Source: Bacteroidota bacterium (lineage in GTDB: Bacteria; Bacteroidota; Bacteroidia; Chitinophagales; Chitinophagaceae). From it: DNA of 45,202 nt. Numbering within the stretch: the stretch's first letter is position 1; each line of letters begins with the position of its first letter. Both the position numbers and the translations under genes were made by a program. The notes beneath the pieces are model-generated. The model was not told where the DNA came from. It saw only the letters and a program-made list of their open reading frames with translations, and searched no databases. Below are positions 1 to 45,202 of this stretch, one piece after another. The DNA is taken from NCBI GenBank assembly GCA_023392185.1, contig JAEVZP010000147.1, positions 1 to 45,202 of the forward strand, read 5' to 3'.

Positions 1-373
1 AGTCCAGTGCATCGGTGGTATTGGCAATATCGCCGACGGCCGCCACACCGGCGTCATACATATTCCGGAAGGCGGCCTGCCGGGCAGCTGTTTTCTCGGT
101 TTCGGTCGCGTCGCGGCGGGTCATTACCTGCTGGAGAAACACCATCAGTCCCGTGCCTTCCGGAATGGCCCCTTTCATGTGGGACAGTTCCAGATGACAA
201 TGGGCATTCACAAAGCCCGGACATAAAATGCCTTTTTCAAACACACGATCCGGAACTTTTGGGGAACCGGGCGGGTGAATGGCGATTACAACCCCGGCTT
301 CGTCGGTCTCCAGCAAACTGCCTTCGGGTACAAACCGGTAGCCGTCGTGAATCTGGGGCGCGGAAAAAATCAT
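1..373 (-). CDS. amidohydrolase-superfamily protein (deaminase-like), N-terminal part; continues beyond the left edge
   Basis: Absent from the ORF track because it runs off the window. A reverse-strand ATG at 371-373 opens MIFSAPQIHDGYRFVPEGSLLETDEAGVVIAIHPPGSPKVPDRVFEKGILCPGFVNAHCHLELSHMKG... GFVNAHCHLE is the HxH metal-binding motif of amidohydrolases. There is no stop codon down to position 1. Confidence 0.7.
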   Translation of the reverse strand, partial: MIFSAPQIHDGYRFVPEGSLLETDEAGVVIAIHPPGSPKVPDRVFEKGILCPGFVNAHCHLELSHMKGAIPEGTGLMVFLQQVMTRRDATETEKTAARQAAFRNMYDAGVAAVGDIANTTDALD

Positions 374-423
374 GGTACAAAGATGGCTGTTTTCAAAAAA
401 GAACGCGCCGTGTGGGGTTGTTC

Positions 424-453
424 CAAAAAAAGAACGCGCCTCCTGGCGCGTTC
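424..453 (-). terminator. intrinsic terminator downstream of rluB (GAACGCGCC hairpin followed by a T-run on the minus strand)
   Basis: The stem is GAACGCGCC (432-440) / GGCGCGTTC (445-453) with a 4-nt loop. On the minus strand it is followed by TTTTTTTGG. This hairpin is also one member of a two-locus repeat (see findings). Confidence 0.65.
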
Positions 454-580
454 CTACGTGTTTCTGCTTTTAAGGGTAGAAAAAACATCTGATCGCTACC
501 TCTTTTGTCCGGATCCCTGGCCTTCTATGTATAGGGCGAATGCAATTCGCCCCAACCCAAAATGTTCTTTTGTCTTTCGT

Positions 581-2149
581 CTAGCTCTTAAAGTGCTTGA
601 GCAAAATCACTTCCTTGTCGGTCAACAGGCGGTATTTGCCACGCGGAACGTTCTTTTTCGTCAATCCGGCAAACATCACGCGGTCGAGCTTTTCGATTTG
701 GTAGCCCAGGTGTTCGAAGATGCGGCGCACGATGCGGTTGCGGCCGCTGTGAATCTCAATGCCAATTTCGCTTTTGGTTTCGAGATACGCCAGCGCGTCG
801 GCCTTGATCTCGCCGTCTTCCAACGTCACGCCCGAAACGATTTGCTCAAAATCGGCCTTCGTCAGGTCTTTATCAAGCGTCACCTGATAAATCTTTTTAC
901 ACTCGTATTTCGGGTGCGTCAGGCGCTGGGCGAGGTCCCCGTCGTTGGTGATCAGAAGCACGCCCGTCGTATTGCGGTCGAGGCGGCCCACCGGATACAG
1001 GCGCTCGGCTTCCACGGTCTGCACCAGATCCATAACCGTTTTGCGGTCCGCTTCGTCGTCGGTGGTGGTGATAAAGCCTTTGGGCTTGTTGAGCAACACG
1101 TAGGTCTTGGCCGGTTCCGGCTTAATCACGCGGCCTTCATAAGTAACTACGTCGCCGGGCTGCACGCGGTAGGCCGGGTTGGTGTTCACCTCTTTGTTCA
1201 CCGTTACTTTTCCGGCTTTCACCAGTTCGCCTGCTTCTCGCCGTCCGGAAATCCCGCTGTGTGCGAGGTATTTGTTCAGGGTCATTTCGGCGCTTTCTGA
1301 AGCTTTCGCCTGGGGCTTTTCGTCTTCGCCAAAAGAGCGGCGGCGGGGTTTGGAGAAAGACTTGTCGCCAAATTCCCGATCGCCCCGGCGGTCGTTGTCG
1401 CGCTTTTCAAAAGGCTTGCGGTCGCCGTAGGATTTCCGTTCCCCATACGGGCGGTCTTCACGGCCTTCGCGGGGTGTAAATGGTTTTTTGTCGCCAAAAG
1501 ATTTGCGCTCACCAAAAGGCTTCCGCTCGCCATACGGGCGGTCTTCGCGGGGTGTAAATGACTTTTTATCGCCGTAAGGTTTGCGATCGCCAAATGATTT
1601 ACGTTCGCCGCCAGCCCGGTCTCCGTAAGATTTCCGCTCCTCGCCCTCGCGTTTTTGATAAGGTTTCTTATCTCCAAAAGATTTGCGGTCGCCAAACGGC
1701 TTGCGGTCGCCGAAAGAGCGCTTTTCGCCGTCTTCATTGCGGGAGAACGGTTTGCGGTCTTCGCGGCCATCCCGCTTTTCATAAGGCTTTTTATCTCCAA
1801 AAGATTTCCGCTCGCGGCCTTCGCGGTCGCCGTAGGATTTGCGTTCGCCAAAAGGCCGGTCGCCGCGCTCAGAGGCACCTTCGCCACGACCCGAATAGGG
1901 CTTTCTGTCGCCGTCGTTTTTGCCTTTGAAATCGCGCGCGCCGTAGGGCTTGGAAGGGCGCTCGGAACGGCTATCGCCGTCTTTTTTGGGGAAAAAAGAG
2001 TCCGGGTTTTGGTCAAAGTCTTTGCTGCGGGAGCGACCTTCCGGTTTTTTATCGCCGTAGTTGGAGGTATAGGCGCGTTCGTCGCCGCCGTTGGTGCCGG
2101 CTTTTTTGTCTGGGTCGAGGGGAATTCGTTTACGCTGCGGCTTGTCCAC
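581..2149 (-). CDS. rluB: 23S rRNA pseudouridine synthase (RsuA/RluB family) with a ~288-aa repetitive N-terminal extension
   Basis: The C-terminal ~235 aa carry an S4 domain (MTLNKYLAHSGISGRREAGELVKAGKV) and the pseudouridine synthase core (GRLDRNTTGVLLITNDGDLAQRLTHP). The long form starts at a GTG at 2147-2149. The first ATG, at 1283-1285, would give the canonical short enzyme. The extension consists of RKSFGD(K/R)KP(Y/F)-type repeats. Confidence 0.85.
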   Translation of the reverse strand: MDKPQRKRIPLDPDKKAGTNGGDERAYTSNYGDKKPEGRSRSKDFDQNPDSFFPKKDGDSRSERPSKPYGARDFKGKNDGDRKPYSGRGEGASERGDRPFGERKSYGDREGRERKSFGDKKPYEKRDGREDRKPFSRNEDGEKRSFGDRKPFGDRKSFGDKKPYQKREGEERKSYGDRAGGERKSFGDRKPYGDKKSFTPREDRPYGERKPFGERKSFGDKKPFTPREGREDRPYGERKSYGDRKPFEKRDNDRRGDREFGDKSFSKPRRRSFGEDEKPQAKASESAEMTLNKYLAHSGISGRREAGELVKAGKVTVNKEVNTNPAYRVQPGDVVTYEGRVIKPEPAKTYVLLNKPKGFITTTDDEADRKTVMDLVQTVEAERLYPVGRLDRNTTGVLLITNDGDLAQRLTHPKYECKKIYQVTLDKDLTKADFEQIVSGVTLEDGEIKADALAYLETKSEIGIEIHSGRNRIVRRIFEHLGYQIEKLDRVMFAGLTKKNVPRGKYRLLTDKEVILLKHFKS

Positions 2150-2305
2150 GGCTGGATCGTTTTTTAATTATTACAGAACCTGCAAAGGTAAGGTTGCCCC
2201 GGACGCCCGGCGGGTGTCCGGCACCGAAACGACTGGTGTAGAAGCGTTAAAATCGTCTCCGGCACGGAAATGAGGATTGGCATTTGAGACACGCCCTCGC
2301 GGCTA

Positions 2306-2338
2306 AAACCTATAAGGTTTCCGAAACCTTATAGGTTT
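2306..2338. repeat. 15-bp-stem AT-rich hairpin (AAACCTATAAGGTTT CCG AAACCTTATAGGTTT) upstream of rluB
   Basis: Read directly from the sequence. It shares the AACCTnnnnGGTTT framework with the 24866-24912 hairpin. Confidence 0.8.
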
Positions 2339-2359
2339 GTGATGTTTCCGGCACCAAAA

Positions 2360-2393
2360 AACCGGTCTTCTGCAAGCTTGCAGAAGACCGGTT
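2360..2393 (-). terminator. perfect 34-nt palindrome, terminator downstream of the YceI-like gene
   Basis: The sequence is AACCGGTCTTCTGCAAGCTTGCAGAAGACCGGTT. On the minus strand it is followed by TTTTTGG. Confidence 0.75.
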
Positions 2394-2406
2394 GGGGAAG
2401 GTCGGT

Positions 2407-2426
2407 TTTCCGGAAATTTCCGGAAA
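2407..2426. repeat. TTTCCGGAAATTTCCGGAAA: perfect 20-nt palindromic dimer of the window-wide TTCCGGAA motif
   Basis: Read directly from the sequence. It ends 4 nt from the stop codon of the YceI-like gene (2431-2433). Confidence 0.95.
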
Positions 2427-2430
2427 CAAG

Positions 2431-3102
2431 TTAGCCCGCTTTGCCTACAAGGTGAATACCGAGGTTCACGGTCGGGTGAATCATCTTGTCGCCGAGGCTT
2501 TTATCATTGCCATAAACGAGGCCCCACTGCGTGCGGTCGATGTTGAAGTTGGCATCAGCAGTTACTTCAGCAGGCGTAATAGATACGCGCGCCGGGAAGC
2601 TGATGCTTTTGGTGATGCCTTTCATGGTCAGGTTGCCGGTAATGGTATGGGTGGCGTCTTTGTGCATCGCGCTGTCGGGATCATTGGCGAAATCGAAGCC
2701 CGGCGTTACGCTTGTGATTTGGAAAACAGCCGTCGGGTGGTTTTGCACGTCAAAAAAGTCGTCGCTCGACAGGTGGCTGGTCAGCTTGGCGTTGCCTTCT
2801 TCGTCCTGATCGAGGGCCTTTATCGTGGGCATGTCGATCGTGAATTGACCGCCGGTGATATTGTCTTCGGTGGCGGTGAGGCTGCCGTCTTTCAGCATAA
2901 AGGTGCCGTTGTGTTTGCCTACCGGCTTGGTGCCAATCCAGGTAATCTGGCTTTGGGACAGATCAGCGGCATATGCTTTTCCGGTAGCGGGTGTGGTTAC
3001 GTTCTGAGCATCAGTAGCGTCAGCCTGGTGGGCATCCGGAGCGTTCTGGCAGGCAGCAAACAACAGCGCACTGCCGGAAAATATTAAAAATAATTTTTTC
3101 AT
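2431..3102 (-). CDS. YceI-like periplasmic or lipid-binding lipoprotein
   Basis: The ORF 2431..3204 is trimmed to the internal ATG at 3100-3102. That start gives a lipoprotein signal, MKKLFLIFSGSALLFAAC. YceI-type segments are present: ITWIGTKPVGKHNGTF, FFDVQNHPTAVFQITSV and GNLTMKGITKSISFPA. Confidence 0.8.
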   Translation of the reverse strand: MKKLFLIFSGSALLFAACQNAPDAHQADATDAQNVTTPATGKAYAADLSQSQITWIGTKPVGKHNGTFMLKDGSLTATEDNITGGQFTIDMPTIKALDQDEEGNAKLTSHLSSDDFFDVQNHPTAVFQITSVTPGFDFANDPDSAMHKDATHTITGNLTMKGITKSISFPARVSITPAEVTADANFNIDRTQWGLVYGNDKSLGDKMIHPTVNLGIHLVGKAG

Positions 3103-3221
3103 GGCCGCGAATTTACATCTTTCTATTGGATAAACGGTTTCCATTTTGGCTTTTTCAGGGTAGCAATAGACTGTGGACAATATCTTTAACCCGATTTTCC
3201 CCAAAATAACTTCAAGGTCAT

Positions 3222-4736
3222 ATGCGTCGGATTCCGGGTGTGATATGGTTGCTAATCCTGATCAGTGCGCTGGTGTTTACGGCCGGTTCGCTGCGCGTCT
3301 TCGATCATTTTCCCGACTCGGTGCACCGGTGGCGGCAAAGTGATTGCGCGGCCTACACCAAAACATTTTACCGAAACAATACCGGCCTGCTCACGCCCGG
3401 CACCTTCAATCTGGCAGGACAAAATGGGCGGGTGGCAAGCGAATTTCCCATTATCTATTACCTCAGTGCACAGATTGAAAAAGGGGTGGGCGAGCATTAT
3501 TGGGTCAACCGTAGTATCAATTTCGGGTTGTATTTTCTGGGTCTGTGGGCCTTGCTGGCCACTTTCACCCGCTATCTGTTTCGGGGGAAACGCTTTGCGG
3601 CCTTCTGCGTGGTGGCCTTGCTGGCGGCTTCGCCTTTTTATTACTACTATGCCCTTAATTTTCTGCCCAATGTTCCGGCTATCAGCCTGAGCTTTATCGG
3701 GCTTTATTTTTTGTTTGCTTTCCGGGAAAAGAGACGCTGGCTTTCGCTCCTGGGCGGCACTCTTGCGTTCACGCTGGCCTTGCTTCTGAAGCCTACCGAC
3801 GGCGGCATACTCCTGGGCGCTTTTGGATTGATGTCGGCCACACTGTTTTTGAAAAAGCCGCTTACGGGCCAGGAAAATATGCGCTTCTGGGTCGGACTGG
3901 TGGCTGCAACTGTTGTTGTGCTGCTGGTCAATTATATGTGGATCCGGTATGTGAATGCTTATAATGATCTCAATGGCAACCACCAGAACCTGATGTCTAT
4001 TTATCCGATCTGGGACATGGAGCCGGATGTGCGCAATTATACTTTCAAGCGCATCCTGACCGAATGGCGGCTTGATTTTCAGCATGTACTGGTCCTGGCG
4101 ACCCTCCCTTTTCTGCTGTTGATTTATGTGTGGAAATGGCGCGCTTTGGAACCGCGTTTTAAGTGGCTTACTTTCTATGTTGCGCTGCTGACGATGCTCT
4201 ACAGCGTATTTTGGTTTAAAGCCTATACCGACCACGATTATTATCAGCTGCCGCTGGTCCTGCCCATGGTTTTGGGGGCGGCCACGGTGATAGAATACCT
4301 GTCGCGCGCGGCCGGCAGGCAGCGATTGCCGATTGGCAGGAGCCTGCTGGCGACCGGCCTGGGTGCGTTGGTAGTCATCTCTGTATTCTACAACGGGAAA
4401 GCGCAGCAACGCCGCTATGCCGATCCGGGTCATATCCACCCGGTTCCGGAACTCTATGAGGCAGAGGCGTATCTGAACTCGATCGGTGTAACGCCGGACA
4501 AAATCGTTGTGTGTGCGCCCGACCGCAGCCCCAATATTTCCCTCAATGCCATCAACCGCTATGGCTATACTGAAGAGTTCAACGGTCCTTTTTACAACAT
4601 CAACACTTTTAAAGAAAGAGGCGCCTCCTATCTGATTCTGCTCGATACGGCTTACCTGTCCGATCCGCTTTATATACCGCATATTCAGAAAAAAGCCGGG
4701 CAATATGGCCGGGTCATGGTATTTGATATCCGCTAA
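3222..4736 (+). CDS. polytopic integral membrane protein, possibly a GT-C-type glycosyltransferase
   Basis: The 504-aa ORF starts at an ATG. It has about 10 or more hydrophobic helices followed by a soluble C-terminal domain. The family assignment rests on architecture only; I recognise no diagnostic motif. Confidence 0.6.
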   Translation: MRRIPGVIWLLILISALVFTAGSLRVFDHFPDSVHRWRQSDCAAYTKTFYRNNTGLLTPGTFNLAGQNGRVASEFPIIYYLSAQIEKGVGEHYWVNRSINFGLYFLGLWALLATFTRYLFRGKRFAAFCVVALLAASPFYYYYALNFLPNVPAISLSFIGLYFLFAFREKRRWLSLLGGTLAFTLALLLKPTDGGILLGAFGLMSATLFLKKPLTGQENMRFWVGLVAATVVVLLVNYMWIRYVNAYNDLNGNHQNLMSIYPIWDMEPDVRNYTFKRILTEWRLDFQHVLVLATLPFLLLIYVWKWRALEPRFKWLTFYVALLTMLYSVFWFKAYTDHDYYQLPLVLPMVLGAATVIEYLSRAAGRQRLPIGRSLLATGLGALVVISVFYNGKAQQRRYADPGHIHPVPELYEAEAYLNSIGVTPDKIVVCAPDRSPNISLNAINRYGYTEEFNGPFYNINTFKERGASYLILLDTAYLSDPLYIPHIQKKAGQYGRVMVFDIR

Positions 4737-4815
4737 GATTAGATCCGGTGTTGCTTTCTATTTCCGGAAAATTGTGCTTCCGGAAGGAACTTTGACGCTT
4801 TCCCAAGAGTAACCC

Positions 4816-5946
4816 ATGGCCGGTATCTACATTCATATTCCTTTCTGCAAAAAAGCCTGCACCTACTGCAATTTCCATTTCCGCACTTCGCTGCAACGCA
4901 GGCAGGAGATGGTGGCAGCCCTGCAAAAAGAAATTGAGTTGCGTGCGCCGGAACTCGCGGAAAGGCCGCTTCAAACGATTTATTTCGGCGGCGGCACACC
5001 TTCTATCCTTTCCACCGAAAAGATCAAACGCCTGCTGGACGCGGTTTTTGCGTCTTATAACGCCGATGCGGTTTCGGAAATCACCCTCGAAGCCAATCCC
5101 GACGATCTCTCCGAAGCTTTTTTAAAAGACCTGCGGCACACGCCGGTCAACCGCTTTTCCATTGGGGTGCAGTCGTTCCGGGAAGAAGACCTGCGGTTTA
5201 TGAACCGCGCCCACAGCGCCGCCGAAGCCGAAGCGGCCATCAAACGCGCGCAGGACAGCGGCTTTGAAAACCTGACGGTAGATCTGATTTATGGCACACC
5301 CGGCCTTACCGATGCCGACTGGAAAGCTAATTTGAACCGCATCCGGGAATATGGCGTGCCGCATCTCTCGGCCTACGCACTGACGGTAGAGGAAGGCACC
5401 GCGCTGGATCATTTTATCCGCAAAGGCAAAGCCCGGCCGGTAGATGCCGCGCAGAGTGCCGGACAGGCGCTGATCCTGCAGGAGTGGACGGCGCACAACG
5501 GCTACGAGGCCTACGAGATTTCCAACTTTGCGCGTCCCGGCCACCGCGCGGTTCACAACAGCTCTTATTGGAGCGGCGCGCCTTATCTGGGCATCGGACC
5601 TTCGGCCCACAGCTACGACGGCCGGCGCACGCGCCGCTGGAACGTAGCGAGCAACAGTCTGTACCTGCAAGGGATGTCGGTAGACGGGCAGCCGCCCCAT
5701 GAATCGGAGATTCTCACGGATCGCGATCTGCACAACGAATACGTGATGACGGCCCTGCGCCGCATGGAAGGCATCGACCTGGAAGCGGTAGCCGCGCGCT
5801 GGGGAGGCGAGGCAAGCGCGGCCCTCCGGACCATAGCAGAAAAGCACCGGGCTGCCGGACAACTCGTGTTGGAAGGGAACCGGGTGGCGCTCACGCCGGC
5901 GGGCCGGCTCTTTGCCGACGGCATCGCGGCTGAAATGTTTCGGTAG
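4816..5946 (+). CDS. hemW: radical SAM heme chaperone / coproporphyrinogen III oxidase-like protein HemW
   Basis: The N-terminus MAGIYIHIPFCKKACTYCNFHF carries the CxxxCxxC radical-SAM cluster motif. The HemN-like body (YFGGGTPS, NRFSIGVQSF) and the ~376-aa length are typical of HemW. Confidence 0.88.
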   Translation: MAGIYIHIPFCKKACTYCNFHFRTSLQRRQEMVAALQKEIELRAPELAERPLQTIYFGGGTPSILSTEKIKRLLDAVFASYNADAVSEITLEANPDDLSEAFLKDLRHTPVNRFSIGVQSFREEDLRFMNRAHSAAEAEAAIKRAQDSGFENLTVDLIYGTPGLTDADWKANLNRIREYGVPHLSAYALTVEEGTALDHFIRKGKARPVDAAQSAGQALILQEWTAHNGYEAYEISNFARPGHRAVHNSSYWSGAPYLGIGPSAHSYDGRRTRRWNVASNSLYLQGMSVDGQPPHESEILTDRDLHNEYVMTALRRMEGIDLEAVAARWGGEASAALRTIAEKHRAAGQLVLEGNRVALTPAGRLFADGIAAEMFR

Positions 5947-6033
5947 CCAAAGGCAAAAATCAGCTGGGATTCAACACAAACGAGAAAACCTTAGTTTTGC
6001 CCTCTTTCCCAATTCTTCTCTTTTTCTATTTGT

Positions 6034-6741
6034 ATGGATTATCGTGAAATTGTGGCCGTTACCGGAATCGGCGGTCTGTACCAACTGGTCACCTCCAAAG
6101 GCGACGGCGCTATCGTGCGCTCGCTGGCCGACGGCAAAACTGTTTTCGTTTCGGCGCGCAAGCATCAGGTGACGCCCATCGAAAGCATTGAAATCTATAC
6201 GAACGGCGACAATGTGCGCCTCCATGAGGTGCTGCAAATGATGAAAGACGCCGAAGCCGAAACGCCGCTTCCGGAAACCAAAGACCCGAAGGTGGTTGCA
6301 GCGTATTTCAGCACCGTTTTTCCGGAATATGACCGCGACCGCGTGTATCCTTCCGACCTCAAAAAGCTGGTGAAGTGGTATGGCCTGCTCAAAACCGCCG
6401 ATCTGCTCGACTTCAGTCGTTATCAGCAGGCGGAAAATGCAGGAGATCCTATGGAAACAGAAGCACCGATGCCGCTGGAAGGACAGGTGCAGATCAAAGA
6501 GCATAACAAAGACCACCACGTAGATGACGAAGCTGCTTCGCAATCTGTTGAGGGTGGAAATCCCGACGTGAAGAAGGCCCCGGCTAAAAAAGCAGCCACC
6601 AAAAAAGCAACGGAAACGGATACCGACAGCGAAGCAGCACCGAAGAAAACACGCGCAAAGAAAACCGCAGAGCCGGCTGCTGAAGGCGAAGAAGCCCCGA
6701 AAAAAACAAGCCGGAAAAAGAAAACCGACGAAGAAGCCTAA
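6034..6741 (+). CDS. DUF5606-like protein with a lysine/alanine-rich histone-H1-like C-terminal tail
   Basis: The N-terminus MDYREIVAVTGIGGLYQLVTSKGDGAIVRSLADGKTVFVSARKHQVTPIESIEIY matches the Bacteroidota DUF5606 pattern as I remember it. The C-terminal ~70 aa are KKAPAKKAATKKAT...KKTSRKKKT. An intrinsic terminator follows. Confidence 0.7.
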   Translation: MDYREIVAVTGIGGLYQLVTSKGDGAIVRSLADGKTVFVSARKHQVTPIESIEIYTNGDNVRLHEVLQMMKDAEAETPLPETKDPKVVAAYFSTVFPEYDRDRVYPSDLKKLVKWYGLLKTADLLDFSRYQQAENAGDPMETEAPMPLEGQVQIKEHNKDHHVDDEAASQSVEGGNPDVKKAPAKKAATKKATETDTDSEAAPKKTRAKKTAEPAAEGEEAPKKTSRKKKTDEEA

Positions 6742-6777
6742 GCCCCGGCCAGCACCGGTTTTTAATACCCTTTTCTC

Positions 6778-6812
6778 AAGTCCTTTCTGCCCCGGCAGAA
6801 AGGACTTTTTTT
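6778..6812 (+). terminator. intrinsic terminator of the DUF5606-like gene
   Basis: The stem is AAGTCCTTTCTGCC / GGCAGAAAGGACTT and is followed by TTTTT. Confidence 0.8.
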
Positions 6813-6879
6813 AGCTCCGGTAAGTCGTGTTCCGGGCTACATTCCGATTAAAAAAGCTTTTTTCCGGAAGTATAATGCC

Positions 6880-7094
6880 GTTTCAAGTATCTGGTTCTAC
6901 CACTGCCTTTCCTACTTTAGAAGACAGAAACTATCATTTACCCACCAGGCGTTCCTCCGGAACGCGAACCTTGTAGCTACCCCTGTTTTCTACCCACTAA
7001 ACGTTCCAGCGGAACGTACGGGTGTACGACAGGGCAACAAACAGGCTATATTACCAGTGAGGTCTTTATACTGTTTCAAGTATCCGATTCTACC
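6880..7094. repeat. 22-nt direct repeat pair (GTTTCAAGTATCTGGTTCTACC / GTTTCAAGTATCCGATTCTACC) bracketing a hairpin-rich non-coding stretch
   Basis: The copies are at 6880-6901 and 7073-7094 with 2 mismatches. The interior holds GTTCC-NNN-GGAAC hairpins at 6949-6965 and 7001-7017. Confidence 0.7.
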
Positions 7095-7184
7095 CCGGCC
7101 CTCACCGCCTTATGCAGGAGGGGGCGATCCGCATATAAAACCTAATTTTGGAAGCGCTATATCCTTCTAAAACACTTTCCCACC

Positions 7185-7385
7185 ATGAAACCGCAGTCCC
7201 TCAAAAAAGCGCTTATTACCCTGCTGGCGGCACTGCTTGTTGGCGCAGCGGTATACGGTCTGGCCCGCCTCCTGGGCCGCACGGCATCTGATGCCGAAAT
7301 GTTTGGGCTGATTGCCGTTGCCGTTGGCCTGCTCGAAAAGCCGGTCCAGTGGATCCTGCGCCACCTCGGTGTGGTAAAGAAATAA
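7185..7385 (+). CDS. small hypothetical membrane protein (66 aa, two predicted TM helices)
   Basis: The ORF starts at an ATG. Two hydrophobic segments are visible (LITLLAALLVGAAVYGLA and FGLIAVAVGLL). No homology is recognised. Confidence 0.4.
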   Translation: MKPQSLKKALITLLAALLVGAAVYGLARLLGRTASDAEMFGLIAVAVGLLEKPVQWILRHLGVVKK

Positions 7386-7406
7386 GGGTGTTTTTCCGGA
7401 AACCGG

Positions 7407-8096
7407 CTAGCCGTTGCGATGGTCGCTTTCCACCACGCCGTCGCGGATGCGGACAATGCGGCGCGTACGCGCGGCGATGTCTTCTTCGTGGGTCACCAGC
7501 ACCACGGTATTTCCGGAATGGTGGATGGCTTCAAAAAGATCCATGATCTCGATACTGGTTTTGGTATCCAGATTGCCGGTGGGTTCGTCGGCCAGGATGA
7601 GCGCCGGATTGTTGATGAGGGCACGGGCAATGGCCACGCGCTGACTTTGTCCGCCGGAAAGCTCGTTGGGCCGGTGGTGCGCCCGCTCGGCGAGGCCTAC
7701 TTTGGCCAAGCCTTCGCGCGCCCGCGCTTCGCGCTCTTTAGCGCCTACGCCGGCGTAGAGCAAGGGAACAGCCACGTTTTCCCAGGCAGAAAGGCGGGGC
7801 AGCAGGTTGAACTGCTGGAATACAAAGCCGATTTCGCGGTTGCGAATAGTCGCCAGCTCGTCGTCGTCGAGGGTTTTTACCGGCTGCCCGTTGAGCACAT
7901 AAGTTCCGGCATCCGCTGTGTCGAGGCAACCGATGATGTTCATCAGCGTGCTTTTTCCGGAACCGGAAGGCCCCATCAGCGCCACATATTCGCCCCGGTC
8001 GATGCTCAGGTCGATGCCTTTGAGCACCTGCAGGGCCTGATTACCCATGAAATAGGCTTTTTGGATACCGGAAAGAGAAATAACAGCGGGCGTCAT
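7407..8096 (-). CDS. ABC transporter ATP-binding protein (LolD/MacB/FtsE-like)
   Basis: Walker A is GPSGSGKST, the ABC signature is LSGGQSQR, and Walker B is [12 protein letters not shown]. The protein is 229 aa and starts at an ATG. No permease gene lies adjacent. Confidence 0.9.
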
Positions 8097-8351
8097 CGTT
8101 GGGGTAAAGTTTCAGAAAGCGGGGTACAAAAACCAAATTTCCCGCCCCTGAATTCCGGAAATTCCAATGTGCTTCACAATTGCCCGATACCCGGTGCTTT
8201 GTTCCTTTTGCAGAAAAGGATTTGAGCGAATAAACGGTTCTTTTCTTCCTCCAAAAAGAAAAAGGAGCGCCTTTTCAGGGGCACTCCTTTCGGACCGGAG
8301 GAAGGATGAAATTTCCGGAAAACAGCCTTTCCTTTCCGGAAAAAAACGACC

Positions 8352-9044
8352 TTATGCGGCGTCTGCCTGCGGAACGGCAGCCTTCAGCGCTTTTTTCAAA
8401 ACCGGCGGTGTTCTTTTTTCAATCGGCGGACAGAAATGGACGACGCCGCTGTAGAGGTCATACAGGGCTGGCACGACGGCTACTTCGCCTTTGTCCACCA
8501 GCTCGCGAATGATCTCGCTTTCGTCATACACGCGCTGGGCGTTCAGAATGGCGTTGCGCTTGGAGACATTGCGGTTGAAATCGCCGGTTTCCGCTTCGTT
8601 TTCGTGGGCTTTTTCATAATCAATCGCCGGCTGGATGCGCACTAAAACATCGGTCAGATGTCCCAGTTCCACACCTTTAACGGCTCCGGCAACAGCCCCG
8701 CAATTGGTGTGTCCCATGACCAGAATGAGTTTGGAACCAGCAGCGGCTACGGCATATTCCAGCGAACCGAGGATAGAAGGCATTATTACATTTCCGGCGA
8801 GGCGAATGGAAAAAATATCGCCCAGGCCCTGATCAAAAATCAGTTCGGCAGCCGTGCGGGAATCCATGCAGGACAGAATGGCGGCAAAAGGCAATTGCTG
8901 GTCGCGGGTTTGGTCGGCTTGTTCACGCAGATTGTGCTCAAGGCGCTCATTGTTGACGAATCGGTAGTTGCCGTCGCGCAGCATTTGCAGGGCAACAGCA
9001 GGCGTCAGGTCGTGGGGGCGGGGATGGCGGTCGGTAAAAGGCAT
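8352..9044 (-). CDS. beta-class carbonic anhydrase
   Basis: The motifs CMDSR...GHTNCGAV give the Zn-ligand Cys/His/Cys pattern of beta-carbonic anhydrases. The gene lies 60 nt downstream of the SulP gene on the same strand. Confidence 0.88.
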   Translation of the reverse strand: MPFTDRHPRPHDLTPAVALQMLRDGNYRFVNNERLEHNLREQADQTRDQQLPFAAILSCMDSRTAAELIFDQGLGDIFSIRLAGNVIMPSILGSLEYAVAAAGSKLILVMGHTNCGAVAGAVKGVELGHLTDVLVRIQPAIDYEKAHENEAETGDFNRNVSKRNAILNAQRVYDESEIIRELVDKGEVAVVPALYDLYSGVVHFCPPIEKRTPPVLKKALKAAVPQADAA

Positions 9045-9104
9045 AGAAAGAAGTGTTTTTGGAGTTGAAGATTTTATTTAAATGGACGTTTTTCGGGAAG
9101 GGGG

Positions 9105-10757
9105 TCAGGCAGGCCTTTCATCGGTTTCGGCCAGTTCTTCCAGCAGCGTCACACCGCGCCCAGAGGTCTGCACCGGTTTTTCCGGTCTTTCGCTCAACAG
9201 GTCTTCGAAGGAAGTCGCATGCGGCTCAATGCCGGGAACCTTATAAACATCCCGAAACCCGATCAGCGACAGTTTCACGCCTTTCTTTTCCGCCATTACC
9301 GCATACTCCCGGATGATTTCCAGCACATCGAAGTCGATATACTCTGTGTGAGTTGCATCGAGAATCACAGCACTATTTTCCGGAATGGCGTAAAGCGTTT
9401 CGCGGATGGAGGCTTTGTTGAGAAAAGAAACTTCCTGGGCCAGCGAAAGCCGGATCACCTGTCCGTTGGAGTAACTGCTGCGCTGGTAGTAGTAAGGAAT
9501 GCGCAGGTTTTGGCGCAGCGTGTAAAAGATCGCCACCGCCAGGCCGATCCCCACGCCGGTCAGCAGGTCAGTCACGACCACACCTACGGTGGTCGCCAGG
9601 TATGGAATCAGCTGCGGCCAGCCGCCTTCGTGGTAGAGGTGACGGGCAATCGCCGGACGGCAGAGCCGGAAACCGGTAAAAATGAGGATGGCCGAAAGGC
9701 TGGCTTTGGGAATGTGATTGAGCACGGCCGGAAGCGCCGCTACACACAACAACAGAAGCACGCCGTGAAAAATGGTGGATCGCTTGGAGGTAGCCCCGGC
9801 GTTGATATTGGCCGAGGAGCGCACGATGACCGAGGTGATGGGCAGGCCGCCCAGCAGTCCGGAGATGATATTGCCGATGCCTTGCGCGCGCAGTTCGGCG
9901 TTTCCGGAAGTGTTGCGCTTCATTGGGTCAAGCTTATCAGTGGCCTCAATGCAAAGCAGGGTTTCGATAGAAGCCACGGCGGCGATAATCAAGCCGGTCG
10001 TCCAGACTTCCCAACGGGCAAAACCGGAAAAATCGGGACTGCTGAACTGTGCAAAGAAATCGCTGAACTGCTCCGGCACCGGCAGGCGCACCAGATGGGT
10101 GGCAGCCAATGCGAGCGACGAATCGACTGCTTTCAGGGCTTCGTTGATGCCCACCCCAATCAAGACCACAAGCAGCCCGGTAGGAACCATTTTGAATTTC
10201 CGGAGTGGCCTGGTGAGCCACAAAAGCAACAGCGTCAGGCCCAGGAGCGAAATCAGCACTGCCGCCGGCTCGATCTTCTGAATCTGACCGGCCAGATTGT
10301 CCCACTGAAAGCCGGTTTCGCCTTCGCTCATCTTGGTGGTGGAATACCCAATGGCATTGGGTATTTCCTTGATGATAATGGTGATACCGATACCGGCGAG
10401 CATGCCTTCGATAACAGCAGAAGGAAAATACAGCGCGAGGCCGCCTGCTTTGGCAAAGCCGAGCAGCAGCTGAAAAACACCCGCCAATATCACAGCACAA
10501 AGAAAAATTTCAAAAGACCCGAGCGTCGCCAGGGCGCTGACCACAATGGCGATCAGTCCGGCAGCCGGACCGCTGACGCTCAGCTGGCTGTGACTGAAGA
10601 AACCAATAACAATCCCACCGATTACACCGGCAACGATACCGGCAAAAGGCGGCGCGCCGGACGCCTGCGCAATGCCCAGACACAAGGGCAGCGCAATAAG
10701 AAATACAATAAGGCCCGCAAGGACATCCTTGCTTAAAGAAGGCTTTGAAACAGACAT
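9105..10757 (-). CDS. SulP-family anion (sulfate/bicarbonate) transporter with C-terminal STAS domain
   Basis: The ORF 9105..10883 is trimmed to the ATG at 10755-10757 (MSVSKPSLSKDVLAGLIVFLIALPLCLGIA). It has a multi-TM SulP core and a C-terminal STAS-like segment (AVILDATHTEYIDFDVLEIIREY). Confidence 0.88.
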   Translation of the reverse strand: MSVSKPSLSKDVLAGLIVFLIALPLCLGIAQASGAPPFAGIVAGVIGGIVIGFFSHSQLSVSGPAAGLIAIVVSALATLGSFEIFLCAVILAGVFQLLLGFAKAGGLALYFPSAVIEGMLAGIGITIIIKEIPNAIGYSTTKMSEGETGFQWDNLAGQIQKIEPAAVLISLLGLTLLLLWLTRPLRKFKMVPTGLLVVLIGVGINEALKAVDSSLALAATHLVRLPVPEQFSDFFAQFSSPDFSGFARWEVWTTGLIIAAVASIETLLCIEATDKLDPMKRNTSGNAELRAQGIGNIISGLLGGLPITSVIVRSSANINAGATSKRSTIFHGVLLLLCVAALPAVLNHIPKASLSAILIFTGFRLCRPAIARHLYHEGGWPQLIPYLATTVGVVVTDLLTGVGIGLAVAIFYTLRQNLRIPYYYQRSSYSNGQVIRLSLAQEVSFLNKASIRETLYAIPENSAVILDATHTEYIDFDVLEIIREYAVMAEKKGVKLSLIGFRDVYKVPGIEPHATSFEDLLSERPEKPVQTSGRGVTLLEELAETDERPA

Positions 10758-10894
10758 AAAAGGGGAAGATGGGCAAGCCTGTATTCTCTTTTTAAAAGAA
10801 AACACAGCGCTGCAATGACATAAAAAGAAACCACACGTACAAACGCGGCCCTTCCGACGCTTCCCGGAATAAGGGAAGCACACAAACAGCCGGT

Positions 10895-11209
10895 TTAGGC
10901 GGCCCGGTTTGGCGGGGGTGTTTCTATGTCATGAGCCCTGTTTCCCGGCATCCGGCAACCCGGATCGCCCCAGTGCGAAGCAGCAGTTCCATAATCGGAT
11001 ACCGCGACAGTATGGGCACGGGCATGCTTTGGGGAAAGGATAAAATGCGGAATCTCGTCTTCCAGCATCGTGGCCGGGTTGAGAACCGGTACATCATCCG
11101 GGTTCACATCGCTTCTGTCCATACAAACGGCTACAACCTTTACCCGCACTGAGTGGGGCAGGCATTGAAAGCCAAGCAGCAGGATGAGCAATAACGAAAC
11201 CAGTCGCAT
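10895..11209 (-). CDS. small hypothetical secreted protein
   Basis: The 104-aa ORF starts at an ATG and has an N-terminal signal-like segment, MRLVSLLLILLLGFQC. No family is recognised. Confidence 0.4.
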   Translation of the reverse strand: MRLVSLLLILLLGFQCLPHSVRVKVVAVCMDRSDVNPDDVPVLNPATMLEDEIPHFILSPKHARAHTVAVSDYGTAASHWGDPGCRMPGNRAHDIETPPPNRAA

Positions 11210-11323
11210 GAAGGCCTCAAAAATAAATACCTCCGGATATAAATGCCTGTTTAAAAAATCCTAAACCGCTCGTGGCTTTTTCCCGGAAACAGCTTAGGTG
11301 TGGCAGAGCCAGGGCCGAATTGA

Positions 11324-11356
11324 AAAAGGGATGCACCTTGTTGGTACATCCCTTTT
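11324..11356 (-). terminator. hairpin downstream of the T9SS-cargo gene
   Basis: The stem is AAAAGGGATG / CATCCCTTTT with a 13-nt loop. The minus-strand 3' side is T-rich. Confidence 0.5.
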
Positions 11357-11365
11357 GGAAAGATT

Positions 11366-11385
11366 TTTCCGGAAATTTCCGGAAT
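11366..11385. repeat. TTTCCGGAAATTTCCGGAAT: dimer of the TTCCGGAA motif
   Basis: Read directly from the sequence. It lies 13-14 nt beyond the stop codon of the T9SS-cargo gene. Confidence 0.95.
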
Positions 11386-11398
11386 AAAACGGTATTTC

Positions 11399-12403
11399 TT
11401 AGCGTACCGACAGCTTGGCAGTGCCGGCGAAAGTGCCTTGTGCAATGCGCACGAGGTACATACCGGTAGCCAGCGTGGTGTTAGCCACTGGCAGTACAAC
11501 CGTTTCGCCTTTGGCAGCAACGTTTTCAGTAGTGGCCACCACGCGGCCCGCGAGGTCGGTCACGGTTACGGTATAAGCGCCGTTCCCAGGAGCGGTAAAG
11601 GTGGCTTTCACATCGTTGGCAACGCCATTGCCCAGCAGGGTCAGCGGCAGGTTATTGGCAGCTGCGTTGGAAACGCCCTGTGCATTGTCCCAGGTGAGGT
11701 TAAAGTCGTCGATCTGCGTCGTAGCGCGGTTACCACCACCGGTAGTGACGGTCAGCGCTACAATGCGGATCCACATTTCCTGATTCATATTGTCCAGCGC
11801 ATTGCCAAAGTCGACATTGATCATGTTGCTGCCGATGGCCTTACCGCCGGTGGTCACAGTGCCGGTAACAGTCGGGGCGCTGGTAAAGGTCATTGGGGTG
11901 CCCGTACCATATTGGATAGCCCAGGTTGTAGTGCGGCCCGAAGCGGTATCGGCCGACTGCAGTTTAAAATCCAGTTTGAAGTTGGAGGAGCCTGCGGCAG
12001 GCATGAATTTGAAAACGAAAGCTGCGCCGGAGTCGGAACCGGGGAAGCTAGTGCTGGTAGCGCCTACCTGACGCACAGCGAGTGCCCGGTCGGTTATGGC
12101 TGCCTGCGAGGCAGAGTCGGCCGTGTAGTTGGCCAGCGTGACGCCGTTCATGGAAGCGCTGTTGCGGAAACCGCCCATGGTAGAGTTCCACTTTACCGGA
12201 GTAGCAGTGAATTTTGTGCTGCTTACATCATTACCGGCTGTTGTAGCCGAAGCGCCTGAGTAAACAGCCCATCCGGCCGGAAGTCCGTTCGCCAGCGTGT
12301 TAAAATCCTGAACATAGCTGGTTCCGGTCAGGTTGATGGCTTGTGCAGAAGCGCTAACGCCTGCAAAGGCAGCGGCAGCGAGGAGTAGTAGTGTTTTCTT
12401 CAT
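11399..12403 (-). CDS. secreted protein with T9SS (Por) C-terminal sorting domain
   Basis: The signal peptide is MKKTLLLLAAAAFAGVSASAQA. The C-terminal ~80 aa (YTVTVTDLAGRVVATTENVAAKGETVVLPVANTTLATGMYLVRIAQGTFAGTAKLSVR) have the typical T9SS type-A CTD pattern. Confidence 0.8.
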   Translation of the reverse strand: MKKTLLLLAAAAFAGVSASAQAINLTGTSYVQDFNTLANGLPAGWAVYSGASATTAGNDVSSTKFTATPVKWNSTMGGFRNSASMNGVTLANYTADSASQAAITDRALAVRQVGATSTSFPGSDSGAAFVFKFMPAAGSSNFKLDFKLQSADTASGRTTTWAIQYGTGTPMTFTSAPTVTGTVTTGGKAIGSNMINVDFGNALDNMNQEMWIRIVALTVTTGGGNRATTQIDDFNLTWDNAQGVSNAAANNLPLTLLGNGVANDVKATFTAPGNGAYTVTVTDLAGRVVATTENVAAKGETVVLPVANTTLATGMYLVRIAQGTFAGTAKLSVR

Positions 12404-12499
12404 AAAGAAAGATTTTTAAAAAGGATTTCAGAGCAAAGGTGCAGCAAATATGTCGTATTTGAACGGGCAGCGCCCGGGGTAACAATAAGTTTATTTAAA

Positions 12500-12539
12500 A
12501 AAGAAAGCACCCGTCTGCAGGCAGATGGGTGCTTTCTTT
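12500..12539 (-). terminator. intrinsic terminator downstream of the DUF5689-like lipoprotein gene
   Basis: The ~19-bp stem is AAAGAAAGCACCCGTCTGC / GCAGATGGGTGCTTTCTTT with one G-T wobble. A T-run follows on the minus strand. Confidence 0.75.
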
Positions 12540-12563
12540 GAAGACCAGTTCCGGGAGTAAGAT

Positions 12564-13919
12564 TTAGTTCACTTTAACATCATCAATCTCCCAGGTAGTC
12601 GTGCGGGCCGGATCGCCGCCTTCATAGCGCCAGGCAATCCAGACTTTCTTACCCTGAAAAGCACCCAGGCTGATATTGCCGCTGCTGGTAAACGGGCTGA
12701 AACTGGGAGGCGGCGATAAGGGCGCACGGGTAAAGGAAAGTTCATTCCAGGTGGCAGTTGTAACATTTCCGCTAAAATTGTCGGAGATGTACAGTTTCAG
12801 TGTAGCGCCGTTGTCATAACCGTTGGTATTGCGGAAACTAAGGTTTACGGCCTGGCCTGCCGGCAGTTCAATACCCGGTGTCACCAGCCAGGACTCGGCG
12901 GGATTGGCGCCGGTATTGAATGCCGAAACCACTGCGTATGGATTGCCGGTACTGCCGGAGCTGGAATGGCGCCACTTGATGTTGCCGGAAACCGCCGTAT
13001 TCGTCCACCCCGCAAGGGCAATATCGCCGCTGGAGGCCGAGCTAAAATCTTCTTTGAAAAGCGGACCGCAACGGGGACCGCCAAACTTTACATCCGCTGT
13101 ATCGCGAATCAGCAGTTGTGGCGTTTTCTGAGAGCCAGAAGTATTTATAAACACGGTATAAATACCGGTAATATCACCTTTGCCGCGTGGCAACTGGTAG
13201 GTATGAAAATCAGCATAATTACTAGTCCGAACGACCATAGAAGCACTTTCACCGGCACAGGTCTGGATGTTGCGGTTGGTGGTGGCTGTCGGTTCGGTAT
13301 AGGTTTTTCCGGTATCTACAAATTGCACCCCTTTAATGGTAATGAGTCGGTTGAGTAGCTGCTCATCAGGACCTAAAGTGAAATTGCGTACATCGTCGAA
13401 GTTTACCACTGTGTCCTTCGCCACATGGCCGATACTGGCCTTCACGATGTGTTGGGCAATTTTGCTGCCGCTGAGGCCCACAGAGGCTTTGCGGTCGTCC
13501 ACACTGGCACCCAGCACCGGCGTGCCGCCGTTATAGCTGAGCATCATACCCTGGAGTTTGATGTAGATTTTGCGGCCTACCGGGTATTGCGCATAGAGCC
13601 GGTAATCGTCGATATTGATTGCAATACCGCCGGTGCTGTCCTGCACGATGATCTGCTTGTAGAAATTGCCGGATTTGTCGTTGGCAATCACCACGGCTTC
13701 TGCCGTCAGGTCTTTCGTGATGCGCATCGTATCGTCACCGCTGCCATTAAACGAATACGCATTGTTCATCTCTTTGAGTTCACGAATGGTAGTATTGACC
13801 GGCAGATTGGGGTCATAGCCACTGGTGTCAGGCGGCAGGTCATTGGCCTGTTTCACGCACGAAGCGAAGCTCAGACCGGCGCCAAGCAGCAACAGGAGGC
13901 TGGAACGGAAAAGATTCAT
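12564..13919 (-). CDS. surface lipoprotein, DUF5689-like OB-fold-type N-domain plus choice-of-anchor-J-like C-domain
   Basis: The lipobox is MNLFRSSLLLLLGAGLSFASC. The N-domain segment AVVIANDKSGNFYKQIIVQDSTGGIAINID...VGRKIYIKLQGMMLSYNGGTPVLG resembles OB-fold modules of extracellular nucleases and DUF5689. The domain assignment comes from memory, not from a search. Confidence 0.6.
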   Translation of the reverse strand: MNLFRSSLLLLLGAGLSFASCVKQANDLPPDTSGYDPNLPVNTTIRELKEMNNAYSFNGSGDDTMRITKDLTAEAVVIANDKSGNFYKQIIVQDSTGGIAINIDDYRLYAQYPVGRKIYIKLQGMMLSYNGGTPVLGASVDDRKASVGLSGSKIAQHIVKASIGHVAKDTVVNFDDVRNFTLGPDEQLLNRLITIKGVQFVDTGKTYTEPTATTNRNIQTCAGESASMVVRTSNYADFHTYQLPRGKGDITGIYTVFINTSGSQKTPQLLIRDTADVKFGGPRCGPLFKEDFSSASSGDIALAGWTNTAVSGNIKWRHSSSGSTGNPYAVVSAFNTGANPAESWLVTPGIELPAGQAVNLSFRNTNGYDNGATLKLYISDNFSGNVTTATWNELSFTRAPLSPPPSFSPFTSSGNISLGAFQGKKVWIAWRYEGGDPARTTTWEIDDVKVN

Positions 13920-13998
13920 TGTTTGAAAAAGAAAAAAGGTGTTGAAAGCAGGCGACAGGGCGGCTGCGATTGAATTTTGTAAGAAAATTTCCGGAAAC

Positions 13999-16773
13999 TT
14001 AGAATTTCAGGCTGAGGTTCACGAAGAAGTTGCGGCCATAAGCAAAGAAGTACTTCGACTGAAAGCGGTTGATCTCTCCGTTTTTATCTACCCGCAGGTT
14101 TTCAAAGCCACTGGTCCGGATGTCTTTGTTATCCAGCAGGTTGGAAACGCCGGCGTTCAGATACAGGAACGTGTTGCGCGGCAGCTTCTTAAAGGTCCGG
14201 CTCAGGAGAAAGGATTTCCCGAAAAACAAGTCCAGCGTAAAAGCAGAAGGCAGTTTTTCCTGGGCCAGGATCCGGTTAAACTCGTCGCCGCCACGGGTAT
14301 AGCCTTCCACATTGCGCTCGGTGCGGCGGGTCGGGGCCACGTCCACATAGCTGCGGTCATAGTAATTGGCGTTCAGGTTGGCATACCAGTATTTCGGTGA
14401 GCGGTAGTTGAGGCCAGCGGTATAAGCGCTTTGCGGACCCACAGCGAGGTAGTAGTTTTTGATATATACCTGCTCCGAACCACTGTAGCCGCCAAGGCCG
14501 CTGCTGTCAATATAGTTGTCGAGGTAGATATCTACCTGCGGGTTGTCGGTGTAGAACGCCTGACCCAGCGCTGCCACGCCGGTGACCGACACAGCAGGGG
14601 AAATCTTGTATTCGGCAGCTAGTTCCAGACCAATGTTGCGGGTATTGACGCCGCTCATCACATACTGCACAAAAGAGTTGGCCCCACCGGTCTCCAGGAA
14701 AAAGCGCTTCAGCACGGTTTCGTCCCTGGTGTCGGTTGCATAGCCCACCGCCCGGATATTGAGCGAAGGGGCCCGGTGCAGAAAGCCGCCTTCAAACGTG
14801 TAAGACTGTTGCTCGGTGGCATTCGGAAGTACATAGTTGCGGATGCGCGGCGAGATAAAGGTGTTGTCCAGCGTAGGGGCATCCTGCTGAATGGCGAGGT
14901 TAGCAAACAGGTAATTACGACCGTTTAGCTTATAAGTCGCACCTGCTTTGGCGCCGAAGATGGTATAGTGCTGACGCTCACTCTTGCCATAGGATTCGTT
15001 GCCGGCAGCATACAGGCCGTTGCGGTAGAAGCCTTCGCGGTCAAACGAGTTGAGGCCGAAGTTGGCTGCCAGAAACAGGTCTACTTTATTGAAAGTAAAC
15101 TGCGATTGACCCCAGATCCAGCCTTTGTTGAAATTGTTGGCATAGTTATAGGAATACCGGTCGCCGACGCGCACAATGTCATTTGGATTATTGACATCAT
15201 TGGCTGTGATGTTGATACCAACGTTGTTGTTGAAATCGGCAAACTGGTTCAGGTTCCGGAAATAATCGCCGCCCAGCAGGGCCTTCAGTTCGCGATAGCT
15301 TTCAGTGCGCTGCTTAATCAGAGACACGCCGCCGGTCACCCGTACATAGTCGCTCACCACGTGTTGCAGGGTAGCGCTCAGGACGTATTTATTGATATCG
15401 TCTACGTCGTCACCGGTTACGTACAGCGAGCGCCGCTGAAGCTGACCATTTACATTTTGAATATTGGCATAATTTACCTGGATCAGGTCATCCCACCGGA
15501 TTTGCTGAACGGTATTGAAAGGTGCGTCTGCCGGGTTTTTGTCGTCCATCTGGTAGATAGATGGCATGTTGCGGTAATAGTCCGGGCGTGGGTCGGGCGC
15601 GTTGTACCAGTCAAGCACCGAGTTCCGGTTCTTGCCGGTTTGGTAGCTAAAGGTGGTCACCAGGTTGGTCCTGGTAGTCGGCTTCCAGTCGTGGGTCAAT
15701 TGGTACACAGGCTGATAGGCATTGGCTACCCGCGCATTGCGCTTTTCGTCCTGCTGATAGCCCCAGTTGGGGTTGTAGAACGGATCGCCCGTCAACTGCA
15801 CCGACTCCAGATAAACCGGCGCGGATTTGCCCCGCTTGGTAGGCGCGCCAAAGGTGGTAAAGCTCAGCGTGTGCTGTTCGTTGAATTTCTTGCTGACACC
15901 CAGGTAGTAGCTGTAGCCGTCGTAAAAAGTACCGGGAATATAGCCTTCATCGGCCCAGCGGCGGGAACCGGAAACCGAGAGCGCCCAGCCGTTTTTGAGC
16001 AGACCGGTGCTGTGGGTCAGCATCAGCCGGTTGCGGTACTGGCGGTTGGAGGCCGAATAGGTCAGGCGCGTTTGCCGACGCTGATTGGCCGCCGTAGCAT
16101 CAAAGTAAGCCGTACCGTTCAGGCCGCCGTAGGCATATTCGCTCGGTTGCAGACCATAAGTGTTGCTGCGACCGCGGAACACATCGTTGAGGCCGCCCCA
16201 CTGGCTCCAGTACGCGTCGTTGGTTTCCACGTCGTTCATCGGTGCGCCGTTGATAAGCACCTGCTGGCTGTTGCGGTCATAGCCGCGCGGCTGAAAACGC
16301 ATCGGTCCAAAAACAAAGGCGGCTGCGTTCAGAAACGGGTCCCGGCTCGCCGACAGCAAGCCGCTCACGGAAGCCGTCTTGGCACCTTCATCGTCTCCGT
16401 CCATTTCTTCCAGCGCAATGGTCGGTATCTGAATCGACTGCATGCTGGTGGCCTGCTCGTTGGGCAACACCTGAATGTCGTTGAGCGTCACTATATCCGA
16501 ACCCACCTGAATGCGGATGGTATCAGGACGGGCATTCGCGCCGCCGATAACCAGGGTCTGATCGCCGAAAGGCACGCGGGAAAGGGTAAAATTACCGTCG
16601 GCGTCTGTATTGGTCAGTTGCCGCAGGAAAGGCAGCGACACCTGTACATCGGTTGCCGGAGCATTGGTTAATGCGCTCACCAACCGGCCCTTTACCAACC
16701 CGGTCTGGGCCTGCGCAACCACCACCGTCAGGGGCGCCAGAGCCAGCGCCGTCAGGGGTACATATTTTCGCAT
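13999..16773 (-). CDS. TonB-dependent outer-membrane receptor with N-terminal carboxypeptidase-regulatory-like domain
   Basis: The 924-aa protein has a signal peptide. A CarboxypepD_reg-like segment is present (VKGRLVSALTNAPATDVQVSLPFLRQLTNTDADGNFTLSRVPFGDQTL). A plug and beta-barrel follow, and the protein ends in the typical aromatic terminus ...FFVNLSLKF. Confidence 0.88.
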   Translation of the reverse strand: MRKYVPLTALALAPLTVVVAQAQTGLVKGRLVSALTNAPATDVQVSLPFLRQLTNTDADGNFTLSRVPFGDQTLVIGGANARPDTIRIQVGSDIVTLNDIQVLPNEQATSMQSIQIPTIALEEMDGDDEGAKTASVSGLLSASRDPFLNAAAFVFGPMRFQPRGYDRNSQQVLINGAPMNDVETNDAYWSQWGGLNDVFRGRSNTYGLQPSEYAYGGLNGTAYFDATAANQRRQTRLTYSASNRQYRNRLMLTHSTGLLKNGWALSVSGSRRWADEGYIPGTFYDGYSYYLGVSKKFNEQHTLSFTTFGAPTKRGKSAPVYLESVQLTGDPFYNPNWGYQQDEKRNARVANAYQPVYQLTHDWKPTTRTNLVTTFSYQTGKNRNSVLDWYNAPDPRPDYYRNMPSIYQMDDKNPADAPFNTVQQIRWDDLIQVNYANIQNVNGQLQRRSLYVTGDDVDDINKYVLSATLQHVVSDYVRVTGGVSLIKQRTESYRELKALLGGDYFRNLNQFADFNNNVGINITANDVNNPNDIVRVGDRYSYNYANNFNKGWIWGQSQFTFNKVDLFLAANFGLNSFDREGFYRNGLYAAGNESYGKSERQHYTIFGAKAGATYKLNGRNYLFANLAIQQDAPTLDNTFISPRIRNYVLPNATEQQSYTFEGGFLHRAPSLNIRAVGYATDTRDETVLKRFFLETGGANSFVQYVMSGVNTRNIGLELAAEYKISPAVSVTGVAALGQAFYTDNPQVDIYLDNYIDSSGLGGYSGSEQVYIKNYYLAVGPQSAYTAGLNYRSPKYWYANLNANYYDRSYVDVAPTRRTERNVEGYTRGGDEFNRILAQEKLPSAFTLDLFFGKSFLLSRTFKKLPRNTFLYLNAGVSNLLDNKDIRTSGFENLRVDKNGEINRFQSKYFFAYGRNFFVNLSLKF

Positions 16774-16862
16774 AAAAGCGTTTTAGAAAAAGAAATCCTT
16801 CTGTAGGAAAAAGTGTGCAAAATTAAGGATTCAGAAAACAGATGGGTGGCTTTTTCAATAAT

Positions 16863-16907
16863 AAAAAAAAGGACTTCCGGGACGGAACTGCTGCACCCCG
16901 GAAGTCC
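16863..16907 (-). terminator. intrinsic terminator downstream of the 365-aa lipoprotein gene
   Basis: The stem is GGACTTCCGGG (16871-16881) / CCCGGAAGTCC (16897-16907). On the minus strand it is followed by a run of eight T (8 T). Confidence 0.75.
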
Positions 16908-16945
16908 GCCCCAAAAGGGCTGTCGCTCATCGGCTGTTTCCCCAA

Positions 16946-18043
16946 TTATTTGCTGTTGAGTTGCTGAATCAGTGCCTGAAGCTGGCCCTCGCTGACCTCG
17001 GCGAGGTTAAAATCATAGCCTACATAGGTTTTGCCGGCAGCCGGCGACGGGATGGTCACGTCGCGCATTTCGGCATACAGCTTGTTGCCGAGCGAACTGA
17101 TGACCAGGAAAGTACCTTCCTGTCCCACCGGCATCGAGTTTTGATAGCTGAGAAAGCCTTCTCTGCCGGCCGCCGGATTCAGAATCGTGGTATACAGCTT
17201 TACCAGCAGATTGGTATTTTTGGCTTTGAAGAATACCATAGAAGGATCCTGAGCCGTTACATTTCCGGAAAGCGGGTTGTATTTATCGCCTAAGAAGCAC
17301 AAGACGGTTGTGCGAGGCGTGGTTTCGTTGTAAAGCGCATCTACATTACGCCAGGCGCCCAGCGAATCGAGGTTAAAATAATTGGCGCTGTCGTTGGCAA
17401 TGGCAAAACCGGGCATCTCGCGCCACTCCATTCCTTTTTTAAAGGTGTATTGCGCCGAAACGGTCGTAGGGGCGTTCTCATGGTTATATCCCTGTGCAGT
17501 AATCGTCACCGAGGTGTCGCCGCTCCAGAGTGGAATGTCTTTTTGTGTTCCGCTGCTTCCGGTACCAATCGGCATGGCCACGTTCAGGGAGCGTGTCATG
17601 GCTGCATTGGGAGGCAATTGCAGTTCCTGTCCATCCTGCTCGGCTTTCACTATAATTTGCCCATAACACTCGAGCATTCTGCCGGAAGTAGCAACCGAAG
17701 GTTTATCGGCCAGCAGCATCTGATCGGGGCGCAGGATGTCGCGCACCCAGACGTTAACGGTCCCGCTCACCGGGTTTCCGTTCAGCCGGAGCGCGTTCGG
17801 CGCAATGGTAATACGGGTGCCGTTGGAAGTAGTCAGCGTGCCACCGGCAGCCGCGTCGATACTGAAGCGTTCGTTCTGTGGGCGGTGTTTGTCGAAAAAG
17901 GCCTTCATAGTGGCAGCGCCCTGTCGCATGGCGACGCTATCGGCCGAGAAAGCCGGGTCTATAATGACATTTTCTTTATAGCAGGAACTGAGCATGGCAG
18001 CGCCCAGGAAAGCCGTAGCGAGTAGGAAAGAAAGCCTTTTCAT
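16946..18043 (-). CDS. hypothetical lipoprotein
   Basis: The lipobox is MKRLSFLLATAFLGAAMLSSC. The protein is 365 aa and has its own intrinsic terminator downstream. No family is recognised. Confidence 0.6.
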   Translation of the reverse strand: MKRLSFLLATAFLGAAMLSSCYKENVIIDPAFSADSVAMRQGAATMKAFFDKHRPQNERFSIDAAAGGTLTTSNGTRITIAPNALRLNGNPVSGTVNVWVRDILRPDQMLLADKPSVATSGRMLECYGQIIVKAEQDGQELQLPPNAAMTRSLNVAMPIGTGSSGTQKDIPLWSGDTSVTITAQGYNHENAPTTVSAQYTFKKGMEWREMPGFAIANDSANYFNLDSLGAWRNVDALYNETTPRTTVLCFLGDKYNPLSGNVTAQDPSMVFFKAKNTNLLVKLYTTILNPAAGREGFLSYQNSMPVGQEGTFLVISSLGNKLYAEMRDVTIPSPAAGKTYVGYDFNLAEVSEGQLQALIQQLNSK

Positions 18044-18354
18044 AGCGACAAATTTTAAAGATTTTTAAAAAGGGCTGCACAGAAAGAACGCCCCCGACAG
18101 CTAACCCCCCTATCAGCATCTCGTCTCGAAGGCAGGCGGTCTTCTTCCCGGCAATGCTTTAAAAAGGCCGTATCAGTCCCCGGGATTTCCGGAAATTTCA
18201 CCAAATAAAAGCGGTCAGGGCCCCTCTTTGTGTCCGGCGGGCATATCCAACTAGAAACCATTCCAGTCCCGCCAAAACCGTTTTTCACAAAAACCGCTGA
18301 ACATTTTTCCTCAAATTTGCTTTCCTTCCTTCTCAATCTTTAGCATTTAAAACC

Positions 18355-18567
18355 ATGAACACTTTTCGTTTTAAAACCAATATCAACTGCGGCGGCTGTA
18401 TCAAAGCGGTAACGCCTTTTCTGAACGAAGCCGAAGGCATTCAAAACTGGGAGGTCGATACCGTGAACCCGGACAAGATCCTGACGGTGCGGGCCGACGG
18501 CCCTGATGCCGAAACCATTCAAAGCATTATAGCAGATGCCGGATTTGAAGCAGAGGTCCTGGCTTAG
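18355..18567 (+). CDS. heavy-metal-associated (HMA) domain protein, CopZ-like
   Basis: The 70-aa protein has a ferredoxin-like HMA pattern. Its metal-binding loop is NINCGGCIKAV (CxxC). Confidence 0.75.
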   Translation: MNTFRFKTNINCGGCIKAVTPFLNEAEGIQNWEVDTVNPDKILTVRADGPDAETIQSIIADAGFEAEVLA

Positions 18568-18679
18568 CCCGCTGCGCGCGGTGCTGCGCGCGTTCCGCCG
18601 CTTTTTCACCAAAAGCTGCTGCCGGTAACGAACGTTATCAGTTAACGAATCCTGTTGCCCATGCGGCGCCTCTCAAGAA

Positions 18680-18718
18680 AAATCGCCCCTAAACCGAATT
18701 ACGGTTTAGGGGCGATTT
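18680..18718. terminator. 17-bp-stem hairpin between the convergent HMA gene and the 78-aa ORF (possible bidirectional terminator)
   Basis: The stem is AAATCGCCCCTAAACCG / CGGTTTAGGGGCGATTT with loop AATTA. Both sides are A/T-flanked. Confidence 0.65.
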
Positions 18719-18771
18719 ACAATTGTATTCCGGGTCTGGCCAGGGTTGTTCAGGACTTTCACGCGCATATT

Positions 18772-18791
18772 TTTCCGGAAATTTCCGGAAA
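18772..18791. repeat. TTTCCGGAAATTTCCGGAAA: perfect 20-nt palindromic dimer of the TTCCGGAA motif
   Basis: Read directly from the sequence. It lies 34-35 nt beyond the stop codon of the 78-aa ORF. Confidence 0.95.
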
Positions 18792-18825
18792 ATAAAGCCA
18801 GTGGAGCCTTCAATAAATCTTTTTC

Positions 18826-19062
18826 CTACAACAGCGGCTCGTTCCCTTCAAGGGTGCGCTTGGTAAGACCGGTTTGCAGCTCCACTTCCAGACGCCCGGC
18901 TTTTTCGCGGGCTTCTTTTTCGTCGGCCGCTTCTACAGTCGCGTAGAGCGTTTCGCCGGTGCGTTCTTCCAGAATGGTGTCGTTGGTCGGGTCGGCTTCG
19001 CCGTCGGTAGCAGGCAACACCGATACCAGTCTTTTGCCTACAAAGGTTACGCGGTACAGCAT
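18826..19062 (-). CDS. small acidic hypothetical protein (78 aa)
   Basis: An ATG-initiated ORF lies 74 nt downstream of the frameshifted ORF pair on the same strand. No family is recognised. Confidence 0.4.
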   Translation of the reverse strand: MLYRVTFVGKRLVSVLPATDGEADPTNDTILEERTGETLYATVEAADEKEAREKAGRLEVELQTGLTKRTLEGNEPLL

Positions 19063-19136
19063 CGTTTTTGAGGATTTAATTGGGTAGAGGAATAACCTTT
19101 TTCTACCAGCAAGAACGTGCCAGAAGGTTTTCTGCC

Positions 19137-19881
19137 TTACCGGCCGCCGGCTTCCATTCCGGAAAGTATCTGGTTGCGGATCTCGCCCAGGACGCTGCTG
19201 AGGAAGTCGAAGGTTTGCAGATTGGTATGAAAAACCTGTGGCTCGTAGCAGAGATATTGCGGTGCGCCTTCAGCATCTTTAATGCGCAGGACCGGTAGAA
19301 ATTCCGGATACAGAAAAAACAAAATGCCGTGGGTATAACGGTTTCGGTCTTCGATATATGCTTCGTAGCGCCGCGTAAAATCTTTCCGGCTTTCCGGGGT
19401 AGAAAGGGCCGCAATGGTGTGGAGCGCTTCATCGGTTTTGACAATGCAGCTAGAGCAGCCCCCGCAGGTTTTCGAACGTGAGCCGGTCAAAGGTTTCCGG
19501 GGTTACAGATTCCTGCATCCGGCGGCAGGCAGCGTTCCGGTCCAAAACTCCGGCCAGCGGGTGCGCGCGCAGATACAGCGCGAGCGTATCGGCCAGCGTA
19601 TCGAGGTTCAGCTCGGCCAGCCGCCGCATCTTGCCGATGGCGTAGGTAAAATCGTTGAAGCGCCGGTACACCGCTTCGCTGTAGCGCTGCGGGTCCACCG
19701 GCACGTGAATCCGTTCACCAATATTGTTTTTCTCCGCCAGCACCAGCGTCGGCACAATGTGGATGTCTGTCAGCGCGCCGCTGTCCGGGTCATAAACGTT
19801 TTGGGGCGCAAAGATTTCGATACGGACTTCGTCGGGCGCTACCAAAAGGGTGTGCGGGGGCTTGGGTTCAATCGGATCCAT
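19137..19881 (-). pseudogene. hypothetical protein split by a frameshift (ORFs 19450..19881 and 19137..19490 overlap by 41 nt)
   Basis: The downstream ORF has only a TTG start, which lies inside the upstream ORF. Removing one C from the C5 run at 19459-19463 fuses the two frames into one ORF of about 247 codons (...TFENLRGCSSCIVKTDEALH...). Confidence 0.45.
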
Positions 19882-19979
19882 TGCGCCACAGCGGTGTTAA
19901 AAGATATGCCGCCGGTAACGGTGGGCGCCATTGCCCCCTGCTTTCCTACCTTTGCGGCCTTTATTGTACCCCGTATTTC

Positions 19980-21809
19980 ATGGATCGTAATCAGATCATC
20001 GGGTTTTCGCTGTTGGTGGCCCTGCTCGCTGCGTATGTAGTGTGGAACAGCAAAAACCAAAAAGAGTATCAGGAGCAAAAGCAAAAACAGGCAACCGCCG
20101 ACTCGATTGCTTATGCCAAAGCCAACCCCAAAGCTGCGGCAACGCCCCTGCCTGCCGACACGCTCGCAGCCCTCTCCGGCGCTACGGCTGCCGACAGCAA
20201 CCTGCCCGCGGCGCTGCGGCGCGGGGCCGGTGAAGAAATCGTGCTCGAAAACAACGATGTGGCCCTCACCTTCTCGACCCGGGGTGCCCGCCTCGTCAAC
20301 GCCCGGCTGAAGAATTATAAAACCTTCCGGGGAGAGCCGCTCGACCTTTTCGCCGGAGATAACAATGGTATCGCCTTTACCCTGCCGGTTGACAATGGCC
20401 GCAGTACGTCCGATCTGCTCTTTACACCGGTGGCGGCCGCCGGTGCCGATGGAGCCAAAGCCATCGACTTTGCTGCCGACCTGGGCAATGGCAAGCGCAT
20501 CGACCTGATTTATTCGCTTCCTGCCGAAAACGGCATGGCGCAGCTGACCGTGCGCACCACCGGCATGAACGCCAACATGCTGCCCTTTACCTGGAATGTA
20601 GCCGGTCGGCAAACCGAGCGTGATATTACCGTAGAGCGCCACAATGCGCAGGTCTACCACCGCTATAAAGACGGCGACAACGACTACTTTACCATCTCGG
20701 AGGCAAAAGAAGAAAGCTACAAAGAGAACCTTCAGTGGATCGGTTTCCGGAAATTTTACTTCAGCACGGCCCTCCTGAGCGACGACGGCCTCAGCCGGGG
20801 CGTCCTGAAAGCAGTGCCTTCTACCGGTGATTCTGCTGCTACCGTAGCCACCGTGACCGCTAAAGCAGAACTGCCCCTGCGCAACGGGGAAGGCTCCCTG
20901 CGCTGGTATATCGGCCCTAACCAATACAAGGTGCTGAAAAGCTATAAAGCAGGTCTCGACGAAATGGTTCCGCTGGGATACGGACCGTTCTTTTTCGTCA
21001 AATACATCAATAAAGGGCTGATCATTCCGGTATTCGATTTCCTGCACGACAATGTGGGCATCATCAATATGGGTGTCATCATCATGTTGCTGACCCTGTT
21101 CATCCGCCTCATCCTGTCGTTCTTTACCTATAAAAGTTATCTGTCTTCGGCCAGGATGCGCGTGCTGAAGCCCGAACTCGACGAGCTGCGCGAGAAGTAC
21201 AAAGACAATCAGCAGGAGCTGGGCATGGAGCAGATGAAGATGTACCGCACGGCCGGGGTGAACCCACTGGGCGGTTGCCTGCCCATGCTGCTGCAGATTC
21301 CCATTCTGTTTGCCATGTACTACTTCTTCCCCTCGGCCATCGAGCTGCGGCAGAAGTCGTTCCTGTGGGCCAACGACCTGAGTACCTATGACTCGGTGCT
21401 GGATTTGCCGTTCAACATTCCGTTCTACGGCGATCACGTTTCGCTGTTTACCATCCTGATGACCTTGTCTTCGCTGGCGCTGGCGCTTTACAGCCGCAAC
21501 ATGACGCCGCAGGATCCCAACAACCCGCTGCTGAAATGGATGCCTTTCATCTTCCCTTTCCTGCTTCTCGGGGTGTTCAACAAGATGGCGGCTGCCCTCA
21601 CGTTCTACTACTTTTTCTCCAACGTGGTGTCGCTCATCCAGCAGTTCGTGATTCAAAAACTGTTTATCAACGAAGCGAAGATCCACGCCAAGATTCGCGA
21701 GAACCGCAGCAAGCCGCAGCAGCAAAGCAAATGGGCACAGCGCCTGGCCGAGATGCAGCAGGCACAGGCAGAGCGCTCCAAGCAAATGCCGCGCCGCAAA
21801 GACTCGTAA
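19980..21809 (+). CDS. yidC: membrane protein insertase YidC
   Basis: The ORF 19881..21809 is trimmed to the ATG at 19980 (MDRNQIIGFSLLVALLAAYVVW). It has a large periplasmic P1 domain. The conserved C-terminal 5-TM core includes LKPELDELREKYKDNQQELGMEQMKMYRTAGVNPLGGCLPMLLQIPI. Confidence 0.92.
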   Translation: MDRNQIIGFSLLVALLAAYVVWNSKNQKEYQEQKQKQATADSIAYAKANPKAAATPLPADTLAALSGATAADSNLPAALRRGAGEEIVLENNDVALTFSTRGARLVNARLKNYKTFRGEPLDLFAGDNNGIAFTLPVDNGRSTSDLLFTPVAAAGADGAKAIDFAADLGNGKRIDLIYSLPAENGMAQLTVRTTGMNANMLPFTWNVAGRQTERDITVERHNAQVYHRYKDGDNDYFTISEAKEESYKENLQWIGFRKFYFSTALLSDDGLSRGVLKAVPSTGDSAATVATVTAKAELPLRNGEGSLRWYIGPNQYKVLKSYKAGLDEMVPLGYGPFFFVKYINKGLIIPVFDFLHDNVGIINMGVIIMLLTLFIRLILSFFTYKSYLSSARMRVLKPELDELREKYKDNQQELGMEQMKMYRTAGVNPLGGCLPMLLQIPILFAMYYFFPSAIELRQKSFLWANDLSTYDSVLDLPFNIPFYGDHVSLFTILMTLSSLALALYSRNMTPQDPNNPLLKWMPFIFPFLLLGVFNKMAAALTFYYFFSNVVSLIQQFVIQKLFINEAKIHAKIRENRSKPQQQSKWAQRLAEMQQAQAERSKQMPRRKDS

Positions 21810-21854
21810 TCAGATTCCGTTTTCCGGAAATCTCCGCGAAAAACTTTCACCCAA

Positions 21855-21900
21855 AAAACCCTTTCGAAGCTGTGCCTCGAAAGGGTTTTTTAATTTTTTT
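21855..21900 (+). terminator. intrinsic terminator of yidC
   Basis: The stem is AAAACCCTTTCGA...TCGAAAGGGTTTT and is followed by TTAATTTTTTTTT. Confidence 0.85.
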
Positions 21901-22019
21901 TTGATGGGGTCAGCGGAATCGCTTTGCGCAACGACAAGGGCGTTGGCACCGTTGAAAGGGAGCATCTCTGATGTAGCTGCCGGAAGGTGCGTTGAGCCTT
22001 TAAATGTTTTTATGGGGTT

Positions 22020-22874
22020 TTAATCCATAGCCACTTTCCCGCCGCCATTCGGCACGTCCTGGGGCGTAGCCGGCAGCATCACCTTCGAATACACTTGGTC
22101 TCCATACACATCCCAATGCGCTGCCATGCCAAAAGGGTTGTTGTTGATCACCAGCACCGAGGTGCCTTTGGTAGCCCAGCCATAGTTCCATTTGGCCTCG
22201 GTTTCGGCCATGCGCACACAGCCATGCGACACCGGTTGCGCAATCGGTAGGGAATACTGATGCACATGAATGCCGCGCTCCGGGTAAAAGTTATAGACCC
22301 AGCGCATCTCCCAGGTTTCGCCTTCCGGCGCTTCCGAAGAGTTGCGCACTTCCTGTTTCCAGCCAAAAGCAAAGCGGCCGCCCGGCGTTTCATTGGCATC
22401 GTTGCCGGTCGAAACCAACCCCCAGCGCACCAGATTGCCTTTTTCGTATGCGCCAAATGTCTGGGTGTACTTGTCGATCACAAATACCCGGTCTATATCG
22501 GCAGCTTCGCTCCAGGTCGCCGGATACGGGCTGTAGGCGCGGAAGTCGGTAGTAAACGTATTGGGCACCAAAACCTCGTTTTTTTGCGGCAGGTATTTGC
22601 GGGCCACCCGGTTGGTCAGCTCGATAATCTCAAGGCGGTTTTGGGTTCTGTTTCCGGGAATGCTGTCCAGGTGTTTTTGCAGCGCCGCCAGCTGGGCCTT
22701 CGCCGTCCGCGCCGATTTCGGAAACTGATAGACGTGCCAGCCCACCGCCTCCGGTGCGGCATTGCTGCCCTGTGATTGCAGCAGGGGCGCTACCGCCTTT
22801 TGATCCACATATCCTTGTGCAAAACCGGCGGTTGACAGCAGCACGCCGGCCCATAAAAGCAGTATTTTTTTCAT
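22020..22874 (-). CDS. L,D-transpeptidase (YkuD) family protein
   Basis: The ORF is trimmed to the ATG at 22872-22874 (MKKILLLWAGVLLSTAGFAQG). The catalytic motif is HQYSLPIAQPVSHGCVRM. Confidence 0.8.
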   Translation of the reverse strand: MKKILLLWAGVLLSTAGFAQGYVDQKAVAPLLQSQGSNAAPEAVGWHVYQFPKSARTAKAQLAALQKHLDSIPGNRTQNRLEIIELTNRVARKYLPQKNEVLVPNTFTTDFRAYSPYPATWSEAADIDRVFVIDKYTQTFGAYEKGNLVRWGLVSTGNDANETPGGRFAFGWKQEVRNSSEAPEGETWEMRWVYNFYPERGIHVHQYSLPIAQPVSHGCVRMAETEAKWNYGWATKGTSVLVINNNPFGMAAHWDVYGDQVYSKVMLPATPQDVPNGGGKVAMD

Positions 22875-23189
22875 AACCAACACATTTTGTTTATATCCAA
22901 AAAGAAAAAAAGATGCCAGCTTTTCCGGAAATCGGACCTTTTACAAACGACGCAGGCGGCCCGGAGCCTTGTGCCAAAAAGGTTTTCAGGGAAAAAGCTG
23001 CTTGAAAGGGCCCTGCATCCTGGCAGCCTCAAAAAGGGAATTATTAACGGATTCTTGCCGGTTGGCCCCTCCAGAGCAAAGAATACAGCCTGCGTCGTTT
23101 GGACCCTCTGCTGCCCGGTTTGCCTTTTTGGAGCGCCCTCCCCGGGCGGCGCTCCAACACCCCTGGGGCACATACCTTTGATTCTCCCT

Positions 23190-24689
23190 ATGAAAATAAA
23201 ATCCCTTCTGGCGCGCCCCTACGCCGCCTACGTCCGCAGCAAGGTGAGCCGCGAAAGCGTGGCCGAAACTGCGCGCGGGCATCAAAAAGAATGGCTCGCG
23301 CAACTGCTAAAGAAAGGAGCCACCACGGTTTTTGGTAAAGACCACCACTTTGGCGATGTAAGCGACTATAAAGCCTTTAAAAGTGCCGTTCCCCTTCGCG
23401 ACTACGAGGCGCTCAAACCTTATATCGATTTCATAAAAGAAGGAAAAGAGAACATCCTGTGGCCGGGCAAGCCGCTGTATCTGGCCAAAACCTCCGGCAC
23501 CACTTCCGGCGCTAAATACATCCCCATTACCAAGGATTCGATCCCGAACCACATCGACTCGGCGCGCAACGCCCTGCTTTGCTACGCAGCCAACAGCGGC
23601 AACACCCAGTTTGTGGACGGAAAAATGATTTTTCTCTCCGGCTCGCCGGAGCTGGAGCGCATCGGCGGCATTCCTACAGGCCGCCTTTCCGGAATTGTAA
23701 ACCATTTCATTCCTGCCTACCTGCGCACCAACCAACTGCCTTCCTATACTACCAACTGTATTGAAGACTGGGAAGAAAAGCTGGGTAAGATTGTGGCGGA
23801 AACGCTGGGGCAGGATATGCGCCTGATTTCCGGAATTCCGCCGTGGATGCAGATGTATTTCGACTGGCTTCAGGAACGCGGCGAAGGAAAGAAGATCAAA
23901 GAATTGTTTCCCAATCTGCAGGTGCTGGTGCACGGTGGAGTCGCCTTCGAACCCTATAAGAAAAAGCTGTTTGAAAGCCTCGGCGGCCCGATCGACACGG
24001 TAGAAACCTTTCCGGCATCCGAAGGCTTTTTTGCCTGGCAGGACACGCTTGAGGAAGAAGGCCTTTTATTGAACACGAATTCCGGAATTTTCTTTGAATT
24101 CGTGCCCGCCGGCGAGGTGTTTTCCGGGAATCCCACACGCCTGTCGCTCCACGAGGTCAAAACCGGCGAGAACTATGCCCTGATTGTCAATTCCAACGCC
24201 GGACTCTGGGGCTACAATACCGGCGACACGGTGCGCTTTGTCAGCACCGATCCGTACCGGCTGCTCGTAACGGGGCGCATCAAGCATTTTATCTCCGCCT
24301 TCGGCGAACACGTCATTGGCGAGGAAGTAGAAAGCGCACTCCGGGCAGCGGTGGAAAAGCACGGCGGCCATGTGGTGGAGTTTACTGTCGCGCCCAATAT
24401 CACGCCTGCCGACGGCAGCGTGCCGCACCACGAGTGGTTTATCGCGTTTGAGAAATTTCCGGAAAATCTGCCTGCTTTTGCCAAAACGATAGACGAGGCG
24501 CTGCGCCAGAAAAACATCTATTACGACGACCTGATTCGCGGCGGTATTCTGCAAACCCTGCAAATCAAAGCGCTTCCGCCGGATGCCTTTATCCGGTATA
24601 TGCGCAGCCAAGGCAAACTCGGCGGCCAAAACAAAGTGCCGCGCCTCAGCAACGACCGTAAAATCGCCGATGTGCTGAGCGGGTACTGA
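23190..24689 (+). CDS. GH3 (auxin-responsive promoter) family acyl-adenylate-forming enzyme
   Basis: The ORF 22887..24689 is trimmed to the ATG at 23190 (MKIKSLLARPYAAYVRSKV). GH3-type motifs are present: YLAKTSGTTSGAKYIPIT, DFKSAVPLRDYEALKPYI-like and GLWGYNTGDTVRF. Confidence 0.8.
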   Translation: MKIKSLLARPYAAYVRSKVSRESVAETARGHQKEWLAQLLKKGATTVFGKDHHFGDVSDYKAFKSAVPLRDYEALKPYIDFIKEGKENILWPGKPLYLAKTSGTTSGAKYIPITKDSIPNHIDSARNALLCYAANSGNTQFVDGKMIFLSGSPELERIGGIPTGRLSGIVNHFIPAYLRTNQLPSYTTNCIEDWEEKLGKIVAETLGQDMRLISGIPPWMQMYFDWLQERGEGKKIKELFPNLQVLVHGGVAFEPYKKKLFESLGGPIDTVETFPASEGFFAWQDTLEEEGLLLNTNSGIFFEFVPAGEVFSGNPTRLSLHEVKTGENYALIVNSNAGLWGYNTGDTVRFVSTDPYRLLVTGRIKHFISAFGEHVIGEEVESALRAAVEKHGGHVVEFTVAPNITPADGSVPHHEWFIAFEKFPENLPAFAKTIDEALRQKNIYYDDLIRGGILQTLQIKALPPDAFIRYMRSQGKLGGQNKVPRLSNDRKIADVLSGY

Positions 24690-24734
24690 GGGTGTGGTTG
24701 TAATGCAAGGAGCTTTTCCCGGAAAATACAGATT

Positions 24735-24820
24735 GCGGGTCAAGGCCCGCAATGACGGATAACGTACGCGGGAAAACGTACGTCCCACCTCGTACGTTCG
24801 TCATGGCGGGCTTGACCCGC
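24735..24820. repeat. ~86-bp palindromic element with three internal ACGTACG cores
   Basis: The arms are GCGGGTCAAGGCCCGCAATGACG and CGTCATGGCGGGCTTGACCCGC (imperfect). The interior is AACGTACGCGGGAAAACGTACGTCCCACCTCGTACGTT. Confidence 0.7.
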
Positions 24821-24865
24821 CACCTCCGTTTTCTGGAAAATGCACATAAAAGCGTGCTTGAAGCA

Positions 24866-24912
24866 GAGCGCCCAACCTGTCAGGTTTCAAAAACCTGACA
24901 GGTTGGGCGCTC
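24866..24912. terminator. perfect 22-bp-stem hairpin between the convergent GH3 gene and recJ
   Basis: The stem is GAGCGCCCAACCTGTCAGGTTT (24866-24887) / AAACCTGACAGGTTGGGCGCTC (24891-24912) with a 3-nt loop. There is no clear T-run. Confidence 0.55.
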
Positions 24913-24943
24913 GATTTCCGGAAATTATTGTTTTAAAATCCCC

Positions 24944-26689
24944 CTAATAAGAAGGCCGCACATCAATCACTTTGAGCTGCAGGCGCGTCGTTCCCTGAAA
25001 CACGTTTTCTTCCACGCCATATACCATATCGAACGGCCCGGCATCTACATACGGAAACTTCGCCGCAAGCCCAAAGCCAATACCGTCCATAGAAACGCCA
25101 CCGCGTTCATGCACCACAAACCGAATGTGACTGTCTTTCACCACGCGGCTCAACCCACGGTAATTGTGCACACCGCGGGTCATAAATACCGGGCGCGGAT
25201 TGGCGGGGCCAAATGGCTCAAACTGCCGCAGAATATTATAAAAAGCCGGCGTAATGTCGGCAAACGAAAGCACCGCGTCAATGCCTATTTCCGGATTGAG
25301 CTGTGAAGGCTTAATCGTTCCGGCGACCACTTCTTCAAAGCGTTCCCGGAAAGAATCCAGATTTTGAGGCAACAGGGTCATGCCGGCAGCATAAAAATGA
25401 CCGCCATACGCTTCGAGCAAATCGCGGCAGGCGTGTAGCGCCTCATAAATATTAAACCCAATCACCGAGCGCGCCGAGCCGCTGATGCGGCCATTGCTGT
25501 GCGTCAGCACAATCGTGGGCCGGTAAAACTGTTCTACCAGCCGCGAGGCCACAATGCCCACCACGCCTTTATGCCAGTCCGGCGAATACACAATCGTCGC
25601 TTTCCGGGTTTCGGTGAGCGGGTCGGTGCGCAGCAACTCCAGCGCTTCTTCGGTCGTGTGCCGGTCTTTTTCGCGCCGGTCGGTATTGTCGTTTTGCAGC
25701 TCCAGCGCAATGCGCTTCACTTCTTCCGGATCGTCGGAGGTGAAGAGCGCCACAGCCTTTTTCGCGTCATCCATGCGTCCGGCGGCATTCACCCGTGGAC
25801 CAATCACAAAAACCAGGTCCGAAATGGTCATCTTTTGCGTCAGTCCGGTGAGCTCCCGCAAGGTCTGAAGAGCGATCGACGGCGACTCTGCCGCCCGCTT
25901 CAGGCCATAAAAAGCCAATACCCGGTTTTCACCGTCAATAGGCACCAGATCAGCTGCAATGCTGGTGGCCACGAGATCCAAGTAGCGGTAGGCGGCTTCC
26001 TGTGGCAGTTTCCAGTGAATGCACAAGGCCTGCACGAGCTTGAAACCAATGCCGCAGCCCGAAAGCTCTTTGTAGGGATACTCGCAACCGGGTTGTTTGG
26101 GATTCAGAATCGCAAACGCCTTTGGAAGCTCTTCATCGGGCAGGTGGTGGTCACCAATAATCACATCAATGCCCAAGCTCTGCGCATAACGCACCAGGTC
26201 GGCGCTCTTGATCCCGCAGTCGAGGGTGATGACCAGATGATAGCCGTGTTTTTTGGCATAGTCAATGCCTTCCTTGCTAAGGCCATAGCCTTCGCGGTAG
26301 CGGTGCGGAATGTAATACGCCAGCGAATCGTCGCGCAGGTCGGGGTAGTGGCGGCGCAGAAAATCATACACCACTGACACCGCTGTGGTGCCGTCTACAT
26401 CATAGTCTCCGTAAACGAGGATACGTTCGTGCCATTCTACCGCTTCGGCAATGCGCTTCACCGCTTCGTGCATGCCTTTCATCAAAAAAGGATCGTGCAG
26501 GTGCTCCAGCTGCGGCCGGAAAAAATCTTTGGCTTCCTCAAAAGTGGTGATGCCACGCAAGACCAGTAGCTGACATAAGGCTGGATTGATCTTCAGCGAT
26601 TCTACCAGCCGGGCGACAGTATCGGGGTCGGGTTTTTGCACCACCCACCTTTTGGTGAGCGGCGCCGGATTGGGGATAGACGGGTTCAT
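24944..26689 (-). CDS. recJ: single-stranded-DNA-specific exonuclease RecJ
   Basis: DHH-family motifs are present: VYGDYDVDGTT, ITLDCG and IGDHH. A DHHA1 region is also seen (GGHFYAAGMTL). The start ATG overlaps the kmo stop codon (ATGA at 26686-26689). Confidence 0.92.
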   Translation of the reverse strand: MNPSIPNPAPLTKRWVVQKPDPDTVARLVESLKINPALCQLLVLRGITTFEEAKDFFRPQLEHLHDPFLMKGMHEAVKRIAEAVEWHERILVYGDYDVDGTTAVSVVYDFLRRHYPDLRDDSLAYYIPHRYREGYGLSKEGIDYAKKHGYHLVITLDCGIKSADLVRYAQSLGIDVIIGDHHLPDEELPKAFAILNPKQPGCEYPYKELSGCGIGFKLVQALCIHWKLPQEAAYRYLDLVATSIAADLVPIDGENRVLAFYGLKRAAESPSIALQTLRELTGLTQKMTISDLVFVIGPRVNAAGRMDDAKKAVALFTSDDPEEVKRIALELQNDNTDRREKDRHTTEEALELLRTDPLTETRKATIVYSPDWHKGVVGIVASRLVEQFYRPTIVLTHSNGRISGSARSVIGFNIYEALHACRDLLEAYGGHFYAAGMTLLPQNLDSFRERFEEVVAGTIKPSQLNPEIGIDAVLSFADITPAFYNILRQFEPFGPANPRPVFMTRGVHNYRGLSRVVKDSHIRFVVHERGGVSMDGIGFGLAAKFPYVDAGPFDMVYGVEENVFQGTTRLQLKVIDVRPSY

Positions 26690-28023
26690 AGGCCGAAGTC
26701 GAGGTCTTTAACGGCTTCGTCATACGCGGCCAGGTGGTTTTGTAATTGGGGATCTTCTTTGTCGATAGAGCGGATGCTTTCCCACAGACGGTCCTGTGCT
26801 TCAGTGCACTTCAGCGCCGTATCGTAGGGCGTGTGCGAAAACGACACCATTTCATACACCGAGCGGAAGCGCTCCGGGTATTGCAGGGTCAGTTCCTTTT
26901 CGCGCTTTTTGCGATTGAGGAAATCTTCATCGGCCACCTTATCGCGCATCTCTACGAAGTTTTGCAGCGCCAGGCTGCCTACCGCGTCGCCGTTGGGCTT
27001 GCGCAACCGGCTGTATTCGGGCAACACGCTTGCCCAATCGTCACCGTGCTGATCCAACAGCCCGCTCAGCACACGGACGTCTTCAAAACCGGCATTCATG
27101 CCTTGCCCGTAGAACGGCACGATTGCGTGCGCAGCGTCGCCGATCAGGGCACTTTTATCTTCAAAGAACCACGGCTCGATGCGGGTGGTAATGAGAGAAG
27201 AAGTCGGGTTAGCAAAGAAATCTTCCAGCAGCGTCGGCATCAGGGGTCGTGCATCAGGAAAATGCTTTTTGAAGAAGGCTTCTACCGCTTCCGGTGTTTG
27301 CAGGGCAGCAAAAGATTCTGCTCCTTCAAAAGGCATAAACACCGTGCAGGTATACGAGCCGTCCGGGTTGGGCAGGGCAATCATCATAAACTGCCGGCGG
27401 GGCCAGATGTGGAGCGCGTTGGTGGGCTGCATCCGGAAGCTGCCGTCTTCCGCTGCCGGAATCAACAATTCTTTATAGCCCTGCTCGATATACATCTGCG
27501 AGGCATTCACCCGGTCGAGGTGCGTGTAAGCCGTGCGCAGGGCTGAGAAAGCGCCGTCGGCACCAATTACCAGATCGGCGGTTTGCGTTTCGCCGTCTTC
27601 AAAGAAAAGCTCGTTGGTGTGGACATCCACTCTGGCGCAGCGCTTGTTGAAATGAATTTTCGCACCTTCGGCTTCGGCCAGCGTCATCAGGCGCTTGTTC
27701 AGCTCGCCGCGACTGATCGAGTAAATGGCTTCGCCATTGGAGCCATAAGGCTGGAAAGCCGTGCTGCCGTCGGCCTGATGCAGAAAGCGGCCCGGCATCG
27801 AGATCGCCAGGTCTTCAATGTCCTGGCGCACACCGGCCAGGTCGAGGGCCGCCCAGCCGCGCACGCTCATCGCCATATTGATGCTTTTCCCGGCCGAGAT
27901 ACTGCTGGCCCGCATATCAGGGCGGCGCTCGTACACCGTTATGTCATACCCTCTTTTTCGGAGCACCACCGCCAGCAACGAGCCGACCAGCCCGGCGCCA
28001 AGAATGGTTATGTTTCTTTTCAT
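26686..28023 (-). CDS. kmo: kynurenine 3-monooxygenase (FAD-dependent)
   Basis: The ORF is trimmed to the ATG at 28021-28023 (MKRNITILGAGLVGSLLAVVLRKRGYDITVYERRPD, a GxGxxG FAD fold). KMO-like segments are present: KSINMAMSVRG and GDAAHAIVPFYGQGMNAGFED. Confidence 0.85.
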   Translation of the reverse strand: MKRNITILGAGLVGSLLAVVLRKRGYDITVYERRPDMRASSISAGKSINMAMSVRGWAALDLAGVRQDIEDLAISMPGRFLHQADGSTAFQPYGSNGEAIYSISRGELNKRLMTLAEAEGAKIHFNKRCARVDVHTNELFFEDGETQTADLVIGADGAFSALRTAYTHLDRVNASQMYIEQGYKELLIPAAEDGSFRMQPTNALHIWPRRQFMMIALPNPDGSYTCTVFMPFEGAESFAALQTPEAVEAFFKKHFPDARPLMPTLLEDFFANPTSSLITTRIEPWFFEDKSALIGDAAHAIVPFYGQGMNAGFEDVRVLSGLLDQHGDDWASVLPEYSRLRKPNGDAVGSLALQNFVEMRDKVADEDFLNRKKREKELTLQYPERFRSVYEMVSFSHTPYDTALKCTEAQDRLWESIRSIDKEDPQLQNHLAAYDEAVKDLDFGL

Positions 28024-28077
28024 TTTCTTTTGTTTTACTGTTTCAGACTTCAAAAGTATAACGAAAAGAAAGGAAAA

Positions 28078-28101
28078 GCCCGCCTGTAAAACAGACGGGC
28101 C
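28078..28101 (-). terminator. hairpin downstream of the L,D-transpeptidase lipoprotein gene
   Basis: The stem is GCCCGCCTGT / ACAGACGGGC with one mismatch and loop AAAA. The minus-strand 3' flank is T-rich (TTTTCCTTTCTTTTCG). Confidence 0.5.
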
Positions 28102-28130
28102 TGAGGACCTTATAGGGAAAGAGAAAGCGT

Positions 28131-29498
28131 TTACTTTCCAGCAGTACGCGGTGTTTGAGGGGGAGCACCCACCAGATTTACCGGGGCGGGATACCCTTTT
28201 CCGGAAAGCGCGGCAATGGGAACAAACACTTCTTTTTGACCTTTCACAGTACGGGTGACTTTACCTTTTGGGTTGGCATTTGGCTTCTCCGCGCCGGTGG
28301 TCGTATCGGCTACAGAAGTTTCTACCGCGTCGGCAATAGCGTTGCCCTGCGCGTCGCGGTTCATTTCCGTCAGGGCGGCTACCAGCGCACTTTTTTCAGC
28401 CGCCGGAAGGGCGTCATAGGAAAGATTATACACCTGAAGCACTTTATTGGCATACGCCGTCGTGTTGGTGCCGCGTTCATACACATCGCGATATACTGTG
28501 AGGCCACCATTACCGGCTACAATCGTCTCGTACCGAAGCTCAATCGGAATGGGTTTTGGAAGTTTCTCTTCGGTGGTTTTTCCTTTCTGCGTACCATAAT
28601 TCTGAATCGCGTCCGGCGTCAGGGAGGAAGCGCCGGAAATTTGCGCCAGCGTAGTGGCAAAATCCTGAATCCCTTCGTTGGTCAGACCCACACAGCCGTG
28701 CGAGGCAAAAGAGCCCAGTTTCGCCGGTTGCTTGCCGCCATGAATGAGGCTGGGCAGGCCAATCGGAATTTTAATCGGACCAAGTGGATTGTCTTTGCTG
28801 CCTGCTTCCACGGTTTTGCCGGGGGCAAACTTGCCTTTTACCCAAGGCTCGTCGGGTGGCGTCCAGGTAGGATTGAAAATGATTTTCTCGGCGCGGCGCA
28901 TACCGGCCGGTAAGGGAAATTCCGGATATCCGATGCCCACCGAATAGCTCTTAAGCAACCGACCGTCCTGAAAAACATCCATACGGTAGGCGGGCGCGTT
29001 TACTACAACGCGGGTATCCGTCGGAACCGAATTGGGCTGGGTGGGCAACAGACCTTCAAGGTCGCCGCCGGCGTAGCGCCGCGCCACGTATTGCCGCAGT
29101 TGCAGCGCTTTTTCTTCGCCCAGAATGCTGTTGAGTTGCTTTTCCGCGTTTTGAGACGCCGCACGGGCCGAGCCCAGATAAGCCGTGCCGTCTCCTTTTT
29201 CGTCCAGATCGGAAACCGATTTTTGGGCGGCAGTTTTCAGCTTCTCCACCTGATCGGCAGAAAGAGCCAGCTGGTTTTTGAGGTCTTCGCCAAAGCCTTC
29301 TTCATAAAAAAGCGCGTCCAGCACCGGCAGGGTCAGTCCGGGGGCTACGGGTGGGGCAACCGCAGCGGTATTTCCGGAAACGGTGGTAGTATCTACCACC
29401 GTTGTGCTTTGTTCAACAGTATTGGTGCGGGTCGTCTCCGAGCAGGCCGTCAGTCCGAGGGCTAGAACGAGGGCGAGCGGAAAAAGTCTTTTCTTCAT
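28131..29498 (-). CDS. L,D-transpeptidase (YkuD) family lipoprotein
   Basis: An internal ATG at 29496-29498 gives a classic lipobox, MKKRLFPLALVLALGLTAC. The catalytic region is SLIHGGKQPAKLGSFASHGCVGL. The ORF stays open in frame upstream to 29963 (see findings). Confidence 0.8.
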   Translation of the reverse strand: MKKRLFPLALVLALGLTACSETTRTNTVEQSTTVVDTTTVSGNTAAVAPPVAPGLTLPVLDALFYEEGFGEDLKNQLALSADQVEKLKTAAQKSVSDLDEKGDGTAYLGSARAASQNAEKQLNSILGEEKALQLRQYVARRYAGGDLEGLLPTQPNSVPTDTRVVVNAPAYRMDVFQDGRLLKSYSVGIGYPEFPLPAGMRRAEKIIFNPTWTPPDEPWVKGKFAPGKTVEAGSKDNPLGPIKIPIGLPSLIHGGKQPAKLGSFASHGCVGLTNEGIQDFATTLAQISGASSLTPDAIQNYGTQKGKTTEEKLPKPIPIELRYETIVAGNGGLTVYRDVYERGTNTTAYANKVLQVYNLSYDALPAAEKSALVAALTEMNRDAQGNAIADAVETSVADTTTGAEKPNANPKGKVTRTVKGQKEVFVPIAALSGKGYPAPVNLVGAPPQTPRTAGK

Positions 29499-30153
29499 AA
29501 TGCCAAGCAGGCTATAAAGAATCGTTCCCGACCTGTTTTTCGGAAAATCTCTTTCCTTTTTCCGGAACTGAAAGTAACCTCTTCCAATCCAAAACCATAC
29601 GGGTGCAAACAAAGCGAGCAGGTGAAGCACCGTTATCGCAGACAGGGTTTCATCCACCAGGAATCTACCCAGAAAAAGCGACGCCGCAAGTGGCAAAAAA
29701 GCAAAGGCAAGGGCAGACCGAAATGCGCTGGCGCGAACTGCCGGCAGGCCAACGAGGAACAGGGTTGCGGAACACAGTGCAAGCAGCAGGGCAGTGCCGG
29801 AAAGAATGGTTTCGGTAAAGCCTGGCATATAGCAGTTACGCCGAGAGTCAGCTACAAAAACAGCCTGTAAAAGCGCCGTTAGCACAAGGGTTGTGAGCAC
29901 CGAAAAGCCGACAATGCGCCCGAAGGTTTTCCAGAGAAAGGTTTTCAGATTCATTATTTGCAAAAGGATTCAGAGCGTTTTTAAGATGCGTTGAAAAGCG
30001 GAATCATCGGGCCCCAGTGCATCGTTCAGGGCGGAGATTTCCGGAAATTTCCTGCTTAAAGTGCCCCTTTAAGTATTGGCAAAAAGAGAGACGCCCAAAT
30101 TGGGCGTCTCTGCGAGCGCTGTATCTTTTTTTGCCTTCGCTTTTGATATTCAT

Positions 30154-30207
30154 CTTTCCGCAGAACGCGCCTCTTTCCGCAGAACGCGCCTCTTGGCGCG
30201 TTCCTAC
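30154..30207. repeat. 19-bp perfect tandem duplication (CTTTCCGCAGAACGCGCCT x2) ending in the GAACGCGCC/GGCGCGTTC hairpin
   Basis: The repeat units are 30154-30172 and 30173-30191. The hairpin spans 30182-30204. AGAACGCGCCTCTTGGCGCGTTCCTAC matches 431-457 with one loop difference. Confidence 0.85.
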
Positions 30208-30272
30208 AAAAGCGTTCCCGGGAATTCGTTATTCATCCTGATACCCGATACTTTTGTCTGGATACTTTTTCT

Positions 30273-31019
30273 CTACAAATTCATCCCACCGTCCACACTC
30301 AGGACCTGCCCGGTGATGTAAGTGCTCATATCCGAGGCGAGGAAGAGTGCCGCGTTGGCGATATCTTCCGGTTTGCCGGCCCGGCCCAGCGGAATTTTCT
30401 CCGACCATTTCTCCGATCCGCCTTCTTTCAGAAACTGCGTCATATCGGTTTCGATGAGGCCGGGTGCAATGGCGTTGCAGCGAATGCCGCGCGAGCCGAT
30501 TTCGGCAGCAATGCTTTTGGTAAAACCAATAATGCCCGCCTTCGACGCTGCATAAGCGGCTTGTCCGGCGTTGCCTTTGATGCCCACGATCGAACTCATA
30601 TTGATAATGCTGCCGGCGCGTGCTTTCATCATCGGGCGAATGACTTGTTTGGTCAGGTTATACACCGAGCGCAGGTTGGCGGCCATTACCTCGTCCCATT
30701 GTTCGGCAGAAAGGCGCAGCAAAAGATTGTCGCGGGAGATGCCGGCATTGTTCACGCAGATATCAATCGTTCCAAAGTCGGCAGCGACTTCTGCGGCCAG
30801 TTTCTCGGCGGCGGCATAGTCGCCTGCGTCGCTTTTGTAAGCTTTGGCCCTGATGCCCTGGCTGGCCAGTGCGTCGGCCAGGTTCCGGGCTTTCTCGTCG
30901 CTCGACACATACGTGAAGGCCACATTTGCGCCGTGTTCGGCAAAGGTTTTTGCAATGGCTTCGCCGATACCGCGGGAGCCGCCCGTGATCAGGGCTGTTT
31001 TTCCGGAAAGAAGTTTCAT
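30273..31019 (-). CDS. fabG: 3-oxoacyl-[ACP] reductase FabG (SDR family)
   Basis: The ORF is trimmed to the ATG at 31017-31019 (MKLLSGKTALITGGSRGIGEAIA). SDR motifs are TGxxxGIG, NNAG and YAASKAG (YxxxK). Confidence 0.88.
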   Translation of the reverse strand: MKLLSGKTALITGGSRGIGEAIAKTFAEHGANVAFTYVSSDEKARNLADALASQGIRAKAYKSDAGDYAAAEKLAAEVAADFGTIDICVNNAGISRDNLLLRLSAEQWDEVMAANLRSVYNLTKQVIRPMMKARAGSIINMSSIVGIKGNAGQAAYAASKAGIIGFTKSIAAEIGSRGIRCNAIAPGLIETDMTQFLKEGGSEKWSEKIPLGRAGKPEDIANAALFLASDMSTYITGQVLSVDGGMNL

Positions 31020-31281
31020 AAGGCTAAGGTAGGGTGGGGGCAAAATTTTTTTGATTTTGGAAAATGTTTTCCGTCGTAACATTGCTTCATCATTTCCTAT
31101 GGTGACGGATTTGGCAAAGCAATGAGCCGCGCGAAAAACTTTTTCTCCGCACCCCCACTGTATTTTCCGGAAATCACACCCTGACGCCTTCCCGTTTTTC
31201 CACTGAGGCAGGCCTGAAGCGAACGTGTCGTTCCCGATTTTCCCTTTCGTTACATTTTTATTTTACCGACGTCATTTTTTC

Positions 31282-33894
31282 ATGCCGTACGATTACGCAA
31301 AGCTCAGCGATATGAATGCTGAGGCGCTGGCGCAGATAGCCCGCGAAATGGAGGTTGCCAATTTTGAAAACCTCGAAAAACAAACCCTGATTTACAAGAT
31401 TCTCGATCAGCAGGCCGTGCGCCCGGCGTCTAAATCTTCTTTCTCTAAAGCAACAGAAGTAGTGATTACTGAAAACGCACCGGAAGAAGCGCCCGTAAAA
31501 AAACGCCGGGGCCGCCCTGCCAAAGCCAAGGCTGCGGAAGAAACGCCCGCACCGCTTGACGTGCCGCCGGCTATGGACGCAGCCATTCCACCCGTCGATC
31601 CGGCTGAGCCGGTCATTATCACCGATGATGCCGCCGAAGCCGGGCTGGTAAAAAAACGCCGCACCAAGGCTGCGAAGCCAAAGGCGAAGGCCGAACCGGA
31701 AGCGGCAGCAGAAGCAACACCGGTGACGGAACAGGCAGAAGCCGTTCCCGGGAAAATTCCGGAAAAAACCGAAGAAAAAGTAGCCGAAAAGCCCCGCCGG
31801 GGGAAGGCCGCCCGTGCCAAAGCCCAAACTCCGGAAAAAGAAACAACCGAAGTACCTGCAGCCTCGGCTAAAGAAAGTGCGGCAAAAGAAACGCCCGCAA
31901 AAGGCGCATCGGCAACAGAAGCGCCGGCTAAAGGGGCGGTAGATCGCGCGGTGGCCGCCGACTGGGCCGAAGTATCACGCGAGCAGGAGCGGGGCAATAT
32001 GCAACATGCCGACGAAGCCGCCGGCAACGCACCTGCCGCCGCTGCATCCGAAGAAAAGCCGCAAACGCCAACTCCGGCGCCGCCTGCCCGGCCCCAGGTG
32101 CGTCAGCAGGAACAAACACCGCGTCCGGCAGCCGAGAATGCACCCCGCGACCCGCGCCCGGCACGGGAGCAGCACCCACCGCGCGAACAACAACAGCGGC
32201 CGCAGCAGCAATCCCAGCAACCGCGTCCGCAAGGCCCTGCCGACCGTACGCAGCGTCCGGAAGGCGGCGCACCGCCTTCGCAGCATCCGCACCACCGCGA
32301 GCAGCAGCAACGCACCCCGCGCCCGCAGCATCCACAACAACAAAACGGCGGTATCCCTCAACAGCAGCGCGATACCGGCATTCCCCGTGAAGGCCTGCCG
32401 CACCCGCAAAGCCAACAGCGGGAGTTTCCCCAGCAACGCCCCGACAACCGGGTGCCCCGTGACAGTGCGCCGCAACAATCGCAACAACGCGAGTTCGCCC
32501 CCCGCGAACTGCGCCCGCATTCCGATCAACAGCGTCCGCAGCAACAACAGCAGGGCGAAGCGCGTCCTCAAAATCACTCGCAGGACCACCGGCAACAGCA
32601 ACCCCGCGAGAATCGCCCGGCTGCTCCGCAATCGCAACAGCATCCTGCGTCCAATCAGGGCCAGCAGGCACCGCCGCAACAGCAACAGCAGCAACGCGAG
32701 TTCACACCGCGCGAACCACGCCAGCAGGACGCTCCGCAGCGCCCGCAACAGCAGCCACCGCGCACCCCACCTGTGGAGTTCGACGGTATTGTGAAAGCCG
32801 AAGGTGTTGTGGAGTTGATGCCCGACGGCTACGGCTTTCTGCGCTCCTCCGACTATAATTATCTGTCTTCCCCCGACGATGTTTTCCTGGAGCCGAAGCA
32901 AATCAAATCGCTGGGTCTTAAAGCCGGGGATACCGTAGTAGGACAGTGCCGTCCGCCCCGCGAAGGCGAGAAATATTTCACGCTCACGAAGCTGGAAACG
33001 ATCAACGGCAAAACGCCGGAGGAAATGCGCGACCGCGTGCCGTTTGAATACCTGACGCCGCTGAACCCGTATCAAAAGCTCGACCTGAGTAGCGGCATGT
33101 CTTCCTACAGCACCCGCATTATGGACCTTTTCGCACCGATCGGCAAAGGCCAGCGTGGACTCATCGTGGCGCAGCCCAAAACCGGTAAGACCATGCTGCT
33201 GAAGGAAGTGGCCAATGCTATTGCCCGCAACCACCCGGAAGTCTATCTTATGGTTGTGCTGATCGACGAACGCCCGGAAGAAGTAACCGACATGCAGCGC
33301 TCCGTTCGTGCCGAGGTGATCGCTTCTACCTTCGACGAGCCGGCCGACAAGCACGTCAAGGTTTCGACCATGGCGCTGCAAAAAGCCAAGCGCTTGGCCG
33401 AGGTTGGTCATGATGTCGTGATTCTGCTGGATTCCATTACCCGCCTCGCCCGCGCCCACAACACCGTTGCGCCGGGTTCCGGAAAAGTGCTTTCCGGTGG
33501 TGTGGAAGCCACAGCGATGCAAAAGCCCAAGCAGTTTTTCGGTGCAGCCCGTAAAATCGAAAATGGTGGCTCGCTCACCATTCTGGCCACGGCGCTGATT
33601 GATACCGGCTCGCGCATGGACGAGGTGATCTTTGAAGAATTTAAAGGCACCGGCAACATGGAACTGGCCCTCGACCGCAAACTGGCCAACCGCCGCATCT
33701 TCCCGGCAATTGACTTGGTAGGCTCTTCCACACGCCGCGACGACCTGCTTCTGAATGAGGCCATTCAAAACAAAATGTGGATTCTGCGCAAGCACATTGC
33801 TGATATGAACCCCGACGAAGCCATGAACTTCCTGCTTCAGCAAATGAAAGGCACCAAAAGCAACGAAGAGTTTCTGGCGACAATGAACCGCTAA
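31282..33894 (+). CDS. rho: transcription termination factor Rho with ~450-aa low-complexity N-terminal insertion
   Basis: The ATG at 31282 opens a Rho_N-like start, [25 protein letters not shown]. The CSD-like RNA-binding domain is [21 protein letters not shown]. Walker A is AQPKTGKT. The RecA-type core runs to the C-terminus. An intrinsic terminator follows. Confidence 0.93.
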
Positions 33895-33927
33895 AAGTGT
33901 TTTTTGGAAAGAAGTTTCCGGAAAAAG

Positions 33928-33965
33928 GAGGGCTGCCTTTGCAAAGACAGCCCTCTTTGTTTTGG
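33928..33965 (+). terminator. intrinsic terminator of rho
   Basis: The stem is GAGGGCTGCCTTTG / CAAAGACAGCCCTC with one mismatch. It is followed by TTTGTTTTGG. Confidence 0.7.
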
Positions 33966-34295
33966 GGACTCTCCTATGCCGTTTAGGCATCTGAAGCACG
34001 CTTCATTGGTCTCAAGCCCCGCTTCAGGGGGAAGTGAGGAGCCAGTGCGGAGTATAAGTTTTGAGTGTCTATCTGGTAGTATCCGCCGTTGTCATACTAC
34101 GATCCCGCTTTTGAAATGCTGCTGTGTTACCAGCGAATACCACCTGGAAACCGAATCTACGCGTTGCTGTGCTCGGCATACCGGCTTTCCTTGAATTGCC
34201 TTTTGGAAATAGCGGATGCGCAGGAATCTATTTGCCCTGTTCGCCTTTTGGATGTTTATTGAATGTCTCTCGTTGTTGAGTCACCTCACCAATTG

Positions 34296-34368
34296 TTTTG
34301 TCACCCTGCCGAAAGGCAGGGTCTTACCAGCAGCTTCTGAGATTCCGCCTTTCGGCGGAAGGACAAAA
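34296..34368. repeat. MITE/REP-like palindromic element, copy 1 (TTTTGTCACCC ... GGACAAAA with two internal hairpins)
   Basis: The sequence is TTTTGTCACCCTGCCGAAAGGCAGGGTCTTACCAGCAGCTTCTGAGATTCCGCCTTTCGGCGGAAGGACAAAA. Confidence 0.8.
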
Positions 34369-34548
34369 CGAAGGGAATGCTAAAACGGGAAGCACAAAGC
34401 GCGTGACAGCAAAGAACGGATTGACCCAAACCAGCTCTGTTCTTGCGGTTCCTTACAACGGTCCCGTCGCAAGAATGCGATAAGCAAATCAGTATTTCGC
34501 CGTTCTACCCTTAAAAACAACTGCAAGAGCGAAGTGCATATGCGCCTG

Positions 34549-35601
34549 TTATTCCCCCAAAATGCGCAATTGCTTTTGAACGCTGCTCAGGTGAATCAGC
34601 TGAAACAAATCGGCGACCTCAGAAGGCTCCAGGCCGTGCAGCAGTGCCCATTCGCTGCGGGTACGCAAAATCTCGCGCCAGCGCTCCGGCTGAAAAGCCG
34701 TCATGCCCTGTGTTTTTTTGATCTCGCCGATTTGCCGCGACAGGTCAAAGCGGCGGCCCAGCAGGTGCACCATCTCAGCGTCAATGGCGTCCATTTGACT
34801 GCGCAGGGCCGAGAGGCGTTCGTCGCCTTCGCAAGGGGTGCGTCGCACCACCAGCCGCGACAAAATCTGCCGCAGCGTTTCGGGGGTCACCTGCTGTGCG
34901 GCATCGCTCAGTGCCTTATCAGGATCGGCGTGGGTTTCAATCATCAGCCCGTCGAAGCCGAGGTCAAGCGCCTTTTGCGAAACCGGCTCAATGCCCGGGC
35001 GATTTCCGGAAATATGGCTTGGGTCGCAGATGATTTTGAGGTCAGGGCGGCGGCGGCGCAGCTCGATTGGAACGGCCCACGACGGCGGATTGCGAAACGG
35101 CGAAGCAGCGCCATAACCCGGAAAGCCGCGGTGAATGGCCCAGACGTCGGCAAAGCCGGCGCGCTCCATGCGCTCGATGCCGCCCAGCCACAGATCGGCA
35201 TCGGGAATCACCGGGTTTTTAACCAAAACCTGCACGGGTGCGCCGCGCAAAGCATCCGCCAGTTGTTGCACCGAAAAAGGATTGACCGTTGTGCGTGCGC
35301 CAATCCAAACGGCATCCACACCGGCTTTGAGGGCGGCTTCCACATGCCCGGCGTCGGCCACTTCTACCGCTACCGGAAATCCGTACTGTTCTCGTACTTC
35401 TGTCAGCCAGGAAAGGGCTTCCGGGCCAACTCCTTCAAAAGCACCTGGCCGGGTGCGCGGCTTCCAGACACCCGCCCGGAAGAAGCGCAGGGGCAGGTCT
35501 TCCATTCCGGCTGCCGTCGCCAGCACCTGTGCGCGCGATTCGGCGCTACACGGGCCGGCAATAAGGGTGAAATCGGGCGCTGCGGAATCAATAGGGTCCA
35601 T
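34549..35601 (-). CDS. bifunctional 3-deoxy-7-phosphoheptulonate synthase / chorismate mutase
   Basis: The ATG is at 35599-35601. The DAHPS type I-beta body includes LIAGPCSAESRAQVL and FRAGVWKPRTRPGAFEGVG. The C-terminal chorismate mutase type II segment is LRSQMDAIDAEMVHLLGRRFDLSRQIGEIKK. Confidence 0.85.
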   Translation of the reverse strand: MDPIDSAAPDFTLIAGPCSAESRAQVLATAAGMEDLPLRFFRAGVWKPRTRPGAFEGVGPEALSWLTEVREQYGFPVAVEVADAGHVEAALKAGVDAVWIGARTTVNPFSVQQLADALRGAPVQVLVKNPVIPDADLWLGGIERMERAGFADVWAIHRGFPGYGAASPFRNPPSWAVPIELRRRRPDLKIICDPSHISGNRPGIEPVSQKALDLGFDGLMIETHADPDKALSDAAQQVTPETLRQILSRLVVRRTPCEGDERLSALRSQMDAIDAEMVHLLGRRFDLSRQIGEIKKTQGMTAFQPERWREILRTRSEWALLHGLEPSEVADLFQLIHLSSVQKQLRILGE

Positions 35602-35765
35602 AACCAAAGCGCAAAATTAGCGACGGCTTTCCCTAAGAAACTGTTGAGAATAAACGCTCCTTTGCGCTTGTGAAAAGGGACGGGAAAAGTGGTTTTGGAG
35701 TTCCGGGGCTTTTCAAAGGCCTTTACCTTCGCCGTCTCAAATCGTTCGCTTCCAAAAGCTCCTTC

Positions 35766-36860
35766 ATGCGCTATTACATTCTTGCCGGCGAAGCCAGCGG
35801 CGACCTGCACGGCGCAGCCCTGATTCGCGCCCTCAAAGTTGCTGATCCGGAGGCCGAATTCCGGGCGTGGGGCGGCGATCGTATGGAAGCAGCCGGAGCG
35901 CCGCTCGTGAAGCATTACCGCGATCTCGCTTTTATGGGTTTTGTGGAAGTGGTGAAACACCTCGGCACCATTCTGCGCAACATCCGGCTGGCCAAGGAAG
36001 ACATTACCGCCTACCGCCCCGATGTGTTGATTCTGATCGACTATCCGGGTTTTAATATGCGCATTGCCAAATGGGCTAAGGAAAGGGGAATCCGGGTGGT
36101 GTATTATATCTCGCCGCAGATCTGGGCCTGGAAGGAAGGCCGGGTCAAAGCCTTGCGCCGCGATGTAGATCAAATGCTGGTGATTCTTCCTTTTGAAAAG
36201 GATTTTTATAAAAAACACGATATGGATGTGGCTTATGTGGGCCACCCCCTGATTGGCGCGATAGCGGCGCAAAAGCAAAAACCGATAGACGATTCGCTGC
36301 GGTTCGAAAAGCCGGTAATTGCGCTTTTGCCCGGCTCGCGCGCGCAGGAAATCCGCCAGAAGCTGCCCCTTATGCTGTCGGTAGTAAGGCACTTTCCCCA
36401 CCACCAGTTTGTAGTGGCCGCTGCTCCGGCACAGCCGCTTTCGCTCTACGAAGAGTTGGTAGGCGACCTGCCGGTGGAGATTATTTCCGGAAAAACCTAT
36501 GAGATTTTGCAGGTAGCAACCGCAGCGCTGGTAACGAGCGGCACGGCCACACTGGAAACCGCGCTTTTTGGCGTACCGCAAATTGTGTGTTATCGCGGCA
36601 ACCCCATTTCCTACCAGTTGGCAAAGCGCCTGATCAAGGTGAAATACATCTCGCTGGTAAACCTGATTCTGGATGCGCCGGTGGTTCCGGAACTGATTCA
36701 GGATGCGCTCAACGAAACCAATCTCACCGGGGCGCTTCAAAAACTAACAGATTCCCATTCCACCGAACGAGCCCAGATGCTGGCGCAATACCAAAAGCTG
36801 TGGAACCTTTTGGGCAGCACCGATGCTTCGGCAGAAGCAGCGCGGCACATTGTAGCGTGA
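35766..36860 (+). CDS. lpxB: lipid-A-disaccharide synthase
   Basis: The ORF is trimmed to the ATG at 35766 (MRYYILAGEASGDLHGAALIRALK, the canonical LpxB N-terminus). Also present are LLPGSR and TSGTATLETALFGVPQIV. Confidence 0.9.
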   Translation: MRYYILAGEASGDLHGAALIRALKVADPEAEFRAWGGDRMEAAGAPLVKHYRDLAFMGFVEVVKHLGTILRNIRLAKEDITAYRPDVLILIDYPGFNMRIAKWAKERGIRVVYYISPQIWAWKEGRVKALRRDVDQMLVILPFEKDFYKKHDMDVAYVGHPLIGAIAAQKQKPIDDSLRFEKPVIALLPGSRAQEIRQKLPLMLSVVRHFPHHQFVVAAAPAQPLSLYEELVGDLPVEIISGKTYEILQVATAALVTSGTATLETALFGVPQIVCYRGNPISYQLAKRLIKVKYISLVNLILDAPVVPELIQDALNETNLTGALQKLTDSHSTERAQMLAQYQKLWNLLGSTDASAEAARHIVA

Positions 36861-37095
36861 AGGTTGGAACCTTCGGTGTTGGAGTTGCTTCGCAACGTTG
36901 GAACTTCGTGTTGGAGTGCTTCGCACGCTGGATGATGTTGGAACTTCGCGTGGCTTTTAAATAGAAAGAAACATCACAGAGAAGACCTCAAAAAAGTATT
37001 TTTACGGACCTCCCCTAACATCATCCAACACCCGGAGGGCTCCAACAGCAACGGCTCCAACACGAAGTTCCAACGCACACCGTGCATCCAACCTC
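36859..37095. repeat. ~235-bp compound inverted repeat with 5 GTTGGA[A/G] motifs on the left arm and 5 inverted copies on the right arm
   Basis: A perfect 20-bp inverted repeat pairs GTTGGAACTTCGTGTTGGAG (36896-36915) with CTCCAACACGAAGTTCCAAC (37054-37073). An inner repeat pairs GGATGATGTT (36929-36938) with AACATCATCC (37016-37025). An outer repeat pairs GGTTGGA with TCCAACC. The centre is AT-rich. Confidence 0.85.
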
Positions 37096-37108
37096 AAAAA
37101 CACGCGCT

Positions 37109-37789
37109 ATGACCGAAGATTCCGGAATGCTTTACCTTGTGCCCACGCCAATCGGCAATCTGGGTGACATGACCTACCGGGCGGTGAACGTGCTGAAAAA
37201 GGCCGACCTGATTTTGTGTGAAGACACCCGAACCTCCGGCGTCCTGCTCAAACACTACGAGATTGCCCGGCCCCTGGCTTCGTATCACTTGCACAACGAA
37301 CACCTGCTGACCGAAAAATTTGCGCAGCAGATCGCCGACGGCGCCACGATTGCGCTCATTACCGATGCCGGCACGCCGGGCATTTCCGATCCGGGCTTTC
37401 TGCTGGCCCGTGCCTGTCGCCGGGAGGGGCTGCGGGTAGAATGCCTGCCGGGCGCAACGGCTTTTGTGCCCGCGCTGGTGCAAAGCGGCCTGCCGGCAAG
37501 CAGTTTTGTTTTCGAAGGCTTTCTGCCGGTAAAAAAAGGCCGGCAAACCGCCCTGCAACGCCTGGCTGAAGAAGAAAGAACCGTAATTCTCTACGAATCG
37601 CCCCACCGGCTGGTAAAAACACTTACCGAAATGACGGAACATTTTGGCCCCGAACGACCGGCCTGTGTATGTCGGGAGCTGACGAAAAAGTTTGAGGAAA
37701 GCCGCACCGGAACCCTCGCCGAGCTGGCCGCGCACTACGAAAAACAGCCGCCCAAAGGCGAGATTGTACTGGTGATAGGCGGGAAATAA
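37109..37789 (+). CDS. rsmI: 16S rRNA (cytidine1402-2'-O)-methyltransferase RsmI
   Basis: MLYLVPTPIGNLGDMTYRAVNVLKKADLILCEDTR is the typical RsmI / tetrapyrrole-methylase-fold N-terminus. I prefer the ATG at 37109 over the GTG at 37082, which lies inside the inverted-repeat element. An ATG at 37127 is also possible. Confidence 0.85.
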   Translation: MTEDSGMLYLVPTPIGNLGDMTYRAVNVLKKADLILCEDTRTSGVLLKHYEIARPLASYHLHNEHLLTEKFAQQIADGATIALITDAGTPGISDPGFLLARACRREGLRVECLPGATAFVPALVQSGLPASSFVFEGFLPVKKGRQTALQRLAEEERTVILYESPHRLVKTLTEMTEHFGPERPACVCRELTKKFEESRTGTLAELAAHYEKQPPKGEIVLVIGGK

Positions 37790-37898
37790 AGAAAATTTCC
37801 GGAAAATTCTTCCGCGACGCGGTTTGGCGTGTCTGCACCTGAAATTTGCAAAGAGCGGGCCGAAGGCTGTTTTGGCCTTTCTACCGTAAATTTCGCTT

Positions 37899-39686
37899 AT
37901 GTCCCAGTCGTTTTTTGCTGCCGCCGACCTGCCCCGGCAGTTCTCGCTTTTCTTCCAGGATGAAGGTTTTCAGCCTTTTGCGCACCTGCTTTTTCGGAAA
38001 TTAAGCGAAGGCAACGTCTGCATCCACATCGATGATCTGGAGCGGGAAAAACAAAGCCTGCCGGAAAGCTATCAGGAAGCCTTGGCTGCCGGCCGCTGCT
38101 CGCCCTACAATGCACGGCTCGTGGGCGGAGAAACCGACCTGCGCAAACCCTTTATCCTGCACAACGACCGGCTGTATCTGCAACGCTATTTCCGGTATGA
38201 AACCATTTGTGTAGAGCGCATCCGCCGCTTTGCCGAGGAAGAAGAGACTTGCCTGCCGGAGCGGATTGAAGCCCTTCAGGCGTGTAAGGATTTGGTGGAA
38301 AAGCTTTTCGGGAAGGCAGCTACCGGCCCTGACTGGCAACTAACGGCCGCCCTTTGCGCGGCGCTCCAAAACTTTACGATTGTTACCGGCGGACCGGGCA
38401 CGGGCAAAACGACTACCGTAGCCAAACTGCTGGCCCTGCTGTTCACCCTGCAACCTACGTTGCGCGTGGCCCTGGCCGCGCCTACCGGAAAAGCCGCTGC
38501 CCGCATGGCCGAGAGCCTGCGAACAGCGCCGCTGCCCGATGAATTTGAGCCCCTGCGCGATCATTTTGCGGCGCTTTCGCCCGCCACCATTCACCGGCTC
38601 CTGAAGGCACAACGCCATTCGCCTTATTTCCACCACGATTCCGGAAATCCGCTGCCTTTCGACCTGATTATTGCCGATGAAAGCAGTATGATTGATGTGG
38701 CCTTGTTTGCCAAGCTGCTACAAGCAATCGGGCCGGGCACCCGCCTGATTTTGCTGGGCGATAAAAGTCAGCTGGCCTCGGTAGAAGCCGGCAGCATGTT
38801 TGGCGATTTGTGCGGTGCGCTTTCTCACACCAACCGGTTTTGCTCCCGGTGGCATCAGCTACTCAACGATCTTTTCCCCAAAAACGCCGCTCCTTTGCCC
38901 GAAGATGCCGTTTGTGAAGCAGAAAGCCACCCGCTGTTTCGCCGCATCATCACCCTGCAGGTGAGCCACCGCTTCCGCGACGATGCCGGTATCGGGCGCT
39001 TTAGCAAGGCGGTGATTCAAAACGATGAAGTCGCGCTGCAGCAGTTTCTGGAGGAGAATAACGATGTGCAGGTATGCCTTGATGCCGACCACAGCAAAGC
39101 GGTTTTTGAAAGCTTTATTTCCGGGTATGAAGCCTTTATCCGGGAGCCCGATATCCGCACCGCGCTACAAAAGTTAGGCAAATTGCGTGTGCTCGTCGTG
39201 ACGCGGCAGGGCCCTTATGGACTGGCGGATACCAACAGCGCTATCGAAGCGTTTTTGCTGGGCAAAGGCTTGCTGCGACCGCTGCGGGGGCATTACGAAA
39301 ACCGGCCCGTCATCCTCTCCAAAAACTACCCCGACCTGGGCCTTTTCAACGGCGATACCGGGATTGTGCGCCGCGACGAAAAAGGGATTTTGCGGGTTTG
39401 GTTTGAAGGCGCGGGAGGAGAGCTGCGCGCTGTTTTGCCGGGATACCTGCCGGATGCGCAAACGGCCTTCGCCATGACAGTTCACAAAAGCCAGGGATCG
39501 GAGTTCAACGAAGTGCTTGTGCGCCTGCCCGACACCGAAGACATGGCCCTGCTAAGCCGGGAATTGCTTTATACGGCGGTAACCCGCGCCCGCGAAAAAG
39601 TATGGATTCAGGGAAGTGGCAGTGTCGTCCGCGCCGCTGCCGCCCGGAAAATCGCCCGTGCTTCCGGGATTCACGAGCGGTTCTAA
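37899..39686 (+). CDS. recD: exodeoxyribonuclease V alpha subunit RecD
   Basis: Walker A is TGGPGTGKTTTVAKLL. The DExx box is IADESSMID. The C-terminal SF1 motif is AMTVHKSQGSEF. The protein is 595 aa and is followed by recC and recB. Confidence 0.88.
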   Translation: MSQSFFAAADLPRQFSLFFQDEGFQPFAHLLFRKLSEGNVCIHIDDLEREKQSLPESYQEALAAGRCSPYNARLVGGETDLRKPFILHNDRLYLQRYFRYETICVERIRRFAEEEETCLPERIEALQACKDLVEKLFGKAATGPDWQLTAALCAALQNFTIVTGGPGTGKTTTVAKLLALLFTLQPTLRVALAAPTGKAAARMAESLRTAPLPDEFEPLRDHFAALSPATIHRLLKAQRHSPYFHHDSGNPLPFDLIIADESSMIDVALFAKLLQAIGPGTRLILLGDKSQLASVEAGSMFGDLCGALSHTNRFCSRWHQLLNDLFPKNAAPLPEDAVCEAESHPLFRRIITLQVSHRFRDDAGIGRFSKAVIQNDEVALQQFLEENNDVQVCLDADHSKAVFESFISGYEAFIREPDIRTALQKLGKLRVLVVTRQGPYGLADTNSAIEAFLLGKGLLRPLRGHYENRPVILSKNYPDLGLFNGDTGIVRRDEKGILRVWFEGAGGELRAVLPGYLPDAQTAFAMTVHKSQGSEFNEVLVRLPDTEDMALLSRELLYTAVTRAREKVWIQGSGSVVRAAAARKIARASGIHERF

Positions 39687-39786
39687 AATGGAACGCAGAT
39701 AAAACGGGTTCAGACGGATTTACACGGATTTTTTATCTTCAAAAAGCCCCTTTTTCCGGAATTCTGTTTGTACTTCTTCTCTTGAT

Positions 39787-39831
39787 ACTTGTGTCTTGCT
39801 ACTTGCTACTTGTGTCTTGCTACTTGCTACT
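39787..39831. repeat. perfect 21-bp tandem duplication (ACTTGTGTCTTGCTACTTGCT x2 plus a partial unit) 17 nt upstream of the recC start
   Basis: The units are 39787-39807 and 39808-39828. CTTGCTA sub-repeats occur inside each unit. Confidence 0.9.
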
Positions 39832-39847
39832 CAAATTCTCCTAAACC

Positions 39848-42800
39848 ATGCCCATTTCCCTTCAAGTTTCGCACTCTTTGCGCGAACTGGCCCGCCACTT
39901 CACCCGTGATCTTTCCGGGCGGCAGCGGGGCGTGTTCGATGCCGATTATATCGTTACGCAGACGGAGGGCATGAATAACTTTCTGCGCCTGCAGCTGGCC
40001 CGCCACACCGGCATTGCTGCCAACTGCAAATACCTCAGTCCCAACGAGGTGATTTTGCAGGCCTACCGATTGCTTGAGGACGAAACGCAGCGGACCGTCT
40101 CGGTGCCGCAGCTGCGCTGGCAGTTGTATCAGGCCCTGGGAAGCGAAGATTTCCGGAAAAACTTCCCGGATGTAGCCGGATACTATCAAAACAACGAAGC
40201 CGACAGCGACCTGAAGCGGCTGGAACTGGCCGAAAAAGTGGCCGTTCTTTTCGACCAATACCAGATTTACCGACCAAAGCTGATCCGGAAATGGAACCGC
40301 CCGCAGTCCGACCCGGAAGACTGGCAGCAGGCGCTGTGGCAGGCCGTGATGCAATTAACCGAAGGCCGCCTTTCCGACAAAACGCGCATGGGCGACGCCA
40401 TTCTCGAAGCGCTCCGCAATCCCGATAATGTGCGGTATCTGCAACGTCACATGCCAGTGATTCATGTGTTCGGCATTTCGATTATCACCGATTATCACGT
40501 GTCGCTGCTGCATGCCCTGGGCAAGGTGATTGATGTGCGCTTTTACCTGCTCGACCCGGCAGCGGGCGTGTATTGGTATGAAGACCGCAACGAAAAACAA
40601 CTTGCGATCCTTCAAAGCAAAGGCATTGTCATAGAAGGAGCCGAAGGTTCCGGAAATCCGCTGCTCACCAGCTGGGGCCGTGTGGTGCAGGACACCTTCC
40701 GGCTGCTGTTTCGCCACGATGCTTTTCTGAATGCTTATGAAGTGCTGCCCGCCCCGGAGCCTGAGCCGCAAACCCTACTCCAGAAAGTACAGGCCGATAT
40801 CCGTAACGGTGCTGACCGGCACAGTCGCTATTCGCTTTCTGCAACGGACCTGGCCGACGGATCCCTCAGCGTGCATTCCTGCTACACGCCGCTGCGCGAG
40901 GTAGAAGCTTTCTACAATCACCTGATGCTGCTATGGGAGAAAGGAAACGTTTTTTCGCCGCAGGATGTGCTGGTGCTGGTCTCCGACATCAACACCTACG
41001 CACCGTATATCAAAGCCGTGTTCGACAATGCGCCGTACCGCTTTCGCTATACGCTTTCCGACGAAAACCCGCAGGGGGCCGATACGCTCACCGATGCACT
41101 CGTGGCCGTGTTGCAGCTCGATGCCGAGAATTTCAAACCCGAAGAAGTGGCGCAGCTGCTGGAATTCTCCGTCATCCGCGACCGCTTCGGGCTGCATGAC
41201 ACCGCGCTGATCCGCCGGCTGATCCGGGATGCCAACATCCGCTTTGGCCTCGACGGCGACACAGAAGACGACACCCGCTTCGTGAGCTGGCGCTACGGTC
41301 TGCAACGCATTGTGTATGGCGTGTGTATGCAGGGCGATGACCTTTGCACCACCGAAAGCGGCGAAGACCTGCACCCGCTCGACTGTGTGGAAGGCGGCGA
41401 CGCCGAGACGGCCATTCGCTTTGCTTATTTTGCCGAGATGCTGATGCAGCATCTGCAAAACCGCCACCGCGCACGCAGCATTGCCGAGTGGGTGGGCTAC
41501 GTGGAGCGGGTCATCAGTGACCTGATTGCCGACACCGGCGAAGAGATAGACGAAGAGCTGCAAGGGCTTTTAGCACAGCTGGGTGGCTACAACGCTGCTT
41601 TTGAATACATGCCGGAGCCCATTTCCTACGAGGTATTCAGCCGCAGCTTTTTGCAGGGGCTAAAGGGCGCTTCGCAATCCGGCACTTTCGGGTATGGCGG
41701 CATCACGTTTTGCTCTATGGTGCCGATGCGCAGTGTGCCGTTCAAAATCGTGGCCTTGCTGGGCATGGATGCCGATAAATTTCCGCGCCGGGATTCGGTA
41801 GCCTCTTTCAACAAAATGGCCGCGCAGCGCGAAGTAGGCGACCGGAATGTGCGCGACAACGACCGTCACCTCTTTCTCGAAACGGTGCTTTCGGCCGAAG
41901 CGTATCTCTACATCAGTTATCTCGGAAAGGCAGCCAAAGACAATACACCACAGGCACCGAGCCCGCTGGTGGAAGAACTGCTGGATTATATCGAAGACGG
42001 GTTGCCGAAGGCAGAACAGCCGCTCCGCAATTTTGTGGTGCCGCATCCCCTCCACAGCTTTAGTGCCCACTACAACAACGGCGACGCCCGCCTGCGCGAT
42101 TTTCTGCGCCTCGAAGCCGGCTCTACTGCCCAATGGATTCTGGAAGGAAAAGAAAGTGATACCACCATTCCGACGGAAATCGCGCTGCACAGCCTGAGCA
42201 GCTTTGCGACCAATGCCCTGCAAACCTGGTATCGCCACCGCCTGGGCATTGTATATGATCCGTCGGAGGCGGCTTTGTCGGATCTGGAGTTGCTCGCTCC
42301 CAATAATCTGGAGCGCAGTTTTCTGAAAACCAGCTTGCTTTCTTTGGAAGCCGCCGATGCCGAAAGCTGGCGGCTGCAAAAGGTGCGCCGGGGTGCCTTG
42401 CCTTTGCGCAGCATGTCGGTGGTAGTTATGGAAGCCCTGGTGGAAGAAGTGGGCGGGGTGAAAGCGATGCTGAAAAACCTGCTGGGTGATGCACAGCCTG
42501 TGAATGTGGCGGTGTCGGTGGAGTTACCCGGCGGGCTCCGAATTTCCGGAAATCTAACGGTTTATGGCGAAGACAAGCTGTGTTATCCCTGCTTTTCCAA
42601 AAGCGAAGCGCACCACCGCATGAAAGCGGGTCTGACTTATCTGCTGGGCGTAGGCGCAGGCGTGGTGCGCGAATTGCATTTTATATCGCAGAAAGAAGAA
42701 AAGGTTTTTCCGGCGGCAGCCCTTTCGAGGGAAGAAGCGGTCCAAAAGCTACAGGCCATGGTGGAACTGTATCTCGAAGGCCGGGAAGAGCCCTTTGTTT

Positions 42801-43027
42801 TCACCGCTGCCATGCCGGATTGCCTGGCTAAGAAAGACGTTGTGTCCACAATGAAACCGGAGGCTTTCGATGCGGTAATTAAACGTTTTATGGAGCGCGA
42901 ATCGCTGGTGGATGCGTATTTCCGGCATCATCACCGGCAGGGGCTTTGTGGCACTGAAGCCGCGCTTCAAAGCTTCCAGCGAATGCACGCCGTTTTTTAT
43001 GAAAACCTAATGGGGTTATTTGGGTAG
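39848..43027 (+). CDS. recC: exodeoxyribonuclease V gamma subunit RecC
   Basis: The 1059-aa protein lies between recD and recB. The N-terminus (MPISLQVSHSLRELARHF...IVTQTEGMNNFLRLQLA) and the overall length fit RecC. It has no Walker motifs, as expected for RecC. Confidence 0.8.
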   Translation: MPISLQVSHSLRELARHFTRDLSGRQRGVFDADYIVTQTEGMNNFLRLQLARHTGIAANCKYLSPNEVILQAYRLLEDETQRTVSVPQLRWQLYQALGSEDFRKNFPDVAGYYQNNEADSDLKRLELAEKVAVLFDQYQIYRPKLIRKWNRPQSDPEDWQQALWQAVMQLTEGRLSDKTRMGDAILEALRNPDNVRYLQRHMPVIHVFGISIITDYHVSLLHALGKVIDVRFYLLDPAAGVYWYEDRNEKQLAILQSKGIVIEGAEGSGNPLLTSWGRVVQDTFRLLFRHDAFLNAYEVLPAPEPEPQTLLQKVQADIRNGADRHSRYSLSATDLADGSLSVHSCYTPLREVEAFYNHLMLLWEKGNVFSPQDVLVLVSDINTYAPYIKAVFDNAPYRFRYTLSDENPQGADTLTDALVAVLQLDAENFKPEEVAQLLEFSVIRDRFGLHDTALIRRLIRDANIRFGLDGDTEDDTRFVSWRYGLQRIVYGVCMQGDDLCTTESGEDLHPLDCVEGGDAETAIRFAYFAEMLMQHLQNRHRARSIAEWVGYVERVISDLIADTGEEIDEELQGLLAQLGGYNAAFEYMPEPISYEVFSRSFLQGLKGASQSGTFGYGGITFCSMVPMRSVPFKIVALLGMDADKFPRRDSVASFNKMAAQREVGDRNVRDNDRHLFLETVLSAEAYLYISYLGKAAKDNTPQAPSPLVEELLDYIEDGLPKAEQPLRNFVVPHPLHSFSAHYNNGDARLRDFLRLEAGSTAQWILEGKESDTTIPTEIALHSLSSFATNALQTWYRHRLGIVYDPSEAALSDLELLAPNNLERSFLKTSLLSLEAADAESWRLQKVRRGALPLRSMSVVVMEALVEEVGGVKAMLKNLLGDAQPVNVAVSVELPGGLRISGNLTVYGEDKLCYPCFSKSEAHHRMKAGLTYLLGVGAGVVRELHFISQKEEKVFPAAALSREEAVQKLQAMVELYLEGREEPFVFTAAMPDCLAKKDVVSTMKPEAFDAVIKRFMERESLVDAYFRHHHRQGLCGTEAALQSFQRMHAVFYENLMGLFG

Positions 43028-43056
43028 AATTTTTCTCTGGATACCGTGTTTTCGGG

Positions 43057-43136
43057 GCAGGCACAGCCTGCGGAATAGTGCGACATAGGCACAGCCTATG
43101 CCGAACGGGCACGGCCTGCGGGATGCCGAACAGCGA
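43057..43136. repeat. three degenerate ~24-28-bp tandem units, each with a GGCAC[A/G]GCC mini-hairpin
   Basis: The units contain GCAGGCACAGCCTGC, CATAGGCACAGCCTATG and GGGCACGGCCTGCGGG. GCCGAAC recurs at 43100 and 43124. Confidence 0.7.
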
Positions 43137-43207
43137 CTCTGTTGATTAACACTAAGGGCCTATGCTAAAAATAATGAATTGTGAAAGAAGCTGGTTGTCT
43201 TACAGTT

Positions 43208-43269
43208 CTTTTGTCACCCCGGAACGGGGTCTCACAATATTCCAGGATCCCGTTCCGGGATGACAAAAG
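43208..43269. repeat. MITE/REP-like palindromic element, copy 2
   Basis: The sequence is CTTTTGTCACCCCGGAACGGGGTCTCACAATATTCCAGGATCCCGTTCCGGGATGACAAAAG. It has the same termini and two-hairpin layout as 34296-34368. Confidence 0.8.
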
Positions 43270-43359
43270 ATTATGTCCGAAACAACATAATCCGATTTTC
43301 CGGAAATCCGCTCCAAAAGTCCGCAGTTTCCCCTCTGAAAAATTTATATCCCAATAGTC

Positions 43360-45202
43360 ATGTCTGCTTCCATTACGTATCTGCCTTTCGACGCCCGCAC
43401 CGTGCCACTTCAGGGCAGCAACCTGATTGAGGCGAGCGCCGGCACCGGAAAAACCTATTCCATTGCGATTATGGTGCTGCGCCTTGTGGTGGAAGAACGC
43501 ATGCCGCCCCAGCAGATTTTAATGGTGACCTTTACGAAGGCGGCGGTTGCGGAACTAAGTGAGCGGGTGCGCCTTTTCATCCGGAAAGCCTATAAATGCA
43601 GCCGGGGCGAAGACTGCGACGACGCGCTGATTGGCCGGATTGTGGCCGAAGCCCAGGCCGGGCCCGACGGCGACACGGTAGAAAAAACCCTGCACCAGGC
43701 GGTCTTGCTCCTCGACGAGCTGCCGGTCCAGACGATTCATGGCTTTTGCCAAACAACGCTGAGCGAGTTTGCTTTTGAAACCGCCCATGCCTTTGCGCCG
43801 GAAATGCTGCCGTCGCTCAAGCCGCTGGCCAAAACGCTTTTTCATCAGTTCTGGCGTCGCCGCATCAACACGCTGCCGCCTGCTTTGCTGCGCCAGCTTG
43901 ATGTGGAAGCGTTGCGCGACAGCCTCGGTCAGACGGTGGAAAGCCACCTGGACAACCGGCTGTATTGGGGTTTTGAAGCGGGGAAAGATTATACGCTGCG
44001 CCCGGAGGAGATAGAAGACTGGCTGGTGCGGATTGGCGAAAGCGGCGAAATTCCGGAACTGCTGGACAAGGCCTACAGCGGCTTATACAACGCTTATCAG
44101 GCCCGCAAGGCCAACGGCCCGAAGCTGGGGCATATCGAGGCGGATAAACGGCCTTATATGCATCCCAAAAGTGCTTTTCTCTCCAAGGTAGAAGGGGATT
44201 ATGCTTTTATCGAAAAGAATTTTGGGGAGACATTGCCTGCTATTGAAGCGCTGTTGGAAGCGGTGGAAGATCGGGAAGAAGTGTTTGCCGAAATCCAGCA
44301 GCGGCTCCGCTACTGGGCCATTTCGGAGATTCTTCAAAAAATAGAAATCATCAAGAAAAAGGCCAACCTGATTACCTTTTCCGACATGATTTCGGAGCTG
44401 CACGCCGCGCTCACCCGCCCCGATAACGAAGCGCTCGTGAACGGGTTACGCGCCAAATACAAAGCAGCTTTCATCGACGAGTTTCAGGACACCGATCGTC
44501 GGCAATACGAGATTTTTAATGCCGCTTTTGGGGAAGAAACAACCTTGTTTCTGATCGGCGACCCCAAGCAAAGCATCTATGGCTTCCGCACGGCTGATGT
44601 GGCTACATATTTTGAAGCCCGCAGCCGCGTAGCGCATGTGTATAGCATGGCGCAGAACTTCCGCTCCGCCGGGCGGCTGATCGAGGCGATGAACACCTTT
44701 TTCAAGCCGTCGCCCGATTTTCAAACCTTCGCCTTTGGCCCCGACGAAGAAGGCTTTGATTATATCCCGGTGAAGAGTCCTGAAAACAACCCGAAGGAAG
44801 GCGTTTTTTGGGGGGAAGTGGGGGAACCGTGTATTGTTATCAGCGAGTCGGAAAACAAGAACGATGTTCACGAGAAAGCAGCTCTGCAAATAGCCGGCTT
44901 GCTGCGCAATGGTTTTAAGATCAAGGAGAAAGGAATTTTCCGGAAAATCCGCCCGTCCGACATTGGGGTTTTAGTACGAACCGGCAAAAACGGTCAGGAG
45001 TTTAAAGCCCGGCTGGCAGCGCTCAATATTCCGGCGGTGTACCGCGACGAAGCCCGCATCCTGGACACGCTGCAGGCCGCCGAACTGGTGCTGTTGCTAC
45101 AGGCCCTTTTAGAGCCTTCAGGTGCCACGATCAACCGCGCTTTGCTCAACACGCTGTTGCCGTTCAACAACGCCGCGCTTCTGCGGCTCAACGACGAAGA
45201 AG
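43360..45202 (+). CDS. recB: exodeoxyribonuclease V beta subunit RecB (UvrD-type helicase-nuclease), N-terminal ~614 codons; continues past the right edge
   Basis: Absent from the ORF track because no stop codon falls within the window. My translation from the ATG at 43360 is MSASITYLPFDARTVPLQGSNLIEASAGTGKTYSIA (Walker A). Further motifs are VQTIHGFC, AFIDEFQDTD (motif II) and LIGDPKQSIYGFR (motif III). The frame is open to 45202. Confidence 0.85.
   Translation, partial: MSASITYLPFDARTVPLQGSNLIEASAGTGKTYSIAIMVLRLVVEERMPPQQILMVTFTKAAVAELSERVRLFIRKAYKCSRGEDCDDALIGRIVAEAQAGPDGDTVEKTLHQAVLLLDELPVQTIHGFCQTTLSEFAFETAHAFAPEMLPSLKPLAKTLFHQFWRRRINTLPPALLRQLDVEALRDSLGQTVESHLDNRLYWGFEAGKDYTLRPEEIEDWLVRIGESGEIPELLDKAYSGLYNAYQARKANGPKLGHIEADKRPYMHPKSAFLSKVEGDYAFIEKNFGETLPAIEALLEAVEDREEVFAEIQQRLRYWAISEILQKIEIIKKKANLITFSDMISELHAALTRPDNEALVNGLRAKYKAAFIDEFQDTDRRQYEIFNAAFGEETTLFLIGDPKQSIYGFRTADVATYFEARSRVAHVYSMAQNFRSAGRLIEAMNTFFKPSPDFQTFAFGPDEEGFDYIPVKSPENNPKEGVFWGEVGEPCIVISESENKNDVHEKAALQIAGLLRNGFKIKEKGIFRKIRPSDIGVLVRTGKNGQEFKARLAALNIPAVYRDEARILDTLQAAELVLLLQALLEPSGATINRALLNTLLPFNNAALLRLNDEE

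Follow-up and report, generated by a model that had tools for sequence, protein, structure and literature searches.

A highly iterated TCCGGA-centred palindrome in uncultured Chitinophagaceae, probably tied to methylation or restriction of its core

The palindromic octamer TTCCGGAA occurs about once per gene, some 20 to 45 times more often than chance, in an uncultured group of Chitinophagaceae. We are highly confident that this is a real, clade-specific, highly iterated palindrome that acts at the level of DNA. It is best read as a new palindrome of this type, in a new phylum, probably tied to TCCGGA methylation or restriction. The whole statement, a lineage-specific palindrome together with a methyltransferase-based mechanism, we hold tentatively, at slightly below even likelihood.

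The window, that is the whole stretch of DNA analysed, comprises 45,202 nt from a Bacteroidota bacterium (Chitinophagaceae; GCA_023392185.1, contig JAEVZP010000147.1, positions 1 to 45,202). A pattern search of the whole window found exactly 57 octamers, so the first-pass annotation, which had claimed at least 57 from a hand scan, was not inflated. Its coordinates matched for 56 copies, and the remaining one (23827) was off by one, the true start being 23828. By comparison, 100 dinucleotide-preserving shuffles of the window contained a mean of 1.34 copies (maximum 6), and the Markov expectation per strand was ~1.3 (order 1), 2.7 (order 2) or 5.4 (order 3). After correction for composition, the point on which the earlier claim had been staked, TTCCGGAA ranked first by z-score among all octamers of this one window under Markov orders 1, 3 and 5. 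The copies are listed below (window coordinates, entered without strand; single octamers unless stated).

63..70, unannotated left edge
158..165, unannotated left edge
2408..2425, doublet TTCCGGAAATTTCCGGAA, two copies in 10-nt register, 6 nt past the YceI stop and before terminator hairpin 2393-2360
4444..4451, PMT_2-like CDS, V-P-E
4762..4785, pair that could form an 8-bp hairpin, copies 16 nt apart, 26 nt past the PMT_2 stop and 31 nt ahead of the HemW start
6269..6276, DUF5606 CDS, L-P-E
6320..6327, DUF5606 CDS, F-P-E
6862..6869, intergenic, 121 nt past the DUF5606 stop, beyond terminator 6778-6807
7394..7401, 6 nt past the ABC ATPase stop
7511..7518, ABC ATPase CDS, H-S-G-N
7955..7962, ABC ATPase CDS, within Walker A motif G-S-G-K
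8153..8160, intergenic, 57 nt ahead of the ABC ATPase start
8313..8341, hairpin-capable pair, copies 21 nt apart, 11 nt past the carbonic anhydrase stop and before terminator 8291-8260
9378..9385, SulP CDS, I-P-E
9902..9909, SulP CDS, T-S-G-N
11367..11384, doublet TTCCGGAAATTTCCGGAA, 15 nt past the stop of the Por-tail protein gene
13989..13996, 3 nt past the SusC-like stop; kept in L001
15254..15261, SusC-like CDS, F-R-N; lost in L001, which has TTCCGAAA
17263..17270, hypothetical 365-aa CDS, L-S-G-N; kept in L001
18187..18194, intergenic, divergent region; kept in L001
18773..18790, doublet TTCCGGAAATTTCCGGAA, 36 nt past the stop of a 78-aa ORF; kept in L001
19157..19164, intergenic; hexamer kept in L001
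20745..20752, yidC, F-R-K; in all five motif-rich lineages, synonymous TTCCGCAA in the purged lineage
21822..21829, 13 nt past the yidC stop; found in L006 but not in L005
22923..22930, N-terminal extension of the GH3 ORF; homology to L005 begins at 23173, so this copy is probably non-coding
23687..23694, GH3 CDS, L-S-G-I
23828..23835, GH3 CDS, I-S-G-I
24080..24087, GH3 CDS, N-S-G-I
24457..24464, GH3 CDS, F-P-E
24916..24923, 21 nt past the recJ stop, ahead of a long terminator hairpin
28199..28206, second YkuD-domain (L,D-transpeptidase) gene (28131-29963), L-S-G-K
29372..29379, second YkuD-domain gene (28131-29963), V-S-G-N
29560..29567, second YkuD-domain gene (28131-29963), F-R-K
30039..30046, intergenic, upstream of the second YkuD-domain gene (28131-29963), 76 nt from its start
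31001..31008, FabG CDS, L-S-G-K
31165..31172, intergenic, divergent fabG/rho pair
31757..31764, rho N-terminal extension, I-P-E
33477..33484, rho, G-S-G-K
33916..33923, 22 nt past the rho stop, terminator hairpin immediately after
35004..35011, hypothetical 379-aa CDS, I-S-G-N
36485..36492, lpxB, I-S-G-K
36685..36692, lpxB, V-P-E
37120..37127, rsmI-like gene, D-S-G-M
37797..37804, 8 nt past the rsmI-like stop
38639..38646, recD, D-S-G-N; orthologous site of the purged lineage lacks the motif
39754..39761, intergenic, 68 nt past the recD stop
40151..40158, recC, F-R-K
40648..40655, recC, G-S-G-N
42544..42551, recC, I-S-G-N; TTTCCGGCAT in the purged lineage
43298..43305, intergenic, recC-recB gap
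44051..44058, recB, I-P-E
44938..44945, recB, F-R-K

The hexamer TCCGGA, a classic type II restriction-modification specificity (BspEI/AccIII/Kpn2I), occurred 77 times in the window against 18.5 expected (order 2); its excess was 4-7-fold, compared to 20-45-fold for the octamer. Exact octamers (110) were about as numerous as all 24 one-off variants summed (112), and these deviants were concentrated at the outer positions (77 at positions 1 and 2, 35 at positions 3 and 4), which identifies TCCGGA as the core. The top decamer of the window was TTTCCGGAAA (n=30). The earlier statement that most copies extend to it therefore holds by a narrow margin, for 30/57 copies (53%) on both sides; the base 5′ of the octamer was T in 41/57 and the base 3′ was A in 38/57. 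The preferred form in the window's sub-lineage is (A/T)TTTCCGGAAA(T/A), and past +/-2 nt, outside about 10-12 bp in all, the flanks of window copies were unrelated.

Gene models for the window were Pfam-supported, with approximate starts. On these models 30-31 copies were coding, in ~38.4-38.7 kb (0.78-0.80/kb), and 26-27 were non-coding, in ~6.6-6.8 kb (~3.9/kb), in agreement with an earlier split of 32 and 25. Coding copies were read as F-R-K/N (6), x-P-E (8) and x-S-G-x (17), and the three examples given in the first pass (FPE in GH3 at 24457, FRK in yidC at 20745, SGK in lpxB at 36485) were correct. The proposal that the drive acts on DNA and not on a protein motif was borne out by shuffling synonymous codons with proteins and codon usage fixed, which left 2.4 octamers (maximum 7) in the window CDS compared to 30 observed. 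Similarly, Ser-Gly was encoded TCC-GGA in 19/88 cases against 2.5 expected, and hexamers exceeded synonymous shuffles in L001 (24 vs 6.4) and in L003 (PMG_148; 46 vs 10.7). Gains also accompanied amino-acid changes (RecC NNGD to NLPE, RecB AFLS to QFRK, RecD LLGK to LFRK). The motif is written wherever DNA tolerates it, in all three frames, through both synonymous and non-synonymous codon changes, and is neither a protein motif, a dispersed repeat nor an effect of composition.

The relatives compared were all metagenome-assembled contigs, ~45 kb or less per genome, and the motif-rich lineages include GCA_004144185.1, GCA_002336725.1 and the window's own genome. The motif was confined to a narrow uncultured Chitinophagaceae clade (YidC at least 81% identical). 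Four lineages had octamer densities of 1.26, 1.30, 1.30 and 1.24 per kb, compared to 0.01/kb over 348 kb in 19 outgroups; in these more distant relatives the hexamer was at expectation, so the check for sharing beyond the clade came out negative. The first-pass comparison with HIP1 (GCGATCGC) of cyanobacteria stands in that a palindromic octamer is hyper-abundant in coding and non-coding DNA, but not as a broad genome signature. In the PMG_148 lineage the hexamer reached 2.84/kb with looser flanks, and flank 'dialects' varied from lineage to lineage. Density was near-equal but most site positions were not common to the four motif-rich lineages; individual sites turn over. Conserved hexamers were more frequent than expected (15/20 vs ~8.6). 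At new sites, 4-6 of 12 positions differed from the orthologue, and one loss seen in the window, in recD, was a C-to-T change (TTTTCCGGAAAT to TTTTTCGGAAAT).

One lineage (ERZ26165376 / CBDFFP01) is nested within the clade but has almost eliminated the hexamer, with 2 TCCGGA observed against 17.9 expected in 45 kb (P = 3e-6). TTCCGG half-sites persisted at 2.3/kb, compared to 0.53/kb in outgroups, and hexamer-destroying one-off versions occupied orthologous positions in yidC (TTCCGCAA, synonymous), recC (ATCCGGCA and TTTCCGGCAT) and recB (GTTCCGGTTG). As its RecC, RecB and RecD are closer in identity to those of the window than the PMG_148 proteins are, loss is the natural reading. The purge is most likely restriction-type avoidance of exactly TCCGGA.

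What might drive both accumulation and purging? The symmetric 6-bp core and sharp specificity suggest a dimeric sequence-specific enzyme or protein. The type II specificity of the core, together with hexamer avoidance in the sister lineage, points to a TCCGGA-specific methyltransferase as the most likely candidate agent, a proposal that we consider possible but somewhat short of evenly balanced. A putative TCCGGA methyltransferase in the motif-rich lineages would mark sites, and a process reading (methylated) TCCGGA, such as repair with a strand bias, or a preference for self-marked DNA in uptake or recombination, would favour site gain or retention, as proposed for HIP1 and for the palindromes that replace it in some cyanobacteria. 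Sites would build up until balanced by purifying selection, and in the purged lineage a TCCGGA-cutting activity would select them away. No methyltransferase, restriction enzyme or Vsr genes turned up when the fetched loci, which cover ~45 kb or less of each genome, were screened by motif. We know of no methyl-directed mismatch repair in Bacteroidota, and so Elhai's ratchet would need another reader here. That no one-off neighbour was depleted also counts against simple biased point repair.

The intergenic excess noted in the first pass was confirmed; what it had missed is a concentration right after stop codons. Over 155.6 kb, octamer density was 7.8/kb in the 50 nt after stops, 2.1-2.2/kb in other non-coding DNA and 0.97/kb in coding DNA, and TCCGGA lay no more than 50 nt past the stop in 34/101 genes, skewed to the first 20 nt. 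The motif is densest in the short spacer from stop codon to real terminator; at YceI, carbonic anhydrase, RecJ and Rho, it precedes the GC-rich hairpin and T-run of the terminator. This placement, and the doublets at 10-nt spacing on one helical face, would suit the target of a DNA-binding protein that is dimeric and abundant, or a 3′-end RNA or DNA element, selected mainly in the spacer, with genic copies as spill-over; it might, for example, affect termination, 3′-end processing or coupling of neighbouring genes. We regard this explanation as improbable, given that about two thirds of copies are genic, forced in via codon and amino-acid changes, and that the distance from the stop was variable (1-49 nt). 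Post-stop density was also uneven, at 8-13/kb in four loci but 3/kb in L194 and 0 in L193. Furthermore, a lone palindromic 10-mer cannot form a stable hairpin, no Rfam match was found for the motif, and constraint may simply be weakest in the post-stop spacer, so that any drive would accumulate fastest there. Against the methyltransferase reading, the post-stop enrichment, uneven between loci, could have a function unrelated to methylation.

Alternatively, TTTCCGGAAA could be preferred by a competence or recombination protein as an uptake or self-recognition sequence without methylation, uptake bias and recombination then yielding about one copy per kb in tolerant DNA. The uniform ~1.25/kb across lineages, non-coding enrichment with hairpin-capable pairs right downstream of genes, use of all three frames with accommodating amino acids, and lineage-specific dialects are consistent with this. 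One-off variants were enriched in a graded way and not depleted, as for uptake sequences (PMC1939737), and HIP1 has now been proposed as one (bioRxiv 10.64898/2026.06.24.733823). However, known uptake sequences are non-palindromic (PMC1939737). Decay after loss of an uptake preference should be slow, as opposed to the near-complete, hexamer-specific purge, and copies were spaced weakly more evenly than random (coefficient of variation 0.78 vs 0.97, P ~0.04). To our knowledge no uptake specificity has been described in Bacteroidota, and we consider this origin unlikely. Very-short-patch repair is a known route to a mild excess of the Dcm site CCWGG in E. coli, and a 5-methylcytosine methylase at TCCGGA with a Vsr-like endonuclease could turn near-motif T:G mismatches into the motif. 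The CpG in the core and the C-to-T loss in recD fit this driver, which had been suggested in the first pass but fared badly: the predicted depletion of deamination neighbours was absent, both for TCTGGA/TCCAGA (observed/expected 1.96 in the motif-rich clade vs 0.71 in outgroups) and for TTCGGA/TCCGAA (0.84 vs 0.72). At the octamer level, TTCTGGAA/TTCCAGAA occurred 6 times against 3.1 expected and TTTCGGAA/TTCCGAAA 12 times against 5.9. With a 20-45-fold excess far above known effects of such repair, and new sites that mismatch orthologues at several positions, we judge it very improbable. An origin as a miniature mobile element or dispersed repeat is scarcely credible, and so is a side effect of composition or codon usage. 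Other metagenome contigs do contain a dispersed repeat family with many TTCCGGAA arrays, but it is low-GC DNA without long ORFs and unrelated to the clade. For the window these readings are refuted by the unrelated flanks, by copies that lie in frame within conserved genes, one copy falling in a Walker A motif, and by Markov and synonymous-shuffle controls that fall short of the count.

Among known systems, HIP1 is likewise an octameric palindrome that occurs about once per gene and tens-fold over expectation, in non-coding DNA and all three coding frames, conserved above background among relatives, with one-base deviants biased to the outside of a 6-bp core of the type II methyltransferase kind (PMC5861425, PMC4390886). 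Methylated HIP1 boosts transformation (bioRxiv 10.1101/2024.09.10.611283). TTCCGGAA differs in its sequence, which has an A/T-rich extension, in belonging to Bacteroidota (Chitinophagaceae), in its narrow clade where HIP1 is phylum-wide, in having a cognate methyltransferase that is putative, and in its strong enrichment just past stop codons. Xu et al. 2018 (PMC5861425) found no gene-level positional function for HIP1; the non-coding part of that analysis started 10 bases past the stop codon.

Other cyanobacteria carry alternative palindromes (GGCGCC in Calothrix PCC 7103, rCCGGy in Oscillatoria PCC 10802, GCsGC in Cyanothece PCC 7822). Each is found together with a methyltransferase that recognises it, and a given site can be in excess in one relative and scarce in another (Elhai 2015, PMC4390886). 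These too are lineage-specific replacements with methyltransferase sites as cores, and over-representation in one strain with under-representation in enzyme-bearing relatives recalls our motif-rich and purged lineages. They are, however, tied to identified methyltransferase genes, where ours is a candidate, and the model for them rests on a methylated GC dinucleotide, which TCCGGA lacks. The uptake sequences of Neisseriaceae (DUS) and Pasteurellaceae (USS) share the ~1/kb density, clade-specific dialects, non-coding enrichment often as hairpin-forming pairs downstream of genes, accommodation in proteins and graded enrichment of mismatched forms (PMC1939737), but are asymmetric, have a known receptor and competence system, and have no relative with hexamer-specific purging. 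Avoidance of 6-bp palindromes as restriction sites, known from prokaryotic genomes, resembles the purged lineage, whereas TCCGGA in the window is opposite in sign, in excess amid general palindrome avoidance. Several other palindromes were avoided in all these genomes (in the window, for example, GGTACC and CCGCGG). With its near-removal from a sister lineage, TTCCGGAA adds a second case, independent of the cyanobacterial one, to the unexplained highly iterated palindromes.

The octamer TTCCGGAA was found 57 times in the 45,202-base window (G+C 54.9%) by an exact pattern search. The first-pass annotation had reported at least 57, and its coordinates were also right except for one copy, placed at 23827, which begins at 23828. 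Dinucleotide-preserving shuffles of the window (n = 100) contained a mean of 1.34 octamers and a maximum of 6, and Markov models predicted 1.3 (order 1) or 2.7 (order 2). Counted on both strands, there were 114 octamers compared to 2.5 (order 1), 5.5 (order 2) and 10.8 (order 3) expected. The same annotation had suggested ranking octamers with correction for composition; run on the window, this placed TTCCGGAA first by z-score under Markov orders 1, 3 and 5. Its core, TCCGGA, occurred 77 times (18.5 expected, order 2) and was the most over-represented palindromic hexamer in the window. The top decamer was TTTCCGGAAA (30 copies), with a T 5' of the octamer in 41/57 copies and an A 3' of it in 38/57. 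Palindromic symmetry is perfect over up to 10–12 nt. Further out, the flanks showed a weak A/T preference and then became unrelated (beyond ±2 nt of the octamer). Thus TTCCGGAA is a short word and not a piece of a longer repeat. Highly iterated palindromes are palindromic octamers at least ~15-fold over-represented and present about once per gene, an abundance that TTCCGGAA has in the window.

The window is a typical Bacteroidota stretch. Its Pfam-supported genes include Por secretion tails, SusC-like, DUF5689, YidC, GH3-family, RecJ, FabG, a long Rho, LpxB, an RsmI-like methylase and RecD–RecC–RecB. The 924-aa SusC-like protein had no identical sequence on record. Using these gene models, in which stop codons are exact and starts approximate, 30–31 copies fell in coding sequence (~0.8/kb) and 26–27 in the ~6.6–6.8 kb of non-coding DNA (~3.9/kb), in agreement with the densities first estimated. 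Coding copies were read in all three frames, as F-R-K/N (6), x-P-E (8) and x-S-G-x (17), and the three examples cited earlier (FPE in the GH3 gene, FRK in yidC and SGK in lpxB) were correct. We then compared the genes with 200 shuffles in which only synonymous codons changed places, leaving all proteins and the codon usage as they were. There were 30 coding octamers compared to 2.4 (maximum 7) in the shuffles, and 45 coding hexamers compared to 16.9. Similarly, Ser-Gly was spelled TCC-GGA in 19 of 88 dipeptides, with 2.5 expected. The pressure is therefore on the DNA, as had been proposed, and not on a protein motif; copies lie in all coding frames and in non-coding DNA independently of the protein, as in highly iterated palindromes.

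Composition, a mobile element and a dispersed repeat were refuted as sources for the window by the Markov and synonymous-shuffle controls, the unrelated flanks and the copies within genes. Small dispersed repeats (REP, ERIC, miniature transposable elements) were rejected because no similarity extends past ±2 nt of flank and genes contain over half of the copies.

Further features of the window:
31225-33894: Rho, 889 aa, with RNA-binding and ATPase domains from about residue 526; the very long N-terminal extension holds the motif copy at 31757
581-2149: pseudouridine synthase (RluB-like) ORF, 522 aa, with S4 and PseudoU_synth domains from about residue 290; either a long N-terminal extension or a mis-assigned start
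~430-462: overlapping terminator-like hairpins of both strands; the left 580 bases carry no assigned gene
19220-19927: ~700 bp of unrelated sequence with short ORFs only and no significant tblastn match, without the amidohydrolase gene found beside yidC in the 97% relative (below)

The first-pass annotation was silent on position, and the non-coding excess it counted sits mainly after stop codons. The 50 nt 3' of stops in the window held 16 octamers in 1.26 kb (12.7/kb), compared to 1.8/kb in the 50 nt 5' of starts and 2.0/kb in the rest of the intergenic DNA. In motif-rich loci totalling 155.6 kb, with genes called independently, densities were 0.97/kb in coding sequence, 7.8/kb after stops, 2.2/kb before starts and 2.1/kb in other intergenic DNA. 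TCCGGA lay within 50 nt past the stop in 34 of 101 genes, mostly in the first 20 nt. The enrichment was uneven among loci, being absent from L193 (lineage PMG_148) and weak in L194 (lineage UBA1952). The motif accumulates in the least constrained DNA.

Downstream of YceI, carbonic anhydrase, RecJ and Rho, the stop codon is followed first by the motif and then, as a separate element, by a GC-rich hairpin with a T-run. We therefore rejected the motif as the terminator itself, since a terminator scan placed the true hairpin and T-run apart from it. Three post-stop sites in the window carry an 18-bp doublet, TTCCGGAAATTTCCGGAA, and at two others the octamer recurs after 16 and 21 nt. The word is its own reverse complement, so paired copies of this kind can fold into hairpins. 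Rfam and tRNA scans of the window found no RNA family and no tRNA. The post-stop concentration is a new positional clue; for HIP1, Xu et al. 2018 (PMC5861425) reported no gene-level positional signal.

Judged by its YidC homologues, the window belongs with metagenome-assembled genomes of uncultured Chitinophagaceae or 'Sphingobacteriales'. We fetched the loci surrounding YidC and RecC and pooled them by lineage, with at most two loci (~45 kb or less) per lineage, all relatives being metagenome-assembled contigs.

Density of TTCCGGAA (octamers/kb) and TCCGGA (hexamers/kb) by lineage:
Window: 1.26 octamers/kb, 1.70 hexamers/kb
Relative with 97% YidC identity (L001, L191): 1.30 octamers/kb, 1.80 hexamers/kb
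UBA1952 (GCA_002336725.1; L005, L194): 1.30 octamers/kb, 1.63 hexamers/kb
OH_PBB_261 (L006, 8.4 kb only): 1.66 octamers/kb, 2.02 hexamers/kb
PMG_148 (GCA_004144185.1; L003, L193): 1.24 octamers/kb, 2.84 hexamers/kb
19 outgroups, YidC at most 69% identical (L009-L025, L069, L070; 348 kb): 0.01 octamers/kb, 0.16 hexamers/kb

The motif thus occurs only within one narrow clade (YidC identity 81% or more). Related genera had been proposed as a check: the motif is shared within this clade, and the 19 outgroups sit at hexamer expectation (55 observed, 54.8 expected, 348 kb). Octamer density was near-constant (1.24–1.30/kb) in four lineages whose genes are only 61–77% identical in nucleotides. Several lineages have a common density despite turnover of sites. 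The looser flanks in PMG_148 show TCCGGA to be the conserved core. In practice, TTCCGGAA is a sharp marker for metagenome binning of this clade and for recognising DNA that its members acquired horizontally.

Several other features were seen in these loci. In the 97% relative, the product of the ribonucleotide reductase gene (L001:15209-19807) is 1532 aa long and includes intein and LAGLIDADG homing-endonuclease domains, and a 576-aa amidohydrolase gene (L001:7774-9948) stands between a 78-aa ORF and yidC. A viral contig (L035:1-9623, IMGVR_UViG_3300009714_000118; GC 0.537) contains 7 TTCCGGAA and 15 TCCGGA in 9.6 kb, and is possibly a phage or prophage of the clade that shares the host motif. 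The second commonest palindromic octamer in the window was TGCCGGCA (core GCCGGC; 8 copies). It was present 5 times in the 3.4-kb contig of a 69% YidC relative that lacks TTCCGGAA (L070:1-3418), where two copies pair as a terminator-like hairpin, and 5 times in another outgroup locus (L019). Judged on this very small sample, it may be an alternative iterated palindrome of a neighbouring lineage.

Nearly all sites were common to the window and the 97% relative (~86–95% nucleotide identity). Of 20 aligned hexamers, a small sample, 15 were conserved compared to ~8.6 expected from other hexamers in the same alignments, and the only stratum that was individually significant was intergenic (5/5, P = 0.03). 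This is suggestive of site conservation above background. At greater distance most sites were lineage-specific. Gains came with amino-acid changes, in RecC (NNGD to NLPE, GAGV to ASGM), RecB (AFLS to QFRK) and RecD (LLGK to LFRK, VIQN to LIRN), and one loss was found in the window, a C-to-T change in recD (TTTTCCGGAAAT to TTTTTCGGAAAT). The exact octamer had 110 copies in 87.8 kb compared to 112 for all 24 one-off variants together. Of these deviants, 77 were at positions 1 and 2 and 35 at positions 3 and 4, the outer bias round a 6-bp methyltransferase-type core that is seen in highly iterated palindromes. Spacing was slightly more regular than random placement (gap coefficient of variation 0.78 compared to 0.97, P ~0.04, from only 51 clusters), with the largest gap at chance expectation. 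The pressure for TCCGGA with A/T-rich extensions is sharp, symmetric and acts on the DNA.

One sister lineage (L002/L007 and L192; sample ERZ26165376, Chitinophagaceae genome CBDFFP01) has purged the hexamer specifically. Its 45 kb (L002 and L192) contained no octamers and 2 hexamers compared to 17.9 expected (P = 3e-6). The purge is not absolute, as the first locus has no TCCGGA and the second has 2, giving a ~9-fold reduction. TTCCGG or CCGGAA occurred at 2.3/kb in this lineage, compared to 0.53/kb in the outgroups and ~4.8/kb in the motif-rich lineages, and its first locus had 25 TTCCGGBA (or complement), ~10 times expectation. At motif positions of other lineages its sequence is one base off, in each case abolishing just the hexamer: TTCCGCAA in yidC, which is synonymous and keeps F-R-K, ATCCGGCA and TTTCCGGCAT in recC, and GTTCCGGTTG in recB. 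As this lineage is nearer to the window than is PMG_148 by RecC, RecB and RecD identity, the natural reading of the sequences is that the motif was ancestral and then lost, although it may instead have been gained twice independently.

TCCGGA in the purged lineage thus lies strongly below Markov expectation for a 6-bp palindrome, as in restriction-site avoidance. Other palindromes are also missing from L002/L007 (CGGCCG 0 compared to 15 expected, CAGCTG 0 compared to 9, and CTGCAG, GGATCC, GGTACC and CGATCG all 0), zero counts that are the usual footprint of restriction pressure. Many 6-bp palindromes are strongly avoided in the window too, the background against which its excess of TCCGGA is seen (GGTACC 1 compared to 16 expected, CCGCGG 5 compared to 40, ACATGT 0, CCTAGG 0). 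The avoided set differs between these relatives, which suggests heavy, shifting restriction-modification pressure in the clade.

Searches for further carriers of the word gave mostly chance or unrelated matches. Of 42 viral loci selected for a pair of TTTCCGGAAA no more than 30 nt apart, almost all contained nothing but that pair, as expected by chance, and the human-gut matches to the doublet were one locus with TCCGGA at order-2 expectation, again chance. A metagenome scan with the 18-mer doublet TTCCGGAAATTTCCGGAA returned 120 loci, 99 of which (small JGI metagenome contigs) belong to a dispersed repeat family of low GC (~41%) in which long ORFs are nearly absent. Repeat segments were common to 91 of these 99 contigs, and 354 of 390 octamers lay inside them. 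The family (within L071-L190; for example L105:456-790, L087:8-82 and L084:2454-2520) has TTCCGGAA arrays at 10-, 11- and 22-nt spacing with conserved flanks such as ...agattggaataaat..., resembles eukaryotic host DNA and has no relation to the bacterial motif. Only about six contigs (GC 0.52–0.555) resembled the clade. As the doublet scan mainly recovered unrelated repeats, the word alone is not diagnostic.

What maintains the motif? Very-short-patch repair, put forward in the first-pass annotation, predicts depletion of the deamination neighbours of TCCGGA. This was absent: observed/expected ratios were 1.96 for TCTGGA/TCCAGA in the motif-rich clade compared to 0.71 in outgroups, and 0.84 compared to 0.72 for TTCGGA/TCCGAA. 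As neither pair is lower than in outgroups, the idea is unsupported, and the Dcm/Vsr-type signature of depleted T-containing neighbours is not seen for TCCGGA. A molecular drive like that of the DUS/USS uptake sequences fits in part. The density of ~1/kb (1.24–1.30/kb in four lineages), the restriction to one clade, the enrichment in non-coding DNA and at gene 3' ends (7.8/kb after stops) and the graded enrichment of mismatched forms, as in uptake sequences (PMC1939737), are all as such a drive would give. However, DUS/USS are asymmetric 9–12-mers and TTCCGGAA is a perfect palindrome, and the hexamer-specific purge does not fit either. The post-stop pile-up would suit a gene-end function, exerted by a DNA-binding protein or an RNA element, yet about two-thirds of copies are forced into coding sequence, and the pile-up fails or fades in L193 and L194; this explanation too fits only in part.

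TCCGGA is a type II restriction-modification specificity (BspEI, AccIII, Kpn2I), and the 2 copies compared to 17.9 in the purged lineage match restriction-site avoidance. The highly iterated palindromes of cyanobacteria are each accompanied by a methyltransferase with the matching specificity (Elhai 2015, PMC4390886). From these three observations we infer that the driver is most likely a TCCGGA methyltransferase together with a process favouring methylated sites; the agent would be a dimeric protein specific for TCCGGA. For HIP1, the proposals are a repair ratchet (Elhai 2015, PMC4390886), selection (Xu et al. 2018, PMC5861425) and better uptake and recombination of methylated DNA (bioRxiv 10.1101/2024.09.10.611283; bioRxiv 10.64898/2026.06.24.733823). 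When every fetched clade locus (~45 kb or less per genome) was screened for methyltransferase motifs, no plausible methyltransferase was found. The sole true N6-methylase in the screen was on an unrelated viral contig (L054), and an ORF of L035 with PCQ and ENV motifs had no Pfam match and is not a recognisable methyltransferase.

The analogy to HIP1 drawn at the outset, which extends to the alternative palindromes of cyanobacteria, stands in abundance, in the use of all frames and non-coding DNA, and in outer-position deviants. TTCCGGAA is not HIP1 itself, which is GCGATCGC in cyanobacteria, and unlike HIP1 it is limited to a narrow clade, here in Chitinophagaceae, with a concentration after stops. 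The literature searched contained no prior report of TTCCGGAA, TTTCCGGAAA, a TCCGGA methylome or a Bacteroidetes iterated palindrome, which does not prove novelty; what matched was only primers or eukaryotic binding sites.

To our knowledge, HIP1 has been without explanation for three decades, in part since almost every member of one phylum has it, which leaves few natural contrasts. Here, an independent iterated palindrome in Bacteroidota has another sequence and a core that is a textbook type II restriction-modification site, and four lineages at equal density plus one purged form a natural experiment in gain and loss. Rival ideas (a methyltransferase-linked ratchet, selection for uptake or recombination, a structural role) can thus be tested directly on a small number of genomes and their methylomes. 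A wider and rather unlikely reading is that highly iterated palindromes are a general, repeatedly evolved self-mark system and not a cyanobacterial oddity. A lineage would adopt one methyltransferase site, here TCCGGA, as its self-mark, machinery reading the mark during DNA exchange or repair would maintain the density of ~1.25/kb, and the post-stop pile-up would reflect either the place where copies do least harm or an additional function at gene ends. If this were true, close relatives would become genetically isolated when a site changed from mark to restriction target or back, the purged lineage being such a case.

What the first reader, a model, noticed from the sequence alone, without database searches (positions are those of the whole stretch)
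7383..7409. The motif sits immediately downstream of stop codons for at least 12 genes
I measured the gap between each stop codon and the nearest TTCCGGAA. The gaps are: TonB receptor 2 nt, YceI-like 5 nt, lolD-like 5 nt, rsmI 7 nt, small 66-aa ORF 8 nt, carbonic anhydrase 10 nt, yidC 12 nt, T9SS cargo 14 nt, recJ 20 nt, rho 21 nt, GT-C-like membrane protein 25 nt and the 78-aa ORF 35 nt. At 7386-7406 the entire 21-nt spacer between two convergent stop codons is essentially one motif copy. For yidC and rho the motif lies between the stop codon and the intrinsic terminator hairpin. For the YceI-like, T9SS-cargo and recJ genes it likewise precedes the hairpin on the transcribed strand. This recurrent order of stop, motif, hairpin suggests a role in 3'-end formation, in termination-factor loading, or in insulating adjacent transcription units.
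Basis: seen in the sequence. Interest (0 to 1): 0.7.

Follow-up and report, generated by a model that had tools for sequence, protein, structure and literature searches.

The report
Hyperabundant TTCCGGAA palindrome, Chitinophagaceae lineage
The eight-letter palindrome TTCCGGAA occurs about once per 800 bases, inside and between genes, in one small clade of Chitinophagaceae bacteria, much like the long-puzzling HIP1 word of cyanobacteria; its position just after stop codons is real but is only one aspect of this genome-wide spread.

Summary
All 12 stop-to-motif gaps reproduce. In the window, 10 of 19 intergenic motif clusters lie within 25 nt after a stop, against 11% expected (p~1e-5). The bias replicates in non-orthologous spacers of six related assemblies (8/28 against 12%, p=0.015).

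The motif is not a dedicated 3'-end element. TTCCGGAA occurs 57 times in 45 kb (1.3 expected), and 33 copies lie inside genes in all three frames. There they fill 34-60% of the peptide sites that can encode the word synonymously (32 observed against 2.8 expected).

The same density is found in seven related assemblies. A sister lineage (RecJ 81% identical) has almost none, although it keeps the same genes and terminators. Another relative carries a different palindrome, TGCCGGCA.

Copies persist longer than neutral 8-mers, both in genes and after stops, while their flanks diverge. No conserved flanks, mobile-element features or Rfam match were found.

Best reading: a lineage-specific highly iterated palindrome, closest to cyanobacterial HIP1 and to DNA uptake sequences. 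It is probably read as duplex DNA by a symmetric protein. The post-stop pile-up is most likely secondary, through tolerance or co-option. The protein that reads the motif was not identified.

The parts
2408..2425 (.). Tandem pair TTCCGGAA-AT-TTCCGGAA, 5 and 15 nt after the YceI stop (2431-2433, minus strand), upstream of the terminator
2360..2393 (-). YceI intrinsic terminator hairpin plus T-run, downstream of the pair
4762..4785 (.). Two copies 16 nt apart, 25 and 41 nt after the GT-C (PMT_2) stop; predicted to pair with each other in RNA
6862..6869 (.). Intergenic copy 120 nt after the DUF5606 stop, beyond that gene's terminator (6778-6807)
7394..7401 (.). Copy filling the 21-nt convergent spacer between the 66/79-aa ORF stop (+8) and the LolD-like stop (+5); the orthologous spacer in L340 also holds one copy
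8153..8160 (.). Intergenic copy 56 nt upstream of the LolD-like start, after the carbonic anhydrase terminator
8313..8341 (.). Two copies 21 nt apart, 10 and 31 nt after the carbonic anhydrase stop; L340 has a tandem pair at the same 3' end
8260..8291 (-). Carbonic anhydrase terminator hairpin
11367..11384 (.). Tandem pair 14 and 24 nt after the T9SS-cargo stop; a pair is kept in L338 and L340 and a single copy in L341, despite diverged flanks
11324..11356 (-). T9SS-cargo terminator hairpin
13989..13996 (.). Copy 2 nt after the TonB-dependent receptor stop; present in L338, L340 (two copies) and L341, absent in motif-poor L342
18187..18194 (.). Copy in the divergent spacer between the 365-aa ORF and the HMA gene
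18773..18790 (.). Tandem pair 35 nt after the stop of the 78-aa ORF (18826-19062, minus strand); conserved in L338
21822..21829 (.). Copy 12 nt after the YidC stop, before the terminator; not conserved in L002 or L338
21853..21891 (+). YidC terminator hairpin
22923..22930 (.). Copy in the divergent spacer between YkuD and GH3 (GH3 start reset to about 23196 from its orthologues)
24916..24923 (.). Copy 20 nt after the RecJ stop, before the hairpin; absent in L002 and L006
24866..24912 (-). Long hairpin after the RecJ copy
30039..30046 (.). Intergenic copy 75 nt upstream of the YkuD2 start, after the SDR terminator
31165..31172 (.). Copy in the divergent spacer between SDR and Rho
33916..33923 (.). 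Copy 21 nt after the Rho stop, abutting the terminator; L215 has a copy at +16 at a non-aligned position
33927..33955 (+). Rho terminator hairpin
37797..37804 (.). Copy 7 nt after the RsmI stop; kept in L216 (+6) and mutated to TTTCGGAA in L215
39754..39761 (.). Intergenic copy 67 nt after the RecD stop
43298..43305 (.). Intergenic copy 33 nt upstream of recB; the homology block with L215 restarts exactly here
63..165 (.). Two intragenic copies (63-70, 158-165) in the partial amidohydrolase gene
4444..4451 (.). Intragenic copy, GT-C gene, frame 1
6269..6327 (.). Two intragenic copies (6269, 6320) in the DUF5606 gene
7511..7962 (.). Two intragenic copies (7511, 7955) in the LolD-like gene; both conserved in L340
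9378..9909 (.). Two intragenic copies (9378, 9902) in SulP; one conserved in L340
15254..15261 (.). Intragenic copy in the TonB receptor gene; conserved in L340, TTTCGGAA in L338
17263..17270 (.). Intragenic copy in the 365-aa ORF; conserved in L338 and L341
19157..19164 (.). Copy inside an unverified 117-aa ORF; may be intergenic
20745..20752 (.). Intragenic copy in YidC (G-F-R-K); conserved in L002 and L338
23687..24464 (.). Four intragenic copies in GH3 (23687, 23828, 24080, 24457), made by synonymous codon choice at xSGI and FPE peptides
28199..29567 (.). Three intragenic copies in YkuD2 (28199, 29372, 29560)
31001..31008 (.). Intragenic copy in the SDR gene
31757..33484 (.). Two intragenic copies in rho (31757, 33477)
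35004..35011 (.). Intragenic copy in the DAHP synthase/chorismate mutase gene
36485..36692 (.). Two intragenic copies in lpxB (36485, 36685)
37120..37127 (.). Intragenic copy in rsmI
38639..38646 (.). Intragenic copy in recD
40151..42551 (.). Three intragenic copies in recC (40151, 40648, 42544)
44051..44945 (.). Two intragenic copies in recB (44051, 44938)

Best explanation
TTCCGGAA, with extended consensus (A/T)TTTCCGGAAA(A/T), is a lineage-specific highly iterated palindrome. It is a genome-wide duplex-DNA word, not a gene-end signal.

Shown:
- It is about 40-fold over-represented overall.
- It occurs in genes in all three frames and in spacers, with no conserved flanks.
- Copies arise by point substitution. 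In genes this is mostly synonymous codon choice at FR[KN], [FLIV]PE and xSG-x peptides, 34-60% of which carry the word.
- Copies persist longer than neutral 8-mers.
- The trait is confined to a young clade. A sister lineage lacks it, and another relative carries a different CCGG-centred palindrome.

Inferred:
- By analogy with HIP1 and with uptake sequences, the word most likely serves as a 'self' mark for DNA-level transactions: methylation-linked repair or recombination, or DNA uptake.
- Biased fixation then pushes it towards saturation wherever sequence constraint allows.
- Spacer DNA carries 2-5 times the genic density. The stretch just after the stop codon is the least constrained part of these compact spacers, so copies collect there, and some may have been co-opted locally. 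The post-stop pattern is therefore secondary.
For: Abundance:
- 57 copies against 1.34 expected.
- In genes, 32 observed against 2.8 expected given the protein sequences and the genome's own codon usage; in spacers, 24 against 0.24-0.32.

Motif shape:
- Only positions -2/-1 and +1/+2 show a flank preference (T/A); nothing further out is conserved.
- One-mismatch variants are 3-9 times enriched at the two outer positions and at background in the CCGG core.

Same density in related assemblies (copies per sequence length):
- L002 18 per 13.9 kb; L006 13 per 14.5 kb; L215 32 per 20.4 kb; L216 30 per 23.2 kb; L338 26 per 22.8 kb; L340 24 per 18.8 kb; L341 8 per 10.7 kb.

Absence or replacement in relatives:
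- The sister MAG ERZ26165376 has 4 copies in 44.5 kb (L005, L342).
- L009 has TGCCGGCA 18 times in genes against 1.75 expected.
- 70 other Bacteroidota loci hold 76 copies in 1.38 Mb.

Origin and persistence of copies:
- In orthologous codon alignments the motif-poor relative encodes the same peptides with other codons.
- Conservation of window copies: 4 of 5 against 19% for control 8-mers with L340 (p=0.005), and 5 of 11 against 21% with GCA_002336725.1. Many copies are also specific to one lineage.

Literature:
- HIP1 shares the 8-bp palindrome, 15-300-fold excess, coding and non-coding spread, above-background conservation and alternate palindromes in related genomes (PMC5861425, PMC4390886).
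- HIP1 was recently tied to methylation-dependent transformation (bioRxiv 10.1101/2024.09.10.611283 and 10.64898/2026.06.24.733823).
Against: - No reader protein, methyltransferase or competence determinant was identified. Whole genomes of the motif-bearing MAGs could not be reached with these tools.
- A simple tolerance model does not predict the gene-specific retention of post-stop copies (11 of 16 against 2 of 17).
- The same model predicts depletion near start codons, which was not significant.
- Only about 200 kb from about seven assemblies was sampled.
- The analogy to HIP1 rests on sequence statistics. HIP1's own mechanism is unsettled.
Confidence: 0.6

Rival explanations
1. One reading: the motif is a dedicated transcription-unit-end element. 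It would aid 3'-end formation, load a termination factor, or act as a protein roadblock or insulator between adjacent units.
For: - The stop-side excess is seen in the window (p~1e-5) and in independent spacers (p=0.015).
- Six genes show the order stop, motif, hairpin.
- Presence after particular stops is shared across genomes (Fisher p=0.001), even where flanks diverged or the copy moved.
- All five closely spaced pairs in the window sit after stops.
Against: - 58% of copies are inside genes and are conserved as well as the post-stop ones.
- The position relative to the hairpin varies: before it, at its apex, in its stem or after it.
- A single copy cannot fold on its own and has no U-tract requirement.
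- The YidC and RecJ copies are not conserved.
- The sister lineage keeps the same operons and terminators without the motif.
- About 60% of gene ends in the window lack a copy.
Confidence: 0.15
2. A true DNA uptake sequence: a receptor of a natural-competence system prefers DNA that carries the word, and uptake plus recombination drives its accumulation, as for Neisseria DUS and Pasteurellaceae USS.
For: - Density is about 1 per 0.8 kb, with 42% of copies in the 13% of DNA that is intergenic.
- Copies pile up at gene 3' ends and near terminators. Closely spaced copies can form hairpins.
- Related lineages carry different words, like dialects.
- One-mismatch variants are also enriched.
- USS and DUS behave this way (PMC1852404, PMC3630211).
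Against: - Known uptake sequences are asymmetric; this word is a perfect palindrome.
- The motif usually lies outside terminator stems.
- I found no paper in the held library reporting sequence-specific uptake in Bacteroidota.
- No competence receptor was identified.
Confidence: 0.2
3. A functionless by-product: a methyltransferase acting on TCCGGA or CCGG, together with a biased mismatch or very-short-patch repair, converts near-matches into the word. Copies would accumulate by mutation pressure alone.
For: - The core contains a 6-bp type II-like site, TCCGGA (from my own knowledge of restriction sites, not tested here).
- Near-matches at outer positions are enriched and core variants are not.
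- Turnover is high, with many gains specific to one lineage.
- C-to-T at the first C of CCGG recurs among decayed orthologous copies: three cases.
- Elhai proposed such a model for HIP1 (PMC4390886).
Against: - Recognition extends to 10-12 bp, longer than usual methyltransferase sites.
- From my own knowledge, known repair biases give excesses far smaller than the roughly 12- to 100-fold seen here; this was not tested.
- Some gains need 3-5 substitutions.
- No methyltransferase or Vsr gene was seen in the roughly 200 kb examined.
Confidence: 0.2
4. Binding sites of an abundant nucleoid or topology protein (REP-like, gyrase-like) that organises supercoiling domains, favoured downstream of transcription units.
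For: - The palindromic 10-12 bp site and the 10-bp phasing of abutting copies.
- The bias towards gene 3' ends.
- A chromosome-structure role was proposed for HIP1 (PMC5861425).
Against: No candidate protein was found. The trait is gained and lost between very close lineages, which is unusual for core nucleoid architecture. The majority of copies are intragenic.
Confidence: 0.1
5. A Chi-like recombination hotspot read by the RecBCD enzyme that this window encodes.
For: The window carries recD-recC-recB. Chi sites are over-represented octamers (PMC4390886 introduction). A Chi-like effect has been suggested for HIP1.
Against: From my own knowledge, known Chi sites are asymmetric and strand-biased, with much lower excess. 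A palindrome cannot carry orientation. The motif-poor sister lineage also has RecC (P0124).
Confidence: 0.05
6. A miniature mobile element or an expanding microsatellite.
For: Abutting 10-bp units occur, and their copy number differs between genomes, one against two copies.
Against: - There is no conserved sequence beyond 2 nt of flank.
- Most copies are single and sit in-frame in conserved proteins.
- Orthologous comparisons show point substitutions, not insertions.
Confidence: 0.02

Closest known systems
HIP1 (GCGATCGC) and alternate highly iterated palindromes of cyanobacteria
   Same: Both are 8-bp perfect palindromes present at about one copy per kb or per gene. Both have an excess of tens-fold, occur in coding DNA (all frames) and non-coding DNA, and lack conserved flanks. 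Symmetric extension to 10 bp occurs in part of the copies. Core positions are the least tolerant of change. Conservation is above control 8-mers. Related genomes lack the word or carry a different palindrome.
   Different: The sequence and phylum differ (Bacteroidota, Chitinophagaceae). The distribution is much narrower and younger: present at RecJ identity of 87% or more, absent at 81%. There is a replicated excess just after stop codons, which the HIP1 study did not examine (its non-coding segments began 10 nt after the stop). The link to a cognate methyltransferase, central to HIP1, is untested here.
DNA uptake sequences (Neisseria DUS, Pasteurellaceae USS)
   Same: Density of about 1 per kb, presence in genes and spacers, concentration at gene 3' ends and near terminators, closely spaced copies able to form hairpins, lineage 'dialects', and accumulation by point substitution.
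   Different: DUS and USS are asymmetric and mostly form the terminator stem itself. Here the word is a palindrome and usually lies between the stop and the hairpin. Competence and a receptor are unknown for this lineage.
REP/BIME extragenic palindromes, and the 18-nt palindromic repeat of Caldithrix abyssi (PMC5317091)
   Same: Palindromic repeats that favour positions downstream of genes and convergent spacers.
   Different: Those are 18-40 nt, strictly extragenic and far fewer in number. Here the word is 8-12 nt and 58% of copies are intragenic.
Chi sites
   Same: An over-represented octamer in a genome that encodes RecBCD.
   Different: Chi is asymmetric, orientation-dependent and only a few-fold over-represented.

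Membership tests
Highly iterated palindrome (HIP-type) | Short perfect palindrome, about 8 bp | tested here: met
   TTCCGGAA is its own reverse complement. 30 of 57 copies extend to TTTCCGGAAA.
Highly iterated palindrome (HIP-type) | Excess of at least about 15-fold over a composition-aware expectation, at about one copy per kb | tested here: met
   57 against 1.34. In genes 32 against 2.8 given protein sequence and codon usage; in spacers 24 against about 0.3.
Highly iterated palindrome (HIP-type) | Dispersed in coding DNA (all frames) and non-coding DNA, not part of a longer repeat | tested here: met
   Frames 0/1/2 hold 6/9/17 copies. There is no flank conservation beyond 2 nt.
Highly iterated palindrome (HIP-type) | A genome-wide property of a lineage, with relatives that lack it or carry an alternate palindrome | tested here: met
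   Seven related assemblies have 0.75-1.6 copies per kb. The sister MAG has 4 per 44.5 kb. L009 carries TGCCGGCA. Only sampled loci were examined, not whole genomes.
Highly iterated palindrome (HIP-type) | Copies conserved above control oligomers | tested here: met
   4 of 5 against 19% (p=0.005) with L340, and 5 of 11 against 21% (p=0.06) with GCA_002336725.1. The samples are small.
Highly iterated palindrome (HIP-type) | Cognate (orphan) DNA methyltransferase recognising an internal site | not testable with these tools
   No DNA methyltransferase gene was seen in the roughly 200 kb fetched.
HIP1 proper | Sequence GCGATCGC in cyanobacteria | tested here: not met
   Different word. The host is Chitinophagaceae.
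DNA uptake sequence (DUS/USS) | Asymmetric 9-12 nt word found in both orientations | tested here: not met
   The word is a perfect palindrome.
DNA uptake sequence (DUS/USS) | Inverted pairs form terminator stems downstream of genes | tested here: inconclusive
   Five close pairs lie after stops and can pair with each other. Most copies lie outside the main hairpin; some in relatives sit at the apex or in the stem.
DNA uptake sequence (DUS/USS) | Host is naturally competent with sequence-biased uptake | not testable with these tools
   The organisms are uncultured MAGs. I found no relevant report in the held library.
REP/BIME | Strictly extragenic, 20-40 nt imperfect palindrome forming a stable stem-loop | tested here: not met
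   33 of 57 copies are intragenic. Symmetric extension is mostly 0-2 bp.
   Most copies are intragenic. The position relative to the hairpin varies.
   Retained in 11 of 16 comparisons (TonB, T9SS cargo, carbonic anhydrase, LolD, Rho, RsmI, 78-aa). Lost at YidC and RecJ. Absent throughout the sister lineage.
Chi | Asymmetric, orientation-biased site for RecBCD or AddAB | tested here: not met
   The site is a palindrome, although RecBCD is present.
Known RNA family | Match to an Rfam model | tested here: not met
   No Rfam hit at gathering thresholds and no tRNA in the window.

The most novel reading that the evidence does not exclude
A recently evolved, protein-read 'self-DNA tag' system in Chitinophagaceae whose specificity has switched between sister lineages (TTCCGGAA, TGCCGGCA, none). 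Its copies just after stop codons would be positively maintained because the bound reader also acts on transcription-unit ends, for example as a roadblock that stops RNA polymerase once the ribosome has left. This would be the first HIP-type system outside cyanobacteria. Motif-rich and motif-poor sister genomes are close enough to find the responsible gene by simple gene-content comparison.
Probability: 0.2. Interest if true: 0.8.

Novelty: new variant of a known kind. Interest (0 to 1): 0.62.

Why it matters
Hyperabundant palindromes such as HIP1 have been an open problem for about 30 years. One reason is that HIP1 is nearly universal in its phylum, so few informative contrasts exist. Here the same kind of signature appears in another phylum and is very young. 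Genomes with RecJ 87-100% identical carry it, one at 81% does not, and one at 73% carries a different word. That contrast makes the question 'what writes or reads such words' directly testable by comparing gene content and methylomes of a handful of MAGs.

There are practical consequences too. The word distorts codon choice and even some amino acids in about one gene-sized interval per copy. It could serve as a lineage marker in metagenomes. It should be considered when designing DNA for transformation of these bacteria.

Tried and rejected
1. Scan of metagenome contigs with the abutting 20-mer. Most hits were contigs of about 40% GC, poor in ORFs, with GGAAATTTCC-type arrays from gutless-worm samples, probably host DNA. 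They were uninformative, and the few contigs above 50% GC were too short for gene-aware tests.

2. Scan of genome contigs with a RecJ alignment. The close named relatives were missed, so it served only as a phylum-wide baseline.

3. Extending the source contig. The exact RecJ look-up returned only a 2-kb Logan contig.

4. Mobile-element or longer-repeat idea. Rejected because the flanks are not conserved and perfect symmetric extension is 0-2 bp. The one exception is a hairpin in L002.

5. RNA-family or tRNA explanation. No Rfam hit and no tRNA.

6. Literature search for TTCCGGAA as a genomic motif. Only primers and unrelated sites turned up.

7. Viral contigs. One genuine phage fragment (L302) carries 17 dispersed copies, but its host is unknown. 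The other dense hits were repeats within coding sequence.

8. Search for a cognate methyltransferase. Not feasible without whole genomes, and none appears in the fetched loci.

9. Depletion near start codons, as a test of the tolerance model. Not significant.
Full report
**The observation.** TTCCGGAA occurs 57 times in the 45.2-kb window; dinucleotide-preserving shuffles give 1.34 on average and never more than 6. I corrected the GH3 and YidC starts from orthologue lengths. The window holds 31 genes of a Bacteroidota organism: a T9SS cargo protein, a TonB-dependent receptor, a long Rho, RecJ, YidC and RecD-RecC-RecB.

So do the 21-nt convergent spacer at 7386-7406 and the order stop, motif, terminator hairpin for YceI, carbonic anhydrase, T9SS cargo, YidC, RecJ and Rho.

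**Is the stop-side position more than chance?** Of the 24 intergenic copies (19 clusters), 10 clusters lie within 25 nt after a stop, while 11.4% of intergenic positions do (p=1.3e-5). None lies within 25 nt of a start. The window was chosen after the pattern had been seen, so I repeated the test on spacers that are not orthologous to the window. These came from six related assemblies (L002, L006, L215 beyond the window, L216, L338, L340, L341). There 8 of 28 clusters lie within 25 nt (12% expected, p=0.015), 7 of 28 within 15 nt (p=0.004) and 13 of 28 within 50 nt (p=0.004). There was no effect at starts. The bias is real, about 2.5-4.5-fold.

**The motif is mostly not at gene ends.** Thirty-three of the 57 copies are inside genes, in all three frames. 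Given the protein sequences and the genome's own codon usage, 2.8 intragenic copies are expected and 32 are seen. Of the peptide contexts that can encode the word synonymously, 6 of 10 F-R-[KN], 9 of 15 [FLIV]-P-E and 17 of 50 x-S-G-x sites carry it. In spacers 24 copies are seen against about 0.3 expected.

Flank preference is limited to T/A at one or two positions on each side, giving (A/T)TTTCCGGAAA(A/T). Nothing further out is conserved, and perfect symmetric extension is 0-2 bp. This rules out a mobile element or a longer repeat. One-mismatch variants are 3-9 times enriched at the two outer positions and at background in the CCGG core. There is no Rfam match and no tRNA in the window.

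**Phylogenetic spread.** RecJ homologues place the window in uncultured Chitinophagaceae. Loci fetched through RecJ, RecC and the TonB receptor show the following densities:

| Locus | Relation or source | TTCCGGAA copies per sequence |
|---|---|---|
| L215 | genes 93-95% nt identical to the window | 32 / 20.4 kb |
| L338 | related assembly | 26 / 22.8 kb |
| L340 | related assembly | 24 / 18.8 kb |
| L341 | related assembly | 8 / 10.7 kb |
| L002 | GCA_002336725.1 | 18 / 13.9 kb |
| L216 | GCA_002336725.1 | 30 / 23.2 kb |
| L006 | GCA_036732905.1 | 13 / 14.5 kb |
| L005 + L342 | next relative, MAG ERZ26165376 (RecJ 81%, TonB receptor 75%) | 4 / 44.5 kb |
| L010 | RecJ 74% | 0 / 21.7 kb |
| 70 other Bacteroidota RecJ loci | phylum baseline | 76 / 1.38 Mb |

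L009 (RecJ 73%) has few TTCCGGAA copies but carries TGCCGGCA 20 times in 21.7 kb. Eighteen of these are in genes, against 1.75 expected from codon usage. It also has CGCCGGCG 6 times against 1.4. None of the 70 baseline loci has a comparable GC-containing palindrome. The trait is therefore young and clade-specific, and a relative carries a different CCGG-centred palindrome.

**How copies arise and persist.** In codon alignments the motif-poor relative encodes the same peptides with other codons, for example TCA GGC or TCC GGT where the window has TCC GGA. A few copies involve amino-acid changes.

Between the window and GCA_002336725.1 (79% nt identity in the compared genes), 5 intragenic copies are shared, 6 are specific to the window and 9 are specific to the other genome. 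Control 8-mers are conserved 21% of the time. The partner of an unshared copy differs at one to five positions. Against L340 (77% nt identity), 4 of 5 window copies are conserved against 19% for controls (p=0.005). Copies are thus both gained continually and kept longer than neutral sequence, as reported for HIP1 (PMC5861425).

**Post-stop copies across genomes.**
- The copy after the TonB receptor stop is present in L338, L340 and L341.
- The T9SS-cargo pair is kept in L338 and L340, and one copy remains in L341. The proteins are only 46% identical between the window and L338, and the 3' region has indels and compensatory stem changes.
- The carbonic anhydrase end keeps two copies in a different arrangement, with a different terminator.
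- The LolD/66-aa convergent spacer keeps its single copy.
- Rho has a copy at +21 in the window and at +16 in L215, at non-aligned positions.
- The RsmI copy is kept in L216 and decayed to TTTCGGAA in L215.

Overall, where the window has a post-stop copy the relative has one in 11 of 16 comparisons. Where the window has none, the relative has one in 2 of 17 (Fisher p=0.001; the comparisons are not phylogenetically independent).

Against a fixed role: the YidC and RecJ copies are not shared. In relatives the motif also sits at a hairpin apex, inside a stem or after the terminator. The motif-poor sister has the same operons with plain terminators.

**Interpretation.** The features are an 8-bp perfect palindrome with symmetric extension, an excess of tens-fold, spread through genes and spacers, above-background conservation combined with rapid gain, and clade-specific presence with an alternate palindrome in a relative. 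Together they match the highly iterated palindromes of cyanobacteria (PMC4390886, PMC5861425).

The density, the over-representation in spacers, the preference for gene 3' ends and the lineage 'dialects' also match DNA uptake sequences (PMC1852404, PMC3630211). Recent work links HIP1 itself to methylation-dependent transformation.

I therefore read TTCCGGAA as a HIP-type genomic signature, read as duplex DNA by a symmetric protein and driven towards saturation by biased fixation. This last step is inference; no reader protein was found. The post-stop concentration is most simply explained by where such a word is tolerated in compact spacers, possibly with local co-option. I cannot exclude a real function at transcription-unit ends.

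**Rivals.** They are scored individually in the rival list:
- a dedicated 3'-end element (0.15);
- a strict uptake sequence (0.2);
- a functionless by-product of a methyltransferase plus repair bias (0.2);
- a nucleoid or topology site (0.1);
- a Chi-like site for the RecBCD encoded in the window (0.05);
- a mobile element (0.02).

**Limits.** About 200 kb from about seven assemblies was examined, not whole genomes. The organisms are uncultured. No methylation, transcript or binding data exist. Several counts are small. I found no description of this motif in the held literature, which is not proof that none exists.

Noticed in passing
L009 (ENA ERZ24825753:k141_409041), whole 21.7-kb locus: A relative with RecJ 73% identical carries a different hyperabundant palindrome, TGCCGGCA: 20 copies, 18 of them in genes against 1.75 expected. 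CGCCGGCG is also raised (6 against 1.4). The window itself has TGCCGGCA 8 times against 2.2 expected.
   Followed up: partly
window 37899-45201: A recD-recC-recB operon (Exonuc_V_gamma, RecC_C and UvrD-helicase domains), so the organism has a RecBCD-type enzyme.
   Followed up: partly
L302 (IMGVR_UViG_3300021387_001762), 13.2 kb: A phage fragment (Phage_min_cap2 hit, GC 46%) carries 17 dispersed TTCCGGAA copies without the T/A flank preference. Its host is unknown.
   Followed up: partly
L013-L131 (metagenome contigs, mostly Ga0209562, Ga0209679, Ga0066192): The abutting 20-mer is common in contigs of about 40% GC, poor in ORFs, with GGAAATTTCC-type arrays from gutless-worm metagenomes. These look like eukaryotic host repeats and are unrelated to the bacterial motif.
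   Followed up: partly
window 33895-34548, compared with L215 1444-1936: Between strains with 93-95% identical genes the spacers are replaced wholesale. L215 has a DUF3861 gene between rho and the DAHP synthase gene; the window has 654 nt without it. Motif copies lie at or near several homology breakpoints, and one block restarts exactly at copy 43298.
   Followed up: partly
L215 about 5170 (RsmI 3' end); window about 37992 (recD); L338 TonB receptor gene: Three decayed orthologous copies read TTTCGGAA, that is C-to-T at the first C of CCGG. This may hint at 5-methylcytosine deamination, but the numbers are too small to judge.
   Followed up: no
L215 14477-14494 and L216 17597-17614: An abutting tandem pair lies inside the coding sequence of a VitK2_biosynth-family gene and is conserved between two genomes.
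   Followed up: no
L002 13441-13692: A 9-nt tandem array (GTTGATAGA)n of about 15 units lies upstream of yidC and was called as an 83-aa ORF.
   Followed up: no
L002 3337-3376: One copy sits at the apex of a perfect 16-bp-extended hairpin, 51 nt after a DDE transposase gene. It may be part of an insertion-sequence end or a terminator.
   Followed up: no
L155 (MAG MFD05537.bin.3.259, CAWDEH010000007.1): A distant Chitinophagaceae MAG (RecJ 55% identical, GC 47%) has 7 TTCCGGAA copies in 21.7 kb against 0.8 expected, without the T/A flanks. This could be mild independent enrichment or chance.
   Followed up: no
window 31225-33894: Rho is 889 aa long; its RNA-binding and ATPase domains begin only at about residue 526, so it has a long N-terminal extension.
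   Followed up: no

What the first reader, a model, noticed from the sequence alone, without database searches (positions are those of the whole stretch)
18772..18791. 10-bp-phased tandem dimers of the motif form perfect 20-nt palindromes at three separate loci
TTTCCGGAAATTTCCGGAAA occurs perfectly at 2407-2426 and 18772-18791. At 11366-11385 it occurs with a single terminal change. Half-extended versions (ATTTCCGGAAATTTC) lie at 18185-18199 and 30037-30051. The two cores are spaced exactly 10 bp apart, which puts them on the same face of the helix. The 20-mer can also fold as an 8-bp hairpin (TTTCCGGA AATT TCCGGAAA) on either strand. All five sites are intergenic. This looks like a dimeric operator or a bidirectional structural element, not chance juxtaposition.
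Basis: seen in the sequence. Interest (0 to 1): 0.7.

Follow-up and report, generated by a model that had tools for sequence, protein, structure and literature searches.

The report
Genome-wide iterated palindrome, locally doubled
The flagged 20-mers are real, but they are doubled copies of a 10-base palindrome (TTTCCGGAAA) that occurs about once per 800 bases in this uncultured Bacteroidota genome, most densely just after stop codons, so it resembles the cyanobacterial HIP1 word and Neisseria/Haemophilus DNA-uptake words and is not a gene-specific operator.

Summary
The 20-mer is exact at 2407 and 18772 and has one mismatch at 11366. All five cited sites are intergenic. Its flanks are not conserved, and it is far more frequent than chance.

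The dimers are the extreme of a genome-wide feature. The core TTCCGGAA occurs 57 times in 45 kb (0.7 expected). It lies in coding sequence in all three frames, far above what codon usage predicts. It is 3-5 times denser between genes and peaks 2-30 nt after stop codons, usually just upstream of a separate terminator hairpin.

Two related MAGs (about 79% nt identity) show the same density. They keep 66-71% of sites at orthologous positions, against 18-20% for other 8-mers. More distant relatives carry TTCCGGAA without the T/A extension, or the palindrome TGCCGGCA, or nothing. Orthologous sites read TTCCGGAA, TGCCGGAA or TGCCGGCA, so sites arise by substitution.

Copies pair at spacings of 10, 20-22 and 31 bp. 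Some dimers sit mid-gene, where a 10-bp duplication is impossible.

Best reading: a HIP1/USS-like iterated palindrome read as duplex DNA by a two-fold symmetric protein. The dimers are in-phase doublets, not operators or terminators. The reader protein and the biological role remain unknown.

The parts
18772..18791 (.). Focal perfect dimer (2 x TTTCCGGAAA). It starts 35 nt after the stop of the 78-aa gene 18826-19062(-), in the convergent spacer with the HMA gene 18355-18567(+).
2407..2426 (.). Perfect dimer 5 nt after the stop of the YceI-like gene 2431-3204(-). An orthologous dimer is present in MAG OH_PBB_261 (L009 4177-4196).
11366..11385 (.). Dimer with one terminal mismatch, 14 nt after the stop of the T9SS-tail gene 11399-12403(-). 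Orthologous dimers are present in both MAGs (L063 2410, L072 7314), while the flanks carry indels.
18185..18199 (.). Monomer plus TTTC ('half-extended'), in the divergent promoter region between 16946-18043(-) and 18355-18567(+).
30037..30051 (.). Monomer plus TTTC, in the intergenic region between 28131-29963(-) and 30273-31082(-).
8312..8342 (.). Pair of monomers spaced 21 bp apart, after the stop of the carbonic anhydrase gene 8352-9044(-). The orthologous site in L054 is a 10-bp dimer.
4761..4785 (.). Pair of cores spaced 16 bp apart, after the stop of gene 3222-4736(+).
13988..13997 (.). Single copy 1 nt after the stop of the SusC-like gene 13999-16773(-). The orthologous site is a 10-bp dimer in L072 and an 11-bp-spaced pair in L063.
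7393..7402 (.). Single copy in the 21-bp spacer between convergent genes 7185-7385(+) and 7407-8096(-).
21821..21830 (.). Single copy after the stop of yidC 19881-21809(+).
24915..24924 (.). Single copy after the stop of recJ 24944-26689(-), followed by a REP-like hairpin at 24873-24905.
33915..33924 (.). Single copy after the stop of rho 31225-33894(+), followed by a terminator hairpin at 33928-33955 plus a T-run.
37796..37805 (.). Single copy after the stop of the RsmI-like gene 37082-37789(+).
35003..35012 (.). Example of an in-gene copy (DAHP synthase gene). The orthologous position reads TGCCGGAA in L098 and TGCCGGCA in L100.
2360..2393 (-). Separate 15-bp terminator hairpin plus T-run, downstream of the 2407 dimer. 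It is not part of the motif.
11323..11356 (-). Separate terminator hairpin plus T-run, downstream of the 11366 dimer.
18682..18716 (-). Separate 15-bp terminator hairpin plus T-run, 55 nt downstream of the focal dimer.
8260..8291 (-). Separate terminator hairpin downstream of the 8312-8342 pair.

Best explanation
TTTCCGGAAA (core TTCCGGAA) is a lineage-specific highly iterated palindrome. It is a genome-wide DNA word of the same kind as cyanobacterial HIP1 and the USS/DUS uptake words.

Shown here. It is spread over genes and spacers at about 1.3 copies per kb. It is created by point substitution, not by transposition. It is retained at orthologous positions far better than other 8-mers. It changes 'dialect' between related lineages around a constant CCGG centre.

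Inferred. It is read as duplex DNA by a two-fold symmetric (dimeric) protein. Copies accumulate where they cost least, in the spacer between stop codon and terminator.

The 20-mers are two copies placed one helical turn apart. That arrangement is itself favoured, because pairs also peak at 21 and 31 bp and dimers arise even inside genes. They are not gene-specific operators and not terminators.
For: Abundance:
- 57 cores in 45.2 kb against 0.66 expected (zero order), or 2.7 expected under a 2nd-order Markov model (O/E 20.8). TTCCGGAA is the top 8-mer and TTTCCGGAAA the top 10-mer in the window.
- 822 cores in 595 kb of the window plus two related MAGs, against about 9 expected.
- Most loci returned by the 20-mer genome scan come from two Bacteroidota MAGs, OH_PBB_261 and UBA1952 (42 and 32 of the 96 stretches). 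The window is syntenic with them at 77-85% nt identity.

DNA-level origin:
- In-gene copies use all three frames: 93, 148 and 198 observed against 9.8, 29.6 and 3.6 expected from codon usage. The encoded peptides are themselves 1.4-2.9 times enriched.
- Flanks carry no information.

Maintenance:
- 42/64 in-gene cores and 36/51 intergenic cores are identical at the aligned position in another genome, against 20% and 18% for all other 8-mers.

Dialects:
- Relative L099 (80% LpxB identity) has 36 cores per 21 kb without the T/A extension.
- L100 and L102 (71-72%) have TGCCGGCA instead, 21 and 18 copies.
- L098 (85%) and L101 (68%) have neither. In L098, TCCGGA is depleted (1 against 5.8 expected) and the hybrid TGCCGGAA is enriched.
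- The same orthologous codons read TTCCGGAA, TGCCGGAA or TGCCGGCA in different lineages.

Placement:
- Density is 14/kb at 0-20 nt after stops, falling to about 1/kb beyond 60 nt in convergent spacers.
- 27% of 406 gene ends carry a copy, and 11 of 29 in the window.
- Where a strong hairpin is present, it starts a median 8.5 nt after the last copy.

Pairing:
- Spacing peaks at 10, 20-22 (23 pairs) and 31 bp, against about 0.7 per other spacing value. Spacer sequences are unrelated.
- 9 of 83 dimers lie mid-gene in three frames, where a 10-bp duplication would shift the frame.

Literature parallels:
- HIP1 conservation and alternative HIPs (PMC5861425, PMC4390886).
- HIP1 boosting transformation (10.1101/2024.09.10.611283; 10.64898/2026.06.24.733823).
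- DUS dialects (PMC3630211).
- USS pairs at gene ends (PMC1852404).
- USS shaping proteomes (PMC2817400).
Against: - No reader protein was identified. A regex scan of the 595 kb in hand found no m5C, N4 or N6 methyltransferase or Vsr signature. That is only roughly 10-15% of each MAG by my estimate, so the result is inconclusive.
- C>T one-off variants are not depleted, so there is no Vsr-type signature.
- Nothing is known about competence in this lineage. Known uptake words are asymmetric, and their pairs form the terminator itself. Here the pairs lack U-tracts and sit upstream of separate terminators.
- The concentration within about 45 nt of stop codons, with only about 1/kb in the middle of convergent spacers, is sharper than a simple 'least harmful place' model predicts. 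It hints at a gene-end role.
- Helical phasing is not a known property of HIP1 or USS.
- The MAG loci were ascertained by containing a dimer, which inflates counts at spacing 10 and the post-stop statistics. The window alone, the in-gene statistics and spacings other than 10 are free of this bias.
Confidence: 0.6

Rival explanations
1. Gene-end punctuation. A sequence-specific dimeric DNA-binding protein occupies phased TTTCCGGAAA sites immediately after stop codons. It would act as a roadblock or insulator, or manage supercoiling at 3' ends. In-gene copies would be lower-affinity or tolerated sites.
For: There is a sharp peak 2-30 nt after stops (14-17/kb), with about 1/kb beyond 60 nt in convergent spacers and depletion 0-15 nt before start codons. 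About a third of gene ends carry a copy. Presence at a given 3' UTR is conserved while the arrangement varies. Spacings of 10, 21 and 31 bp fit one face of the helix. Post-stop copies match the full 10-mer best (92% T and 88% A at the outer positions).
Against: More than half of the cores lie inside genes. They are equally well conserved there and forced against codon usage, which a gene-end function does not explain. Canonical terminators still follow. Relatives with the word (L099) show no pairs. To my knowledge no sequence-specific protein terminator or insulator is known in bacteria.
Confidence: 0.15
2. Passive mutational by-product. A TCCGGA-type methyltransferase with a biased short-patch or mismatch repair system ratchets near-matches into the palindrome. 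There is no selected function, and dimers are incidental.
For: The word has a type II-like palindromic core (TCCGGA; GCCGGC in the sister dialect). Dialect changes and complete loss with TCCGGA depletion in L098 parallel Elhai's link between HIPs and methyltransferases, and his observation of the lowest HIP1 frequency in a strain with a cognate endonuclease. Sites arise by substitution.
Against: C>T variants are not depleted, and conversion is seen at outer positions (T/G at position 2) that deamination repair cannot drive. Positional concentration after stops and phased pairing need something extra. No methyltransferase or Vsr was seen in the sampled DNA, although that sample is incomplete.
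Confidence: 0.1
3. RNA-level 3'-UTR element. The transcribed dimers or pairs form a stem-loop right after the stop codon that stabilises the mRNA 3' end or binds an RNA-binding protein.
For: Dimers fold into a 7-9 bp hairpin (-10 kcal/mol), and the 21-bp pair folds into an 11-bp stem. The position between stop codon and terminator means they are transcribed.
Against: Isolated monomers cannot fold, yet they make up about half of post-stop occurrences. In-gene copies are conserved equally well. The spacing preference is for 10-12 nt loops, not 4-8 nt loops. There is no orientation asymmetry relative to the gene.
Confidence: 0.07
4. Classical dimeric operator of a transcription factor controlling the adjacent genes.
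For: The site is a perfect palindrome doubled at 10 bp, and it is conserved at orthologous sites.
Against: Sites lie downstream of stop codons of unrelated housekeeping genes (YceI, T9SS protein, 78-aa protein), not at promoters. At least 45 dimers in one related MAG and 36 in the other were found in a truncated scan. The unit occurs about 1,260 times per Mb, including inside genes.
Confidence: 0.03
5. Part of a mobile repeat: a REP/RAYT-type element, a MITE, or a transposon target duplication.
For: The location at gene 3' ends resembles that of REP/BIME elements. A distinct REP-like hairpin family does exist nearby.
Against: There is no conserved flank. The unit is only 10 bp. 54-58% of cores lie inside genes without indels. 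Orthologous sites differ by substitutions.
Confidence: 0.02

Closest known systems
HIP1 and other highly iterated palindromes (HIPs) of cyanobacteria (GCGATCGC; Robinson 1995, Elhai 2015 PMC4390886, Xu 2018 PMC5861425)
   Same: It is a perfect 8-10 bp palindrome. It occurs about 1,260 times per Mb, within the 300-2,700 per Mb range reported for HIP1. It is present in genes in all frames beyond what codon usage predicts. It propagates by substitution. It is conserved at orthologous sites more than control octamers. Its palindromic extensions differ between genomes. Some relatives carry an alternative palindrome and some have lost it. A relative that lacks the word also shows site depletion.
   Different: The sequence is different (TTCCGGAA / TGCCGGCA, with a CCGG centre) and the phylum is different (uncultured Chitinophagales/Sphingobacteriales-like Bacteroidota). 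It is strongly concentrated 2-30 nt after stop codons. Copies pair at 10, 21 and 31 bp. No cognate methyltransferase has been identified yet. The kilobase-scale periodicity reported for HIP1 was not examined.
DNA uptake sequences: USS of Pasteurellaceae and DUS of Neisseriaceae (PMC1852404, PMC3630211, PMC2817400)
   Same: It is a word of about 10 bp at about one copy per kb. About half of the copies lie in genes, and it distorts peptide content. It is enriched between genes at gene ends and often occurs in closely spaced, mutually complementary pairs. It shows lineage 'dialects' around a conserved core. Positions are stable between related species.
   Different: Known uptake words are asymmetric and proteobacterial. 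Their pairs form the terminator stem and are followed by T-runs. Here the word is palindromic, the pairs lack T-runs, and they sit upstream of separate terminators. Competence, a receptor and biased uptake are all untested.
REP/BIME elements of enterobacteria
   Same: They lie between stop codon and terminator in 3' UTRs. They are palindromic, numerous and bound by proteins such as gyrase and IHF.
   Different: REPs are 20-40 nt imperfect palindromes, strictly extragenic and mobilised by RAYT transposases. This word is 10 bp, mostly perfect, and more than half of its copies lie inside genes.
Type II restriction-modification sites TCCGGA (BspEI/Kpn2I class) and GCCGGC (NgoMIV/NaeI class) (from my own knowledge, not tested)
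   Same: The two dialect cores are exactly these hexamers, which share a CCGG centre.
   Different: Restriction sites are normally avoided, not about 90-fold enriched. No R-M gene was seen in the sampled DNA.

Membership tests
Highly iterated palindrome (HIP) class | Short perfect palindrome that is the most over-represented octamer, at hundreds to thousands of copies per Mb | tested here: met
   57 per 45.2 kb (about 1,260 per Mb). O/E is about 86 at zero order and 20.8 under a 2nd-order Markov model. It is the top palindromic octamer. The same density holds in two related MAGs.
Highly iterated palindrome (HIP) class | Present in coding DNA in all frames, not explained by codon usage or peptide selection | tested here: met
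   Frames 0, 1 and 2 show 93, 148 and 198 observed against 9.8, 29.6 and 3.6 expected.
Highly iterated palindrome (HIP) class | Propagates by nucleotide substitution, without conserved flanks or indels | tested here: met
   Flank logos are flat. Orthologous codons read TTCCGGAA, TGCCGGAA or TGCCGGCA.
Highly iterated palindrome (HIP) class | Sites conserved between genomes more than control octamers | tested here: met
   66% (in genes) and 71% (intergenic) against 20% and 18% for all other 8-mers.
Highly iterated palindrome (HIP) class | Cognate (orphan) DNA methyltransferase recognising the core | tested here: inconclusive
   A regex scan for methyltransferase and Vsr motifs in 595 kb found none, but only a fraction of each MAG was available.
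HIP1 proper | Sequence GCGATCGC in cyanobacteria | tested here: not met
   The sequence is TTCCGGAA, and the genes are Bacteroidota-type (T9SS tail, SusC-like, long Rho).
DNA uptake sequence (USS/DUS) | Word of about 10 bp at about one copy per kb, in genes and spacers, with dialects in relatives | tested here: met
DNA uptake sequence (USS/DUS) | Preferential uptake of word-bearing DNA by competent cells, plus a specific receptor | not testable with these tools
   The organism is uncultured, and complete genomes were not searchable for competence genes.
DNA uptake sequence (USS/DUS) | Complementary pairs form the Rho-independent terminator hairpin | tested here: not met
   Pairs and dimers are followed by a T-run in only 7-19% of cases. 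A separate hairpin lies a median 8.5 nt downstream.
REP/BIME (RAYT-associated) | Extragenic imperfect palindromes of 20-40 nt | tested here: not met
   The unit is 10 bp, and 54-58% of cores lie inside genes.
Transcription-factor operator | Few sites, positioned at promoters of a regulon | tested here: not met
   Dimers lie mostly within 20 nt after stop codons, and 9 of 83 are inside genes. The word is depleted just upstream of start codons.
Intrinsic terminator | GC-rich hairpin directly followed by a U-tract | tested here: not met
   The hairpin is 7 bp at -10 kcal/mol (z = -1.5) with no U-tract. Separate canonical terminators lie downstream.

The most novel reading that the evidence does not exclude
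The word is a protein-read 'gene-end mark'. A two-fold symmetric DNA-binding protein would bind phased TTTCCGGAAA sites (10, 21 and 31 bp apart) placed within about 30 nt after the stop codon of roughly one gene in three. It would act as a sequence-specific roadblock, insulator or supercoil-management site just ahead of the terminator. Protein and sites would co-evolve in dialects (TTCCGGAA to TGCCGGCA) between sister lineages. A less exotic but still new alternative is the first palindromic DNA-uptake or self-recognition word system, with dialects, in Bacteroidota.
Probability: 0.15. Interest if true: 0.85.

Novelty: new variant of a known kind. Interest (0 to 1): 0.62.

Why it matters
HIP1 has lacked an agreed function for about 30 years, and uptake words are known only from two proteobacterial families. 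This is an independent system of the same kind in another phylum.

It has three features that make the problem more tractable:
- Close relatives differ in state: TTTCCGGAAA, TTCCGGAA, TGCCGGCA, or absent with TCCGGA depletion.
- The same orthologous sites are seen in different dialects, so the conversion process can be measured directly.
- The sharp post-stop placement and helical phasing give concrete, testable predictions about protein binding.

There is also a practical use. The word is a strong compositional marker for binning and for detecting foreign DNA in these MAGs. It also warns annotators not to call these sites operators or terminators.

Tried and rejected
- Longer mobile repeat: rejected. 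Flank logos of 822 monomers and 78 dimers are flat.
- Peptide or codon artefact: rejected.
- Canonical terminator: rejected. There is no T-run and separate hairpins lie downstream. A strict terminator scan shows only a weak, non-significant association (20% against 12%, P = 0.09).
- Vsr-type signature (depleted C>T one-offs): not seen.
- Methyltransferase, Vsr or restriction genes: none in the window and none by regex in 595 kb of MAG loci. This is inconclusive.
- Known RNA families and tRNAs: none in the window.
- Phage carriage: a scan of IMG/VR for the 20-mer gave three unrelated singletons with no enrichment.
- Literature: searching for the sequence itself returned only primers and unrelated papers. 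No paper in the held library links iterated palindromes with Bacteroidetes.
- Source record of the window: the look-up by exact LpxB sequence failed.
- Chi-like reading, prompted by recD-recC-recB in the window: considered and set aside. The word is palindromic and concentrated after stop codons. It is not formally excluded.

Full report
**1. Observation**

The 20-mer TTTCCGGAAATTTCCGGAAA is exact at 2407-2426 and 18772-18791. It has one terminal mismatch at 11366-11385. None of 100 dinucleotide-preserving shuffles gives any match with up to 3 mismatches. The two half-extended sites, 18185-18199 and 30037-30051, are as described.

All five sites are intergenic. This holds for a codon-model gene call I trained on the data. 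That call agrees with Pfam hits and with an independent gene call of the same DNA (L097).

**2. The dimers belong to a genome-wide feature**

- The 10-mer occurs 30 times exactly. With up to 1 mismatch it occurs 60 times, against 3.25 ± 1.67 expected.
- The 8-mer core TTCCGGAA occurs 57 times in 45.2 kb. The zero-order expectation is 0.66 and the 2nd-order Markov expectation is 2.7 (O/E 20.8). It is the commonest 8-mer, and TTTCCGGAAA the commonest 10-mer, in the window.
- Thirty-three of the 57 cores lie inside genes.
- The window genes are ordinary housekeeping genes of a Bacteroidota organism. They include an RluB-like gene, YceI, HemN, SulP, a T9SS-tailed protein, a SusC-like receptor, YidC, L,D-transpeptidases, RecJ, a long Rho, LpxB, RsmI and RecD/RecC/RecB.
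- No methyltransferase or restriction gene is present in the window.

**3. Where else the word occurs**

I scanned one genome for each of 185,579 species for the 20-mer. Of the 96 stretches it returned, 42 and 32 come from two MAGs, 'Bacteroidetes bacterium OH_PBB_261' (JAEWBT01) and 'UBA1952' (DDEO01). The remaining hits are isolated singletons in unrelated taxa.

Each 8-kb locus from the two MAGs carries about 10-15 cores. The window is a third relative, syntenic with both at 77-85% nucleotide identity. Pooling the window and 74 MAG loci (595 kb) gives 822 cores against about 9 expected. One-mismatch variants are only 1.2-7 times enriched. C>T variants are not depleted.

The logo is (a/t)(a/t)T-TTCCGGAA-A(t/a)(t/a), with nothing conserved further out. 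Seventy-eight dimers likewise show no information beyond T(-1) and A(+20).

**4. The force acts on DNA**

Inside genes the core is found in all three frames (93/149/198 copies). Given the peptides actually encoded, codon usage predicts 9.8, 29.6 and 3.6 copies. The observed counts are 93, 148 and 198. The peptides F-R-K/N, [ILVF]-P-E and S-G are themselves 1.4-2.9 times over-represented. The same effect is known for uptake sequences (PMC2817400) and HIP1 (PMC5861425).

**5. Maintenance and dialects**

In about 95 kb of alignments between the three genomes, the core is identical at the aligned position in 42/64 in-gene cases and 36/51 intergenic cases. All other 8-mers are identical in 20% and 18% of cases.

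I then used LpxB homologues of graded identity to fetch relatives. The results come:

| Relative | LpxB identity | Length | Finding |
|---|---|---|---|
| L099 | 80% | 21 kb | 36 TTCCGGAA cores, without the T/A extension |
| L100 | 71% | 21 kb | almost no TTCCGGAA, but 21 copies of TGCCGGCA |
| L102 | 72% | 15.9 kb | almost no TTCCGGAA, but 18 copies of TGCCGGCA |
| L098 | 85% | 21 kb | neither word; TCCGGA depleted (1 vs 5.8 expected); hybrid TGCCGGAA enriched (8 vs 0.7 expected) |
| L101 | 68% | 21 kb | neither word |

At orthologous codons the site at window 35004 reads TTCCGGAA in the window, TGCCGGAA in L098 and TGCCGGCA in L100. Window sites 36485 and 36685 read TTCCGGAA in L099 and TGCCGGAA in L098.

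Sites are therefore made and remade by substitution. The preferred word shifts between sister lineages around a constant CCGG centre. This matches the alternative HIPs of cyanobacteria (PMC4390886) and the DUS dialects of Neisseriaceae (PMC3630211).

**6. Placement**

Density is 0.84-0.94 per kb in genes and 3-4 per kb between genes. The intergenic copies are not spread evenly.

- The core is almost absent from the last 33 nt of genes. It rises abruptly from +2 after the stop codon, stays at about 5-6 hits per position to +27, and then decays. There is no fixed offset.
- Normalised density is 14/kb at 0-20 nt after a stop codon and 2/kb at 0-20 nt before a start codon.
- In convergent spacers density is 11-17/kb within 30 nt of a stop codon, but about 1/kb beyond 60 nt.
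- 27% of 406 gene ends carry a copy within 40 nt. In the window, which is free of ascertainment bias, 11 of 29 do.
- L099 shows the same bias: 5 of its 9 intergenic sites lie within 11 nt after a stop codon.
- Strong hairpins follow motif-bearing ends about as often as motif-less ends (54% against 42%, not significant; in-gene control 20%). Where present, the hairpin starts a median 8.5 nt downstream of the last copy.
- In the window the order stop, word(s), hairpin plus T-run holds for YceI, carbonic anhydrase, the T9SS gene, the 78-aa gene and rho.

**7. The dimers themselves**

- Each of the three window dimers lies 5-35 nt after the stop codon of a minus-strand gene and upstream of a separate strong terminator.
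- Of 83 dimers in the pooled data, most lie within 20 nt of a stop codon.
- The window dimers at 2407 and 11366 have orthologous dimers in the other genomes, while the flanks carry indels.
- The arrangement at a given 3' UTR varies between genomes. The SusC-like gene end has a monomer in the window, a 10-bp dimer in L072 and an 11-bp-spaced pair in L063. The carbonic anhydrase gene end has a 21-bp-spaced pair in the window and a 10-bp dimer in L054.
- Spacings between successive cores peak at 10 bp (this value is ascertained), 20-22 bp (6, 13 and 4 pairs, 23 in total) and 31 bp (4 pairs). Other spacing values average about 0.7 pairs, and only five pairs fall in the whole 12-19 bp range. Spacer sequences are unrelated.
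- This pattern fits helical phasing (10.5 bp) better than a preference for small hairpin loops.
- Nine dimers lie mid-gene in well-scoring genes, in three frames (FPEISGN/K, ISGNFRK, FRKFPE). A 10-bp duplication would shift the reading frame there, so these dimers arose by substitution. Adjacency itself therefore appears to be favoured.
- Only 7-19% of dimers and pairs are followed by a T-run. The 20-mer hairpin is modest: 7 bp, -10.1 kcal/mol, z = -1.5.
- Relatives L099, L100 and L102 show no close pairs. Pairing may therefore be specific to the clade that uses the 10-mer form.

**8. Interpretation**

The shown facts place this in the class of highly iterated palindromes and uptake-type genomic words. 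The facts are hyper-abundance, a DNA-level origin, substitutional spread, orthologous retention and dialects.

The remaining steps are inferred:
- that a two-fold symmetric protein reads the duplex site;
HIP1 is linked to methyltransferases and, recently, to transformation efficiency (10.1101/2024.09.10.611283; 10.64898/2026.06.24.733823). USS/DUS are linked to uptake;
- that the spacer between stop codon and terminator is where copies are best tolerated.

The sharp post-stop peak and the phasing are not explained by the HIP1 or USS precedents. They keep alive a more novel reading in which a protein marks gene ends. I rate that reading at about 0.15.

A gene-specific operator, a terminator, an RNA-only element and a mobile repeat are each contradicted by specific tests listed above.

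**9. Caveats**

- The MAG loci were retrieved because they contain a dimer. This inflates the count at spacing 10 and somewhat inflates the post-stop statistics. The window alone, the in-gene statistics, the ortholog test in genes and all spacings other than 10 are free of this bias.
- Gene calls outside the window are my own simple model.
- Relatives were sampled at only 16-21 kb each.
- No reader protein, methylation state, transcript end or uptake behaviour could be tested.
- The statement that this has not been described rests on the held literature only.

Noticed in passing
window 2306-2338 and 24873-24905; similar elements in MAG loci (listing): A second repeat family: long, near-perfect hairpins of the form AAACCT(ATAAGG/GTCAGG)TTT-loop-AAACC...AGGTTT. 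They lie in 3' UTRs just beyond the TTTCCGGAAA copies and look REP-like. There are 5 arm matches in the window against 0.03 expected.
   Followed up: partly
L100 (ERZ24825753 contig) and L102 (ERZ25067797 contig), whole loci: Sister lineages (71-72% LpxB identity) carry a different hyper-abundant palindrome, TGCCGGCA (21 per 21 kb and 18 per 15.9 kb), in place of TTCCGGAA.
   Followed up: partly
L098 (ERZ26165376, 970-kb contig), whole 21-kb locus: This close relative (85% LpxB identity) has no TTCCGGAA. TCCGGA is depleted (1 against 5.8 expected) and palindromic NNCCGGNN words are almost absent. The hybrid TGCCGGAA is enriched (8 against 0.7 expected) and sits at positions orthologous to the window's sites. 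This looks like loss or purging of the word, possibly through restriction avoidance.
   Followed up: partly
L012, L019, L021, L022, L035, L048, L060, L062/L094, L066 and others: The exact 20-mer also occurs as isolated intergenic singletons in unrelated bacteria and archaea, and as trimers in L019 and L035. There are at least 22 such hits in a truncated scan, where my estimate of the chance expectation in 596 Gb is about one or fewer. The two Halorientalis copies share flanks.
   Followed up: no
window 34296-34373: A 78-nt intergenic stretch between rho and the DAHP synthase gene is 89.7% identical to L067 4629-4705. It contains two short hairpins. It is not a tRNA or an Rfam family and may be a small RNA.
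   Followed up: partly
window 37899-45202: There is a contiguous recD-recC-recB cluster. The sequence TTCCGGAAATCCGCT recurs three times in this stretch (38639, 40648 and 43298).
   Followed up: no
window 30153-30194 and 1461-1609: There is a perfect 19-bp tandem repeat (2.2 copies of TCTTTCCGCAGAACGCGCC) in the spacer near the 30037 site. There is also a 78-bp tandem repeat (1.9 copies, 80% matches) inside the N-terminal part of the pseudouridine synthase gene.
   Followed up: no
window 31225-33894: The Rho factor is 889 aa. Its RNA-binding and ATPase domains start only at about residue 526, so it has a very long N-terminal extension.
   Followed up: no

Follow-up and report, generated by a model that had tools for sequence, protein, structure and literature searches.

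The spacer between lpxB and rsmI in the window (the whole 45,202-nt stretch of DNA that was analysed) consists of two opposed arrays of a short module, a GTTGGA word with a tiny hairpin, and appears to be one locus of a lineage-specific family of dispersed repeats resembling the REP and BIME elements (estimated probability of roughly 55%). The best reading is that this modular family is new. Its arrays share one module anatomy, recur at unrelated loci and differ in presence and size between close relatives. The basic unit is the module, not the 235-bp palindrome as a whole. The earlier note had reported a 5+5 array of GTTGGA motifs between the two genes, and five GTTGGA and five TCCAAC words are indeed counted there (Table 1). 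Its positions deviate by about one base (the left-arm starts are all one too low, the right-arm starts mixed); the perfect inverted repeat is present but measures 21 bp rather than 20 bp, the AT-rich core is present but spans 65 nt rather than about 75 nt, and the element, said to begin at the lpxB stop codon, adjoins it, with 2 nt between TGA and the first tag. Given that the spacer is the same at every base in three independent assemblies of the source organism, it is not an assembly artefact.

Table 1. Coordinates of the lpxB-rsmI element, its flanking genes and a separate hairpin in the window
Feature	Position	Strand	Details
Separate hairpin TTGGAGCGCC...GGCGCTCCAA	23129..23158	none	one TCCAAC tag
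lpxB	35766..36860	+	Pfam LpxB, E = 9.6e-94; stop TGA 36858-36860; 364-aa product on the public contig
Left array	36863..36951	+	GTTGGA x5 (starts 36863, 36878, 36897, 36910, 36937) and degenerate sixth tag GCTGGA (36929); spacers ACCTTCGGT, GTTGCTTCGCAAC, ACTTCGT, GTGCTTCGCAC(GCTGGATGAT), ACTTCGCGT
Mini-hairpin GTTGC-TTC-GCAAC	36884..36896	+	5-bp stem, 3-nt loop; GCGAAGC on the opposite strand
Perfect 21-bp inverted repeat, left copy	36896..36916	+	A-unit GTTGGAACTTCGT, then the next tag; pairs with the right copy
Mini-hairpin GTGC-TTC-GCAC	36916..36926	+	opposite strand reads GTGCGAAGCAC
AT-rich unrepeated core between the arrays	36952..37016	none	65 nt; 61% A+T over 80 nt
Right array	37024..37092	-	TCCAAC x5 in plus-strand reading (starts 37024, 37041, 37056, 37069, 37087); spacers ACCCGGAGGGC, AGCAACGGC, ACGAAGT, GCACACCGTGCA
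Perfect 21-bp inverted repeat, right copy	37055..37075	-	inverted-repeat search
rsmI, 16S rRNA C1402 2'-O-methyltransferase family	37109..37789	+	Pfam TP_methylase, E = 8.8e-35

The arrays are bounded by the lpxB stop codon and the rsmI ATG, the latter 16 nt past the end of the right array. The earlier note let the element reach into an alternative GTG start of rsmI; this GTG (37082) does fall within the right arm, but the N-termini of homologues (MTE...LYLVPTP) favour the ATG at 37109 as the true start, and three assemblies list the 226-aa product. On the other side of the spacer, the C-terminal tail of LpxB past the ...ARxIV motif differs among relatives. The ends of the element form an 8-bp perfect terminal inverted repeat within imperfect arms of about 90 nt, and the two arms are 62% alike. 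The window has 22 occurrences of the heptamer GTTGGAR where 12.3 +/- 3.0 would be expected; 8 of them lie within the 235-bp element, the remaining 14 are at chance level, and the window contains only this one array locus. The core holds TATTTTTA at 36994-37001, one mismatch away from the Bacteroidetes -7 box TAnnTTTG. A scan of positions 36500-37500 for sigma-70 promoters and intrinsic terminators found none, and the window contains no tRNA or tmRNA gene.

Each module comprises the GTTGGA tag followed by a mini-hairpin of 7-17 nt with a stem of 2-6 bp of arbitrary sequence and a 3-nt loop. This loop is in most cases TTC, and thus a GNA triloop, GAA, when read on the TCCAAC strand. Modules are joined head to tail, 4-6 per array, with irregular tag spacing (8-27 nt start to start) that follows no helical phase. 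In 12 arrays, which together provide 47 inter-tag spacers, 22 of the 31 distinct spacers measuring 7 nt or more are wholly a mini-hairpin, and the summed stem length is 92 bp compared to 50 bp in shuffles, a value reached by 0 of 5000 shuffles. The loops are TTC in 9 spacers, TGC in 3 and TTT in 3, and the stems vary from unit to unit (GCCC/GGGC, GTTGC/GCAAC, AC/GT and others). GCGNAGC is an extraordinarily stable DNA mini-hairpin motif that occurs both at single-strand initiation sites and in phage N4 promoters, and CCGAAGG is likewise unusually stable (PMC13037366). The TCCAAC strand of the arrays contains GCGAAGC, CCGAAGG and related C-GNA-G motifs, which are very stable as single-stranded DNA; unlike the d(GCGNAGC) sites, they are known here only as chromosomal intergenic repeat sequence.

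Arrays of these modules are present at no fewer than six other unrelated loci of the same lineage, with the order of units differing and in both orientations, so that there are at least seven distinct array loci in all, across fragments of several related genomes. The carriers are related uncultured Chitinophagales-like bacteria. The exact 20-mer from the inverted repeat of the window identifies four further arrays in JGI metagenomes, next to tadA-like, kdsA-like, mqn-like and membrane-protein genes, and all of these matches are different one-armed arrays. In locus L008, a second array is located beside cysS. The module types ACTTCGT, GCCCTTCGGGC and GTT[T/G]CAC recur at unrelated loci. Between loci L141 and L121, from two genomes, only an array-plus-tail segment of about 135 nt is common (81% identity) and the flanking genes differ; together with the recurrence at several loci and the empty sites described below, this homologous segment at non-homologous loci indicates that the earlier suggestion of a mobile or dispersed repeat pointed in the right general direction. 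No full-length copy of the element was detected in the window, the related loci or the metagenome matches: BLAST of these loci and matches against the window aligns only array pieces of 47-70 nt, and only the 13-17-nt modules and the one array-plus-tail segment are shared with other sites. About 54 kb of the relative GCA_002336725.1 (L006, L131 and L146) contain no array.

Comparison of the orthologous spacers reveals presence, absence and differences in size. In two relatives, L009 (LpxB 80% identical) and L136 (RsmI 85% identical), lpxB and rsmI overlap as ATGA and none of the spacer is found, that is, the site is empty. The spacer of L008 has one arm only, and that of L133 is two-armed like the window, with arms of four and six tags. 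Upstream of kdsA, there are five units in L144 compared to one in a relative with a 93% identical KdsA, and the unit kept is the one proximal to the ATG. The outcomes named in the earlier note as refuting it are thus not what is seen, and the mobile element envisaged in the earlier note is upheld as a dispersed multi-locus family with empty sites, but target-site duplications flanking the element and full-length copies were not found.

The right arm of the window is collinear with that of L133. All 27 tag columns (27 of 27) are identical between them, in a test that is partly circular, as the aligner anchors on the tags; identity is 62% in the non-tag columns and 50-56% at four-fold degenerate sites in the flanking genes, and two base pairs are changed on both sides with pairing kept, i.e., compensatory. 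Judging from these alignments, the tags appear to be perfectly conserved while the spacers drift with their dyad symmetry retained. The cores of the two species are not alignable (40% identity compared to 43% for shuffles), the arms of L133 are no more alike than shuffles, and no inverted repeat in L133 exceeds the tag-based matches in length.

These comparisons bear on three other explanations. The spacer might be a classical MITE, a non-autonomous cut-and-paste element with terminal inverted repeats AGGTTGGA...TCCAACCT and subterminal GTTGGA words bound by a DDE transposase. Like MITEs with subterminal repeats, it is small (235 bp, a suitable size) and non-coding, has inverted arms with repeated words, and is missing in some relatives; furthermore, its ends in the window form the perfect 8-bp pair, and L141 has an end pair GTTGGAG...CTCCAAC (12 of 15 matching). 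Unlike MITEs, the family lacks target-site duplications at every copy (the flanks in the window, GTGA/CAAA or GAAG/CTCA, differ, and none is seen at L141, L121 or L133) and a conserved full-length copy; its members are mostly one-armed, the order of modules is shuffled between loci, the arms are merely 62% alike in the window and at the shuffle level in L133, and there is no transposase gene nearby among the window ORFs scanned. Because the same 20-mer is found in four other arrays, the 21-bp inverted repeat does not mark a transposon terminus. All things considered, a MITE is quite improbable.

A neutral local minisatellite, produced by slippage and template switching at GTTGGA microhomologies, immobile and functionless, with hairpins as by-products, appears similarly improbable. 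The left array can be described as 2.2 copies of a 32-nt unit (Tandem Repeats Finder; 87% matches), the arms of L133 show periods of 16-17 nt, array length differs between relatives, and simple (GTTGGAA)n and related heptamer satellites are present in other Bacteroidota. Such an origin does not fit the recurrence of the same module types and of the 135-nt array-plus-tail segment at unrelated loci, the dyad symmetry of spacers with differing stems, which is far above chance, or the compensatory changes between orthologous units.

The perfect 21-bp inverted repeat around a 138-bp AT-rich segment with a near -7 box also resembles an inverton, in which the repeats would be recombinase sites and the flipping of the segment of about 138 bp would switch rsmI. 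Invertons are well known in Bacteroidota. However, the word of the inverted repeat is a common family module that is found in one-armed arrays too, L133 has no comparable repeat, there is no recombinase among the window ORFs and all three assemblies show a single orientation, so that this explanation is extremely unlikely. The idea that the 21-bp repeat arose by a recent inverted duplication was rejected on the same ground, its word being a family module at other loci.

The third proposal of the earlier note, a long RNA stem-loop, agrees with the folding of the window but not with that of the relatives. The 251-nt stretch folds at -97.5 kcal/mol (z = -6.7) on the plus strand and at -108.5 kcal/mol (z = -6.9) on the minus strand, and 0 of 200 shuffles fold equally well. 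For the orthologous two-armed element of L133, the fold is at the level of shuffles (z = -0.44), and for the spacer of L008 with its single arm, z is +1.3. The long stem-loop is not conserved and is lineage-specific. No Rfam family reaches the gathering threshold in the whole window, and matches with E <= 10 on the locus are at the level of chance. Both arms could pair into an imperfect hairpin or cruciform of about 240 nt, because both draw on one small set of module types.

The position of the arrays relative to genes is compatible with yet another explanation, under which TCCAAC boxes and GNA-loop hairpins form a host cis-regulatory element, either a 5' leader or an array close to the promoter. 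It would be recognised by a protein, or would influence translation or the stability of the mRNA, in bacteria poor in Shine-Dalgarno sequences. The right arm would then be an rsmI leader transcribed from the AT-rich core, and the left arm its mirror copy facing lpxB. In 8 of the 12 arrays, TCCAAC is on the sense strand 0-90 nt upstream of the ATG (rsmI twice, cysS, the tadA-like, kdsA-like, mqn-like and membrane-protein genes, and a divergent gene in L134), an observation that fits a host leader as well and in this respect counts against a REP-like element. In addition, the gene-distal side is AT-rich, the ATG-proximal kdsA unit is retained in the relative whose array is otherwise missing, and the tags are perfectly conserved between species. 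The other 4 arrays are exceptions, namely three left arms past the lpxB stop and L121, which is located in a convergent spacer; the downstream genes have no common function; close relatives with the same genes have arrays that are absent or shrunken; the irregular spacing (8-27 nt) is out of helical phase; no common promoter motif occurs at a fixed distance; and the orientation bias reaches only p of about 0.02-0.03 given some six independent loci. A host leader therefore appears doubtful.

Under the preferred interpretation, a REP/BIME-like dispersed repeat, the modules or whole arrays would spread, or be reshuffled, via the shared tag, the candidate routes being a single-strand HUH/RAYT-like activity on the tag and hairpin or tag-mediated recombination and slippage. 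In an ancestor without the spacer, the lpxB stop would have overlapped the rsmI start as ATGA, and the arrays would split this ancestrally coupled pair as an intercistronic hairpin. Structure in the lpxB-rsmI transcript might uncouple the two genes: it could shield lpxB at its 3' end, terminate transcription in part, or be cut by RNase III owing to the 21-bp perfect helix. Expression of rsmI would then depend on read-through transcripts or on a start within the AT-rich core. A Pfam scan of 24 window ORFs detects no RAYT/IS200-like or other transposase. A bolder version, which we consider unlikely, holds that the 13-17-nt modules are the smallest known self-propagating DNA units and constitute a new REP-like class in Bacteroidota, with an HUH-type or other single-strand activity adding or exchanging modules beside tags. 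Recognition would then involve the tag next to a hairpin, which would yield arrays with unit order shuffled between loci, and the kdsA locus, with one versus five units, would represent array growth in progress.

REPs are short tagged palindromes that often follow a gene and occur as dimers and arrays, and they are defined by a GTAG or CGTC tag (PMC3733652). Similarly to REP, BIME and REPIN elements, the GTTGGA arrays are composed of short intergenic hairpins with a conserved tag at one end, are found at several loci of related genomes as arrays and inverted pairs, often right after a stop codon, and vary between close relatives without target-site duplications. In contrast to REP/BIME elements, the tag here is GTTGGA, with GTAG and CGTC absent from the hairpin feet; the hairpins are 7-17 nt long rather than 20-40 nt; only the tag and loop type are kept while the stems differ, whereas REP stems are conserved family-wide; most units follow one another head to tail instead of in alternation; and no RAYT gene is among the 24 window ORFs scanned. 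At 13-23 nt, the units do not reach the length of classical REPs, and their stems share no conserved sequence, so that they do not look like copies of a master element.

Cyanobacterial STRR sequences are intergenic tandem arrays of heptamer scale dispersed over the genome of one lineage. The word arrays described here are on the same 7-nt scale, and the plain (GTTGGAA)n repeats of other Bacteroidota are of the STRR kind, but in the arrays of the window the word is interspersed with variable mini-hairpins, and the arrays form an inverted pair. The GTTGGA strand, if transcribed, would present GGA every 13-19 nt between small hairpins, as in the CsrB/RsmZ sponge RNAs; in contrast to those, GGA is located between and not within the hairpin loops, there is no Rfam match, and the arrays are not a discrete gene. 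A CsrA sponge was rejected given the lack of Rfam support and the wrong orientation at most loci, and CsrA is not known in this bacterial group.

REP-like repeats are well studied in Proteobacteria and barely described in Bacteroidota, and the GTTGGA family is distinguished by its six-base tag, its minimal hairpins and the conservation of only the tag, dyad symmetry and loop type. If mobile, the modules would imply an unknown single-strand DNA activity; if host leaders, the arrays would bear on gene expression without Shine-Dalgarno pairing. In practical terms, the arrays split operons, here the ancestrally overlapping lpxB and rsmI, and make long hairpins that could mislead programs searching for RNA structure or MITEs. 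Because they vary between close strains, they might also serve as strain markers in metagenomes.

Several other candidates were rejected. Plasmid and phage iterons are direct repeats of 17-22 bp that bind Rep at a replication origin beside a rep gene. The iteron-like array suggested in the earlier note does not hold, in view of the 6-nt word, the irregular 8-27-nt spacing, the setting among chromosomal housekeeping genes, the lack of a rep gene and the lack of similarity to plasmids or phages (with the element as blastn query, neither PLSDB plasmids nor INPHARED phages yield a match, nor do scans of IMG/VR with the 20-mer and a B-unit 23-mer). RecBCD-type genes are encoded just downstream, but GTTGGAR occurs at chance frequency beyond the element, which argues against a Chi site. 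The polarity of integron attC sites is 5'-RYYYAAC ... GTTRRRY-3' within a cassette array; here GTTGGA...TCCAAC, read on both strands, is the reverse, and the surroundings show neither cassettes nor an integrase. ECF-sigma (GGAAC) and sigma-54 motifs were dismissed given that conservation across species extends to GTTGGA only and not to GGAAC. The resemblance of the tag to the 3' end of 16S rRNA (G[C/U]UGGA) is a match of only 6-7 nt.

Degenerate three-tag scans of GTDB genomes and IMG/VR returned at least 120 matches each, the pattern being too loose, and those listed are mostly coding repeats from many phyla, with L121 the only one of the window type; ORF-based orientation of these matches was left out because shadow ORFs mislead in GC-rich loci. 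A literature search on GTTGGA/TCCAAC repeats in Bacteroidetes found nothing relevant. The smaller hairpin that the earlier note had placed near 23128-23157 exists (Table 1). It is not separable from background in a tag-plus-hairpin scan and may be a solo relative of the repeat family; its TCCAAC word precedes the probable ATG of a GH3-family gene by 33 nt.

The spacer between lpxB and the gene for an RsmI-type methylase (rsmI) is filled by two opposed arrays of GTTGGA tags, which read as TCCAAC on the opposite strand, with an AT-rich core between them. The tag sequence is as described in the earlier note, the positions of which were off by one base; the rsmI start, which homologue N-termini set at the ATG, is not the alternative GTG mentioned there (37082, within the right arm). 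GTTGGAR occurs 22 times in the 45-kb window (expected 12.3 +/- 3.0), with eight occurrences inside the 235-bp element and the other 14 at chance level, so that a Chi-like word is rejected for lack of excess in the rest of the window. The predicted fold of the 251-nt stretch reaches -97.5 kcal/mol on the + strand (z = -6.7) and -108.5 kcal/mol on the - strand (z = -6.9). Three independent assemblies of the source organism, an uncultured Chitinophagales-like bacterium represented by metagenomes only, show no differences in the spacer, which excludes an assembly artefact. The finding is real, statistically solid and comparative.

Coordinates of the lpxB-rsmI element, its neighbours and one distant repeat-bearing gene in the window
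Feature	Position	Strand	Remark
GTTGGA tags, left arm	36863, 36878, 36897, 36910, 36937 (starts)	+	from sequence
TCCAAC tags, right arm	37024, 37041, 37056, 37069, 37087 (starts)	given on +	from sequence
Perfect 21-bp inverted repeat	36896-36916 with 37055-37075		from sequence
lpxB	35766-36860		upstream neighbour of element
rsmI	ATG at 37109		downstream neighbour; start from homologue N-termini
Pseudouridine synthase gene (RluB-like)	581-2149	-	contains repeats 1408-1868

The left arm has the order GTTGGA-ACCTTCGGT-GTTGGA-GTTGCTTCGCAAC-GTTGGA-ACTTCGT-GTTGGA-GTGCTTCGCAC(GCTGGATGAT)-GTTGGA-ACTTCGCGT, and the right arm, read on the opposite strand, has the same tag-spacer-tag layout. Almost all spacers between tags are small palindromes with a three-base loop. 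Among 47 spacers from 12 arrays of the window lineage, 22 of the 31 distinct spacers of at least 7 nt form a mini-hairpin over their whole length (2-6-bp stem, 3-5-nt loop), and stem lengths add up to 92 bp, compared to 50 bp in shuffled spacers (none of 5000 shuffles as high). The loops are chiefly TTC, TGC and TTT on the GTTGGA strand, i.e., GAA, GCA and AAA on the TCCAAC strand, and several units contain GCGAAGC or CCGAAGG, DNA mini-hairpin motifs of unusual stability (PMC13037366). Since nearly all spacers are themselves mini-hairpins, each basic unit comprises one tag and one variable hairpin, and the 235-bp palindrome is built from such units as a higher level of organisation.

The lpxB-rsmI junction takes several forms in relatives. 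In L009/L010 (GCA_004144185.1, LpxB 80% identical to that of the window) and L136 (RsmI 85% identical), the two genes overlap by ATGA and the spacer is absent, which is the empty site that the earlier note proposed to look for; in these relatives, TTCCGGAA lies exactly at the lpxB 3' end. In L008 (LpxB 85%), the stop codon is followed, within a 112-bp spacer, by six direct GTTGGA tags and AT-rich sequence, and the right arm is absent. L133 (LpxB 88%, RsmI 91%) has four GTTGGA, a core of ~85 nt and six TCCAAC; L134 (RsmI 89%) has another upstream neighbour and three to four tags 5' of rsmI; in L131 (RsmI 93%), the upstream region is replaced and the array is absent. Since the state of the junction differs among relatives, the spacer was born within this clade, splitting an ancestrally overlapping gene pair, and was repeatedly remodelled thereafter.

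The long stem-loop put forward in the earlier note is not conserved: the L133 spacer folds as its shuffles do (z = -0.44), and that of L008 gives z = +1.3. The two arms of the window are 62% alike (52% when shuffled), and the mutual likeness of the L133 arms is no better than in shuffles. The right arm of L133 aligns collinearly with that of the window; 27 of 27 tag columns are identical, and the non-tag columns have 62% identity, near the 50-56% at four-fold degenerate sites of lpxB/rsmI; two stem pairs have changed on both sides with pairing kept (C-G to T-A and A-T to C-G). Although anecdotal, with two sequences and an aligner that anchors on tags, this comparison shows tags and dyad symmetry persisting while the sequence drifts. 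An inverton is very improbable given the lack of a comparable inverted repeat in L133, the single orientation in three assemblies and the absence of any recombinase gene among 24 window ORFs searched.

Similar arrays are found elsewhere. In L008, a further array, of five tags, adjoins the cysS start, and a scan of JGI metagenomes with the exact 20-mer GTTGGAACTTCGTGTTGGAG as the query identified five contigs representing four loci, none of them lpxB-rsmI, each with a four- or five-tag array and all with the same GC content. TTTCCGGAAA, the hyper-abundant word of the lineage, is present in three of these loci and missing from the 2-kb L141. The neighbouring genes, named by reading translated products rather than by family search, are tadA-like (ATG 4 nt from the array), kdsA-like (23 nt), mqn-like radical-SAM (32 nt) and a small membrane-protein gene with its ATG within the array. 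The module types ACTTCGT, GCCCTTCGGGC, GTT(T/G)CAC and GCC-N-GGC recur in an order that differs by locus; given this recurrence, the window's perfect 21-bp inverted repeat is a word of the family that both arms contain, and a recent inverted duplication is rejected as its source. L141, flanked by a glycosyltransferase-like gene and an mqn-like gene, and L121 (a GTDB MAG locus), flanked by a 2-oxoglutarate dehydrogenase E1 (sucA)-like gene and a convergent outer-membrane-like gene, have in common an array-plus-tail segment of ~135 nt (81% identity). Given the unrelated flanks, this is direct evidence that array segments reach non-homologous loci; a purely local, neutral minisatellite is improbable. 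Five units precede kdsA in L144, and GCA_002336725.1 (KdsA 93% identical) keeps the ATG-proximal unit alone, TCCAAC + GCGCGAAGC(A/G)C. No cryptic degenerate copies were detected in ~217 kb of clade sequence; the arrays are discrete.

The element has no match in Rfam and no similarity to plasmids or phages. No transposase gene is present among the 24 window ORFs searched, no target-site duplication was found at any copy, and the search for a full-length second copy returned none; a classical MITE, as the earlier note suggested, has a low probability. The iteron-like array of the same note is rejected by the 6-nt word, the irregular start-to-start spacing of 8-27 nt and the lack of a rep gene, and an attC site is rejected by the reversed polarity. 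The main rival reading is that of a leader or box array of the host: in eight of the 12 arrays TCCAAC is on the sense strand, 0-90 nt from an ATG, and the far side of these arrays is AT-rich. However, four arrays break this orientation rule, the downstream genes have no common function, close relatives differ in the presence of arrays and there is no promoter motif at a fixed distance, so that this explanation is unlikely.

The observations appear best compatible, with a probability of about 0.55, with a dispersed modular repeat resembling REP/BIME. By the definition used for comparison (PMC3733652), the family, like REPs, consists of tagged hairpins that are intergenic, dispersed over at least seven loci in fragments of several related genomes, and clustered into arrays and inverted pairs, often begin directly after a stop codon, vary between relatives and lack target-site duplications. 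Unlike REPs, with the tag GTAG or CGTC, the tag here is GTTGGA, and hairpin size and stem conservation fall outside the REP definition. The modules of such a REP-like repeat might spread through a single-strand activity recognising tag and hairpin, or through recombination and slippage between tags. In the window, the arrays could pair with each other, as RNA or DNA, into a long hairpin separating the lpxB stop from the rsmI start; this hairpin would uncouple the two genes, possibly via protection of the lpxB 3' end, partial termination or cleavage of the 21-bp helix by RNase III. Intergenic tagged hairpin repeats are familiar as a general phenomenon, but no description of GTTGGA-tagged mini-hairpin arrays was found in the literature; the finding raises a testable question for Bacteroidota, that of how repeats propagate or function as leaders.

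Several other repeats were observed. In the 45 kb of the window, 30 copies of the palindrome TTTCCGGAAA are present (0.11 expected from shuffles), e.g., at 2407, 2417, 8312, 11366, 18772, 18782, 24456, 30038, 36484 (inside lpxB), 37796, 40150 and 42543 (inside recC); TTCCGGAA occurs 57 times in the window. TTTCCGGAAA is just as abundant in L004, L006, L131, L133, L134 and L146 and absent from L008, L137, L139 and other Chitinophagaceae loci, a lineage-specific hyper-abundance that recalls cyanobacterial HIP1 or uptake sequences. Other Bacteroidota carry, among the matches listed, plain intergenic satellites in which GTTGGAA or a related word (GTTTGAAA, GTTTTAAA, TTTGGAA) is repeated in tandem, reaching ~700 bp in a Chitinophaga pinensis MAG (L124, 5024-5760) and also present in L090, L127, L084, L033 and L039; outside Bacteroidota, the three-tag pattern lies, among the matches listed, mostly within long open reading frames. 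Beside the second GTTGGA array of L008, the cysS-aroG spacer holds a 42-nt tandem repeat (8415-8554, 3.3 copies, AAAAACACCTGTTGATGTCCTCCTGCACATCTGCAGGAAGGG).

Downstream of rsmI, genes for RecD-like helicase, RecC and RecB-like (UvrD/PDDEXK) proteins follow (37899-43027 and beyond), an order that L131 shares, apart from one inserted gene. Directly 5' of recC (ATG 39848) is a tandem array of the heptamers CTTGATA/CTTGTGT/CTTGCTA (39781-39829), and a related CTTGATACTTTCGT array occupies part of the 660-bp spacer 5' of sucC in L006 (11540-11700). Another dispersed word array, CTCTTTTGTCTTTTGTCT(ATCGTCTTTCGTCT), rich in pyrimidines, is located just 5' of start codons at unrelated loci of the window lineage (L131 13925-13962, 5' of recC; L006 4141-4189; L141 1783-1814; L142 about 1120-1150). 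A perfect 22-bp hairpin (GAGCGCCCAACCTGTCAGGTTT, 3-nt loop) between a GH3-family gene and recJ (24866-24912) and a 25-nt hairpin with 92% complementarity (43207-43270) look like terminators. The Rho gene (31225-33894) encodes a protein of 889 aa in which the N-terminal and RNA-binding domains are separated by a large GC-rich (65%), Q/R-rich repeat insertion (repeats 32279-32753), as is typical of Rho in Bacteroidota. The degenerate 78-87-nt tandem repeats in the N-terminal coding part of the RluB-like protein (S4 + PseudoU_synth_2) probably represent a low-complexity basic extension.
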